A stretch of 62,261 nt of DNA, the filler included, from Sanchytrium tribonematis (taxonomy: Eukaryota), in NCBI GenBank assembly GCA_018985235.1. It is 8 parts of 8 records of this genome, joined end to end, with 100 filler letters (N's around TTAATTAATTAA, not from the genome) between each part and the next. Parts side by side here need not be neighbours in the genome. Positions count along the whole stretch, not along the records: positions 1 to 7,765 come from JADGIG010000418.1; positions 7,866 to 15,577 come from JADGIG010000419.1; positions 15,678 to 23,383 come from JADGIG010000420.1; positions 23,484 to 31,188 come from JADGIG010000421.1; positions 31,289 to 38,964 come from JADGIG010000422.1; positions 39,065 to 46,733 come from JADGIG010000423.1; positions 46,834 to 54,498 come from JADGIG010000424.1; positions 54,599 to 62,261 come from JADGIG010000425.1. One strand, written 5' to 3'. Both the position numbers and the translations under genes were made by a program. Shown here one piece after another: positions 1 through 62,261 of this stretch (position 1 is the stretch's first letter; every line of letters starts with the position of its first letter). The notes beneath the pieces were generated by a model. It worked only from the letters and a program-made list of their open reading frames with translations, did no database searches and was not told the origin of the DNA.

Positions 1-2
1 AA

Positions 3-1149
3 AAACCGTCGAGTATACCTCCTTCTAATAATGGGCAGTATTACAGTGCGTTGGATCAAAATGATGATGAAAAATTGCTTTTAAGAACTATTATTAAAAT
101 TAAAAAAAATTCGAAATTCGAGCCTCCACTAGATTTAAATAGTAGACTATTAAATTTGCTATCACACCATAATATCAACATATTGCTGTCTTGTTTACAG
201 ATTCTAACATTTAACACCATATATACCGAAATTAATGCTGAGATCATATTTCCTTTCATTAATCACGAGGATTTTCGAATTCAAGAAGCGACTTGGAATA
301 TTATTTCCAATTTAATCTATTTTGAAGAGAGTCGTAGCGCATTTGATAAACTAAATCTTTTAGGCTCTATTGTAACTGTATTTACATTGCAAAGTGGGTC
401 ATTACAGTTGAGTGCTTTGAAGGCATTGGTCAACTACAGCTATTATTTTAAATTGAAATATGATATATTTTATATTTTGAATGAAAAGTTTATTTTATCG
501 GATGATGTCTCACTTAAACATTATGCATTGTTAATTTTATCCAATTTGCTTACATCAAAAGCGGTTTTGGATAAATTCGTTGATGTTAAATTTTTAGTCT
601 CATTAATTTCATTTTTAAAAAACACAGATCTAGCGGAATCAACTTTAAGATGCTTCATTTCAATATCAGCTGGTGGGAAAAAATATATTAAAATGATGGT
701 AGACAATAAAATTATAAGCGAGCTGGCGTCATTACAATATAGTTATAGGCAGCATGTCAATTCAATATTATTCAATATTGGATTGGAACCGGATTATAAT
801 TACGTCTTGGAACAATTTATTGACAAACTTACAAAAAATGATTTGGATCTTATGATTGTTTCAACTCTACAAAATAGTTATATTTCGAAAATTTATAAAA
901 TTTGCATACCAACATTTTGCAATAATTTGTTTAATTCTGATGTCATTGCTGCAATTAAAAATGTGTTTGATGCTGGTGAAATTGCTTCAGAAAGTAATTA
1001 AAACTTATTTAGAAAACTTGTATGTTCAAGAAGCTCAAAAATACCATATAGTTGAAAAACTTAAATTGAACGGGTCTTCTACTGCCTTGGATTTATTAGA
1101 ATTGTATTTTAGTGATTTAACCAAAGACTGGGTGATCATTAGTAAATAG
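3..1149 (+). CDS. ARM-repeat protein, divergent importin-alpha-like; 5'-partial; exons <3-993 and 1013-1149
   Basis: Frame open from the window start. Leu-rich helical repeats (e.g. QEATWNIISNL) and an EPPLD motif. Removing intron 994-1012 joins ORF 51..1001 to the 856..1149 frame, ending ...ALDLLELYF like importin-alpha C-termini. Confidence 0.6.
994..1012 (+). other. 19-nt spliceosomal intron
   Basis: gtaattaaaacttatttag; GT..AG, contains the in-frame stop, and its removal restores a continuous ORF. Confidence 0.8.
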
Positions 1150-1159
1150 CTTTATTAGA

Positions 1160-2038
1160 TTAGTCGCTAAGTTCTGAAATTGTAACATTCTTTTGAGTGG
1201 TGTCTTCATTTGATAAAGACTCAAGCCGAATATCATCGCCACTACTTGCTCTTAGGTTTCTTCGAAATTTGTTTCTAATATCAACACCATCCAAGTATTT
1301 TACAAATTTAACAATATAATACTTTGAGTCGCTGTCTACAGCAATAACAAACATGTAGTGCATCAAAAGACCAATCACCAAAGCACATAATACGTCTACT
1401 GTATAATGTAACCTAGATATAAGAACAAAAGTAATGGCGCAAATGCTCAACAACCACGACAAAATTCGAACTGTTAAAAATTTACAATAAAAATGGATCT
1501 GTATACATGCAGTTAGAACGGTGCTGGTGTGACCACTGAATATATTATCAGTGCAATTTGAGTGTGTTCCGGACATCAATTGGAGTAAACGAATAATGGC
1601 ATATTCATCTTTAATAATATCTGGTTTGCAATCCATTCCGAGTGGGCTTGGTACGGTCGTCATTACTATGAATATTCCTCTAGTAAAAAATAAAGTGCCT
1701 AATACAATTAAAGCGCGCCTGATAACGATTAGATTCCAGGGTGCGGGAATTGTAATCATAAATATTATACTCAACCAGAGCTCAGTCATTGTTAGTGCGT
1801 TTGCAACATACGCTAAATATTTGTAATTAGGAATGTTATTCAAAAATCTATCAAAAAGCGCATCTTGAGGTACATAATTATTTTCAGAAACAAAGAGCAT
1901 CGCAGCCCCAATAGTAAATGCTGCAAGCGCGTAAATAAAAGCTACACCGCTTCTTCTCCATTCGAGGCGTATTGGATGAAATTCATGGAAGGTGCTGAAG
2001 TTAAATCTTTTCCAATGCTTCATGATTTGTGCCCGCAT
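1160..2038 (-). CDS. Sphingomyelin synthase / IPC-synthase-like PAP2-family membrane enzyme
   Basis: Motifs TTVPSP, CTDNIFSGHT and SRLHYTVDV; about 6 TM helices. Confidence 0.85.
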   Translation of the reverse strand: MRAQIMKHWKRFNFSTFHEFHPIRLEWRRSGVAFIYALAAFTIGAAMLFVSENNYVPQDALFDRFLNNIPNYKYLAYVANALTMTELWLSIIFMITIPAPWNLIVIRRALIVLGTLFFTRGIFIVMTTVPSPLGMDCKPDIIKDEYAIIRLLQLMSGTHSNCTDNIFSGHTSTVLTACIQIHFYCKFLTVRILSWLLSICAITFVLISRLHYTVDVLCALVIGLLMHYMFVIAVDSDSKYYIVKFVKYLDGVDIRNKFRRNLRASSGDDIRLESLSNEDTTQKNVTISELSD

Positions 2039-2240
2039 CAAAAACGTGTTTCAGAATACAATTTATCTTTTAAATCAAGTAGACTCTGACTAAGCTACTC
2101 TTAGTAATTTGGTAGATTTATAATTAAAATCCCTAATTTTAAAGGGCAAAAAGCCGTAATATCTATAAATGTGGAGAACCAACTAGATTCCTCCAATCGC
2201 CGATCTAGTTCCTTTTTAGTCGAATGCGACCCGTCTCGCA

Positions 2241-2786
2241 ATGCAAAGCGAAAGTCAACAAAACAAGATTATCCCCACTGATCCCGAGGATCATGTACTG
2301 ATCGACCATCATGAAGATAAGCATAATAGAACAATATTGTTCGCAGTGGACCAGTCGTCCCATACTGAGTATGCTATGAAATGGTTAAAGAACAACTTTT
2401 TAAAAAGAGAGACTGATTTACTTGTTCTCGTAAACGTAAGAACATTCCCATCATTATACAATTATGGCAGTCCTCATGGGGATTTTCTCACAGCAGCATA
2501 TCAATTAGATGAGGAGGCTCGACGTGCATCTCATTCACTCTTGCAGAAATACGGCGGCGAGCTTAAGCAAAGCGGATATTTCGTAAGAGCTATTGCTATT
2601 CGTGGAGATCCAAGAAGTGAATTAGTTCGCAAGTCTACAGAACTCAAGGCTGACACCATTGTGGTTAGCAGCAGAGGTCTTGGTGCAATTAAAAGGACTT
2701 TTCTTGGAAGTACAAGTGATTACGTTTGTCATCATGCAACTTGTCCTGTGTTGGTTGTTAAGCAGCCCGGTGAATCCGATCAATAA
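2241..2786 (+). CDS. Universal stress protein (UspA domain)
   Basis: RTILFAVDQS start; GDPR..LV; IVVSSRGLGAIKRTFLGSTSDYVCHHATCPVLVV. Confidence 0.93.
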   Translation: MQSESQQNKIIPTDPEDHVLIDHHEDKHNRTILFAVDQSSHTEYAMKWLKNNFLKRETDLLVLVNVRTFPSLYNYGSPHGDFLTAAYQLDEEARRASHSLLQKYGGELKQSGYFVRAIAIRGDPRSELVRKSTELKADTIVVSSRGLGAIKRTFLGSTSDYVCHHATCPVLVVKQPGESDQ

Positions 2787-2820
2787 ATTTAAAATGATAT
2801 ATGATTTTTGTATTAACGTG

Positions 2821-3063
2821 TCATTTATTATATGCCGGCGGAGACTCGTACAACGGTGGAGGTAATGGGTTTTTTTCTTCAATAGCTCTGATACAAATGT
2901 CATGTATCTTTTTTAATTCTTGCAATTCAATGCTTGCTTCACCGAGACTTGAAGGTGAAATGCCATTTTGAAGTCTGTCAAGAAGTGATCCTTTGGTGTA
3001 CATGAAAAATGTCTTAGAGTTCCGAAGCCTTTTGTATAAGAGCAAGCAAATCCATCCAATCAA
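2821..3063 (-). CDS. Small hypothetical membrane protein with a PPPLY/PPAY tail
   Basis: Hydrophobic N-terminus and PY-like motifs; start codon uncertain. Confidence 0.35.
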   Translation of the reverse strand: MIGWICLLLYKRLRNSKTFFMYTKGSLLDRLQNGISPSSLGEASIELQELKKIHDICIRAIEEKNPLPPPLYESPPAYNK

Positions 3064-3134
3064 AATTGTAATTAAAGGATTTGATGAACCAAATAACCAA
3101 TATATTTGGATAAATTAAAATAGCAAGGACAAAT

Positions 3135-3518
3135 TTATTCGGATTTCTTAATAGCTCGAATAGGATTTGCTTTTTGTTTGGCTGCATATTCAACGGTTTT
3201 TTCTTTCCATTCGTCGTTCATTGTCTCAGGATATTTGTAGGTGGATTGCATTCCTAAAAATAAAACGCCAGTCACTGCTATAGTTGCAAGAGTGCCGAAT
3301 AAAACTTTGGTGTAATGATTTTTTGGCAACGGAGTTCTTTTGCCATGTGGTCCAAACTGACTGTAATAAATGGCCTGTTTTTGGACTTTGTTCAGTTGTG
3401 ACCAAGGTTGCTTTTGAAGTTCATCCAAATGCGCTAATGTTTGATTCTTTGTTTTCTTTTCAAGAGATTTCCATTGCAGATGAAGTTGTGATAAAGAAAT
3501 CGTTGAAGGTAATTTCAT
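3135..3518 (-). CDS. COX5: Cytochrome c oxidase subunit IV (fungal Cox5-type)
   Basis: PWSQL...KQAIYYSQFGPHGKRTP, one TM helix, PETMNDEWKEK...QKANPI. Confidence 0.9.
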   Translation of the reverse strand: MKLPSTISLSQLHLQWKSLEKKTKNQTLAHLDELQKQPWSQLNKVQKQAIYYSQFGPHGKRTPLPKNHYTKVLFGTLATIAVTGVLFLGMQSTYKYPETMNDEWKEKTVEYAAKQKANPIRAIKKSE

Positions 3519-3650
3519 AAGATTTCAAGGAGTGTTTATTTTAAAACTGGATAATTTCCGAACTAGTGTCATACTTCCAATTGCCTTGATTATCAACAAT
3601 ACGTTAGATTGGGTCTGCTAATCGAATTCTGAAAGTTGTGTGTAAGCCAC

Positions 3651-4781
3651 ATGGTTTCAATTGACTGTTTATCATTATATTATTTGGGAAAATCTTTGAA
3701 TTTGACCGCAGCATCCCAAAATATGATCCAGAATGGAGATTGCTGTTTTTTTACAGGCGTCACTTGTACATCGACCACAAATGGTCTTCGAATTAGTTCA
3801 ATCGTTTGGGACTACAAAGCAACCTCAAACTTTCAAGAAAATCTATCGGGCAATTTAAATATTACCGCAATGAAGTCGCTTGATTTTTTGCTCAGATTCA
3901 GCGCGTCTAATCAAAGGTTATCTGGTACTTTACCGCCATTTAAAAATATCTCAAATGTTCTAAATTTTTTTATTATCGACAACAATCAGATAAATGGCAC
4001 TATCAATGACTTAAACCAATTGTCCATTTTTAGTGCAAACTCCAACTATTTAGAAGGCTCCATACCAGCTTTTACGACGCGACTGGTTCAATTTTCGGCA
4101 AGTAATAATTTTCTCTCTGGTAAACTACCAACAATGGCTAAACCATTAGCAACGCTTAACATACACCACAATAATTTAGAAGGCACTTTTCCTCCCATAC
4201 CAAATAGCTTAAATATCATTATTGTGGATCACAATTCTTTTACTGGAAACATTAAGGTTGGCACCCCCATTCAGTTTTTGGTTCAAAATAACTTTTTTAC
4301 GTCTGTAGATATCATAGATTCTTCCTTGCTTACAAATTGTAATTTGTCGAGTAATTTTTTATCTACGAATGATGTTTTGATGCTCCCTGCCATTTGTGAG
4401 AAAAATGGAATGTTGACCACTACCAGTTTTATTGAAAATTTGCCATCTACAACTCTCGAAGATATCATATCTGTTGATTCGTTTTTTACTGCTCTTGAGA
4501 TCGAAACTTATGAATCGTCTTTTGAATTTTCAATGACTACCATTGAAGACTGGTCCTCTGAAGCAATTTTTACTGAGAGTACATCGATGCTTTTACCAGC
4601 AGAAATACCACCTCAAGAGGCAGAGTTGAGCAGCACTGATGTTTTGGTCGGGTTGGGTGTTATTTCAATTGTATTAATTATCGTATTGGCGTTGCTGTAT
4701 AATCATTCAAAAAAGAAAAGAGCAGAATTCAACAAGGTTTTGTTAGAGGTTGACGCGAAAAATCCTAACGGTTTTGTTTAA
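3651..4781 (+). CDS. LRR receptor-like surface protein (Cys N-cap, LRRs, S/T stalk, TM, short tail)
   Basis: SIDC...DCC..GVTC cap; LxxFxAxxNxLxGxxP repeats; CNLSSN..C cap; TM VLVGLGVISIVLIIVLALLY followed by KKKR. Confidence 0.85.
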   Translation: MVSIDCLSLYYLGKSLNLTAASQNMIQNGDCCFFTGVTCTSTTNGLRISSIVWDYKATSNFQENLSGNLNITAMKSLDFLLRFSASNQRLSGTLPPFKNISNVLNFFIIDNNQINGTINDLNQLSIFSANSNYLEGSIPAFTTRLVQFSASNNFLSGKLPTMAKPLATLNIHHNNLEGTFPPIPNSLNIIIVDHNSFTGNIKVGTPIQFLVQNNFFTSVDIIDSSLLTNCNLSSNFLSTNDVLMLPAICEKNGMLTTTSFIENLPSTTLEDIISVDSFFTALEIETYESSFEFSMTTIEDWSSEAIFTESTSMLLPAEIPPQEAELSSTDVLVGLGVISIVLIIVLALLYNHSKKKRAEFNKVLLEVDAKNPNGFV

Positions 4782-4795
4782 ATTTATTAGTAAAT

Positions 4796-5074
4796 TTATA
4801 CAAATCTAGAATTGTATCTACTGCTTTTATCTTGAGGGATTTGAGAAATTGCTGATGTCATTGAAAGTCTTCTATCTATTGAAAATCCTGGCTGGTGTGC
4901 CGCATAACCTTTAGAAAAATGTTTTCTTTTGTACAAGTAAGCAAAAAAAATTATTAGGGCGACAATTACAAGCCCATATAGGGTGATTGATAGTCCACAA
5001 CTAAGCCAGTCATTTAAAGTACCGTTTCTACCTGGATAAACATTTGAATAACCATTCTCAGAATCATTCGACAT
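4796..5074 (-). CDS. Small single-pass membrane protein
   Basis: One TM helix followed by YKRK. Confidence 0.5.
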   Translation of the reverse strand: MSNDSENGYSNVYPGRNGTLNDWLSCGLSITLYGLVIVALIIFFAYLYKRKHFSKGYAAHQPGFSIDRRLSMTSAISQIPQDKSSRYNSRFV

Positions 5075-5245
5075 TACTAGCAAGCCTCAGATTTTGGCTT
5101 TATTTTCAATGTTTCACAGCGCAATGGTCTTGGATTTTAGATCGTTTTACTGCAAATAGAACATTTAAATGTTTGAAATAACGAAACAAATTAGGAAGAT
5201 GATCTAATAAAAAGCAATACAAAATATGATGATTGCCACTATAAT

Positions 5246-6475
5246 TTATTCTTCGTGCTGATTAATAAATCCCTGAGCAGGGTCTCCGAATAATGCAATT
5301 TCACCATTCGGAACATCTGGAAATGCTTTCATATTGATCTCAAACGGCTTCAAAAATCTATCAACACTGTCTTGTTCAATCATTCCAGCATCTTTTAATA
5401 AGCCGCTAAATATTGCAGCAAGGTTAAAAAAAGTTTCTGCACTTAAAGTCGGATCAAACCTTGCTGCTAAGTAATATTTGTCAGGGCATTTAAAATCTAT
5501 ATCCATTGCGACAGGGCTATGGAATGGCTTAAATTTTTGAGGAACGTCTGATATATACATAAGACCGTTAGACATTTGAAAAGCAAGGCTAAAATATTCC
5601 AGATTTCTGACTTGCTTTAAAAATTGAATCATTGGCTCGACTTTCACATCAAATAGCTCATTAATGTTGTTCACTTTTACCAATAATTGCAGTCCTTTTA
5701 ACTTTTTTGCAAGAAAATATTTGATTTGACAATAAAGTATACCGTAAAAGTCGATGTAATCAAGCGTATCTGGTATTGGATATGCACTACAATGATAGCA
5801 AGTAAGACTGTTTAATTTTGGAAAACAAGAAAAATCATAATCCCTGACATGTATTGAAGCTGGTACGTCAATAACAAGTTGAGTTACATTTAAAAAAGTG
5901 CGTGCCATAGGTTTTAAAGTTCTGGACGATGCTTTGAAGTTAATAATCTCTAATTTAGTAATGTTTGATAGCTCTTCGAAGTGACTAAAGCAATCCAAGT
6001 TATTCAAAGTTAGAGACATGATTGTTGGGTGATCTTTTATAGCAACTACATCCCGAGTCCAATTGTACAAGTTAACATGGTCCACATTTACTTGTGGAAT
6101 CCAACAGAGTATGTTGTTGAACACTGTTGTCAAATGAAGCAAACTTTTATCAGATAGAAACTCTCCAATTGCACCAGCCAACTTTTTTGGGATGCGGATT
6201 GTTTTCTTTTTGGGATAATTTTTACCTTCTAAGACCAGAGATTCAAGATCCAAATCACTCAAAAACTCTACCCTTTCGGGTTCGGTGGTTTTTTCGAGAA
6301 CTAAAGTCAGTTCTCGAATTAATTCTTTGTATTTTAAAATCTCTAAAAATTCCACATCAATAGTTGCTTTTCTGAATATTATTGGATTTATGGTTTTACA
6401 AAATGATCTATTGACTAACCTAAGAGTTTTCAAATCGCTACAAAATGGCAGAATCAATTCCCAGATGCTGTCCAT
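5246..6475 (-). CDS. F-box protein with LRR-like C-terminal region
   Basis: N-terminal IWELILPFCSDLKTLRLVNRSF..I.PIIFR F-box pattern; LxxLxL repeats. Confidence 0.7.
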   Translation of the reverse strand: MDSIWELILPFCSDLKTLRLVNRSFCKTINPIIFRKATIDVEFLEILKYKELIRELTLVLEKTTEPERVEFLSDLDLESLVLEGKNYPKKKTIRIPKKLAGAIGEFLSDKSLLHLTTVFNNILCWIPQVNVDHVNLYNWTRDVVAIKDHPTIMSLTLNNLDCFSHFEELSNITKLEIINFKASSRTLKPMARTFLNVTQLVIDVPASIHVRDYDFSCFPKLNSLTCYHCSAYPIPDTLDYIDFYGILYCQIKYFLAKKLKGLQLLVKVNNINELFDVKVEPMIQFLKQVRNLEYFSLAFQMSNGLMYISDVPQKFKPFHSPVAMDIDFKCPDKYYLAARFDPTLSAETFFNLAAIFSGLLKDAGMIEQDSVDRFLKPFEINMKAFPDVPNGEIALFGDPAQGFINQHEE

Positions 6476-6787
6476 GTTTTCCCCACGTTAGAACTCAGAA
6501 ACAATTTCAATGGTATCACGATTGCACCCATAAGGGGGGTTAGATAGGCGGTCAATTGAATCAAATTCATCAGTTAGCTTTTGTTGAGATATAATCTTTT
6601 ACGAGCGGCGGTTTATTTTTTTCAAAGGTAGGGCAAGTAAAATTGAAGCTACTTTAACAATATTGGTTTATTTGCATTGTGGTATATAATTTGCAATGAA
6701 CAAATGGCAAAAAAAATTCCATAAGAAGTTTCTACTTTTTTGATTGGACACAAACTGTATATAAGCCAACAATAGAAGGAGAAAACA

Positions 6788-7228
6788 ATGGCAAGCACAA
6801 AGCAAATGGTCGATGAATACGCTGAAAAGCTGGGAAATTTAGGTGATATTGAGAAGCAATGGGCGGTTAAATCCCTCCATCATGCTGAAACTTATCAAAA
6901 ATTGATACAGACAACGAAAGCGAGCAATCTTAAATTGACAAAAAATGACAAGGAGATTTACGATGCATTTAAGAAACAATTTGGTATGAAAGTCGATATA
7001 CTTGATGCTGAATTATTTAAATCCGAAGCTTATAAATCAAAGTGGAGAGATTTTATAAAGCAATTTGAACATGTCAAAGATTACAATTTTGGAACTCTTG
7101 TCAGAATTGACTGCGCGAAAGAATACACAGAGGAAAATACTCTTTTTGTCCTTAGAATTCAATTCTATGCGGTAGAAATTGTTAGAAACTTAGATAAACT
7201 GAACGACCCTTTGAGCCAAAATAAATAA
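6788..7228 (+). CDS. PBDC1: PBDC1 / YPL225W family protein
   Basis: DIEKQWAVK, KWRDFI, DYNFGTLVRID, FVLRIQFYAVEIVRN. Confidence 0.9.
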   Translation: MASTKQMVDEYAEKLGNLGDIEKQWAVKSLHHAETYQKLIQTTKASNLKLTKNDKEIYDAFKKQFGMKVDILDAELFKSEAYKSKWRDFIKQFEHVKDYNFGTLVRIDCAKEYTEENTLFVLRIQFYAVEIVRNLDKLNDPLSQNK

Positions 7229-7765
7229 GTTTTCATGGTAATTAAAGTTTTCTTCGTTCCAAAAAAACTAATCATAAATTTACAAAGAAAAGATTGCTTT
7301 CATCGAAGTGCTAAATTTAAACAGTTTGATAGAGGTGGCATTCAAAATATTAATTATTTTCTGTACTTTCTATAGTTGACCGATTTATGCTGATCATAAA
7401 ATTGGAATAGTCAAAAAAAATTTAAAAAAGACTTTAAATTATGTTTCGAGAGTTACTTTTATCGCCCTCAAGTCTGTTCGTTTCGTTTTGGCCGAGTTTG
7501 GTTTCATTATGGAAGAAAAAAATACAGTTGGATACTCATATAGTGGCAGTAACTCAATATTGAAGCATTACAAGAGATAACGATATTGTTAGACAATGTA
7601 ATATTTTGTAGGAAATACGGCCATAAGCAATCGATTTCAATTTACTCGGTCAAAGCCGTTGAAATTAATGAGCATAAATTTAAAAGTAAAAGAATAATTT
7701 TCTCCTTAATGGCATTTGCTTCACTGCTTTATGGAATTGGAGCAGCTGTCTTTTCCTCTTTGTTA

Positions 7766-7865
7766 NNNNNNNNNNNNNNNNNNNNNNNNNNNNNNNNNNN
7801 NNNNNNNNNTTAATTAATTAANNNNNNNNNNNNNNNNNNNNNNNNNNNNNNNNNNNNNNNNNNNN
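7766..7865. other. Artificial contig spacer
   Basis: 100-nt N run with a central six-frame-stop linker TTAATTAATTAA. Confidence 0.98.
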
Positions 7866-10800
7866 TGATTTAATCGCAATTGCTATTAAAAATGAGAAAT
7901 TTAAAAGATTTCAAATAATAGATATTGTGGAAAATAATGATTGCGGCAGCAGTGGAGGTGCCATTTTTGTGAAGACTAGCATCCGTAAAGATTGCACATT
8001 GATGCATTTCTAATTGACTTTGAATTTCATTAATTTTTGGGAGGAAAGGGGCGATTGTTTCCCCTTGTTGTCGTGGTTTCACTATTGTGCACTTTTCTTC
8101 TGAGATTGTGGAATTCAAGGCGAGTTTAAGGTGGCATTTGTACATGCCATTCACGAATTTGTGATTATTATTACAGTTTTGACATCGGATTTGAGATGGT
8201 GGCTTGTAATTTCTTTTTATAATTTGCTCTAAAGTCTTATTTTGATTTAATAATTTCATTACATTTCTATTCGGAGTGAAAGACATTCTTACTTTGGGTG
8301 AGTAATATAATGTATCAGGCTGGTTCATTTTAATACTCAACTTATTGTGAAATCTACTAATTAATTCTATCCATCTTTTTCCAAATGTATCGTAATGAAA
8401 TATAAATCTTAAATCATCATTTGGAAAGTAGCGAGGGAAAGAACACAGATTTCTGAGGGATCTGTTGATAAATGCATCAATCTTCTTGACTATTTTTGGA
8501 TCACATTCCATCAAACACAGACCATATTCGATACATGGTCTTATGAATGAGCCAAAAGCACGACTCAAATGCTCTATTTTGACAGAATTCCTGAATACTC
8601 CTCCATAGCGGAGATCTCTTAATTTCATTCTTGCCACTCTCAAATTCTTTTCAATTTGCTCTTCTAAAAATATTCCAAATTTGTTGATACGAAAACCCAA
8701 CCATGTCACAAATTTCACTTCGACAATGGTGGTTTTCTCCTCATTCAATCCTAAATTAATGCTTTCTAGAGCATCATTAATCTGAAACAAGACCTGCTGT
8801 GTCATTTCTTTGTGACACAAAACAAGCAAGTCATCAGCATACCATATTAAATGGGTATTTGGTAATTGGATATGTTTTGTATAGTGATAAACAACAGCCG
8901 TAAAGATCAAGGGCGAAAGGACTGAGCCTTGTAGGATACCCTGATTTATTTTTGATCTTTGCGAAATGTTGTTGCCAATTTTTAATTGAATTTGTTGCTG
9001 TGTGATTAGATTAAATATGATTATTTTAACTGGTTGGCTTAAACTAGATTCAAATAAATATTCACTGATTTTGGAATGGGAAAGTGAATCGAATGCTGAA
9101 GCAACATCGGCTTGAATTGTGTCATATTGATATATTTCGTCCCCCAATGATTCCACAATACTCATGTATTTATGCGCTGCATCCATTGTACTGGATTGTG
9201 GTTTATAAGCGTATTGATTGTCCCCAGATGGGCAACAATCCATCACTTCTTTTTTTAAAATAATTTCTAGCAATTTTTTCATTGCATTGGATAGGCATAT
9301 TGGTCTGTAAAACTTTAAATCATTATAAATTCTGGATTTATTCTTGTGAATTGGTCGTATAAAGTTGTCGTGGAATGAAATTGGAGTGATACCAGTAAAT
9401 ATAATCAAATTATAGAAACAGTGTAAAATGGGTCCCATTGTCTCTTCAGAATGGATGAGAAACTCATTGGGAGTGTTGTCTGGACCATATGATTTATTTT
9501 TGGGTAGTTTATTGAGAATGGATTTGAATGTCTCTATTGTGACATATTCGGTAATTGTGGTGCTTGTGGTTGGTTGTTCTTGGTAGAATAATGCTGTTTC
9601 AGAGCGGTCTAACAGCCATTTATCATCCCATTTGTTAATATGTGTATCCATTTCATGGATATCAAGTGTTTGCGACTTGATTTTCTTTCTATTTAAATTT
9701 ATTTTGGCGACTTTAATTATAAAATTGAACATCAGAGACGCCATTTCTCTTGATTCTTGGATGATTCTATCAGCTAGCTCTGATTGGTCAAGTAACAGTG
9801 CTTCCATGATTTCAGCAAGTTCTCTCAATTCGATTTTGGAATGTGATGTGGTGAAACCAATGTATTCCTCTCCTGCTCCAATGGATGATGCTTCAATTTA
9901 ACAATCATTTTACCCAATGTTGCATCTATTAATTGACATTTTCGAATAGCACATAATATAGCAAATAATTCATATTCTTCTAAATCCACATGATCCAATA
10001 AATATCTAAAGTATACTACAGGCCAATTTGAGAATTTGATTAATAATATTTCGTTCAATTTCTCCATTTTATCAAAATCAAATCTGTCATTTAAACCATA
10101 TTGAATCACATTTTTAATATCAAATCTATCAAAATATATATTTACAAGTTCTGTTGGTAGCCAGTCTCTTACTTTATCATTTAAGGGATGAAATCTATGA
10201 TAATCTGCAAATATATCCTCAAATGTATTTTTTTTGAGAAATGGTGTCTCTGATGTTCAATAATTGTTTCCAAGTCACAATCAAAGGTCTTATTATGTCT
10301 TTTAGAGTTACGCAATTTACATAATTCAATAAAGGCGCTTGTTTGATCTTCATTGACATTTTCCAAATATTTTTCAAACTCTTCTTTCTTCTCCTTTGAT
10401 CTTTGACGTTTGATTTCTTTATTAATAGAGTTTATCTGCTGTTTGATAATTATTTGTCTGTTACGAGTGATGTTTCTTTTTCGTAGTTTTCGTTTGAGCT
10501 TCTGCTTTCGGATGGCTAAAATCTGAATGATTTCATCACAATCTTTCATTTGATTTCTATCTAGTATGTTACACGTACCCAGGGCTATTTTAGCATGCTT
10601 TATACAAGTCTTTAGGATATAATCCCATTTTCTATTAATGGAAAATGCTTCAAATGCGTGACTTTTAGACTTGAAATCAGTCTCCAATTTTAATCGCAAC
10701 GCATTTAGTGCATATGGATCGTTTCTTAGTTTGCTCCAACGTATGGAACGTAGAATTGATATAGGTGTATCCAAGAAGTATTGGAATTTGATTGGAAAAT

Positions 10801-11640
10801 GATCAGAGTTTGTGCAATCATCTGTTAGTACTATAACGGGTCCTACACTACCAATTTTAGATTGATGAGCAATAACAATGTCATTTATATTAATTCCTCT
10901 TTTCATTGTACTTATAAAAGGTGTATTTCTACACGAGTAGGAATGGTCCGAAATCAATGCCTCAAATCCTCTTCCAATTCCATTAGAACCATTTTGTATT
11001 GATGGCATGTGCATGTTGGCGTCTCCAATGATGATACTTTTTAATGTAAATGCGTTGGTGAGCTCCGAATGAATGATAGAGAGAGAATGCATCATTCTAG
11101 GGGGAACATAGAGAAAGGAGAAAACATGTCCATCGATTTTAACATTATGGCAAAAGTTACTGTTTGAATTAATTTGACTTATATTATTGATGCCTGTTTT
11201 TATATATACACATTGACGATCAACTTCATGTGTAAACCGAAATTTGTATTGCGAATACCCTAACAAGCGGATATCTTTCTTTTCATTCATTCGATACTCT
11301 GTCAAATGCATTATATCAGGATTGTGATTGTCCACTAGCGATCTGAGCTCTGTTTCAAGGCTCCCATTTCGATTTCCACGGCAATTGTAGGAAATAATAT
11401 CAAAAGTATGAATTTGATCTGCCACGCTGTAGTCTGTCAGGATATCGCCATTACCACCTCTTATCCTGGCTTGAATTTCTATATTTGTTGTCCATTTATC
11501 TATAATAAATTCATCGGTAATCAATTTGGATCCATTTAGAATTTTGGATTCCATCCAGTTAATGTTTGATATTCTATTATTTATAAAGTTTCGGACATCT
11601 GTCAGTTTACAATGCTTGTGGTAATAAAAAGGGTGCAACT
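7866..11640 (-). mobile_element. Non-LTR retrotransposon LINE-A: Ubl - APE endonuclease - insert - RT - Zn knuckle - RNase H; three frameshifts; truncated at both ends
   Basis: APE motifs ISYNCRG, HLTE, YVPP, IIGDAN, SDHFPI. RT motifs KSYGPD, YRPICL, DVASAFDS, GILQGSVLSP, WYADD, WLG. CxxC...H...C knuckle and IFTDAS RNase H start. Frameshifts near 10232, 10135 and 9898 lie in homopolymers. Confidence 0.92.
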
Positions 11641-13356
11641 GAATGGCCAGATGAGATTCCTCAATCTCAAGAATTGATTCGTGTAGTATCCAGAGAAGTG
11701 TTCACATTTGATCGTATTAAAGCAGCATTCATTCACGCTAACAGCAACAAAGTATCTGGAGATGCTCTACCAGCCATTTTACTCAAAAACCTACCTGATA
11801 TTGCCTACGAGTTGCTTCAGGCACTCTTCATTCAATCTTATGCGGAGAACAAATTACCAAACTCGTGGCTTTGCTCCACAGTCGTCGATGTTTATAAAGG
11901 TGGGAATCAAGAGGACCCCTCAAGATACCGCCCTATCAATCTATTGTCTTGCTGCTACAAAATCTTCCAACAGATTCTGTATTATAGTCTTTATAGAGAT
12001 AAATTAGACCCAAGTACTAGACAGCATGGCTTCATTAAGCAAAGAAGTTGTGCAACGCAGATCTATTCTGTCATCAATCAAATCAAACACTTCAGAAATT
12101 CTAGACAACCGGTCCATATATTGGCATTAGATCTTAGTGCTGCATTTGACTGTATTTTACATAAAGACATTCATCAATTATTAAAGCCCCATCTTCCTTC
12201 TCATGATTTAAATTTACTAAAATCAATTATCACTAAACAAAGTTTCCACTTAAAAAGAGACTCTGGCCGATCAGTCATTCCATTTCAGCGTGGAACACCA
12301 CAGGGAGGAACCCTCAGTCCACTATTGTTCGCATTTGTAATGGATCGCATACTTATGAGTATCCCAACTACGCCAAATTTCTCAATTCACATATACGCGG
12401 ATGATTTGCTCTTGGTGACTAATAGCTATTTAAACATGCAATTGATTGGTAATTTAATATTATTAAAACTTAAAACCCATGGATTTGTGGCTAACAATTC
12501 AAAATTTCAATATATATGCTCTGAATCGGATATAAGTCATTTACAACTACAAACTGATATCTCAATTGTTAAAACTAATACCATAAAGTATTTGGGTATT
12601 TATTTAAATCGCTATGGTATTGACTACGATGCAGATGTAAAATCTAGAATTGATAAAGTCAATTTCGCCATTAAAAAGATAAAATGGACCAGATCATTCT
12701 TGGTGTTCCAAAGCGCATATATGCGGTTTTATAAAGGTGTATTGATGCCTATTTACACATACGCCATAGAAGCCTATGATAGAGAGGGTATTGAAATGCT
12801 AGAATCCCATAGATCTAAAATTATTCGAAAATTACATTGTAATACATTTCGCTTTTATCAATTCAAAAATAATTATCTTACCCTTCAAAATGCATATTGG
12901 TTGCGAATTCTGCGATTTAACGATCAACTAATTGGCCTTGGCCTGCCTTCTGTACCTTGTCAATATAATTTCAAAAGGGAAATATTCCTCAAAAACGAAT
13001 CTGAAATGATTGATTTTTGGAATGACCAGCCAAAAAGCCTTCGGGCAAGCAGCTTCAAATCTAGTCACTTAATTCTAAAGCTGGCACTAAAGAAGAACCC
13101 TGCACACATCCAAAAATTGTTTGACTCCTTCTTGTTAGGAAAATTACCAAAAAAATCAATTGGAATGAAAAAGGCTATTTGTATTAAATGCGAGAGAGAA
13201 TTTGTTAATCTTGATCATTATGAAAATGATTGCTACTTAGACGTGTACCTTAATAGAGATGCCATCTATCAAATTTTGCAAGGCAATTCGAAACAAGAAA
13301 TTGTTGAGCAATTGAAGAAACTTCAACAGGGTGTAGTTTATAAATGGGTTGCTTGA
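11641..13356 (+). mobile_element. 5'-truncated non-LTR retrotransposon LINE-B (intact RT plus C-terminal CCHC)
   Basis: YRPINLL, QHGF, DLSAAFD, GTPQGGTLSP, YADD, KYLG; C-terminal CIKC...H...C. Confidence 0.92.
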
Positions 13357-13424
13357 AATACAGCAAGAGATACACCGTGGTGTATTTAAACGTACTTTTA
13401 CCACACAGTCATCTCTTCAATAAA

Positions 13425-14594
13425 TCATCTATATATATCCTCAAATGTATTAGGAAGGTAGTCAATATGCTTTCTAGCTAAACCGAAATGCCCATAATCT
13501 CTAAATATATTCTCAATTGCCTTTATTTGTGCTTGTTTATTCATTGGTCTATCCATGAAAAATATCAATGCAAAATCTTTTAATAGTTGTGGTGTTTCTT
13601 TAAATCTGTAACTTGAAAATACTGCTTCAAATAATTCTATCATCAATTCTTAGTATACCCCATTTTGAGTCAATCTATCATCATAATATTGAAGCAAAAT
13701 AATTGCTTGTGCTGGAATACGGCGAATTTCGTAATATTCTAGAGTGGTTCTTTCTAATCTTTCTACTGAGACACCCTTCAAATCAGCCTCTAAATGAAGT
13801 CCTGAATAATACAATGCATTGACAATAGAACCTGGTTCTAAATTGACAATTTCCGCGTTATGGTAACCTTGTTTTACAAATTTTGATTTATACAAAACTT
13901 GTATACTTGCGTAATTTCTCAAATCTGACAATTTTTTGTATTGTGACTCGTAATTAAGTAAATTATTAGTATTTGGGACCGCTTTTAAATCCACATATCT
14001 ATTAGTAGAAATACCGACACGTTCTTCTCCAAATTCTGGTTGATTTTCCATTTCCATTATTTGGCTGGCAACCATGGTGGCACCAATTGCTGTCATACGT
14101 ATTCCAATTCTGCGAAACGGGCCAGTTATTCTACTGCGTGTATTGATAAGGCCTTGACCAAATCTGATCCATAAAGCGCCAGAATTGCGTGGTTCACGAA
14201 AAGATCTCAGCAAATCACTTTCGGAGAGAGGTCCTGTTTGTGATCCCATTGATCTTTTACAAAGTGGATTACCAGAATATTTCATTGCAATCTCAAATGC
14301 CTCTCTAGTCTCTGTAGAAATAGTCAATTTTGGAGGTTTAATTGATAAAATGTTGCGAGCAATCTGAATCCAATTAAATCCAGATGGTAAGCATTGTATT
14401 AATTGATTTGGATCGACCATGTAGAATTGATTCACACATTTAACAAAATTGGATTTCTTTTTCGGTGGCATATTCTGTAATTTTAGAGGCAATGATTTGG
14501 ATAATTGAAAGACATAATCTTTGACTTCCATTGAGGGAATTGATTTCTTTGCAAAAACAAACAAAATTACAAATAACATGGGGAAGGTACTCAT
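13425..14594 (-). CDS. Putative secreted protein (signal peptide, LCKR Kex2-like site) with an in-frame TAA at 13650-13652; possibly a pseudogene
   Basis: Hydrophobic N-terminus MLFVILFVFA; ORF 13425..13646 continues in the same frame after the stop. Confidence 0.5.
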
Positions 14595-14649
14595 TGTGAA
14601 TTTGGATACAAAAAGGAGAACATGTGGTCGTACAAATTGACAAATGGAT

Positions 14650-15577
14650 TCAAAATGAAGATTTACTCAATTTAGTGCCAGTACTATGTCGCTTCTTTGC
14701 TTTTTGTAGAAATTGCATCAATATTCTCAATAATAAACCAGAACTCAATACAAATTTAACCACTGCCAACCATCCAATATGGTACATGGGTGCTACATTG
14801 GGTGAGACACCTTGTAATTCCACTAAATAAGTCATTATTACATGTTTCTAATGTCGTAGTGACACCTGGAACTGATTTGATGGATTGTTTGGTTGTTTTG
14901 GAGAGGGACAAAGTTGTTTTGAGAGAAGTGACAATTTCTGGTCGTGTGACTATTTCAAATACGTGTGTAGATGATTCAATTGTGATGAATGTAGAATCTA
15001 ATTCAGTAGACTCAAGGAGAGTGGATTCTGGCTCAATAGAAGATTCTATTGTTGATTCTAATGTTTCTGTTGTTTCTGGCTCTGTAGTGGCTACATCAGT
15101 TGTTGCAGTAGTGATATCTGTAGTAGATTCACTGGTTAGTTCTGGAATCGTGGTAGTTTGTTGAACCGTAGTTGTTTTGACGATTGGGAGACTTTGAGCA
15201 TCAATGGCACATTTCCCCTTCAAACTCTGTAAAATAGTCACATTCATCCAATTATGAGATAAATCACAGCCTGTCAATACAGTAGTATCTAAAATACTGA
15301 CACCCAATAATTGGTTATACTGTACATACAATTTGATGGGTTTATCAACTGAAATAATGGATTCTAGCAAATTGTAGCTCACATTGAGTGTTTGAATCTG
15401 ACTAGGGACATGTCCAATAGATCCAGTCAATTGATTTGCACTCAAATCAACTATGGTTGCAGTATTTGGAAGTAGACTCAAATCCACTTGTCCATTCAAT
15501 TGCATTTTAGTAAAATTGACTAATTTGATGTGATTATCCACACAACTGACCACACTGCAGCAATCTACTTGCAATTG
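14650..15577 (-). CDS. LRR receptor-like protein, 5'-partial; intron 14823-14841 precedes the TM exon
   Basis: DCC..VSC cap, LRRs, CDLSHN..C cap, Thr-rich stalk; splicing adds TM WLAVVKFVLSSGLLLRILM and a basic tail. Confidence 0.85.
14823..14841 (-). other. 19-nt spliceosomal intron
   Basis: gtaataatgacttatttag; removal joins the stalk to the TM exon. Confidence 0.82.
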
Positions 15578-15677
15578 NNNNNNNNNNNNNNNNNNNNNNN
15601 NNNNNNNNNNNNNNNNNNNNNTTAATTAATTAANNNNNNNNNNNNNNNNNNNNNNNNNNNNNNNNNNNNNNNNNNNN
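15578..15677. other. Artificial contig spacer
   Basis: 100-nt N/TTAATTAATTAA linker. Confidence 0.98.
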
Positions 15678-16263
15678 TAATCAATTTAGTGGTAATTTGA
15701 ATTATAATGATGCAGATACGCAATTAACATTGAATGCATCTTATAATTTATTCAATGGAACAATTACAATTGCTAAAAAGAATCTAGATTCAACGATTAG
15801 AATTCCATTTATTGATATTTCTAATAATCAATTGATTGGCAATTTTGTGTATAGTGGCACCATGGCATACATTCAGAACAATCTATTGAGTGGATTATTG
15901 AAATTACCCAATATTGTCATGATTAATGCTGTAAATAATGGATTTACATCATTTTTAATTAATGCCAATGTAAAACAATGTGATTTATCAAATAATCCAC
16001 AAAATATAAATGTACAGTCACTTTATGATGGTATTTGTATCATGAATGACATGTATGATGCACATTTAGTGAGTATTGGTCCAGAAAATGTGCAAATACT
16101 TCAAATGACGAGTAGTGCGACGAGTAGTAGTGGCACAAGTGAGAGGTCATCTGGTGTTTCTACTGAATCTATTGTTGCAACTAGTGTATCTAGAGCATCT
16201 GATGAATCCACTAAAATTATTGAATTACGGAAATTTAGATCAGAATTACGATTTCCAATTTAA
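15678..16263 (+). pseudogene. 3' part of an LRR receptor-like gene, cut in its Ser-rich stalk where LINE-C begins
   Basis: LNASYNLFNG, IDISNNQLIG and CDLSNNP..C motifs; no TM segment; the LINE-C frame takes over near 16200. Confidence 0.7.
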
Positions 16264-19200
16264 TCAAGATGAATTGAATCAGAGACTAGTAAACACAGAA
16301 ATATTTGGCTCACTGTTCCAGATTATACATGACAATGAAGAAGAAGTATCTTATAGTGGAATGTCTTCTAATTATCAATGTTTGAGCTACTTTTTGGTTT
16401 TATTAGGCCAACAGCCAATTCATCCAGTGTTAGTTGGATTAACCTTCAAATATTTATTTAAATTATCCCAATTTGGTGAAGATAGAGTCCGATTTCCCAT
16501 AATAATCCCAATTTTGACAACTCAATTCAGTGAAGAAATTAGAGACAATTTAGACCAGTCTAATTCCAATGTGCGTGTGACACCAGCACATGTTTACGAA
16601 TTGGTTACAGTGGCTACTCTTGCAAATCATTCCAGTTTTATTCAACAATTCGCTAGTTTTAATTTGACAATTAACAGCAGAAACATGGGTAAATTCCTAT
16701 TATTGAAAGAATTGGATTATTTGGATTTATTTTGTAATTCATTACAATTGAGAGCATCAAACAGCCAATTCTTATTTGATGTATTGGCACATGAATTGCA
16801 TAATCAGAAAAGTGCCCCAAGACCATCAATTCGAAACACGCATTATCATTTGGCAAAACGTGTTTACAATAGTGAAGCAGGACAACTAGTACGAGCTGCA
16901 GATTACCCCAATTCAAGATATTACGAGACAATACAAAATTTATACCATGAATTCACACAATCTCTCACACTTTACAACACCAACAGAGATACTTTACAAC
17001 ACCAACAGAGATACTTTACAACACCAACAGAGATATTTTGAGATATCATTTAAATGTAAATGTGGGCCATCAAATAGCACATGCCAATTCTGCCAATGCC
17101 ACAGCCAACCAATTACCAAGATTGACCCCAATTTAATCCACCTGTCATCCAAGAATCAACACAAAATCAATCCAATGAAATTGAATTACCTGATTCTCCA
17201 ACACCACAAAATAATACGGAAACACCAAATATGATTACAGATGATATTCAAATAAATGATTCTTCTTCTTATTCCATCAGATTGACCAGAAGAAGAATGA
17301 AATTAAAGAAATTCTTGGAAACCAATGATTTATTTATGAATCAATATGGATCTAGAATTGATTTTCAACAGCTCTATTTTATACAACTGCCTAATGCAAC
17401 CTCTTTTAACCTTGAATGTTGGAGAACAAATCCACTTTTGTATTATACTCCAAATTTTGACACCCATAATTTTACACTTCGAACACACCCAGCAATTAAT
17501 AATACATTGCGATTGGGATTAGTAAACATACAGTCTATTTACAGACATTCCAATGTACTGACCCAATTCATTATTGAATATGATATTACAGTTTGTGCAG
17601 TTTCTGAAACAAATATTAATCCAGGATATGGTCCCAATAATCCATTAATTAAATGGTTTAATCCCAAATCAGAGTTCACTAAAGGCAATGGTGTTGCCAT
17701 TTACCCTGATTTATGCAATCCATCAATCAATTTGTTTCAAATCTTAAATTTTTCAAAACACACAATCACTATTAGATTATTGAATTATGTGATTTCTGTT
17801 GTGTATTTACCACCAAGATATCATGATGACCTAATGATTACTGCAGATTTCGTCAATGGCTTTGTACGTCGTTCAGATTTTGTGCTAGGAGATTTCAACA
17901 ATCATTTTTTAATCAAGATTCAACCAGAACTAGATTTATGGAGTTGTTTTGTCAAAATAATCATTTTACAGTACTCACTAGAAATGATATTACTAGAATG
18001 GGCAATGCAAGACAAGCAGATTCATCAAATGATCACATTTTGGTGAAACAAGATCTGCCATTTATTAGGGAAATTTCACGCCTTGTCACAATGATTAAAC
18101 CAGGATTTGATCATAAATTCTACTATTTAGATATTAATTTATCAGAAATCCAAAGTCTAGAAGCAAATATCCCAATGAGAAGATGGAATCAAAAATTATT
18201 AAAGAATGAGAATTGCGTCAATAAAATTCAAATAATGGCAGAAACTAAGTTGATTCCTTACTTTAACAACATCCAATTAGGTGAGAATAATGATGTGCAA
18301 GCTACTTATAATGAGTTTACCTCTATTTTGGATCAAATATTTGACAAAAATTTATCCAATGAATTACAAGCACCCTTTTTACACCTCAATTTAACTACAA
18401 TACATGGTTTGGTATATTACAAGAATTTCCTTGACAACATTCAGTCTCGCGAATTTACTGGAAATGTATCCAAATGGAAAAAGAAGCGCAACAAGCTGTT
18501 TACTCCAAATGCAATTTCTGAAAGTCCCAATGATGCAATTAATCAATTCTTTACTCGTAAATTCAGAAATCTACATCCAGGATATGTAGAAAGTACACAT
18601 ACAGAGATGGATACAATTGAAGAAGATGAATTAATGGATGTTTTTAGACACAAATTGAGCAACAAATCACCAGGCATGGATGAATATTCGAAACAAATTA
18701 TTAAAGTATTGCCACCTGTTGCATTTAATATTATTAGATATTTGTTCAATTTAATAAATTCAACAAATGATATCCCATCTCAATGGAAAATACACAAGAG
18801 TATTTTATCATACAAGAGAAATTCAGCAATGGATTTAGCAAATTACAGAACTTTAACCATGCAATCCATATTTCGCAAATTCTATTCATATTTTATCACC
18901 AAACAATTTAATGCATTTGGTGAATTTATTGATCCTTGCCAGATAGGATTCGTTGCAGGAAAAGATCCTTATTTCGGGATTTTGGCACTTGATTTTTTAT
19001 TGTCCAAAAAGAAATTGGAAAGTATTGGAGAAAATGGTATTCAGCAAGTATTTCTCGATATCAAATCTGCATATGACACAGTACCATGCCATAAATTATG
19101 GCTTTACTTGGAAAGAAAAGGATTTAAAACCAAATTATTGCAAAATTTATTTGATGGAAATTCCACTACAATATTTAAAAATGGCACTCCTGCATGCACA

Positions 19201-19977
19201 GTCAATCTAGAATTGGGACTTGCACAGGGTGATGTGCTCTCCACTTATTTATTTAATATTTTCATTTCCACATTTTTAGCAAGATTGCGTCATTTGAAAT
19301 ATTCACGAATTCAAGGCTATTTGTATGCCTTGATAGTTTATGCAGATGATATTTGTCTCATTTGCAAATGACTTAGACAAATGAATTTATTACTGAGATA
19401 TTTTTCCGAATTTTTATCAGATTCAAATATGTCATGTGATATTATTAAATGTGGCACATTTAATACTGACAGATTAGTACTAATGAACCAACAAATACCA
19501 TTAAAAGATGAATACAAGTATTTGGGAGTAATGTTCTCTAAATTTGGTGTAGATCAAGAGAAATTGTTGGAATTAATTCAAAGAAAAATCAATTTACATT
19601 TTAATTGTGCTCCTAGATTTGGTTTTAGTAATTATGGCTATTCATTATACAACTGCGGCATTTACTTCAAGACATTTTTACGCAGTACAATAGAATATTA
19701 CATTTGTTTATTAAATTTAAAAAATTTTAAAAAGATTAAATCACTTTTATATAGCCACATTAAAAGATATTTCCAGACAAAATCAACCATTTCATGCAAC
19801 AAGGCATTGAATTTATTGTGTGAGCCATTTGAAACAAGATACAATAATCAAAGATCAAAGATTTATAACAAATTAAATGAATTTATAGATGAATCCAACA
19901 GTCATTCAAGGAATCTATTACATTCATTTCAAATGATAACCCAAAAAAGCCATCATTTTTGGGCATCAGCATATTAA
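16202..19977 (+). mobile_element. Degenerate non-LTR retrotransposon LINE-C (N-terminal region, APE, RT)
   Basis: APE: LVNIQSI, AVSET, GNGVAI, VYLPP, LGDFN, DH. RT: KSPGMD, NYRTLT, QIGF, DIKSAYD, GLAQGDVLS, YADD, YKYLG. Several frameshifts and a TGA at 19369. Confidence 0.9.
16969..17034 (+). repeat. Perfect tandem triplication of a 22-bp unit
   Basis: actttacaacaccaacagagat x3. Confidence 0.95.
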
Positions 19978-20229
19978 TTCGACGTTGGCATTCCTCATTT
20001 GCTACTTTGTAGGCCGTTGATGCGCATGGAACCTCTATATTTAGTAAATCAAATATTTCTTAACCTGTGGAAGTCGAAATAATCTCTCGGGATACCCTGT
20101 AGAATATGGTAATAAACATAAAAGCTGGTGTACTTCTTTTTTAATTGGAGGTGGAACAATGTAATTGGTTATTTTGCTACTACTTGTCTCTGTCGTTTGG
20201 TGTGAGTTATAATGATGTAGCAAGTTGGA

Positions 20230-21254
20230 TGGTGAGTTTGAATGTACCAACTGTTTGTATCTCACAATGAAATGGTTGTAACCTTATTCTGATCCAGTAT
20301 GAGCACTTGCTTGATCCCAAACTAACAATCCGGAAATACATAATCCATGTATTTCTTTAATAATTCTTGAGTAACCCAACCTTTTTCGTATAATCGACAA
20401 TCTTGTTTGTTTGGATTTCAATTTTGTTAATCTTTGACGCTGAATTTGTTGGATGTACAATTAATGGAATGATTTTTTCATGATTTTTCTCACTGCACAC
20501 ATTACTGTAACATTTCTCTTTTCACTAAAACCAGCAAAGTTTGGAATTTGATTTACTCCTGTGGTTGCTAATGTTCTTTTAGTTCCCACATCCATCCAAA
20601 TTGCAGTTTCATCTGTAAATACAATCTGACCACTCTAATATAGAGCTGATTTGCTATTAAATTGTAGAATTTGCTTTGCTACTGATTCAATCAAGTATTG
20701 ATCATCTTTTTTCACTAATTGTGTTGCTGCTCTAGGTACAAGATTGTTTCGTTTCAACATCCCATCATACAAATTTCTTGACGCTTTAAATGTTCCATCA
20801 TTAAATGCTTCAAAATCTTTTTTTTCGATCCAATTATATATTCTATCGTAACTAATAATTGATTTGCATAACATTAAAAATTTGATTCTTTCAATAATAA
20901 TATCTTCAATGGATCCAAAATTCATACTGTGCCCAATTGATACCATTTTACGACTGTTTCTACCTCGATATGTAAATATTTTATCAGCATTTTTTCTCCA
21001 ATCTCTAATTGTTTTCGGATCAACTTTGTTCTCTTTTGCAAGCTTTATAATACTAATTAAACCTTGTACTAATTGTAATAAAGCTTAACGTTTATGTTTG
21101 ATCATTAAAGATTGTATTTTACGTGGATGATTTTCATTTGTCATTTTAAAATTTTATGTTTGACCCAATTCATCCGGGGGGAGTTCAGTCAAAAATTTAT
21201 TCTATAGAACTTAGCTTCCCCCGGATGAATTGAGCTGCCAAAAACTTTAGTACG
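20230..21254 (-). mobile_element. Degenerate pogo-family (CENP-B/DDE_1) DNA transposon
   Basis: HTH region FKASRNLYDGMLKRNNLVPR; IVFTDETAIW; EKRNVTVMCAV; LLVWDQASAH; multiple stops. Probable terminus TA|CGTACT near 21254. Confidence 0.8.
21166..21232. repeat. 18-bp inverted repeat (17/18 match), subterminal to the pogo element
   Basis: caattcatccggggggag at 21166-21183 and cttcccccggatgaattg at 21215-21232. Confidence 0.85.
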
Positions 21255-21834
21255 TACATGACCTGTCTATTACACGTATTTAAATATTTCATTTTGACAA
21301 TTTTGTCTCCTGGTAGATGGATTTTTTTGAGATATGATATTTAGTCACGAGCCAAATGGACATTGATTTGACGGATGATCAAGGTATTTCACAAGCAAAA
21401 AATTGTAAACCAAATAGCGAACACAAAAAAAAATAAGATACACATAGAAAGGGTTAAAATAAAGTACAAATAAAGACGACATTGTGAATAAATTTGAATA
21501 AATGCATTGAGAACTTGAGACTTTAATACTCCCAGTTGTCTGCATCGCAGGCACGACTTCAAAATCTTTTGGATAATTCGGTACAAAGTAAATACAACAA
21601 GTAGCATTTGCTGATGTGCCTTATTTCGCCAAAGAAAAGGCTGGAAATGACAGATTAGTCAATTCACTAAATTATGACCAAGTCAAATTAAATTGTCAAT
21701 TAAACAAGGTGAGATCGGAAGCAGATCAGCTTAAACTATAGATTGAAACAGCCAAGAACAACATTCGAGCTATGTTGGATTTGGGCGTCATGAAAGATGA
21801 GATCATGCTCATTTATGATGAAGGTCTCAAAGTA

Positions 21835-22943
21835 CATTTGTCAAGGGGTTTTTGACCACCCCTCATGACACTTTCAAATGAGCAAAAGATGACCATAGTC
21901 AACTGCAAGACACTCGATTTAAAATGGAAACAAATTGGCATTATAGTAAATAGAAAATGGGAAACTTGCCGCAGCTTTTTTAAGAAATTTAAGTTAATGA
22001 AAGATTTGCCACCAAAAGAAATCATTCATAAATACAAAATTACAGCACATACGGGACTGAAAACTAAAGACATCATTGCAGAGGACCCATTACTACCACT
22101 CAGACACATCGAAGCACAATTAGAACAAAATGTGTCATATGAAATTATTCGTCAGTAAAAGCAGCATCCCAATGAATACATGATCTGCGCCATACTGGTG
22201 GCAAACCCATGGAAGTTCTGGGCGAAAATAGAATTAAGAGCACAAAATGTCATTAAGAGAATAAACTTTGCGGATATATACGTTGATAGACCACTCATTT
22301 ATTGGAGAAACATTCTGTGGTCTGACGAATGCACGTTTAAAAGCCATCCAAATAACAGAAATATTACATTTTGGACAAGATACGATGACCCTTATGAACA
22401 AAACATCATTAATCCCCGGAAGCAACAAGGTGGATTGAGTGTTATGATTTGGGCATGTTTCTCATATAATGCCTGGGGACCACTTGAAGTGGTAGATGGC
22501 TATATGAAAAGTGCGCAATATTGTAGTCTGATGTCTTGCCACATGACTCCAGAGCTTCAAGTGAGTGAAATCCCATTAATGTTCATGCAGGACGGCGCAA
22601 AGTGCCATACTAGTGCTGAAACAATTTCCTTCCTAAATCGAGAAGGCGTTATTTTATTTGGACCTTGGCCCCCGCAATGTCCAGACATGAACCCAATTGA
22701 ATGGGTGTGGGGGTTTCTCAAGATTCGCTTGCAGTATTTCCGACCATTTCCGAAGACAAAATTAGAATTAATCGAAGCTGTGATGAAACTATGGACTGAA
22801 TTGACTGATGAATATAGACATAAGCTGGTAGACGGAATGCCCAAGCGTATACAAGAATTGAAAAAAAGAAAGGGCCAGTGGACTATGAATTAATAAATTT
22901 TTAAGTTAAATTTTGGGGGTGGTCAAAAACCCCTTGACAAATG
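21835..22943 (+). mobile_element. Tc1/mariner DNA transposon, 1109 bp, DD35E transposase (21865-22893) with an in-frame TAA at 22156
   Basis: Perfect 28-bp TIRs catttgtcaaggggtttttgaccacccc flanked by TA on both sides; WSDE, VMIWACF, FMQDGA, WPPQCPDMNPIEWVW. Confidence 0.95.
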
Positions 22944-22945
22944 TA

Positions 22946-23290
22946 GAATAAGTCAAATGAGGAATTATAGGGTAAGGTTTGGAGATAAATGACTTTAATG
23001 ATCCATTTCTGTCCCCACGACATTTATAGGAGAGAATCTTTATTTGATCTAAGCTGTCAAATATTGAACAATCAGTGGATATTTCTTCATCGTCAACATT
23101 ACCACCTAGCATTCTGGGCCGGAATTGTAAGTGATAAAGTAGCAAAGGAAGTATTGATTGATGGGTAGTCTGTTTTGAAACCCCCAATTACCCTAGGGGA
23201 GTTGAATTTGACTAACGAGATGTCAGACGTCCAGAAGGCACAATTTGTGCAAAGATCACAGTGAATGGAATAAATATCTGAGTTACAAGT
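22946..23290 (-). mobile_element. Fragment of a LINE-A relative (diGly motif plus APE start)
   Basis: RPRMLGGN...DQIKILSYKCRGDRNGSL...HLT matches LINE-A ARIRGGN...DQIHTFDIISYNCRGNRNGSL...HLT. Confidence 0.75.
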
Positions 23291-23383
23291 TCATTCATTG
23301 GCTAAATCGAATATTTTGAAGTGGGGAATTTCATTTTACATTTGGTTTATTCACTCAAATAATTCATCGTGTTTGCCCTATTT

Positions 23384-23483
23384 NNNNNNNNNNNNNNNNN
23401 NNNNNNNNNNNNNNNNNNNNNNNNNNNTTAATTAATTAANNNNNNNNNNNNNNNNNNNNNNNNNNNNNNNNNNNNNNNNNNNN
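23384..23483. other. Artificial contig spacer
   Basis: 100-nt N/TTAATTAATTAA linker. Confidence 0.98.
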
Positions 23484-24031
23484 GTTAATATGCCCACATC
23501 GTTGAATGGGTGTCTTTGTTGATTCAGATGGATCCATTTGCATTTCGGAAGTGCAGCCTGCGTGGATAATAGAATCGCCAAATGTGTGGATTTCGATTGT
23601 TTCTTGCGTTTTGTGGGCAGGACAGTTTAAAATAAAGCCATTTTGTTTCAGTTTGAATAGCAATTTGATAAACTGAGATTTATCTGTAATTTGAGACTTC
23701 AATTTGCTTAAAAGTGTTGAAATGAAATTGGTGGTTGTTACAGTTTGCTTATGGCCCAACACAATAAGATTTTGAGATTGCGTAATTTGTGGCACGTGGC
23801 TCTCCGGCTGTTTGACATTCATTTGAGAGTCATTTGAAGAGTCACTGAGATGCGAAGATGCGAAACCATTGTCGAATGATTCAATATCATTAGAATTTGT
23901 TGAGTGGATGATGGGTTTTACAATTTCGATGGAATCGTGTAATTTGTGCGTGTTGTAATTGTTGTTTTGAGTATTTTCAGGCATGATCTGTGCGTTTACA
24001 GAAGAGAGAGTAGCTTCTCCGAGTGTCATTG
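23484..24031 (-). other. Foreign ORF fragment, probably TE-derived, replacing the 3' end of an LRR gene
   Basis: Homology to the LRR paralog stops abruptly after LPTFPD at about 24032; an open frame with a low-complexity region and C/H residues runs to the contig end. Confidence 0.45.
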
Positions 24032-26126
24032 TCAGGGAATGTTGGTAATGGACCAATGAAATAATTGCCTTGAATTTGCAATTCTGTCAAATTCGGTGGC
24101 AATGGTGGTAAAACACCTTTGAGTCCGCAATAAATGACAATAAGTGTTTTTAAGGTGCTTGGCAATGGCGGCAAGCTTCCATTAATCTTTAAATTTGTCA
24201 ATTTTAGGGTTTCTAATCCTTCTTCAAATATAGGCAAATTTCCATTAATTTTTGTGTATCCCAGCTCAAAATACTTCACATGACCAGGTAAAGCAAGAAT
24301 TTTAGCAGATTGATTATATTCACTGTAAATAATCAAAGATTCCAAGCTAGGGGGAATATATTCTGTTTTAAAAGCATATCCGTCTACCGTGTTCAAATTA
24401 AAATAACCCTCATAAAATTCGATCTTTGTGACATTCTGACTCATACAACTCACAACACCATAATAATCATTGCAGCAATTGCGTTGCAAATAATCATCAA
24501 CAAAGTTCATTTCTTGATACCATTTCATGACGTATTTGCATGAATTTAAATAGCTGGTATCTTCATATCTTTGATAATTTTTATAACAATTCGTAAAATT
24601 TGCCAAATTATCTTGAGGTATCAAATTAAATGAAACATCGCATAAATCAAAATTAATTGCATTGGTTATCCAAACTTTATCGATAAAATTATCATACAAA
24701 AACAAATATCCAGATCTTGTAGAAAATCCACTTAAATCAAGACTGCCGCTAATTTTATTAGAACTCAATTCAAGTTCTACAAAATGACTTCCCTTCAACT
24801 CATTTTCGACATCTGTAAATTGATTTTCACCCAAAGTATAGTATTCAATAGAATTTAAATTGGGAACAGTACCATTTAATTGATTTGCACCAAGTGTAGC
24901 CATATATAGATTGGGAGGCATTTTGCCAAGGATGGGTCCGTATAGTTGATTTGAACTGACATGCAACCAAATCATACTTGTAAATCCGGACAAGTCTGGA
25001 AATGCACACTTGATCTGATTATTAGTAAGATGCAACATTTGCAAAGTATTTGGCAATAAAGTGGCATTAATCGTGCCATTTAAATTCAAATCAGGAAACT
25101 GGACACGCTCAATTCTATTTGCATTGCATAATATATACTGAGAGCCCTCGCAACAATTCTCTAAGATTGTTAAAGAATTGTAAATATCTGGTCTGACCAA
25201 ATGCAAATTTAATTGTCTTGCAAATTCAATAATATTTGGACAGTCTATCGAAGGCGTAGATTTTAATTTATAAGTACAGCCGTGTGGTTGAAGGGTCATT
25301 AAATTGATTTCATTGGATGGGTCAAAATAATTATCTTGCAAATTGCAGGTAGTCAATTGCTCAGGATTTGTAATAATGAGATTATCAAAAGAATTACTAG
25401 AAATATCTAAAGCTGTGATATTGGGGGATGAGATTGTCAAATTACCAGTTATAGAATTCTCTGACAGATATAATGCTTTGATTTTCTTGAATTCCACGGG
25501 GACTGGCCCAAACACATTAAGTCGCTTCAAAGTCAAATATTCAATGGTCTCTGGCACATTTGGAAATGGTCGAATTGGATAGATTGCCTTGTTTTCATAT
25601 AGGGTCTTTGCGTCATTGTATAATGCTGTCAAATTGGTGGCATTCTTTGGATAAATATCAAAAGTATATTCCCATAAATCAATATATTCCAAAGAATCTG
25701 GCAATATTGGCAGATATGGCATATCTTTCTTGTAATAGAACCCATTTCAAAGTAAGTTAAATTGGGAAATGCGTTCAATTTATATTTAATAAAATTGGCA
25801 TCTCTAAAATTTAAAACTTTGAGAGAATCAGGTAATTTTGAAACCAACATGGATTTGGTGCTATGTGCCATGTCTAATACGCGTAAACTAGACGGGATAT
25901 TGATATCTGGATACGTTGCTTGTTGGTAATCACTCGCGAATCCCCAATGTAGCTCCGTAACTCGATTATTCTCACAAATAACTCCAAAGCCCAAACAACA
26001 ATCTTGCTCGTATTGAACGAAATAATCAGTATTTGTATACTTAATATCCAATTCGGTAGCAAATTGTATGACTTGTTTACAATCTACAGAGACAGCACTT
26101 AGTAATGATAAAAGAAGCGTGTTCAT
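24032..26126 (-). pseudogene. Multi-module LRR receptor-like gene (copy A); frameshift near 25740; 3'-truncated
   Basis: Signal MNTLLLSLLSA; three Cys-capped LRR modules; collinear with copy B. Confidence 0.85.
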
Positions 26127-26224
26127 TCTTCAAAATGGGTCAGTGGCTTGGAAAAAATAAATTGGAAGCCAAAAGACTTTAAAAATTATGATGCAGAAGC
26201 CCAATAATAAAAAAATACTTTTAT

Positions 26225-28886
26225 TTAAAATGCTAATTGAGGATATTGCTTGCTTGTTGTTTTCTTCTTTTGTCTCCCCAATCGATTTGCAAACAATGTC
26301 ATAATAAATAAACCATTCAAAGCTAATTTGACAATCATCTGCCATGTCCAGTTCAATTGAAATGGGCGCAATCCAAATTTTGTCAATGTGGTCCCTGCAA
26401 CATTCGACAATGTGATTGTACTGCTTGATGCAAATAAGTTATCAGTAGTTCCATTAAATGAAAGCAATGTGGTTCTTTTAAATGGAATACGTGTAATGAC
26501 TAAATAAATGCAAATTACTGGATGGGGCATCATTCTGCAATTCTGAGCTAAAGGCTGACCATTCTGCTGTGTTTGTTGGTACAGAGACAGTAAATTCTGC
26601 TGATTTTCTATTTGTCTCAACTATTGCAGTAGATTCCACACTTGTTTCTCTCACAAAACTTGTAAAACTAGTTGAAATAGTCGTGGAAATCAAACTACTC
26701 GATAAAACAATTTGCAATTGCAGTGGTTTTGGGGTCAAATAATACTTTTTGCACATGGTATAATTACCAATAAATGTGCTATTCAGTAATGGATTATAAG
26801 AAACATCACAATTTGTTAAATGTGTGGTATTTTTGATTTCAATGCTTGAAATATTTGTATTTCCTAAAATCAATGTTTTAGGATGATTTACGAGTAATTT
26901 ATCATTAAAAGTATTGCCCTCTCGTGCATTGTCACCCAATACAATTGTTTGTAATGAATCAGGGAATGTTGGTAATGGGCCAATGAAATAATTGCCTTGA
27001 ATTTGCAATTCTGTCAAATTGGGTGGCAATTGTGGTAAAACACCTTTGAGTCCGCAATACATCAATTCAACACTAGTGAGAGTGCTTGGTAACGAAGATA
27101 CATCTCCTTTCAAATCCAAATTGGTCATTTTTAATGTTTCTAATCCTTCTTCAAATAATGGTAATGTTCCACCAATATTGGTATTTCGAACTTCAAAATA
27201 TTTAATATGACCCGGAAGAGTAGGTGGCAACTTGGCAGTCTGATTAAATTTGAATGAAATTTTCAAAATTTGCAAAGAAGGAGGAATATCCTCCACTTCA
27301 AACACATATCCATTTACAGTGTTTAAAATCAATTGATCAAATTGATTTATATTTAAAGCTGTTACATTTTGATTGACACAAGTGACTGTGCCATATGGAT
27401 CATCACAGCAATTCTCCTCCACCAGAAACGGGGGAGATAAATTCATTTTATGAAACATTCTGAGGACATATTTGCATGAATCCAAATAAGAGGGTTCTGT
27501 ATACCACTGATATTGTGTTTTACAATTTGTGAAATTACCCATTTGATTTTGAGAAATCATATTATATGAAACATCACAAATTAATGCCGTTGTACCCGGT
27601 TTTGCCCATATTCTATCAATAAAATTGCTTCTAAATATAAAATAAATGGGTCTACTTGAATAAAAACCAGTCATATCGATAACACCTTTGATCTGATTAT
27701 ATGACAAATCAATAAATTCGATTTGACTTCCTTGTAACTCATTTTCAACAGCTGTAAATTGATTCTGACTGATTCTCAAGGTTTTTATGGATAAAATATT
27801 GGGAATAGTTCCATTTAGTCGATTTCTGTCAAGTTGAACTACGTTTAGATTGGGAGGCAATTTACCATAAATGGGTCCCGTTAATTGATTGTCATACAAT
27901 TGTAATGAATTTAGATTCACTAAATGGGATAAATCTGGAAAAGGCCCAGTGATCTGGTTCATTCTCAACTCTAAAATATTCAGGGTGTTTGGCAATAAAG
28001 TCCCATTTATAGTTCAATTCAAGTTTCGTTCATAAAATTGAATACTACTGATTCTATTTGATGAACAGCCATAAAAGACATCACAGCAATTTTGGCTATT
28101 TTCGATCTTATTGAAGAAATCCGGACTTGTTAAATGCATGTTTAATTGTTTTAAAAATTGAATCAAATTGGGACAATCTGGAGATGGAGTGGTTTTCAAT
28201 GAATAAGAACATCCATATGGTTGAAGGGCCAATAAATCATTATTATTTGAAATATCAAACTGGATATATCCAATATTGCAGGTCTTCAACTTTTGAGGAT
28301 TCAAAACAAATAAATTGTCAATTTTGTTGAAAGCGATGTTCAAACTGGTGATATTGGGAGATGCAATTGTTAAATTGCCAGTAATTTGATTTCCACGCAA
28401 TTGTAATTCTTTAATATGCTTAAAATCAAAGGAGATAGGGCCATATAAATGAGAAAACTGCAAATCCAAATATTCAATGGTATCTGGTAGATTTGGAAAC
28501 CGACGTGGTACATAATTGACATAGGAATACAATCCGCTATTGTACAATGTCTTCAAATTCATGGCATTTTTTGGATAAATATCATAAATATGACCATACA
28601 AATCAATATATTCCAAAGAATCTGGCAAAATGGGTAAATTGGGTGGATCTGTCTCGTCATATTCACCCAATATAAAGTATGTCAAATTGGGAAATGCATT
28701 TAGATTGAATCTAATGTAGTTTGCTTCTGTTAAATCCATAACTTTGAGAGAATCGGGTAATTTCGTAATCATCATGGATTTCGTGCTATATGCCAAGTCT
28801 AATACGCGTAAATTGGGTGGTAGAATGATATTGGGATGTGTTGCTTGCTTATAATCACTCGTAAATCCCCAATGGATCTCCGTCAC
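26225..28886 (-). pseudogene. Multi-module LRR receptor-like gene (copy B); 5'-truncated; in-frame TGA at 28014-28016; intron 26500-26518 precedes the TM exon
   Basis: NLN*TINGTLLPNTL versus paralog NLNGTINATLLPNTL; the spliced C-terminus gives TM WQMIVKLALNGLFIMTLFA plus RQKKK. Confidence 0.85.
26500..26518 (-). other. 19-nt spliceosomal intron
   Basis: gtaatttgcatttatttag; removal joins ORF 26478..27995 to the 26225..26620 frame. Confidence 0.82.
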
Positions 28887-29142
28887 GGTCTCATCATGTT
28901 AAAGTGTAAGATGATATTTATTTGGGGGAGAGCCGGTATTTATGTGTTTTGGGAACCCCTTGTACCAATCACGTGTTCTGACGATGGCTGTGATTGGTAC
29001 TCATATATTACCAATATTTCGGGGTCAATGCAGCTCCCATATTGGGACTGCACATCCCCATTTCTTAAGTTGAAACACGGATTGTTTTATTTGGGAAAAG
29101 CATACTAGAAAGCTGCATTAAAACCAAATTTTAATAAATAAT

Positions 29143-29631
29143 TTATTCTCGCTTAACAATCAAACGGTTAAGCGGGTGGCTACGATTCTTATCCATTCGT
29201 GCCCAGTAATCTTGAAAGGCTTCTGAGCCAATCACATTCTCAATTGGCTGGAAATCAGCCACATCTTCGAAACCGGCGTACCGCGTATCTTGCATCATGC
29301 GATACGTGATTTTTCCGGCATCATCCACTGATTTAAAAACTCGAACATTTCTTAATTCATGGACATCATGGAATTCTTCTTGCTCCAATTCCACTCTTTC
29401 CAATGCTTCTCGATAAGCCCCTCGAAACGCCGATACCACACGTTCATATTCGTGGTGTTCGTCGGTGTCACGTGCAATATTTGCAGGAGGGCGAATGTAA
29501 AGATTAACGGCCTGCATAATCCGTTGATTAAGGCGATTTGCCGTAAAATTTAGAACCGAAGTATCATGCTTCTTGCAGTACTTACGTTCGTTACGGGACT
29601 TTGTTTTGACTAATCCTTTTCCTTTTGCCAT
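29143..29631 (-). CDS. 162-aa ORF with a basic N-terminus and a divergent chromodomain, downstream of the Gypsy integrase
   Basis: EEFHDVHELRNVR...TRYAGFEDVADFQPIENV..SEAFQDYW follows the chromodomain pattern (Y.VE.I...R...VKW.GY....TWEP..N). Confidence 0.55.
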   Translation of the reverse strand: MAKGKGLVKTKSRNERKYCKKHDTSVLNFTANRLNQRIMQAVNLYIRPPANIARDTDEHHEYERVVSAFRGAYREALERVELEQEEFHDVHELRNVRVFKSVDDAGKITYRMMQDTRYAGFEDVADFQPIENVIGSEAFQDYWARMDKNRSHPLNRLIVKRE

Positions 29632-30059
29632 TTAACAAACGGGGAGTCATGTGAATTTAAAACACGACGTAACCACGCTGATTGGCTTACAACTAATCAA
29701 TTGTTTGCAACCCCAGGACTTGTACAATGACTTTGATTGGGTGCAAATTAATCACGTGAACATAAATTTGAAACTTCCCCCCTTGGTAAAACATATTGAA
29801 GGGGTAACATTCTGGTTCTTAATTTAACCGCTTGGGGTAATGTTGATCTGGTTACTAGACTAACCGTGATACATTACCTACCTAATTCATTTGTTTTAAT
29901 TGATTATTGGTATTGGTTTAGCCTGTTCTGGCTAGTATAAATATTAGTGAGTCTATTTACCTTATGCTGGAGCCAAGCTGATTTTTGTCATTTGACTCAG
30001 GTAATTGACTCTTAGACAGTCGAGACTAGGTGGTTTTTGCCATCTAGCTTCCCCATTTC

Positions 30060-31188
30060 TTATGCAACCCGAACATCCTGTATATGGCATTGAACACACT
30101 TATCATTGTCAGCTTTCAACTCTACGATGTTTGTCGCGAGTTCTTTGACAAATGTCAAAGGTTCTTCTAAGAAATAATAATCTAACTTAGATGTTCGCCA
30201 TGAATTTGATATGTATACCTTATCGCCTTGTTTTAAATTTAATTTTGATTTCTTTGTGTTTGTTTTAGACAAGCGCTTGTTTCTGTGGGCATAAGCTGTT
30301 GTTTTAGCTTGGTCCCTCAATATTGTTATATCTGGCTTATCTTTGGTTCTATTTAATGTTAATGGATTTATATCCTTTCCAAATAATAGCCTAGCTGGGG
30401 ACTGCCCTGTTGACGAATTAGTGGCGTTATTCATACTCAGAATTGCCCAGTGCAGAGAATCTGTCCATGATTTTCCTGACATATGTCGGAGAGCTCTGAT
30501 TTTGTTATCCAGAGTCCTATGGTATCTTTCTACTGGATTTTGAAAGTGACTGTATGGAGCTGTCTTTTGCACAATGCAATTTAAATTTTCCACGTATGTA
30601 GAAAACTCCTTGGACAGAAATTGACTTCCATTGTCTACAATCATTTCTTTTGGTGGTCCAAATATCTGGATCCAATTTCGATTTAATGCTTGTATTACAT
30701 CCTCGGCTTTTGTATTATGCAAGGGGATTGCATTAAAGAATCTTGTGCAATCGTCTAATATTGTTAACATATATCGACAGTCATCCATGTTATCTGGATC
30801 GATTGGGTATGGCCCCTTAATATCGATATGAATTCTGTCTAACGCATCCATTGGTATGCGGGATTCATAGTGCTTATTGATTGATGGTGGTCTAGCAAGT
30901 AGACATGTTTTGCATTTTCTAATATATTCCTCAATCCTTCTAGATCTATTCTTAAACCAATAGTCCATTAAATATAAGCTAGTTTGCTGCTTACCTGGAT
31001 GGATTGATATGGGATTTTCGTGTGCTAGAGCTATCATAGTATCTATCATATGTTCTGGCACTACAATTTTTGCCCTGCCTTTATCTGAAATCCTATATAT
31101 GATATTGTTGAGGATTTTAAACTTAGAAGTTTTGATTCTTGCAGTCTTTTGAAGGATTAAATCCTTCGCCTGATCCTCTTCCCAGTCC
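30060..31188 (-). mobile_element. Ty3/Gypsy LTR retrotransposon pol 3' end (integrase), 5'-partial
   Basis: HHCC zinc finger (H..H...CKTC); IHIDIKGP, IVDNGSQF and NPVER DDE core; TGQSPARLLFG; GDKVYI. Confidence 0.93.
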
Positions 31189-31288
31189 NNNNNNNNNNNN
31201 NNNNNNNNNNNNNNNNNNNNNNNNNNNNNNNNTTAATTAATTAANNNNNNNNNNNNNNNNNNNNNNNNNNNNNNNNNNNNNNNNNNNN
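31189..31288. other. Artificial contig spacer
   Basis: 100-nt N/TTAATTAATTAA linker. Confidence 0.98.
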
Positions 31289-31530
31289 CTGGCCAGTCAC
31301 AGCTCGAGCTGCTGGTTACGTTTATTGGCGCCTTTGCCTGCATACCATTGTCCTTTTGTTGGCCAGCATTTTTACATTACAAAGCAGTTGCTCAAACAAG
31401 GACTCAAAAGTTGAAAGATATATTGCTATTTTTATTTGGAATTTCAGGAATGCTTATCGTATGTGGTATTGCATTTGAGAAATGGATTTCTGGAGATCAG
31501 GATATACCTACTAGTCGATGTGAACAATAA
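31289..31530 (+). CDS. 3' end of an AVT/SLC36-type amino-acid transporter
   Basis: LVTFIGAFACIPLSFCWPAFLHYKA resembles the C-terminus of 47816..49147. Confidence 0.75.
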
Positions 31531-31571
31531 ATCTGTCATCCGCTTCAATTTTAATAGTAAAAGTATATTTA

Positions 31572-32525
31572 TTACCTTCGTCGATGTTCATATGATGATT
31601 GTCTGCTTCTAGATTCATCACTGCGCCTGTCGTGTGTATCACGCGAGTCTCTTCGATCTACTGGAGGTCTTCGGTCATTTCTCCTGTCGTTGTACGAATC
31701 TCTTCGGTGAGAGTCGGGTCGGCGAAAATCGTCTCTTCTATCGTCACGACGATCATCCCTTCTATCGTATGGCCTTCTATCATCTCGTCTGTAATTCGAT
31801 CGGTCATCCCTTCTATCATACGGTCGTTCATCTCTACGATAGTCTCTGTCGTTTCTTCGATCATCTCTAGGTGAAGGCCTGTCTTCTCTGCTGGGAGGTC
31901 TGTCGTTTCTTCGATCATAAGGTCGTTCGTCTCGTCGATCAAATCGTTTTCTTTCTTCGTAACGATCGTCCCTCTTTCGTTTGCGTTGATTGTCGTAAAA
32001 GTCATGATCTTGGAAGTCTTTGTCTTGATCTGGGTGGTATTTAGGATGTACCATTTTACAATTGGGACCAATTGGACAAAATCCACAAAGATACATAGGA
32101 CAAATAAACTTTCTTAAATGCAGATTTCTACAATTTGGACCACGATTACAGAAACCGCGTCTGTAAAACGTGCACTCGACCTTTATAGCATTTGGATCAA
32201 TGTGTCTGTAAAAGCATTCTTGATTACTACATTCTTTGTATTTACTAAAAAAGAAACATTCGGGCATCTTTTCCATGTTAAATTCATGTAAATATTCACA
32301 GTTGTCTCCCTTTTTGCACAAATTTCGTAGCCAATGTTTGCAAACAATGGTTTTATCACTATCATCGAAACGCCTTTTGACGTGTTTATTAGGACAAGTT
32401 TTGCCTAGTTGACAAAACCCTTTTAAATAAAACTGGCATACGTCTCTCGATGCAATCTTTAACTCGTCTCGAACGTACGTCTCAAAATCGAAGTCAAAAT
32501 CAAATTGCTTCTGGACAGATGCCAT
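31572..32525 (-). CDS. YTH1: CPSF30/Yth1 polyadenylation factor with an Arg/Asp-rich tail
   Basis: Five CCCH fingers; VCKHWLRNLCKKGDNCEYLHEFNMEKMPEC. Confidence 0.95.
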   Translation of the reverse strand: MASVQKQFDFDFDFETYVRDELKIASRDVCQFYLKGFCQLGKTCPNKHVKRRFDDSDKTIVCKHWLRNLCKKGDNCEYLHEFNMEKMPECFFFSKYKECSNQECFYRHIDPNAIKVECTFYRRGFCNRGPNCRNLHLRKFICPMYLCGFCPIGPNCKMVHPKYHPDQDKDFQDHDFYDNQRKRKRDDRYEERKRFDRRDERPYDRRNDRPPSREDRPSPRDDRRNDRDYRRDERPYDRRDDRSNYRRDDRRPYDRRDDRRDDRRDDFRRPDSHRRDSYNDRRNDRRPPVDRRDSRDTHDRRSDESRSRQSSYEHRRR

Positions 32526-32624
32526 TTATTTCAAGGAGATTTGGCTTTAGATTTATATACTGCAATTAATATAGAAGATTCTTGAATTTGTAACTGATTG
32601 GACGCATTTACAATTCATAATTTA

Positions 32625-33188
32625 TTAAAAGCAAATATTTATCCATGGATCTTTTCTAGAGAGAGTGAATTTTTGACTAGGAAACCTCTTGTCACTGCTA
32701 GATTCTTGAATGGTGAGGGTGGACTTTAGGAGATAAGAAGTTATTGTTGTCGTGTCATACGTGTCTAAATTTTTCTCATCTGAGGAGAATTCGACATTTT
32801 TAACATTCTCAATTGATGAAAATATTCTTATGATTTCATTTTGTAAATTTTTGATATTGGTGATATCATTCAACATATATTTTGGGTATTCTGAAGGGAC
32901 TTTTTTGCTGCTCAGACCAGTAAAGGTATTATATACAACCATTATAAATTTATCTTTTAATGAAGCTTTAAGTATCTCAAATTTAATATGTGGGGTCGAT
33001 GAATTAGATATCTTATTGGTAAATTTGTAGCATGAAGTATTAAAGTGTTGCCTTTTGCAATTTTGGTGCATGTTCGCTTCTAATTTTCTTTTAACCATGA
33101 AAATTCCCCCTGTTTCGTAAGATGGCTCAATCAAATACAATACCTGCCTTCTACCAATTCGGTTTTGCTTGATATCCTTATTACTCAT
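32625..33188 (-). CDS. Hypothetical protein
   Basis: 187-aa ORF in a gene-dense contig; no motif recognised. Confidence 0.45.
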   Translation of the reverse strand: MSNKDIKQNRIGRRQVLYLIEPSYETGGIFMVKRKLEANMHQNCKRQHFNTSCYKFTNKISNSSTPHIKFEILKASLKDKFIMVVYNTFTGLSSKKVPSEYPKYMLNDITNIKNLQNEIIRIFSSIENVKNVEFSSDEKNLDTYDTTTITSYLLKSTLTIQESSSDKRFPSQKFTLSRKDPWINICF

Positions 33189-33249
33189 AGTATCATATCA
33201 TCTTTATGTTGAAACGACAAGCAGTAAAAACTCACGAAACTAGATTTCT

Positions 33250-33840
33250 TTATTTTTTATACAGTTTCATCTGCTTTAATTTCGATCTGAGATGTTTTAT
33301 TTGTTCGTCTTTGTAATCCGAGCACCTTTGAAATTTTGAAAGGATTTTTTCTTGCTTTTCGTGGGCTTCTTTAAATATTTTTGCGTCTCTTTCACTGTTA
33401 ACAAGTCTTGTTTCCATTCCTTTAAATAATTTATGAAATTCACCGAGCATCTTCTTTGTTAACTCAAGCTCGCATGTTTTTGCATGCAACTCGCTTTTAT
33501 AAAAATTCTCCACATCAACCGAAGTGTCCTTCGACCCTTTCAACAACTGATTTTCCAGCAACAATTTCTGTATTAACGTTGATTTGATCGACAACTCATT
33601 ATTTAAAAGTCTTTCTCGCGATTTAAAGCTATCTATTTCCTGTTCCAGAACATTTACAACTTTGATAAGTGATTCATATTCTGAATCCAAAAAAATAACT
33701 CTACTCGATTCTTGGTTCGAGAGGCTGTATTCCGATTGAAACCCTTTCTTATCATTAAATTTGCTGTCTACGTGTGGTAAATGATCTAAATGAGAGCAAC
33801 AAGTGTAATACGAGGTTGCTGATGATGTTCGAGATTTCAT
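33250..33840 (-). CDS. Hypothetical coiled-coil protein
   Basis: 196 aa, heptad-like E/K/L composition. Confidence 0.55.
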   Translation of the reverse strand: MKSRTSSATSYYTCCSHLDHLPHVDSKFNDKKGFQSEYSLSNQESSRVIFLDSEYESLIKVVNVLEQEIDSFKSRERLLNNELSIKSTLIQKLLLENQLLKGSKDTSVDVENFYKSELHAKTCELELTKKMLGEFHKLFKGMETRLVNSERDAKIFKEAHEKQEKILSKFQRCSDYKDEQIKHLRSKLKQMKLYKK

Positions 33841-34005
33841 AAGTGGCTAGTTAAAATTGATTTTAAATCCCATAACATTTGTAGGTTTGAAAGTCTAATT
33901 GTTTCTAAGTTAATTTAAATATAAATTGATAGCACAATCTAACAAGTTTATTGTTTGAGATCCACGATTGTCGATGGTTTGAAATTGCCATCTGATAATT
34001 GAAAC

Positions 34006-35803
34006 ATGTCAGCGATAACTTGGAAGGATATTGAGTATTCGGTAAAAGCTAAGAAGCAGGAAAAGCAATTACTGTCGGGAATCAGCGGAGAATGTTTACC
34101 TGGAGAGATGGTTGCTATATTAGGCTCGTCTGGTGCAGGAAAATCCACATTGTTAAATGTCCTATGCGGTAGGGCCACGGGTAAAATCGACGGACAGGTC
34201 TTGGTCAATGGAAAAGTAAGAGATCCAAGTGAATGGTTAAAGATGACTTCATTTGTTGAACAAGATGATTTGTTCTTTGATCAAATTACAGTTAATGAGA
34301 GTATTCAATTTAGCGCCAATCTTAAATTACCACATCTAAGCTCTTCTGAGCGCAAAACAATTGTGACAGAAACAATTAACGAACTTGGTCTTATTAACGT
34401 CAAAGATAGCAAGATTGGAAATGCAGCAAAACGAGGAATATCTGGAGGAGAGAGAAAGAGATGTGCAATTGCTGTCGAACTAGTCACTGACCCAGACGTT
34501 CTTTTTCTAGATGAACCTACTAGTGGACTAGACAGTTTCATTGCTTATAATATTATAAAAACTTTAAAAGACTTGGCAGTTAGCAAAAAGAAAACCGTCA
34601 TTATGACTATTCATCAGCCAAGAGAAACAATAGTTCAACTTTTTGACAAAATAATGCTGCTGAGTCAAGGTAAAACGGTGTTTTACGGTAATCTTGAAGA
34701 AGGCTTGATCCATTTCGAGAAGAATGGTTATCCTTGTCCAGAAAATACAAACCCAGCCAACTTCTTTATTGATTTGATCACAATTGATTACAGAACTCCA
34801 GAGAAAGAGGTCGAAAGTACTAACAGAATTTTAAGACTCCAAGAGGCTTGGAAGACACCCGAATTGAGTTTTCCAAAGATTTCCGACGAAGAATATAAGA
34901 AATCATCAAAATCTAGAATGATGAAGTTCAATGCCTCCTGGCCATATGAAATGGCTTTATTACTTCAGAGAGACGGAAACAATATTTTTAGAAATCCAGC
35001 TACATTCGGAGCAACAATCGGTGGAGGGCTGGTTTCTTTAGTACTATTTAGTGTCATTTATTATGATTTCTCAGATTCTCCCGCGGGCATTCAAAATAGA
35101 AAAGGTCTCATATTCAATTTAGCATTAAATGCAATGTTTGGGTCTTTGAATTGTATCAATTATTTTCCAGCCGAAAAACCAATTATTAGAAAGGAAAGAA
35201 GTGCTGGTATGTACCGTGCCCCTTCTGCATATCTAAGCAAAGTATTAGCAAATTTTCCTTTAATTGTACTTCAAGTAGTTGTGTTGAGTCTTCCAATATA
35301 CTGGATCGTGGGATTTCGCCCGGATGCGGGTAGTTTTTTGCTGTTTTTATTGATCATTTTTGTGGAAACAATCACAGCTACATTCATGGTAAAATTTATT
35401 TATTTAGGGATTTATGATCGGTGCTTTGGTGCCTACTATCACAATTGGTCAAATTTTTGGACCACTTTTAGCTGTATTATTTATGGTTTTTGGAGGTTTG
35501 TTTGCGAATCTCGACTCTATCGGAAGTTGGATATCATGGATACAATATATTTCTTTGGTAGCAAACGCCAACAAGGCATTATCTCAAAATGAATTTTATG
35601 GTAGAAGTTTTAATTGCGCTTCAAAGACTCAAGGTAATCAATGCGTGCAACAAAGCGGTGAAGACATTGTAAAGTCGAGCTCACTGAATGACCCTAGCCT
35701 TGGAATTGTCACATTAGTCAATATTGGAATGATGGCAGCCTTTTGCATTATAGGAATGATTGGTTTTTATAAAACGACCAAACCCATCATCAAATTAAAA
35801 TAA
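34006..35803 (+). CDS. ABCG (White-type) half transporter; exons 34006-35388 and 35408-35803
   Basis: GSSGAGKS, ISGGERKR, LFLDEPTSGLD, TIHQP; the ABC2 membrane domain is completed by splicing (TFM|GFMIG). Confidence 0.95.
35389..35407 (+). other. 19-nt spliceosomal intron
   Basis: gtaaaatttatttatttag; phase 0; restores the ABCG membrane domain. Confidence 0.9.
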
Positions 35804-35855
35804 ATGCCAAAATATTTGGATATTTAATTTGAACTACTTTATTTGAAACATATCA

Positions 35856-36515
35856 ATGGGAAATTATAAAATTGAAAATAACGTCAGATGTCATTTGCTT
35901 GATGGATTCGCCATACTAATTCAGGGATTTTTGGCTCTATTGGCATTCTCATCTCTTATTATTAAACGGCATAAAGAAATACCAAGAAGGCCTTTGCTAA
36001 TTTGGCTTATGGACACATCTAAGCAAGCATTTGGTGCTTCATTTGTTCACTTACTCAATATTGTATTTAGTTTAGATGCTATAGTTAATCCTTGTGGACA
36101 ATATATACTGAATATTTTGCTTGATACCACTTTTGGTGTTTATATTGTTTTGTACATTCATGGTATGTTGTATACCCTAGTCAATAAGAAATGGTCTTTA
36201 GCAAGTGGCTATTACGGAGAGACTCCAAATTTTTTGATATGGCTCAGTCAATTTGTCATTTATTTAATTGCTTTGTCGAGCATGAAAATAATAGTTGTTT
36301 TATTTATAAGAGTATTTCATCTTGGATATTTCGTGGAAGCACTGCTCAGTCAAATGAATGAGCAAGTTCAAATTGTACTTGTCATGTTTGTTATACCGCT
36401 TATTATGAACATTGTGCAATTTTGGCTAATCGACCACGGAATTAAATTTATGAATAGACAAGCTTATGAGGAAGTTTTGGACGAAGAAGAAGTATCTAGC
36501 GAAAAAGATGAATAA
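35856..36515 (+). CDS. STIMATE/TMEM110 (YPL162C-like) membrane protein
   Basis: C.LLDGFA..IQG.L...KRHKE.PRRP..IW.MDTSKQ; NPC..Y.LN.LLDTT.G; NIVQFWLID. Confidence 0.88.
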   Translation: MGNYKIENNVRCHLLDGFAILIQGFLALLAFSSLIIKRHKEIPRRPLLIWLMDTSKQAFGASFVHLLNIVFSLDAIVNPCGQYILNILLDTTFGVYIVLYIHGMLYTLVNKKWSLASGYYGETPNFLIWLSQFVIYLIALSSMKIIVVLFIRVFHLGYFVEALLSQMNEQVQIVLVMFVIPLIMNIVQFWLIDHGIKFMNRQAYEEVLDEEEVSSEKDE

Positions 36516-36527
36516 ATCAATTTCAAT

Positions 36528-38964
36528 TTATGGTTTGTAGTCCTTGAGCTCTTTAAACTCTCTATCCATAGTTCTAATTGAATCAAAGCTGGGCTTTGAA
36601 CTCATTGAATGACTCAAATCTTCTGATATTTTACGGCGGCCCTTTCTAGGGCCGTCAATCATCAAATCTATTATTATTGTGAAAGCATCGTTCCAAGCAT
36701 CTGTAGTTTCAGAGTCCAGAGTATCTTCTAAAAGAAATTTGATTGATTTCATGAAAGCCGAATGCACATTGGAGAACATTTCCGGGCTTACTTTGTACTC
36801 TGTGATATGCTTTTTACCCAATTCTCGAATTTTGTCCTCATTTTCTTCTAAAAATTCCAATTTTTTTACCATGATGTTCATAACTCCGCCAAAAGCTCTC
36901 GACTTTGAAAAAATATTCGGAAACATAATCTGAAGCTTGGCATCCTCTTGAAAAAGTAAATCAAAAAATACAAGCGAGACAACTGTAGTTGGACTAGTGG
37001 ATTCATTTAGTAAGTCCTGATTTATAAACTTGAATTGAATTTTGGAAATATCTGGTTTGAAGTGTTCCAATTTGCGCCATGTCTTTTGGATCAGTGCAAC
37101 TTGCAGCGGAGTGGGTCGCATTTTCCTGATCAATTTGCTTGCGGAGCTAGAGGTCTCTGAAAATTTCTTCTCTTTTTTTAATAGTCCCTGAATCATGATA
37201 GCATTTACTTGTTCAAATGCTTCGTACCACGCATTTCTAATCTCAACATCAAAGTCTGCCTGTAAAAATTCTTTTAATGTAGCTATTAATGCATCTCTTA
37301 TGTATTCGTAGAATTCAGGCTTAACGCCATATTTTTCATTATGCTTTTTCCCTAATTCTCGGATTTTTTCCTCGTATTGATCAAGAAATTCAAGCTTTTC
37401 AACCAATGTGAAAATTAAACCTGTAAATGCTTTGGTTTGTATCTCTGCATTTGATAAATACTGGTGTAATTCAGAGTGTTCCCAAAATAGATTATCGAAA
37501 AATTTAATGCAAAAAACTGTTTGTATGGCCAATTCTTGATCACCCTTGCTCTGAAGCAATTCTTGACTCAGTCTTCTGAGCTTCAGAGAATTCACTGATA
37601 TGTCTTTTGAGAGCAACTTGTCCCAAGTTTCGCGAATCAGTTGAATTTGGTCAGCAGAAAGACCGTCAGTTATTTCGATCATTGAAAATCTCCTTTTTGA
37701 GAATTCGTCTGTCATCATTGAGATAACCACATTAAAAGAAGTTCTCCAACATTTCTGAATATGTTCAGTGAATTTGTCGGATAAAAATTCTCCCAAAGTT
37801 CTGATGACAGCGTCAGTAAATTTCGGCAAAGTTTCTATCGGAATTCTTAGTTTTTCAAAGTGCTTTCTACCAACCTCTTTGAATTTTTTCTCATTTTGTG
37901 TGGAATATTCCGCGCTAAACAAAACCGCGTTGATCATTGCTAAAAAAGCTCTTTTCTGAATTTGTTCAGTTGGAAAGTAATTACGCAAAGAAGGGTGGTC
38001 GTAAAATAAGTTGTCAAATAACCTTAAAGAAAACAACTCCGTGTTGGATAGTTCATTAACTTCAGGAATTAGAGCTTTAATATCAATACATTTAAACCTG
38101 AATCGATTTTCGAATTTCATAAGTTTTACCAATTCCCAAGATTTTCTTAGCAAGTCTACTTCTTCGAGAGATAAAGCGTCTTTGTTATTAATTTTGAGAC
38201 CAGTCGGACTTTTGTATTCTCTTGAACCTTCCATTAGCAAGGTAACTATATTTCTCATTGATATTTTCCAGGCTTTTTTTGCTTCTTCTGTTAATTTGTT
38301 ATCCAGTAATTCGTTGAATGTCAGTACAAGAATATCTATGTATATCTCTAAATAGTCCTTTTTCATTTTCCAATTTTCAAAAAATTTGAAGCCTTTGTCT
38401 CGGAGGTCGTCCTCATTTTCTGAAATTTTGTCACTATAATTTAAAGTCAAGTCAATAATGTCGGAAAAGAATTGAATTTGTCTAGTAGAATCTGCAAACA
38501 TCGGCTTAAAGTGAGGTTCCCTAATAAATAGATTGTCATAAAATTTCATGGAGATAAAGGTTCTAATTTGTGGTTTACCGTCAAGAAGTTTCATGGCTAG
38601 AAGTACTTGCTGATCCACGCCTTTGATATGAAGATTGTTACTAGTCAATTTTAGTTTCAGCAAGTCATCCCAAGACTGTTGCATTAAGTCCATCTGCTCA
38701 AAAGACGAATCTTTCAAGCGTTTGGATACAGATTCTAAAATGCTTTTTTTACGAGGGCCTTCGATCATCATTTCAATTAAACACTGAAAACAATTTGTCC
38801 ATGCCACTTCATGGTCTTCATTAAAATCGTCTTTCAAAAACTCCTTTATAGTCAGAACTAGAACAGCGACCATTTGGCTGTACATTTCTGGCTTCACTTT
38901 AAGCTTTTCTGTATGTTTCCGGCCAATTTCTCTAATTTTATCTTCATTTTCAGCCAAATTTTCA
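36528..38964 (-). CDS. Multi-domain globin (at least 5 tandem globin domains), 5'-partial
   Basis: Repeats with helix-A L....LIR.SW, F(F/Y)DNLF..P.L..F, LG(K/R)KH proximal His, V.PE.Y, and helix-H ..AW...F..I...MI.G. Confidence 0.88.
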
Positions 38965-39064
38965 NNNNNNNNNNNNNNNNNNNNNNNNNNNNNNNNNNNN
39001 NNNNNNNNTTAATTAATTAANNNNNNNNNNNNNNNNNNNNNNNNNNNNNNNNNNNNNNNNNNNN
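38965..39064. other. Artificial contig spacer
   Basis: 100-nt N/TTAATTAATTAA linker. Confidence 0.98.
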
Positions 39065-39300
39065 AATCCGAAGATAATCAGGTCAAAGTCAATCTTGTCA
39101 AGGCCCCCATGCCAAGCAAGATTATCAAATTACTAGTTAAAGCTGGGGATGATGTAGATGTAGGACAATCACTGATTGTAATTGAAGCTATGAAAATGGA
39201 GCATGTTATTAAAAGTACTTTGAAAGGCAGCATAAAGAAAGTGAATTGCGAGGTTGCTGAAATGGTGACTGACAAAAAAGTCTTGATCGAATTAGAATAA
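39065..39300 (+). CDS. C-terminal biotinyl domain of a biotin-dependent carboxylase (e.g. MCC/PCC alpha), 5'-partial
   Basis: KAPMP...VKAGD.V..GQ.L..IEAMKMEH. Confidence 0.85.
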
Positions 39301-39359
39301 ATTTTTACGCATCGAGAGTATTGGAATGAATTTTTACAATCTGAAACAAGCTTTTAAAA

Positions 39360-41637
39360 ATGCTAAGTCGACTTTTGAAAATTTCTCACAACACGATTCA
39401 TCAATTACTATACAATATAGGGAGTAAGAATGAAGCTGAATGGTATTTAAATCACTTTAGTAGTGCGGATCAATTTGCGGTCATTAAAGTTGGAGGAGGT
39501 GTTCTTGAGCAAAATATGGAAGAATTGTCGACTGCACTTGTGTTTTTGCAGAATGTTGGATTGTATCCTATTGTTGTACATGGAAGCGGTCCCCAAATGA
39601 ATGCAGAACTGGATCGGTTGCAGATCCCTAAAAAATATGAAGAAGGCATTCGAGTAACTGACAGTGACACCCTGAAAGTAGCCAAAAGATTATTTATAAA
39701 GCAAAATCTTAGACTTTGTGATGCAATCGAAAAACTTGGAGTGAGAACAAGGCCTTTCTATTGCGGAATTTTTGAGGCGGATTATTTGGATAAATCCAAG
39801 TATGGCTATGTTGGTAATATCACCAAAGTGAACAAAAAACTACTTAAGAGTGCAATATCTCATGGGGCATTACCAATTTTGACAAGTCTCGCAGAAACAT
39901 CTGATGGCCAATCCTTGAATATAAACGCAGACATTGCGGCGGTGGAGCTTGCGAAAGAATTGGAACCGTAATTTATTTTCACAAAGATTAAAGATTGTTT
40001 TCATAAACGAAACAGGTGGAATGTTTCACGACAAAAAGAAGATCAATGTTATAAATATGGATCAAGAATTTGACCAATATATGAAAATGGATTGGGTTAA
40101 ATATGGAACTAGGCTAAAACTGAAGCAATTTCATGAACTCCTTCACCACTTACCTCGTACAAGTAGTATCTCCATCACTAGTGCGACCCAATTACAAAGA
40201 GAACTTTTCACGCATAAAGGTGCTGGCACTTTAATTCGTAGAGGCTTTAAAATCCAAAAGCACGATATTGACAGTGTCAATATAGATCTACTTCGTCACC
40301 AGCTTAAAGATCATTATTTATTCAAAGACGTTAGTCTCACTCTATTTCTTGGCTCGCTTCACGACTGCGATATTTATTGCGATGAGGCATATGAGTGCAT
40401 AGTGATTGTCAAAAGGATGGACTACCCATTTATCGTTTTATTTCATGCACATAAATCTGCGCTTCTGAATGATGTGCACGAAATGATATTTGAGAATATT
40501 ATGAAAGATTACGAAAAATTTATGTGGGTGATACATCACGAAAATGTTGAAAAGCTTTGGCACTTTAAAAAAGCAACAGGCACGCTTAAGTCACAAGATG
40601 AAATAATATTGTGGAAAGGCAATAATTTGGAAAAAGTACAATCTCAATATGATTCTTATCGTAAAGTATTCCAGAGAGATGTTGGAAAGAGATTTTATTC
40701 AACTTTAAAATATTCCACAAAAAGACGGTATTCCCAAAAAATTAGTAATGTCGGGCTTATCGGTGCACGAGGGTACACTGGACAAGAGCTCATTAATATT
40801 ATTGCTAGGCATCCCAATTTGAAGCTAGAGTGTGTAAGCAGCAGAGAATTGAAAGGCAAAAAAGTTGAAAACACAGACGTGACATATTCTTTAATAGACC
40901 CAAAAGACATTAAGACATTTAAGGTAGATGCGTGGATATTAGCACTACCTAATTTATTAAGCACTAATTACGTAAAAGAAATAGAAACACCGGTAGTAGA
41001 TCTTAGTGCTGATCATAGATTCACCGACGACTGGGTATACGGATTGCCCGAACTCCATCGAAATAAAATTAAAAAACAGGCGAAAATTTCGAACCCTGGG
41101 TGTTATGCAACTGGTATGCAATTAGCTCTGGCCCCAATATTGACGAGAATTCACCCGAATCCTCACATTTTTGGTGTGAGTGGATATAGTGGTGCAGGAA
41201 CTACTAAAAGCAAGTATAACGATATAGACTTTTTGGACAAAAATATCGTACCGTATAAATTACAACAGCATATACACGAAAAGGAGGTTTCCCGGCATCT
41301 TATGCCGATCCAATTTACGCCGCATGTCTCTTATCATTTTAGGGGCATTGTTTTGACAATCCATGTTCATTTACATGGCAAATCTAGCAAGGAGCAATTA
41401 ATTAAAGCCTACAAAGATTTTTATATCAATGAACCATTGGTTAGAGTTATAGAGGAGATTCCAAATCTGAAGGATATCAAGAATCAACATCACGTAGAAA
41501 TTGGTGGATTTAGCGTCCACGATGACAGAGCGGTAATTGTTTGCACAATTGATAATTTACTAAAAGGAGCTGCAACACAATGCATTCAAAATCTTAACTT
41601 GGCTTTAGAATATCCAGAATTTGCAGGGATCATTTAG
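39360..41637 (+). CDS. ARG5,6: Acetylglutamate kinase / N-acetyl-gamma-glutamyl-phosphate reductase polyprotein; exons 39360-39967 and 39987-41637
   Basis: FAVIKVGG, VHGSGPQ, NINAD; spliced ELEP|LKIVFINE; Arg-rich KRFYS/RRYS processing linker; GLIGARGYTG, SNPGCYAT, DNLLKGAA. Confidence 0.96.
39968..39986 (+). other. 19-nt spliceosomal intron
   Basis: gtaatttattttcacaaag; removal restores the conserved EPLKIV motif. Confidence 0.92.
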
Positions 41638-41788
41638 AGTTATTGCGAATAAATTAATTTGAACTTGTGACTGATCAATAAAACGACAAAATATAATATG
41701 CCAATCAACTTGTCTGAAATAGCTGATGTGGTCAGATCACTAAAACCTATTACGGCTTTATAAGCAGGTCTCGCGCATTTTTTCAATA

Positions 41789-41986
41789 ATGACGGCCCCC
41801 ATGATTAATACTGATATTTTGGAAGAAATTCAAGAATATTATGGAAATTGCGAGGTTCAACACAGTATATACGATTTAATTCGCGACTTAGAAGGGGACA
41901 TCCAAGAGATGAAGGAGAGAGTACGATATCTAAAAGAAATGGAGAAGAGCAATGGCCATGGTAAAAAATATAGCTGCTACAATTAA
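41789..41986 (+). CDS. Small hypothetical coiled-coil protein
   Basis: 65-aa ORF filling the intergenic space. Confidence 0.35.
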   Translation: MTAPMINTDILEEIQEYYGNCEVQHSIYDLIRDLEGDIQEMKERVRYLKEMEKSNGHGKKYSCYN

Positions 41987-42018
41987 TAAAATTTACTGGT
42001 TGAAAATCTAAGCCACAT

Positions 42019-43650
42019 ATGATTTTTTTGTTTTTGACGCGCCATGTAGCTCAAAGTGTATCTTGCTCGACTATTTTTGACGAGATAACAAGTTTTGATA
42101 ATCTTGACTACACCACATATACAACTTTAAGTGAAAAATGTGAAACATACAATGACATGGAAAATACTGCTACTTCGATCCTGTCTTGGTACGTTGAACC
42201 CACATCTTCCGCTGATTTTACAATGAGTACAATAGAATCAGAATCAGTTGAAACATTAGAAACAAGTCAGAATCTTGACACAACATTGGTTTACCAGGCG
42301 ACTCAAGAATCACATACCTCAGATCTCTCGTCTACTCAAAGCTTTGAAGTATCCACAACTCAACAATTAGAACAAAATTCTAATACACCGGATTTCTCTT
42401 TTACATCCGCAACTCTACAAGTATCTCAGGATTCGTTATCATCAGACATCGTGTCCTGGAGTAATTGGTTCACATCACAGTCTACGGAAATGACCACTAC
42501 TACAATCTCTAGTGATTATTCATCTCTGACTGATCAAGTTGCTCAACAAAGTACTTTTACAGAGCAGACTGATAGTTTTATAACTATAGTACAAAAGCAT
42601 TCAACAAATATATCAAGCATAATTTATCCTACCTCTTTGTCAACAGATGTCAAGCCATTATCAACTTCAAGTCTGTATTTGTTTACTGATACACCTTTAA
42701 CGGCGCTTGTGACTGATACAATCACCAATTCCCAAAAAATGTCCGATACAAGTACATTTTCAATAGGTCCTATAATATTGACTACAACATCATCAGACAC
42801 AGAAAGTCAGATAGAAGTAGATCTCACAACTTTACAATCAATTTTTGAACAGCAGTCCTCAGTTTCAATAAGCGCTTCACCAGCAACGACCAATTTCTAT
42901 ATTGCCAGTCAGAGTGTTGCAACATTGAAAACTTCAAGAAACACGTTTGAAGAAACTTCAACTTCTCAGTCTCTTGATCTAGCAAATGAGCTAGGGGTCT
43001 TGTCAACAAATCACATTTCGCAAATGAGTTCGTCTGTGGCATCAGAAACGACTCTTCCACTATCTTCAAACATACCTGGCCCTGATCCTGGAATTTTAAG
43101 TGCAATCAATTCGACCGGAGCGATTGCCGGACTTTCAGCTGGACTATTGTTTGCGCTATTGATTCTAATCATTTTATGCCTGAGATGTGGCCCAGGTAAG
43201 AAAATCAGTCGTCGCCTGCTGGATGAAGAAGTTCCGCAATCTTCGTTGAAAAGAAATGACAAAATATCAGAATCAGTGAAGTCAGAGCCAACAATAAACA
43301 CAAATAACGCACCTGTTCATTCAAGCCCACAACTTGAAGGTTTTAACACAGCCAATATACCTAAAACACCTATCCCAGAGTCTCCAGAAAGCCAACAAAA
43401 TGCAGCAATCATCCAAGGGCTTGGTGCTTCTACACTCTTCCGAAATAAAAATCGAAAAAAGTCTGAAGCCGTTGTACCTGGTCTAACGACACCAATTTCA
43501 GTAACACCAAATTCTCCAAGCAGAGTGACTCCTACAACTGGAAATAAAGTTTCTGGTGAAAAAGTAAATGTGGAAGCATTTCTAAATGTGGTCCGAGAAT
43601 TGGACAAAAAGGTATATGCTTCTAACTTAGATATCAGAAAAGAATATTAG
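42019..43650 (+). CDS. Ser/Thr-rich mucin-like single-pass membrane protein
   Basis: Signal-like start, long S/T-rich region, TM AIAGLSAGLLFALLILIILCL, cytoplasmic tail. Confidence 0.8.
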   Translation: MIFLFLTRHVAQSVSCSTIFDEITSFDNLDYTTYTTLSEKCETYNDMENTATSILSWYVEPTSSADFTMSTIESESVETLETSQNLDTTLVYQATQESHTSDLSSTQSFEVSTTQQLEQNSNTPDFSFTSATLQVSQDSLSSDIVSWSNWFTSQSTEMTTTTISSDYSSLTDQVAQQSTFTEQTDSFITIVQKHSTNISSIIYPTSLSTDVKPLSTSSLYLFTDTPLTALVTDTITNSQKMSDTSTFSIGPIILTTTSSDTESQIEVDLTTLQSIFEQQSSVSISASPATTNFYIASQSVATLKTSRNTFEETSTSQSLDLANELGVLSTNHISQMSSSVASETTLPLSSNIPGPDPGILSAINSTGAIAGLSAGLLFALLILIILCLRCGPGKKISRRLLDEEVPQSSLKRNDKISESVKSEPTINTNNAPVHSSPQLEGFNTANIPKTPIPESPESQQNAAIIQGLGASTLFRNKNRKKSEAVVPGLTTPISVTPNSPSRVTPTTGNKVSGEKVNVEAFLNVVRELDKKVYASNLDIRKEY

Positions 43651-43720
43651 CAGTCCCAAGTCTCAGTCAGATCCACTGGAACCCATTATAAAATAAACAA
43701 AATTTCCTTGTTTCGATTCA

Positions 43721-44152
43721 ATGATTATTTTACACAAATATCCTGGAATTTCGAGTGAAAACGGGAAAATAATATTTACAGATTACAGCAAGGTCTACGA
43801 AGTGGAATTATCACTATCTGAAATTGAGTCTGTTGAAATAAGAGATGTTCGAGTTGAAAACGACACAATAAAAATTAAAATACCACTATTACCGGGTTCA
43901 AAAATGTCCAAAGTAGGAATCACTAAAAGCCTCAAGGAAATAGAGATAACGGTAGAAGAATTTATGCTGCCGCTTTTGAGAAAGGGAGGGAGCGAATCAA
44001 CCAAAATATTTCTACAAATTATATATGATATTCAGGATATGCTTAAAAGTGGCAATCCAATAGAAGACATTCAAACAAAACTTGAAAATCCTGAGGATCT
44101 TGTAAGAGAAGCATTGAGCAATTATTTGGAAAGCAGTAAATTTTCTCCTTAA
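43721..44152 (+). CDS. Hypothetical protein, possibly with an XLF/XRCC4-like head
   Basis: KIIFTDYSKVYEVEL...EEFMLPLLR followed by a helical region. Confidence 0.45.
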   Translation: MIILHKYPGISSENGKIIFTDYSKVYEVELSLSEIESVEIRDVRVENDTIKIKIPLLPGSKMSKVGITKSLKEIEITVEEFMLPLLRKGGSESTKIFLQIIYDIQDMLKSGNPIEDIQTKLENPEDLVREALSNYLESSKFSP

Positions 44153-44160
44153 AATTAAAA

Positions 44161-45369
44161 ATGTACACCGATGCGGGACAAATTTTAAAAAAATGCAACA
44201 CAAAATCTCAAGTGAGACAAAGGCTTTATAAAAGCAAATCAATTCACGTCCGACAAATAATGCCTTTACTTGAGAATGTGCTTCTCAATCGAAGTTCGCT
44301 CCAGGAGCTTTTACCGATTATAAAGCACATAGATCTGGATCAAGATGTAAAATTGTGCTGTATCTACGACATGGTTTATAGCAAAAATAGAAAATCTCAG
44401 TTTTTGTCAAGTTTTGACGACGTTAAGTTAAAAAAACAATTACTTCTCTGCAGAAACAAGTTGAAGCTAGCTGCTACTAAAAACATAAGCCGAAGAATAA
44501 AGCCTTATAAGTATGCAAGAATTAATAAGATTGTCACAAGCAAAGATGAGCTGATAGAGGATTACGGAGGCACCCTTAATTTTGACAAACATGTACCTAA
44601 TTTACTTATTTTTAAACCTGACGAGGATTTGGCGAATTCTGACCTTGTTTTGGAAAAGTGTCTAATTATACAGGATAAATCATCCTGTCTTCCAGCGGTA
44701 ATCTTAAATCCTTCTAAAAATGACAATGTGTTAGATGCTACCGCAGCTCCAGGAAACAAAACATTGCAACTTTTTGAATTTTGCGAAAATGTAACTGCGT
44801 GTGAGAAAGATAGAAACAGGTATGAATTTATGAGGAGAAGATTCGAAGATTATGATGCATCTGTGAGGACTTTAAATATTGACTTTTTAGATTTAGAGCC
44901 TATTGAAGATATCACTCATATTCTTTTGGATCCAAGCTGCAGTGGCTCAGGAACTCTTGACTATGGAGTAAGCTATAATGATAACGAAATTTTTGATCTT
45001 TCCATACTGCAAGTAAGATTATTGATTAAAGCACTCACTTTTCCAAGTCTTAGGAGATTTACATACTCGACGTGCTCAATCAATTACGAGGAAAATGAAC
45101 AAGTTGTTCTTGCTATTCTTTATTATGCCCAATTATGTAATATCAAATTAAGGCTTGTCGAGATTGATATGCATGAATTTAGGTCTACTGAGAAAGCAAG
45201 ACAGGATGATTCATTGGAGCTTTTGATCAGTACTCTAGATTTCATCATCGATGAAAATATTCTTGGAAGTGTTGTGAATAATACACCTCTTAATTATTGT
45301 CTGAGATTGTGCAGAGAAGAGCATAATACTGGTGGATTTTTTGTAGCTCTCTTTGAAATAGTACAATAA
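44161..45369 (+). CDS. RCM1: rRNA cytosine-C5 methyltransferase, NSUN5/Rcm1 type
   Basis: YARIN, IIQDKSSCLPA, LDATAAPGNKT, ILLDPSCSGSG, YSTCS...ENE, GFFVALF. Confidence 0.88.
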   Translation: MYTDAGQILKKCNTKSQVRQRLYKSKSIHVRQIMPLLENVLLNRSSLQELLPIIKHIDLDQDVKLCCIYDMVYSKNRKSQFLSSFDDVKLKKQLLLCRNKLKLAATKNISRRIKPYKYARINKIVTSKDELIEDYGGTLNFDKHVPNLLIFKPDEDLANSDLVLEKCLIIQDKSSCLPAVILNPSKNDNVLDATAAPGNKTLQLFEFCENVTACEKDRNRYEFMRRRFEDYDASVRTLNIDFLDLEPIEDITHILLDPSCSGSGTLDYGVSYNDNEIFDLSILQVRLLIKALTFPSLRRFTYSTCSINYEENEQVVLAILYYAQLCNIKLRLVEIDMHEFRSTEKARQDDSLELLISTLDFIIDENILGSVVNNTPLNYCLRLCREEHNTGGFFVALFEIVQ

Positions 45370-45434
45370 ATTCTGCGTGGATTAATTTGCTTCCAATAAC
45401 CATTTTATTTTCATTTGGCAAAAAACTCTCAAAC

Positions 45435-46733
45435 ATGTGGGAATTGGCAATTGTAGCAATAATCTCATATTTGTTCTACGACTATCTCAAAGACGTTTGC
45501 TGGTGGATAGACGGGCCTACAAATTGGCTTGGAATTGGAAACTCAATTGAGGTGAGTATGAATTATGACACACTTTTAGATTATTTTCTTGGGAAATTTA
45601 GCAAGCTCCAAACATTCACTTTAAAGATCATGACTTTTCCAAGATACGTAGTTTCTAATAATGCCAAAAATGTGAAATATGTATTAAAGGATAATTTTGA
45701 AAATTTTGAAAAAGGCAAAGAATTTCAGAATAACTTTGAGACATTGCTAGGAGATGGAATTTTTAGCATGGATGGGCCTAAATGGAAAGCTCAAAGACAT
45801 GCTGCCGCAAAGATATTTCATGTAGCTAATTTTCGAGATAACATGATTCATGTATTTAAACGCCATTTAAAAATAGTTTGCTTAATTTTAAATCAAGGTA
45901 AGGCTGTCGATTTTCACGAGTTGATGCATAAATTTACATTAGACAGTTTCTCTGAAATTGGGTTTGGTCAAAGCGTCGATAGTTTAGTAAACAAAGAATC
46001 AAGCTTCGCTGTTGCTTTTGATAAATTGCAATGTTTGGTTAACGAATCATTCTTTTTACCGAAATTTGTAGTCACCCTTAAAGATTTAATTCTCAACAGA
46101 TACAAATTGAAAAACAATTACAAAAAAACTATTGACCAATTTAGTTACTCAATTATTCAGACTAGACTACAAAAGGGCGACGTTGACAAGGACGATTTGT
46201 TGTGTCATTTTCTAAGAATGAAAAAAGAAACTGGCGAGACTTACAAACCAGAAGATCTTAGAAACATTGTCATGAATTTTATTATTGCTGGCAGAGATAC
46301 AACTGCACAAGCAATCAGTTGGACAATATACGAACTTCGAAATAGAAGTGATATTATTGAGAAAATTAGAGCAGAAGTAAAAGCAAAAGTCCAAGATCTT
46401 GACTCTCCTACATACAACGAGGTGAACTCACTAGTTTACACCACAGCTGTTTTTAACGAATGTCTCAGGCTACATCCAAGTGTCCCAAAGAACATCAAAT
46501 ATGCAATTCGTGACGATGTTTTGCCAGACGGCACCAAAATTCGTAAAGGATGGGGTGTTCTTTGGTCTACCTATTGTATGGCAAGAAATCCTGAAATTTG
46601 GGGTGTTGATTGTGATGAGCTAAAACCGGAAAGATTTTTAACCAAAAATTATGATCCTTCCGTCAACTTCTCGTTTCATGCAGGGCCACGTACATGCCTT
46701 GGCCAAAATATGGCAATTCTCGAGGCTGTATCA
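45435..46733 (+). CDS. Cytochrome P450 (fatty-acid hydroxylase-like), 3'-partial
   Basis: LLGDGIF, IAGRDTT, ECLRLHP, PERF, FHAGPRTCLG heme motif. Confidence 0.95.
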
Positions 46734-46833
46734 NNNNNNNNNNNNNNNNNNNNNNNNNNNNNNNNNNNNNNNNNNNNTTAATTAATTAANNNNNNNNNNN
46801 NNNNNNNNNNNNNNNNNNNNNNNNNNNNNNNNN
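46734..46833. other. Artificial contig spacer
   Basis: 100-nt N/TTAATTAATTAA linker. Confidence 0.98.
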
Positions 46834-46920
46834 GGTATGACCATTATTAGTTTCTTATTTGAAGAGATTTCTATCATCAATGATTTCTTATTTTGGTGGG
46901 AATACGGACCAGATATTTAA
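46834..46920 (+). CDS. 3' end of a paralog of 47130..47786
   Basis: GMTIISFLFEEISIINDFLFWWEYGPDI* versus GKSFIDYLFAHSSLLVDFMVWWTYG*. Confidence 0.7.
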   Translation, partial: GMTIISFLFEEISIINDFLFWWEYGPDI

Positions 46921-47129
46921 AAATAAATGCAAATTTTAAATCATTTTTGCAACACAGTTTGAAACTGAAATGCCTTGCGCATTCGTAATGTAACATCATA
47001 AAAGATGTGTTGTGGCATCATTGCCTCTATTAGAATAGCCAGGATTGCTAAATTGATATTGGTTTTGCCACTTATGATGAAATAAATGACATCATTTTTT
47101 ATTTAAATAGAATCAATGGATTCCATCTC

Positions 47130-47786
47130 ATGTTGATAATCAGTCTATTATTTGCATTTGAATTGAGTCAATCATCATTTCTACATGATTGTGGATTCGT
47201 CATTGATCAATTTCGTCAAGATTGCATTTCGCAAGGCAAAAGCACGTTAAAAGATGTAGAATCATGTATTGTGGATCTAATGTCACAAGAACAACAAGAG
47301 CGATGTGCCAGTTGGTTCCGTAACATTGCAAGTGAGATTGGCACAGATGCCATATTGAAACCAGAACAAAAAGTCTTTATCGATGCGCAATACAAGCAAT
47401 TACAAGTATTGGAACTTCCAATGGTACTATCATCAGAACCATTAATCCCCAAAGCATGCCCTCACAACCTTGAAAAACGTCAAACAAGAGGATCCATTGG
47501 AGATCGAATTCGTCAAGGCACGTATAATGCATTCAGATGGTTGATGGTGCTATACGACATTGCATATCGCATTGGAAGAACCGTATGGATGTTACCAGCC
47601 ATGACCATTAGTGTCTTTTTAGCAGCTCCCTTCTTTTTGATTAACAAACACAAATTGGCATTTAAAAATAGCATGTGTTTGATGTACGGATTGTATGATA
47701 TTCTCATTGGAAAATCCTTTATTGATTACTTGTTTGCGCATAGTTCATTACTAGTTGATTTCATGGTATGGTGGACATACGGATAA
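47130..47786 (+). CDS. Putative secreted pre-pro-protein (signal, Cys-rich pro region, LEKR, hydrophobic C-terminal peptide)
   Basis: MLIISLLFA signal; HNLEKR dibasic site; C-terminal amphipathic and hydrophobic helices. Confidence 0.7.
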   Translation: MLIISLLFAFELSQSSFLHDCGFVIDQFRQDCISQGKSTLKDVESCIVDLMSQEQQERCASWFRNIASEIGTDAILKPEQKVFIDAQYKQLQVLELPMVLSSEPLIPKACPHNLEKRQTRGSIGDRIRQGTYNAFRWLMVLYDIAYRIGRTVWMLPAMTISVFLAAPFFLINKHKLAFKNSMCLMYGLYDILIGKSFIDYLFAHSSLLVDFMVWWTYG

Positions 47787-47815
47787 AAATAAATGCAATT
47801 TTGATTTTATTATAA

Positions 47816-49147
47816 TTAAGCGCATCGATCTATTTGAATATCCTTTTTACCACTCATGATTTGCATGACTATGGTTGATGTAGAGACAATCATGGCTATT
47901 AGAGCAAATCCAATCATCAATTTGTTGCTCAATCCCCTTGTTTTAGTGGCTTTTAAATGCAACATGGGCGGATAAATGAATGTTAATGGGATACAAATGA
48001 ATGCACCGACTAATCCAACGAATAAATCAAGGACATTACTGAATAAATACGCAATGAAGCAAGTAATTGCCATGATAATGATGCGCATTAAAGATCTCTT
48101 CAATTCGGTGGATTTGCTGGATTTATGGCCTAGAGCGGGATTTGGGAACCAATTGGCTTCGAATATTTCAAATGCTGGGTACATTTGAAGTGGAACAGAG
48201 ACAGTAATGGCAAATACGTATCCAATTTGCAATAAATATAATACGATATTGGCTGGCATATTCAATAGAATAATGGTTTCTGTGTGTGATCCAAATGCCA
48301 ATGCACTCATACCACCAATGACTGTGTATAACAGAAACATGATGACGAGGGCAATGGTGATTAAACGAGGAATGGCATTTGGCGTGGCCATGGCTTGACG
48401 GATGGGAATGAGTAATCCAATACCAGAATAAGCCATGATGGAGATATTAAATATCATAATGACACCAGAGAAATCTGTAAAGGGTCTAAACTCAATTTGA
48501 TTTGCAGAAGTGAGTTTGATTAAATCATTGTAAAAGATGTATGCAATGGCAGCCAATGCAGCCACATTCCCGGCTAATGCAAAGATAGACAGACTTTTCA
48601 TATTTCTCATTAATATCATTGGAATAAATACGAATAATTCCCCTAAAATAATCCATCCGACTTCATCAATTTTCACGGTACATCCACTCAATGTAGAAGT
48701 TAAATCTTTGATATTACTGCTTATAAATAGAATATAAGTCATTGAAAAGCATAATTGACCAATGGCAATACTCCCCAACACCAATCTGTAGATATTCTGG
48801 CCATACAACTCTTTTGCGATTTCTTGATAACTACCTGGAATAACAGCAGCTGCTTTGACCAAATAAACACCTGCTACAGTACTAATAACTGCTGAGAATG
48901 CAATCATGGCTACAGATGGAAATAATCCACCTACATAGAATGCTTTAGGTAAGAAAATGATGCCAGTACCTAAGAATGCTTTGATTAATAGAAACATGGA
49001 CCTGGCATTAGATGTGCCACCCATATCATCAACTGGAAAGTCTTTCTTCATGTTGTCTCCGAAAGGGGCTATCGATTTTATTTTGATTGTTGCAAAATGC
49101 AGATCCCGAGCACAATCAGGTACAATCTGTTTCAAATGAGTGTACAA
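47816..49147 (-). CDS. AVT3/4-like (Aa_trans) amino-acid transporter
   Basis: FLLIKAFLGTGIIFLPKAF..GGL; about 11 TM; PLQMYPA; VGLVGAFICIPL.FIYPP.LH. Confidence 0.92.
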   Translation of the reverse strand: MYTHLKQIVPDCARDLHFATIKIKSIAPFGDNMKKDFPVDDMGGTSNARSMFLLIKAFLGTGIIFLPKAFYVGGLFPSVAMIAFSAVISTVAGVYLVKAAAVIPGSYQEIAKELYGQNIYRLVLGSIAIGQLCFSMTYILFISSNIKDLTSTLSGCTVKIDEVGWIILGELFVFIPMILMRNMKSLSIFALAGNVAALAAIAYIFYNDLIKLTSANQIEFRPFTDFSGVIMIFNISIMAYSGIGLLIPIRQAMATPNAIPRLITIALVIMFLLYTVIGGMSALAFGSHTETIILLNMPANIVLYLLQIGYVFAITVSVPLQMYPAFEIFEANWFPNPALGHKSSKSTELKRSLMRIIIMAITCFIAYLFSNVLDLFVGLVGAFICIPLTFIYPPMLHLKATKTRGLSNKLMIGFALIAMIVSTSTIVMQIMSGKKDIQIDRCA

Positions 49148-49284
49148 CGATTTTACGATTTCACGAGCACGTACGTGGTCATAATTGAAATAAAAGTGAT
49201 ATTCGAGTATTTAGTACCCTTTTTTTACCTAGTAAATAGTTAACTGGCTAACCCATAAAAAATTATGTTTTTATTAAGCCAAAA

Positions 49285-49734
49285 TTAAAATACCGCCTGA
49301 TCCTGGGGTCTGGACCATGATACCCAAGACTTGCCACTTTTATCATGTAAATTTTTTTGATTATGTAACTCATATTCAGGTATTTCAAGTAATTCGTACA
49401 ATTCTCTCAGTTTGTCAACAACCTGTTCTTCTTTATGTGAAATGTTTTTGTCCCGTACTAATTGTAAAGCCTCCACTAGAATCTGATAATATTGATCTAA
49501 AAAGGAAGGAAATAATATATAATTATCGTGCAGCCACAACAATACGTTAAATGTTCTAACTAATATATTATCTATAGTATCATCTCTCATATTGAGTAGA
49601 ATCAGCATTTCATCGCATATTGATTCCATTTGAAACGGACACTTACTGATTTGCTGATGAAGCTCTGTTACGAAAGGATTATGCTTTAGGTTTTTCATCA
49701 TTGGTATAGAAAGTAGTAAATGGATCAACAACAT
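49285..49734 (-). CDS. Small putative secreted protein
   Basis: Short hydrophobic N-terminus MLLIHLLLS. Confidence 0.55.
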   Translation of the reverse strand: MLLIHLLLSIPMMKNLKHNPFVTELHQQISKCPFQMESICDEMLILLNMRDDTIDNILVRTFNVLLWLHDNYILFPSFLDQYYQILVEALQLVRDKNISHKEEQVVDKLRELYELLEIPEYELHNQKNLHDKSGKSWVSWSRPQDQAVF

Positions 49735-50383
49735 GTTTTAAAATGGCAATTCGATTCCAAATTTCACCCTACGACGCATGACCACAATGTGATTTCAATT
49801 TTGCCCCACGTGATGCAAAAATGACATCATCTCATTTCGCCATTTTCAAACACCCATCTGCACTCAAATTAGACCCATTAGAGTCATAAAATAGTATTTA
49901 TTGAAATACATTACTTGATGGATGATTTATTTGGAAATTGACAAAGTATTTTGAGCAATTTGATCCAGTGCGTTTTGAATGTCAATCGGGTTTGGAGTGA
50001 TGCTATTAAATGCCTTCATCAAGCTATTCATTGAAATTGCCTTTAATTGTTGCTGAAATCAATGACATCTAAGTCATCTTCATTCAATCTCGCATACAAA
50101 TCACAGGCATCAAGTCTCTTATTGACACAGATGTCATCATGTAACATCAATAATAAATTCTCTTCAATTTATTGAGATGCTACTAAATTTGGAGATAAAA
50201 TTGCGACTATTTCTTTTTGCAAAATAATGCAACTCCAAATGATGTCATGTGAATGCCATTTGGATCAACTTGATTGGTAGGAAGTCATCATGTGAGAGTT
50301 CTTCCAAAGATCATTCAAATCATTGTACAATGAAATTCATTGCTATTGCACTATATGTTATTGTTGTTAGTATATTTATTGTA

Positions 50384-50827
50384 TTATACTACTTCCATTG
50401 GAAACATTGGCTCCTTATTTCCAAAATTAAAATAATTCGTATGAGATGTATCCGTCTCCAAATCCCTGATACTACTATATAATGATAATAATGAGTGCCA
50501 TAGATTGTTCAAATCTTGGCCACTTAAAGATAGTAGCTTCTCTGAAACTGTGATCAATAAATTATGGATTTTTAAATGCAAATTCTGGCTCTTAACAACT
50601 TCCAATTTACGGCAAATAGATCCAGCAGTAGTTATGACATGACTTTGTAAGTTCCAAAGCGGAAGTTCAGGTTTGCTATCAGCATTTCTATTTTTAGTTA
50701 TATCAGACACATCTCGACACAGCTCCCTGTTCTCCTCAATCAACGTATTCAAATTAACTTTTTCATTTGGATATCCAATAATTGCCATTGCATTCAACAT
50801 AATCAGAAATAGTAAGTTCATTTGCAA
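50384..50827 (-). CDS. Small putative secreted protein
   Basis: MNLLFLIMLNA signal-like start. Confidence 0.55.
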   Translation of the reverse strand: MQMNLLFLIMLNAMAIIGYPNEKVNLNTLIEENRELCRDVSDITKNRNADSKPELPLWNLQSHVITTAGSICRKLEVVKSQNLHLKIHNLLITVSEKLLSLSGQDLNNLWHSLLSLYSSIRDLETDTSHTNYFNFGNKEPMFPMEVV

Positions 50828-50953
50828 TTTGATCTGTTTGACCCAATCTCCTAAAATGTCACCTCCTCCCTGCTTTGTACTCTATTGTACAACATGATGT
50901 TTTAGACCATCGATCGACGATCTAGATCCATCTGACAAATAAAAATCATAAAT

Positions 50954-51523
50954 TTATTCTTCAAATTTGAATATTTCATTATTTGTATCGCAATTTAATA
51001 AATGCATCACATTTCTCAATTGAACCATTTGTGCTTCCATGGTTTGATTTGTCAAATCTGTCATTTTGAATACTACTATAATTGCTAGTGTACTTTTTAA
51101 ACGTGATATTTCAATGTAGATTCGTTTTAATATTTTAATATTACTTATATTTACAGTGCTACCATGCACATCAAGACATAATTGACGTATGACCTCAATT
51201 TTAGAGTATTTCAATCCTTTTAAAGATTCCAGTATGTCATTACATTTAATAGTGATTATATTTTCCATAAAATACAAAACTTGTGATATTACATTTTCTA
51301 AATCGTTACGGATACCAGCCCATTCGTATTTCCATTGAGCCAAACTATGTTGTTTCATTAATTGATTATATTGTTGAATGACTTTACGCATTTGCTGATA
51401 TTTTTCAAGTCCATCAAATATTTGACGCGCTTGCACCAGATCATTCTCTATTTGATCGGGTTGATATTTGGGATGCATTTGCTGACACAGCAGTCCAACT
51501 GCCATCAAATACATGAAATGCAT
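50954..51523 (-). CDS. Small putative secreted helical protein
   Basis: MYLMAVGLLC signal-like start. Confidence 0.55.
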   Translation of the reverse strand: MHFMYLMAVGLLCQQMHPKYQPDQIENDLVQARQIFDGLEKYQQMRKVIQQYNQLMKQHSLAQWKYEWAGIRNDLENVISQVLYFMENIITIKCNDILESLKGLKYSKIEVIRQLCLDVHGSTVNISNIKILKRIYIEISRLKSTLAIIVVFKMTDLTNQTMEAQMVQLRNVMHLLNCDTNNEIFKFEE

Positions 51524-51555
51524 CTCAGTTTGACCCTCTTAAAAATCAAATGTTT

Positions 51556-52438
51556 TTATTGACCCACTTCCCCTTCTTGCATTTGAGCAGCCAATCCCTC
51601 TAATTTACTCAATTTCTCAGTTCTATATTGTTCATACAATATTTCTTGAGTAATTTCTTTTAAATCTGTCATGTGTGAACTCAATAATGCATATTTTAAT
51701 CGGACAAAATCAGTATGCTCCAAATTATCAATATGGACTGTTCCCCATGCATATTCACGCTTATTATCAATAGAGGATGTCACAGCAAATGGCAATAGGT
51801 CCTAAATGAGTCTAATATACCCGCAATTCCTTGTTTTCACCCACGGTATCTTCATCATCTTGGTGATGGTCATATGGGAAATTGAAAATGGGAATATCAA
51901 AATATTCAATATCTGCAATACATCTTTTTTTTAATACAACCATTTCTTCATTGGTTAATGAATCACTTTTCGCAATCACTGGAATAATGTTAATGCGATG
52001 TCCTAATAATTTCATAAATTGGATATCCATTTCATGCAATCCATGGCCTGGTGATATGAAATATAAGCATACATGGACTCGATTATCTACGAATTTCGGA
52101 TTTCTCTTGATTCTAGACTCTTCTGCCAAGAAATCATCATATTGTTTTTCAATAAATTGAATCACAGTCTCAAATTGAGAGGTATTGTCAATGGCATCAC
52201 CATATCCAGGTGTATCAATCACACTTAGGGATATTTTAAGACCATCTTCTTCAATTTCAGTGTGATAGGGGATGATTTCCATGGTGGGTTGTAATTGGTG
52301 ATTTCTATCGATGCAGTGGGCACCTAATGAATTAACAAATGTAGATTTACCTAATCCGGATCTACCTGCTACGATCATGTTGAATTGGAATACTTTACGG
52401 GCATTTCTACGAGATCGTAAATCAGCAGTCGTGGCCAT
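51556..52438 (-). CDS. Septin; exons 52438-51821 and 51801-51556
   Basis: GRSGLGKST, DTPGYGD, DNRVHVCLYFI, IAKSD; spliced ELR|DLLPFAV; REYAWG, HTDF. Confidence 0.96.
51802..51820 (-). other. 19-nt spliceosomal intron
   Basis: gtatattagactcatttag; removal restores the septin LPFAV motif. Confidence 0.92.
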
Positions 52439-52470
52439 TTGTTTCAAAAAATATTGAAAATGATTTTTAT

Positions 52471-52987
52471 TCAATATTCAATTCTTGCATTGTGTTCAAA
52501 AATTTTCTTTAGTTTTTTATCACCGAGAATAATTCGGGTAGCTTCATTAATACTTTGCTGATCACTGCTATCCATGGCACTGCTTAATTCTACCCATCCA
52601 TGAAAATCGAATTTTGCTAAAAAATATGGAAAGTCTTTTATCAATTCTGACAAACGCTCAATCACAGTACAAAAGAAACTTTTCGTCTCTTGGCACTGTA
52701 GATTGATGCGCTCAAGTGGATGTACAGAACCCTCGAACGCCTGATTTACAAAATCGTTTAAAGCTACCGCTTCAGGATCCTTTAAACCTAGGTCTTGTGA
52801 GCTGATTGTAGGTAATTTCATGATGTGTTCACAGAATGCATATGAAATGCTAGTATAAAGAACTTCCACATTCCCATGAATTTCAACATCATCCCGGCAG
52901 AAATCTCTCAATCCATCTTCATCCAATTGCACTTCTCTTTTATGAATGGCACGAATGGCAAACAATAAGCAGAATACAATCAACATG
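52471..52987 (-). CDS. Secreted 4-Cys family protein, paralog 1
   Basis: MLIVFCLLFA signal, IHKR site, and the HPL..I..QC / F..FL......W..L motifs shared with the next two genes. Confidence 0.7.
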
Positions 52988-53201
52988 ATGGGGTCATTCT
53001 GTATTCCATTTTTATACTTCCCCTTGATCAAATGATTGGATCATGTATATTTTGTGTGCATCACATGTGATCACAAATATTACAATGAATCACAAATGAT
53101 AAATGCGTGATTTTGAATGACTTTATGAACAGACACCTGTGAATCCCAAATTCTCCAACTTTTTTATATGATTCAAATTTATTCACACATTCCTTACATC
53201 T

Positions 53202-53741
53202 TTACCATTTGCGACTATTTGTATTCGAATGTGCAACTCTTCTCTTGTTTATATATTGATCCATGTTGTTTAGAATATGATTAATTTTCTCATTTTCATA
53301 ATCATTTTCATGATAATATTGCAACTTTTTCCAAGTATTATATTCTAAAGATACTAAAAAATACAAAAAATCCAATCTTTCATCTGCCATATCAGTGATA
53401 CGCTCACACAATTTGATGAATTGTGATGATTCATCTTCAATGTCAACAGATTGCAAACATTTCTCATGAATCTTGATTAGTGGATATTCTGATTTCATTT
53501 CAGTCAATTGGTTGATGGAGTGGATCACATTATCTGGAATAGTGACTCGTACATCAGTCATTATTGTTGCAATATCACATAACCCTCTACCCACATGATT
53601 AATATTTACTATTGTGTTGTGCTGATGAGCGTAATCAGGATCTGTCTCAATACAATAATCATGAATTTGTCCCAATTGAATCAATTCTTTTGCAAATAAC
53701 AGACTGTTGAAAATCATGATGAAGAAAGTATTTGGATTCAA
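53202..53741 (-). CDS. Secreted 4-Cys family protein, paralog 2
   Basis: MIFNSLLFA signal; YPLIKIHEKC; DFLYFL..L....W..L. Confidence 0.7.
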   Translation of the reverse strand: MNPNTFFIMIFNSLLFAKELIQLGQIHDYCIETDPDYAHQHNTIVNINHVGRGLCDIATIMTDVRVTIPDNVIHSINQLTEMKSEYPLIKIHEKCLQSVDIEDESSQFIKLCERITDMADERLDFLYFLVSLEYNTWKKLQYYHENDYENEKINHILNNMDQYINKRRVAHSNTNSRKW

Positions 53742-53829
53742 TTTATAGAAATATTACAAGTTGATTGTGGTTAGTTTCGTCATTTTGCATCAGTCATTAG
53801 ATTCTCTCGTCAACTTATTATAATTATAT

Positions 53830-54420
53830 TTATTCCATTTTAAGATTATTGATTGCTAACTTTCCATCATTTAATTTTTTCAAGTATTGATCAACTTGAT
53901 TCAATGCCTCAATGGATGATTGGAATGCATCATTCAGATTACTCCATTGTGCTGCATTCAAAAAAGTTAAGAAAGAATGAAAATTTTCCTCTTTACTCTT
54001 ACTAGCTTTTATGACAAATCTGCACAATCCAGTCACTCGTTTATCAGATTGCGCTTTTTCAGTCTTGGTCCGAAAAAAGCATTGTTTATAAATGAGATTT
54101 AGAGGATGGTTCTCTTTCAATAATACCAAGTTATTGATCGATTTGATTATCTTTTCATTTGATATCTTGTACAAACTACTTTCTTCCATAATGGCATGAT
54201 TGCAAAATTGATCGTAAACATGACCTCCCCACAAAAGTTTGAAACCAGTTTCACCTTCCTCAGTTTCACCTTCTTCCTTGATACACATTTCTTCTAATGC
54301 TTCAAAATCTATTCCATTTCGAATGCCAGTTCTATGAGATGCACTTGTATCTCTTGCCTGTATAACTTTATCCCGCTTTTCAATGACAGCAGCAAATAAT
54401 CCTAATAATACCAACAACAT
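53830..54420 (-). CDS. Secreted 4-Cys family protein, paralog 3
   Basis: MLLVLLGLFA signal, IEKR site; HPLNLIYKQC; NFHSFL..L....W..L. Confidence 0.7.
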   Translation of the reverse strand: MLLVLLGLFAAVIEKRDKVIQARDTSASHRTGIRNGIDFEALEEMCIKEEGETEEGETGFKLLWGGHVYDQFCNHAIMEESSLYKISNEKIIKSINNLVLLKENHPLNLIYKQCFFRTKTEKAQSDKRVTGLCRFVIKASKSKEENFHSFLTFLNAAQWSNLNDAFQSSIEALNQVDQYLKKLNDGKLAINNLKME

Positions 54421-54498
54421 GATCAGACTGACTCTGTACGCTTTTTAAATACTCCTATAATTCATTCATTGAATCAAATTTACCGTCAATGTCAAGAA

Positions 54499-54598
54499 NN
54501 NNNNNNNNNNNNNNNNNNNNNNNNNNNNNNNNNNNNNNNNNNTTAATTAATTAANNNNNNNNNNNNNNNNNNNNNNNNNNNNNNNNNNNNNNNNNNNN
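54499..54598. other. Artificial contig spacer
   Basis: 100-nt N/TTAATTAATTAA linker. Confidence 0.98.
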
Positions 54599-54839
54599 GA
54601 ATTATTGGATGTCGAATAGCACAGCCATATTTATATCTTACGAATGATGGATGGTGCTTGAGGGTTGTGATGGGTGTAGCATAGACTAATCCGGATGCGG
54701 ATCTGTTGCGTGGACCATTGATTTTTGATACTTTATGAAAATCAGTCATTTCTTGAATAATATTTTCTTGAATGGCTCGATTGTCCTCTTTCGTTGGTAC
54801 TCGAGTCTTAGCACTTTGAGCTGTCATCCCAAGGGGCAT
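54599..54839 (-). CDS. 5' end of a hypothetical protein (runs into the gap)
   Basis: ATG at 54839; frame open to the contig edge. Confidence 0.4.
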
Positions 54840-55052
54840 CCAAAATTAAAAATATTTTTTGTTACAGTCACATGACAAGATTGGAACGAATGAAGCACGG
54901 TCAAATCCGATGGGCAGACAAATGATTTAATATGAATAATATTGAATAAAAAATGGATTCAAGTTCATAAATTGACATGCAGACATCGTCAAAATATTCA
55001 ACATGTGCTTCAAAGCATGTCTCACTTGGGTAGGCCAAAAGTTTCAAGTAAA

Positions 55053-57054
55053 ATGAAATCAAAATGTATTTTGTTATTTTATTTCTTACTAATCACGCTT
55101 ATATCTGGGTATTACACTGTTTCACCAGATTGTCCGACCATGATGAACTTTCTAAGAGGTTTGAATGTACATATAACAGAGCCTCAATTATTTGATAGTG
55201 TTCCAGAAGGATGCTGCAATTATTTATCCGGAAATGGATTTGGATACTTTAGAATCAGTTGTACACAAATCGGGGCAACCTGGTACGCTACTTCGTTAGA
55301 AATTGAAAAAATCAATCTGACTGGAGAAATTAAAAGTCAATATCTGCCATCGACGATGCGCTCTATTTATATCCAGAGTACGACATTAAACTGTGAAATA
55401 CCATCAGATCTACCAAATGGTATTCAGACTCTACAAATGGCTTTTAATCGATTAAAAGGTAAGATTCCTGACACACTCCCTTCTCAATTAATTCAATTAG
55501 ATTTGAGTTTTAATTTGCTGAGTGGTGCACCTGTTTCTCTACCAGAATCACTCACTTCAATTTATCTGCCAAACAACCGATTGACCAAAATGCCACCATT
55601 TCCGCCCAATCTTCAAAAAATGGATATTTCTGAAAATCTGATTTTTGACAAATTTCCAGATTCATTTTCATCAAGTATGACTCAACTATATGCAAATGGC
55701 AATCGTATTTATGGCTCAATTCCAAATCTGCCAGCAGTGTTGATGTACTTGTATCTTGATAATAACCAATTAAATGGCACTTTTCCAAATTTACCAAATT
55801 CTATTCAATCTTTTCAAATTTCCTTCAACAAATTAACAGGCAGTGCTCCACAAACATGGCCATCTAGTCTAACCTATCTAGATATTTCACACAATTTATT
55901 AACTGGAAGTTTACAGAATGTCGACACCACTTTCGCTTCAAGTCTTTCTTTTTCTTGGAATTTATTCACTGGAAATTTACCCAATTTCAAACAAAATAGC
56001 TACACAAGTGTAGATTTATCAAATAATCTACTTACTGGGGATGTTGATTTGGGTAATATAAGCATCTCTAACTTATATTTAAATTCAAACCCATTTAAAA
56101 AATTTCCTAAATCTTTGCCACAAAATATTGTTGTGTTGTATATGGGTAATATTCAATTGGGCGGCAACATTTCATCATATTTGATACCAAATACAGTTCA
56201 TTCCTTGGATTTATCCAGTAATTATTTAACAGGACAACTTCCAAGTTGGCAAAATCTTAATGATTTGAATGTTTCCAACAATTTATTGACTGGAAGTATT
56301 CCAAAATCACTGGGAACTGTCTATAATTTGGATCTGTCATATAATCAATTAAGTGGTTGTGTAAATTACACATTTACTGGAGCAATCGTAATCTTAAACG
56401 ATAACTTCTTAAGTGGCAATTTGACTTGTACGAGTCCCACAGTGTTGAACTTGCAGAATAATCTTTTAAATGATGTGACAATTCGAAGCGGCTCTCCTCT
56501 ACTGATTTGTGATTTGAGCAACAATCCAATGGCACCCGGAGTGTTTGGTAAAACATTCAAAAGCATTTGTAAAATCAATGATATTTATTCTAGCAACAGT
56601 ACTGATTGCGGTATAGTCCCATTCATTGCCAATTACACTAGGCAATTACCGATTAAAACGTCCAATCCCACGACTATCAAATTGACCACAGACTCTTTAA
56701 AGAGCACCAATACAATCACAAATGCATCCCAAGTAGCTGATGCACCTGTAGATGCTACTCAAATGACTCGTAATTCTATTTCATTTAGGCCCTAATCGCA
56801 TTTCTGTTGCAAATAATCCCCAAATGGATTCCACTTTATTTGCTTCTCAAATCATTTCCACCAAACAGCCCATTTCTACCAATATTTCACTTGCAAATAA
56901 TCATGAATGGCCATTACAGGCATTCAAAGTGGATTGGTCACTATCAATCACTCTCAGATTGTGTTTTAATGCCATGTTGAGTGGCATTATTGCTTCCAAA
57001 ACACCGTGGCGGATCCAAATGAAAAGAACAGCAGTGAGTGAATATACTGCTTAA
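55053..57054 (+). CDS. Apparently intact LRR receptor-like protein; exons 55053-56769 and 56789-57054
   Basis: Signal MKSKCILLFYFLLITLISG; SPDC...CC cap; many plant-type LxxLDLSxNxLTGxxP repeats; CDLSNNP cap; stalk; WSLSITLRLCFNAMLSGII anchor. Confidence 0.9.
56770..56788 (+). other. 19-nt spliceosomal intron
   Basis: gtaattctatttcatttag; joins ORF ..56795 to the 56824..57054 frame. Confidence 0.82.
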
Positions 57055-57077
57055 TACGAATAAGTAAATTGTATTTA

Positions 57078-58067
57078 TTAATCCATTTTAATATCCACTG
57101 CTTCATCTTGCAAATGCGCCCTCATTTGAAATTCCAAATATTCTCTATAAATATTATAATCATAACTCATCCAACAAACATCCAATGTATTCTTGTTAAA
57201 TAACTCCATCTCTTTCTTAATCAATGTCTGCGCAAATCCCTCATTTGGTCGAATAATGGGTCTCTTTTTAAAAGTGTGTTCAAATGCGTCTTTGAGTGAA
57301 TAACTCAAATATTTCATCATATAATACAATATAATCGTGCTAGATCGTGAGACACCCGCGTGGCAATGCACCAATGCATTTTTATTGTTGATTTGACATT
57401 GTTTCAAAATATACGATGTTTCATCAAAAATAGACTCGATATTTTCATGAGAAACATCTTCTAATTTGTATGAATGACAGACAGTGTCATGTTGCTCTAA
57501 AAAGAATCCAATTCGAATCACAACATCAATTTTATATTGTTTCATGTGTTCTGGAGTCGCACCTTCTTTTCCACTCAAGTAAATGTTATCGAGTATTTGG
57601 CGTGGGAAATCCTTGTATTGTGCTTTTAAAGGATACCAAACAGATTGAATCAAATTCTTTTGCAATTCTCGCAATTCTGTGATTTGTGGGACTGGGACAT
57701 TTGGCATATCAATTAAATGCTGGTAATTTAACAATATGTCATCGATGCCATTGACGATAAAACAACCTTGTTTATCTGTGTAATGGTCTACTAACATGGC
57801 CAATTGAGCTGCATTTCCATTAGATTGTCCATTTTCATCATAAAATATGAAATAATCGACAGAATTGGTTCTACAGTCAGATATAGCACTTAATAAATCA
57901 TTGATATCATGGGAATGCGTGGCATAATGGGATAAATGGGATCTTTGGATGGCACCTGTGATTTTCAACATGCTTAATGGGGATTGTACGTCAATTAAAA
58001 GACATTTTTGATATTGACGCGTAAACATTTCAGAGAATTCATGTGTAGAGAGTGCAGACATGTTCAA
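57078..58067 (-). CDS. Dual-specificity (MAPK-type) phosphatase with a rhodanese-like N-terminal domain
   Basis: LLIDV...I.GA and IFYDE rhodanese-like motifs; VHCHAGVSRS; RPIIRPNEGF. Confidence 0.9.
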   Translation of the reverse strand: MNMSALSTHEFSEMFTRQYQKCLLIDVQSPLSMLKITGAIQRSHLSHYATHSHDINDLLSAISDCRTNSVDYFIFYDENGQSNGNAAQLAMLVDHYTDKQGCFIVNGIDDILLNYQHLIDMPNVPVPQITELRELQKNLIQSVWYPLKAQYKDFPRQILDNIYLSGKEGATPEHMKQYKIDVVIRIGFFLEQHDTVCHSYKLEDVSHENIESIFDETSYILKQCQINNKNALVHCHAGVSRSSTIILYYMMKYLSYSLKDAFEHTFKKRPIIRPNEGFAQTLIKKEMELFNKNTLDVCWMSYDYNIYREYLEFQMRAHLQDEAVDIKMD

Positions 58068-58289
58068 AGAAGGGATCGATTGTTTTAAAATGGAGTGATG
58101 TCAAAGGAGAGTCACTTGATTGGTGTGCATCTCTTACAAATCATCACAATGGCGTACAGCGACGTACAGGTGCGACAGACCATTTAAGCGATTCAAAAGA
58201 GTATTATTCGAATGATTTATGAATGAATTATCTACATTATTGGCGATTCATGTGACATTGATGCCAATGAAGCTATAACACGTGATGAG

Positions 58290-59198
58290 ATGCAAAAACA
58301 CGTGAATCTTTTCATTGCAATGTTTCGACATGGGTGGAAGATACCAGTGGCACATGTCATGATTACAGCATTTACTAGTGACAAAGAATCTATTGAGTCA
58401 CTGGGATTACCTGTCACATCCCAAATCATTCACAAATCTGGATATATTGCGCAAGTGGATTATTTCAGAAAAGTGCCATTGTGGGTTCTAGAACACTATA
58501 CGAATCAATCATTGCGTAAAGAACAAGGTGTTTCCCGTCAAGATGTCCCATTTAAGCCAGATGCATTAATTCCAATCGTATTTCAAGCAAGAAATGAAGA
58601 TTATCTAAAAAGTGGATATTCTCGTGGACATATGGCACCCGCAGCAGCCCATAAAGTGAGTCAACAACATATGGATGATACATTTCATTTAAGCAATATC
58701 ATTCCTCAAGATTTTGAGAATAATAAGAATTATTGGGCCTCTTTAGAGAATTGGTCCAGATCACTTGTGAATAGAGGATTTGAAGATGTGTGGGTGTTGA
58801 GTGGACCTTGTTGGATGCCAGATTCATATAAATATAGTAATCAATGGACCCCGTCGAGTAAAGATTTAATAAAAATGGACACGATTGGAAATCAAAGAAT
58901 TGCCGTCCCAAGTCATTTATACAAGGTAATAGTGGCTAAATTCCCATCCACCTCTAATGGTTCATCCAATGTCACATCGAGCCCATTCCCAGATTATGTC
59001 GTGGCTGCATTTTTACTCCCAAATGCCCCAATTCCAAAAAATACAGATTTGAGATCATTTGAAGTCCCATTATTCTTTTTAGAACAATGTACTGGTATTC
59101 ACATGTTCCCACAATTAAATAGAAGTAATTTAGGATCATTATGTACCATAAAAATGGCAAATAATAATGAACCCATTTGTTGGTTAAAGCAAAAATAA
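58290..59198 (+). CDS. DNA/RNA non-specific endonuclease (EndoG/Nuc1 family)
   Basis: PLWVLEH, SGYSRGHMAPAA, TFHLSNIIPQ...N...W..LE, VPSHLYKV. Confidence 0.92.
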   Translation: MQKHVNLFIAMFRHGWKIPVAHVMITAFTSDKESIESLGLPVTSQIIHKSGYIAQVDYFRKVPLWVLEHYTNQSLRKEQGVSRQDVPFKPDALIPIVFQARNEDYLKSGYSRGHMAPAAAHKVSQQHMDDTFHLSNIIPQDFENNKNYWASLENWSRSLVNRGFEDVWVLSGPCWMPDSYKYSNQWTPSSKDLIKMDTIGNQRIAVPSHLYKVIVAKFPSTSNGSSNVTSSPFPDYVVAAFLLPNAPIPKNTDLRSFEVPLFFLEQCTGIHMFPQLNRSNLGSLCTIKMANNNEPICWLKQK

Positions 59199-59224
59199 AT
59201 AATAGGGATAAAACCCATTTTGCG

Positions 59225-60379
59225 ATGATTTCAAATCCAAATAAAGAGAGAATAAACCACCCCATTATATCCAAATCCACCTCTATTGAATATATGAATG
59301 ACGTCACAATCAACAAATCTTTCATACTCGGTTCTGGATCTTATGGCAGAGTATATCTCGGAATGTTGCAAAATCAACAAATTGCCATAAAAGTATTTAG
59401 CAATAATGTCCAATTTGTATCAGATGCTTCAGAATTAAGTAAAGAAGTGCTCAAAGAAATCAAAGTACCAGAGAAATTAACTGATTTTTCATATATTTGC
59501 AAATATCATGGTTTAACTTCAATTGAAGGTGAATTAGGTCTCGTGATGGAATATGTTGATAATTGCTCACTCCATACATGGCTACATAGATTTCCCAATG
59601 ATCCAGATCACCCAAAATCACTCACAAACTCACAAAAACATCAAATCCAAATAGGCATCGCCAGTGCTTTACAATACATCCATTCCAATAAAATAGCCCA
59701 TAATGATCTCAAACCACTTAATATCATGTTAGATAGCCAATTCAATCCCAAATTAATTGATTTTGGAATGGTCAAATTATTAAATTCATCTTTAAAATCT
59801 GTTGGCAATTCTTATCGGGTTCCCAGTGGCACTATCAATTACAGACCACCAGAATATTGGTCAAATAATGTCACTCAATCTCAGCAATTTCCATTTGCAG
59901 GTGATATTTATTCATTTGCCATTATTTTAGGAGAAATGGCAACAAATAGAATCCCATGGTCTAATTGTAATATCATTGAAAATCAAATTAAAAATGAGTT
60001 ACGCCCATACTCCAAAGATCAAATTAATCCTCAATTATTCCAAATTATTGAAAAATCATGGCAACTACATCCAAAAGATAGAAATGACATTTCTACTATT
60101 TTGAAACAATTACAACATTATAATGAATTAAATCAAGTAAATAAGCTACATGGCATTGCATTATATAGAGCATTCAAAAAATCCATTGTAAATACCAATT
60201 CTGAATTATTTGAGTTGATTTTAATCAAAATGATTCAATTTTTAGTTCCTGATGATATTCGTCGTTATAACAATACTCTATCCCATTTAAACTCTCAAAT
60301 AAAACAAATTATATCTCAAATTACCAATCCAGTCACCATATTTCAAGAGCAACTTTCAATCCATGAAATATTGTCATGA
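59225..60379 (+). CDS. TKL-like protein kinase, probably the N-terminal part of a kinase-SEL1 gene
   Basis: LGSGSYGRVY, IAIK, HNDLKPLNIML, DFG, GT..Y.PPE, DIYSF. Confidence 0.9.
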   Translation: MISNPNKERINHPIISKSTSIEYMNDVTINKSFILGSGSYGRVYLGMLQNQQIAIKVFSNNVQFVSDASELSKEVLKEIKVPEKLTDFSYICKYHGLTSIEGELGLVMEYVDNCSLHTWLHRFPNDPDHPKSLTNSQKHQIQIGIASALQYIHSNKIAHNDLKPLNIMLDSQFNPKLIDFGMVKLLNSSLKSVGNSYRVPSGTINYRPPEYWSNNVTQSQQFPFAGDIYSFAIILGEMATNRIPWSNCNIIENQIKNELRPYSKDQINPQLFQIIEKSWQLHPKDRNDISTILKQLQHYNELNQVNKLHGIALYRAFKKSIVNTNSELFELILIKMIQFLVPDDIRRYNNTLSHLNSQIKQIISQITNPVTIFQEQLSIHEILS

Positions 60380-60875
60380 TTCTAATGTACAATTGCTAGT
60401 AGGTGTTTGCTATTTAAAAGGACAAGGAATTGAACCAGATTATTCAAAAGCATTTGATTATTTCCAAAATGCGTCGGTATTAAATATTCCCGCAGGATAT
60501 TATTGGCTGGGATATTGCTATCAATATGGCTGCGGTTGTGATAAAGATAATGAATTAGCCATGAAATATTACAAATTAGCAGCTAAATCACATTATAGTG
60601 TCGCATACCAACAAATTGGGGATTTATATAAAATCGATGTTGCTCAAGCATTCCGATATTATCAATTGGGTGCTCATTATGGAAGTTCTTCAAGTTTCTG
60701 CAGATTGGGATATTGCTATCAAAAAGGGATTGGATGTGAAACAAATTTAAATGAAGCCATTCAATCCTATACAGTAGCATTGGAATTGGGAAATGATGAT
60801 GGAGTGCAAGATACTATTAATGAATTACAGCGTCTGCAACAAAAACAAGTTGAAAATGATTATATTTTATTATAA
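60363..60875 (+). CDS. SEL1-repeat domain, overlapping the kinase ORF in another frame
   Basis: VGVCYLKGQG..D..KAF.YF, LGYCYQYG.G..KD..LA, LGYCYQKGIG. Confidence 0.88.
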   Translation: MKYCHDSNVQLLVGVCYLKGQGIEPDYSKAFDYFQNASVLNIPAGYYWLGYCYQYGCGCDKDNELAMKYYKLAAKSHYSVAYQQIGDLYKIDVAQAFRYYQLGAHYGSSSSFCRLGYCYQKGIGCETNLNEAIQSYTVALELGNDDGVQDTINELQRLQQKQVENDYILL

Positions 60876-60878
60876 TAA

Positions 60879-61784
60879 TTATAAAATGGAAAATACACGA
60901 ATTAATTCAGTAATAAATGGATTCAATTGATATAACGTGTTTAATTGATTTAAATCTAGTACAAATTGTTGAGATTTGAAATAATTTGGATTCCAATTTT
61001 CTAAACATTTCAAATGACATGACTTGAAAAAACAAAGAAATGCACCAAAATCTGAAAATGGATTCATTTGATCAATTTTATTCCATATTATTGGAATTAT
61101 AGAATCAGATGCTACATCTACACGCTCTAATATTTGTACAATTTGCAAATATTGTTGTTTACGGATTTCTAGTAATGAATTCCATGTGTTTAATGCTAAT
61201 AAATCATATTTATCAATGAGTGGGTGATTGAAAATGAATGCTTTTAATGAAAAATAAAAATTATCAATGACCATTTCATTTAAATCTTGTAAATATTGTT
61301 GATTGATTTGATCCGGGTTCAAATTTAGTAGATATAAATTTGCTTTTTGATATTTCACATAATGCATTTCCTGATGTTGATGAAAATGAATTAATAAAGT
61401 TGTTGTTTGAAGGATTGTTTCATGTTCATTCCCATGTTCATTTGTGACATAATAATTGCATATAGCCGCATATGGCTGTATGATATTTGCCAATGGTTTA
61501 TAATAATCAGTACAAAATGGACTACTATTCAAAAATGTAGCCACTTGAATTAAATCTATACAAAACATCCAATTTTCAATAATTGGATTCGTGAGTAATT
61601 TGGCATAGTTCATGGCTGATGGATGTACTTGATAGTCTGCAACGCATTGATTGCCAATTGGATCATTCAGAATATCCTCTTTTGTAGAAATAGCTGTTAA
61701 AAGTAAAGATGGATATCCTTGTAAATTATTATATTGTTGACTCCAATAATGACTGGCAAATAAATGACAAAGTAAAATGACCAT
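60879..61784 (-). CDS. Putative secreted protein
   Basis: MVILLCHLFA signal-like start; 301 aa with several Cys. Confidence 0.6.
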   Translation of the reverse strand: MVILLCHLFASHYWSQQYNNLQGYPSLLLTAISTKEDILNDPIGNQCVADYQVHPSAMNYAKLLTNPIIENWMFCIDLIQVATFLNSSPFCTDYYKPLANIIQPYAAICNYYVTNEHGNEHETILQTTTLLIHFHQHQEMHYVKYQKANLYLLNLNPDQINQQYLQDLNEMVIDNFYFSLKAFIFNHPLIDKYDLLALNTWNSLLEIRKQQYLQIVQILERVDVASDSIIPIIWNKIDQMNPFSDFGAFLCFFKSCHLKCLENWNPNYFKSQQFVLDLNQLNTLYQLNPFITELIRVFSIL

Positions 61785-61905
61785 TAGATTTCAAGGGGGA
61801 TCATTTTTAATAAAAGAGATCCAATCAAATTAAAAAGGGAACATTTCATAATTTATTCAAATTCGTTTTCTTTTCTTGGATGGCAATTTAATATCCATAA
61901 TTTCA

Positions 61906-62261
61906 CTATATTACAAATTCATCCGAGCTAAAAGGCTCCATTGATTGTCCCCCAACTGTATCTAAATCAAAAGTGGATCCAATATTGACGCATTGATAGC
62001 TTTTAGTGTCAGTATCTTGAAAATGCGCACAGATATAGGGTCCGACAATTTGAATTGAATCTACGTCTCCGAAATCTTTAAATTGTTTAATTCGATGCCA
62101 TTCTGCATCCACATCCAAATCATATTGACGACACCAGACTTCTCCATTCCAATTTTTCAAGCACATGAAAGAATAATTGGGATCTTGAGATAATCTAATA
62201 TCTGTAACATCTTTGGGCTGAGTCATTTGATTGACAGAGTAAGGTGACGCATCCAATCCAG
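61906..62261 (-). CDS. 3' end of a hypothetical Cys-containing beta-rich protein
   Basis: Frame open from the window end to the stop at 61906. Confidence 0.45.
   Translation of the reverse strand, partial: GLDASPYSVNQMTQPKDVTDIRLSQDPNYSFMCLKNWNGEVWCRQYDLDVDAEWHRIKQFKDFGDVDSIQIVGPYICAHFQDTDTKSYQCVNIGSTFDLDTVGGQSMEPFSSDEFVI

Follow-up and report, generated by a model that had tools for sequence, protein, structure and literature searches.

Nineteen-nucleotide inserts, probably spliceosomal introns, in genes of a sanchytrid fungus

Seven 19-nucleotide inserts and their shared signals

The DNA analyzed here, called the window, is a 62-kb stretch of Sanchytrium tribonematis sequence in eight contig pieces joined by N44-TTAATTAATTAA-N44 spacers. 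Its host is a sanchytrid, falling in a septin tree in a 100/100 clade with Amoeboradix gromovi, with Allomyces adjoining at 91/99; Blastocladiomycota are the sister group of the sanchytrids. The host is a parasite of algae. An earlier note on this DNA had described seven 19-nt GT-AG segments on seven contigs, and all seven are present in place (minus-strand coordinates being low ends), spread over seven of the eight pieces and amounting to 7 per 38 kb of ORFs, or ~0.2 per kb (Table 1). All three phases are represented; three of the seven are phase-1 inserts in LRR genes that resemble one another, and thus there may be as few as five independent loci.

Table 1. Putative introns in the window and their standing among alternatives at each locus
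Position	Strand	Feature	Gene	Standing
994..1012	+	19-nt putative intron, phase 1	armadillo-repeat-like gene (ORF <3-1149)	top score of 19 frame-joining GT-AG stretches
14823..14841	-	19-nt putative intron, phase 1	LRR + Ser/Thr-stalk gene	best of 33 joins
26500..26518	-	19-nt putative intron, phase 1	LRR + stalk gene (28898-26225)	best of 55 joins
35389..35407	+	19-nt putative intron, phase 0	ABCG half-transporter (34006-35803)	best of 80 edits
39968..39986	+	19-nt putative intron, phase 2	ARG5,6 (39360-41637)	best of 63 frame edits
43612..43630	+	candidate eighth 19-nt intron		score 14.0; CTAAC canonical branch site, A at position 14
51802..51820	-	19-nt putative intron, phase 0, in-frame TAG inside	septin Cdc11 (52438-51556)	best of 3 stop-free edits
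56770..56788	+	19-nt putative intron, phase 1	LRR + stalk gene (ORF 54936-57054)	best of 3 joins

The signals reported in the earlier note hold in all seven inserts: each starts with GTA, carries Y-T-Y-A at positions 11-14 and ends in AG (TAG in six, AAG in one), with the A of that motif, the presumptive branch nucleotide, at -6, followed by 3 nt and then AG without a pyrimidine tract. The invariant inner columns are A3, T12 (T at -8) and A14; this invariance was reached in 37 of 200,000 within-intron shuffles of the seven, and in about 2% of shuffles when only one of the three LRR introns was kept. The fungal branch site is usually CTRAY, from which the pyrimidine found at position 13, just before the branch A, departs in 7/7. 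In a partly circular test, a search pattern derived from the seven matched 11 stretches of 19 nt, where 2.6 would be expected; at the other lengths between 12 and 44 nt it matched 0-7 each. When the motif was instead trained on the ARG5,6, ABCG and septin inserts, the other four ranked 1 (the insert at 56770), 4, 8 and 10 among 8295 GT-AG stretches. A length-blind scan of 162 frame-extending GT-AG stretches (12-60 nt) placed the seven, with motif scores of 15.2-17.7, in seven of the top eight places, the remaining one being an alternative donor to one of the seven acceptors.

Other stretches were scored in the same window. The candidate at 43612, absent from the earlier note, lies close to where a gene for a Ser/Thr-rich membrane protein ends; its removal would replace a tail of 12 residues by one of 21. 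Two stretches of other lengths, one at 13790 (23 nt) and one at 33786 (26 nt), score on par with the seven, and neither improves the frame; the first is doubtful as an intron because excision would truncate its ORF, the second because the joined frame has no upstream start. ORF 13650-14666 gave no significant PDB match, and no tiny GT-AG solution was found for the kinase/Sel1 junction near 60300-60380. The earlier note had cautioned that introns of 3n length would escape a search by frame breaks. This is answered in part: across 40 ORFs there are 15 in-frame 3n candidates of 15-30 nt, none of them credible, as the best (21 nt at 47830) is coding according to a paralogue alignment and the others score ≤9.2.

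Restored proteins and the same breaks in relatives

Three conserved proteins are exactly restored by removal of 19 nt, as the earlier note had proposed, and in all three homology-testable cases this is the best repair; the other four are best at their own loci by motif only. Scored with homologue profiles, the removal reaches 1057.8 against 1045.8 bits in ARG5,6, and for the ABCG half-transporter, where Pfam ABC2_membrane is broken at ~position 150 between the two ABCG ORFs, 730.9 bits against 720.8 for the top 1-nt deletion. With the insert at 994 removed, the frame of the armadillo-repeat-like gene runs on for 45 residues instead of 2. Exon 1 of this gene has a weak ARM match; no homologue scored among 3084 candidates, and exon 2 has no PDB match. 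In the LRR genes the inserts lie before hydrophobic segments. The one at 14823 precedes a hydrophobic segment and a basic tail (tail hydropathy 1.85 spliced, 0.26 retained), the spliced tail at 26500 contains a hydrophobic segment and can be aligned, weakly, to the tail at 56770 (21%), and a hydrophobic segment also lies downstream of the insert at 56770.

Introns in relatives were decoded from read-through protein tails by back-translation. The septins of three relatives depart from homology at the same codon as the Cdc11 of the window, and their tails decode uniquely to 19 nt (A. gromovi P0124), 19 nt (P0123) and 20 nt (P0122). In both 19-nt septin tails position 14 has to be A under any back-translation, since it falls in an Asn codon; A14 is thus fixed in two of the four decoded introns and compatible in the other two. 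The fourth comes from ABCG: relative P0225 (75% identical) shows no interruption at the exact 35389 junction, and carries a 19-nt phase-1 break of its own, 22 codons further downstream. Because relatives imply the same septin intron as well as a separate 19-nt ABCG intron, the trait appears to be lineage-wide, which supports the claim of tiny GT-AG introns in a fungus, with the A fixed at -6, and extends it to the clade. A scan of metagenomes with ARG5,6 returned 80 loci, all at ≤49% identity, and no close relative.

These comparisons speak against the view that errors of assembly or amplification, or lesions of pseudogenes, have broken the frames and that the GT-AG ends arose by chance, a view that we regard as highly improbable. 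In ARG5,6 and ABCG every single-base repair falls 10-12 bits short of the 19-nt removal, and the same septin break is seen in four genomes. A DNA contig from run X1 also covers the ABCG insert without a gap, although X1 may be the source of the window itself and so not independent; against 31245-38964 this run shows scattered substitutions, one 8-nt deletion and no joint. On the other side, true lesions do occur in LRR genes of the window, namely an in-frame TGA at 28014-28016 in the gene 28898-26225 and, near 25740, what looks like a 1-nt frameshift, a break for which no tiny GT-AG solution was found. Of the four introns whose boundaries are placed by motif and not by homology, three belong to LRR genes that resemble one another, and one of those genes is the one with the in-frame stop.

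Another reading is that the inserts are not old introns that have shrunk but stem from a 19-nt intron-making element that has spread recently. The ARG5,6 site is uninterrupted in relatives P0001 and P0002, and since the ARG5,6 and ABCG positions vary between close relatives, gain is possible. However, the septin site is common to four sanchytrid genomes and apparently also to the more distant ORF P0164, as a Val-Ser read-through in one record suggests; moreover, positions 4-10 are unlike in all seven inserts, which therefore do not show the near-identical sequences that mark introner-derived introns. Recent spread is therefore very unlikely.

The earlier note held that the introns are locked at 19 nt, and all seven are indeed of this length, but a lock at exactly 19 nt is an overstatement, since the septin intron of one relative comes out at 20 nt. 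It is unlikely that the introns are real but broadly spread in length, or accompanied by a second, longer class, with 19 nt being the mode of a small and partly redundant sample. Of the 11 introns found or decoded, ten (among them three of the four decoded) measure 19 nt and one measures 20 nt, no better-scoring longer intron was found at any of the seven loci in searches up to 80-150 nt, and there is the lack of credible 3n candidates; in favor of wider variation are the 20-nt relative, the possibly five independent loci, the minor long class that E. cuniculi has beside its ~25-nt introns, and the size of a 62-kb sample, in which a class of longer introns could be missed.

Splicing machinery and comparison with other very short introns

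Taken together, the inserts are best explained as probable U2-type spliceosomal introns, genuine ones whose size has come down throughout the lineage to a narrow ~19-20 bases, splicing being deduced here from genomic sequence. The published A. gromovi annotation includes U1-70K, Prp40, SF1/BBP, U2AF1/2, SF3B1, Prp8, Prp5, Prp22, Brr2, Isy1, Cwc22 and Cwc25, so that by this annotation the lineage has a spliceosome; U1-70K is also among the few S. tribonematis annotation rows. The modified spliceosome proposed in the earlier note is conjectural. A. gromovi retains most core splicing factors, SF3B1, both U2AF subunits, SF1/BBP, U1-70K and Prp8 among them, and at annotation level it does not show the loss of most proteins, including U1 parts, that marks a reduced spliceosome. 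Slu7, Prp18, Prp28, U1C and Yju2 gave no match in this annotation, which covers about half of the proteins; Rfam gave no matches in the window, and no snRNA there.

Removal or bypass by other means, such as cutting of the Ire1/tRNA-ligase type or ribosomal hopping, is barely credible given the GT-AG ends, the fixed U2-type branch motif, the use of three phases and the annotated spliceosome of A. gromovi. A 14-nt lariat loop would be sterically tight, and a like concern has been raised over Stentor and nucleomorph introns; introns of 15-21 nt elsewhere are nevertheless accepted as spliceosomal.

In the spliceosomal mechanism proposed here, the GTA donor would be read by U1 and then U6, and U2 would pair with positions 11-15 with A14 bulged, giving the 14-nt lariat loop. 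The first AG would serve as acceptor, at 5 nt from the branch too close to leave space for a pyrimidine tract. In yeast Slu7 is unneeded when the branch-to-3' distance is ≤9 nt (PMC10158995), or <7 nt (PMC3392075); at such a distance splicing could do without Slu7 and Prp18, which act in the second step, and the lineage may have lost them. The length would reflect a deletion bias working against a minimal distance from donor to branch, a proposal already made for Mikrocytos.

Very short introns as a kind are already known. The earlier note named heterotrich ciliates and chlorarachniophyte nucleomorphs as parallels and omitted the closest cases, namely the 16-17-nt introns of Mikrocytos, those of myxozoans (median 22-27 nt) and those of microsporidia (22-76 nt). 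The heterotrich ciliate Stentor coeruleus has 15-16-nt introns with the branch A at position 10 of 15 or 11 of 16, and shares with the sanchytrid introns a start in GUA, an end in AG, a branch region rich in U, the A at -6 and a constrained length (PMC9505925); unlike the sanchytrid fungus, with ~0.2 introns per kb and a predicted 14-nt loop, it is a free-living ciliate with thousands of introns and a 10-11-nt loop. Mikrocytos mackini is likewise a reduced parasite with few introns (224) of conserved sequence, in which one length dominates beside a class 1 nt longer (217 and 7 introns) (PMC10245619). However, it is a rhizarian with a spliceosome reduced to 17-19 proteins and with intron-free metabolic and transporter genes (PMC10245619), whereas the sanchytrid of the window has its putative introns in ARG5,6 and ABCG too and A. 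gromovi keeps many splicing factors. Chlorarachniophyte nucleomorphs are alike in size range (18-21 nt) and GT-AG ends, but these relic endosymbiont nuclei hold ~900 introns in 283 genes with no discernible branch A (PMC6009652), unlike this sanchytrid, which is poor in introns and has its A fixed at -6. Microsporidia, parasites related to fungi, also have a small number of short GT-AG introns whose motifs are strict, though their introns are longer (~25 nt; 22-76 nt in E. cuniculi) and they form a lineage separate from sanchytrids (PMC3629993, PMC6349667). Myxobolid myxozoans and Dicyema also have a donor cut to GTa, an absent or very short pyrimidine tract and a retained U2AF; they are animals with a wider length spread, in which A residues shift away from the AG in longer introns (PMC13644364).

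Meaning for sanchytrid biology

No report of sanchytrid introns was found in a literature search conducted mostly without subscription journals, and the 19-base introns are likely shorter than any fungal intron found reported. Near-minimal introns would have an apparently independent origin in a fungal phylum, below the microsporidian lower bound of 22 nt, and a size like that in nucleomorphs, combined with a branch position that is visible and resembles that of Stentor, makes them useful for asking what sets minimum intron length. A broader proposal, possible but rather doubtful, is that throughout the phylum Sanchytriomycota the spliceosome keeps U1/SF1/U2AF recognition, works with one geometry (14-nt loop, AG 5 nt beyond the branch) and no longer includes Slu7 and Prp18, that these introns are the shortest in Fungi, and that retention of the LRR-gene intron before the membrane anchor could switch the protein between anchored and secreted forms. 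Both published sanchytrid proteomes were produced with TransDecoder on genomic contigs with no intron model, and database entries end early at these introns (septin at 208 and 222 residues, ARG5,6 at 203); what has been concluded on the gene content of the phylum may thus call for re-annotation in which the minimum intron length is set at ≤15 nt.

Seven inserts of 19 nt and their host genes

All seven 19-nt inserts described in the earlier note were located, each on its own piece of the window (eight pieces, each ~7.7 kb; GC 33.8%), and the signals claimed for them, a GTA start, Y-T-Y-A at positions 11-14 and a terminal AG, are common to 7/7. Three inner columns are invariant, a number reached by 37 of 200000 shuffles of the seven; when five loci only are counted, ~2% of shuffles reach the same. 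Intron density in the window ORFs is ~0.2 per kb.

Features of the window (intron entries by first position)
Position	Strand	Feature	Remarks
994	+	19-nt insert	ARM-like gene
14823	-	19-nt insert	LRR gene
26500	-	19-nt insert	LRR gene
35389	+	19-nt insert	ABCG gene
39968	+	19-nt insert	ARG5,6 gene
51802	-	19-nt insert	septin Cdc11 gene
56770	+	19-nt insert	LRR gene
43612-43630	+	candidate eighth intron	19 nt GT-AG, perfect CTAAC, A at position 14
3633-4781		fourth LRR gene	frame runs intronless through to anchor
28014-28016	-	in-frame TGA	in LRR gene bearing the 26500 intron
~25740	-	apparent 1-nt frameshift	in tandem LRR partner of the gene with the TGA
7870-13356, 17126-19977, 20635-22893, 30060-31232		mobile-element-like ORFs	fill much of pieces 2-4
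13650-14666	-	314-residue protein	
36528-39008	-	826-residue open frame	built from repeated segments
59171-60875	+	kinase ORF	overlaps Sel1-repeat ORF in different frame

Removal of the 19 nt, said to restore ARG5,6, septin and ABCG, is the top-scoring edit in all three. With a profile built from all 120 ARG5,6 homologues listed, removal scores 1057.8 bits vs 1045.8 for the top single-base deletion; the 63 edits compared each restore the frame, by deletion of 1-3 nt or by removal of a GT/GC-AG stretch <80 nt. For ABCG (profile of 21/150 matches, chosen by a length of 560-800 residues) it tops 80 edits, at 730.9 vs 720.8 bits, and for septin Cdc11 (profile of 43 homologues) it tops the 3 stop-free edits. 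Read directly, the ARG5,6 junction carries no interruption in the homologues P0001 and P0002 from close relatives, nor does the ABCG junction in the 75% identical homologue P0225.

A weight matrix trained on these three introns alone and applied to 8295 GT-AG stretches of 15-45 nt ranks the insert at 56770 first, 26500 fourth, 994 eighth and 14823 tenth, a ranking that is not fully blind because the original choice of these four may rest partly on likeness to the other three. Among 162 reading-frame-extending stretches of 12-60 nt the seven take 7 of the top 8 places, and each is the top join at its own locus, up to 150 nt. A homologue search with the ARM-like gene detected none. The LRR genes at 14823, 26500 and 56770 have a Ser/Thr stalk and a phase-1 intron, with a hydrophobic segment and basic tail present if it is spliced and absent if it is retained; because the intron separates the stalk from the predicted membrane anchor, a protein made with it retained would lack the anchor. 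Their tails align weakly (15-21%), and the three genes are therefore likely paralogues, with no shared intron position implied. The TGA and the apparent frameshift in the tandem LRR pair are ordinary lesions, pseudogenes or assembly errors and not introns.

Probable introns in relatives and phylogenetic placement

Intron-blind ORF calls read through introns, and the resulting protein tails thus encode the intron followed by the shifted exon. In septin, homology is lost at one identical codon in all three relatives (Amoeboradix gromovi and the homologues P0123 and P0122), and when insert lengths of 4-45 were tried exon 2 is recovered in each protein by one length alone: 19 nt in A. gromovi (score 41, next 8), 19 nt in P0123 (57, next 4) and 20 nt in P0122 (121, next 15). 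In the first two, an Asn codon requires position 14 to be A. P0225 has a separate ABCG break 22 codons past the window's site, which decodes as a phase-1 insert of 19 nt (55-63 vs <=23). With relatives' lengths inferred from protein rather than read in DNA, the proposed lock at 19 nt holds in 10 of 11 introns and is broken by the P0122 septin; on the same reading, intron positions turn over among relatives. In P0164, a more distant ORF, homology is also lost at the septin site, with Val-Ser, the reading expected from a GTRAGT donor; this single record hints that the septin intron is old and has since shrunk.

The window septin ORF, truncated at the intron, is present in EukProt itself, and its nearest named relative is A. 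gromovi EP00835 (80%). In a Cdc11 tree of 24 rows, hand-picked from 104 matches, the window, two ENA proteins and A. gromovi form a clade (100/100) with Allomyces adjoining (91/99), a topology consistent with the published placement of Sanchytriomycota as the sister group of Blastocladiomycota (PMC8371127). Two sanchytrid genomes have been described, that of S. tribonematis with a GC of 34.6% (PMC8371127), and on that basis the window probably derives from S. tribonematis. P0001, P0002, P0122, P0123 and P0225 are ENA metagenome proteins 75-83% identical to those of the window, and suggest that public assemblies contain two or more additional genomes of uncultured sanchytrids. Between window positions 31245-38964 and DNA contigs of sequencing run X1 there are ~90 single-position differences and, near 33896, an 8-nt deletion, which suggests that two alleles or strains are present.

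Further candidates and other features

The earlier note cautioned that introns of 3n length would be missed. A scan of 40 ORFs (38067 nt; GTA..T(-8)..A(-6)..AG, in-frame, 15-30 nt) gave 15 such candidates, 14 of which score <=9.2 vs 15.2-17.7 for the seven; the top one, of 21 nt (14.1), is coding by paralogue alignment. Stretches of 23 and 26 nt, both scoring 16.1, bring no frame improvement when removed. A plausible eighth intron, absent from the original list, lies towards the end of a gene for a Ser/Thr-rich membrane protein (43612-43630), with branch spacing as in the seven. No tiny-intron solution was found for the kinase/Sel1 overlap, which represents two genes or a frameshifted fusion.

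The mobile-element ORFs, labelled by eye, are reverse-transcriptase-like with endonuclease-like partners, or integrase-like; a DDE transposase ORF among them matches Pfam DDE_3. The repeats of the 826-residue frame resemble globins by eye. The 314-residue protein, probably secreted, has no match in Pfam and no significant match in PDB; the spacing of its Ser-Thr and Glu motifs may be reminiscent of ADP-ribosyltransferases.

Proposed branch geometry, spliceosome and known short introns

In the proposed mechanism A14 would serve as the branch nucleotide, giving a lariat loop of 14 nt and an acceptor AG 5 nt past A14, used without a pyrimidine tract. It is established that U2 pairs with the branch region, bulging the A, and that Slu7 is dispensable where the branch-to-3' distance is <=9 nt (PMC10158995, PMC3392075). 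The spliceosome was inventoried in the eggNOG table of A. gromovi (supplement file 4 of PMC8371127), where the losses of SF3b, U2AF and SF1 that had been proposed for checking are not borne out: SF3B1, both U2AF subunits and BBP are annotated, together with Prp8, U1-70K, Prp40, Prp5, Prp22, Brr2, Isy1, Cwc22, Cwc25 and Upf1. Slu7, Prp18, Prp28, U1C and Yju2 were not matched by identifier or name, a weak absence because annotation reaches only about half of the proteins. A wholesale reduction of the spliceosome finds no support in this annotation; second-step factors may have been lost.

Introns measure 15-16 nt in Stentor, with A at -6 (PMC9505925), 16-17 nt in Mikrocytos (PMC10245619), 18-21 nt in nucleomorphs (PMC6009652), a median of 22-27 nt in myxozoans (PMC13644364) and 22-76 nt in E. 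cuniculi (PMC3629993, PMC6349667). The window inserts share A at -6 with Stentor (7/7), unlike nucleomorph introns, in which no branch A is visible. No class this short is named in the consulted passages of a survey covering 644 fungal genomes (PMC8476143). The sanchytrid genome paper, whose proteins were predicted with TransDecoder on contigs, confines 'intron' to a reference title (PMC8371127), and the sanchytrid TPPP paper mentions introns in a reference only (PMC10459994). Our literature search found sanchytrid introns unreported, although subscription journals and some supplements could contain a report. With splicing inferred from sequence, these introns would represent a known ultra-short-intron kind in a real and apparently undescribed fungal case.
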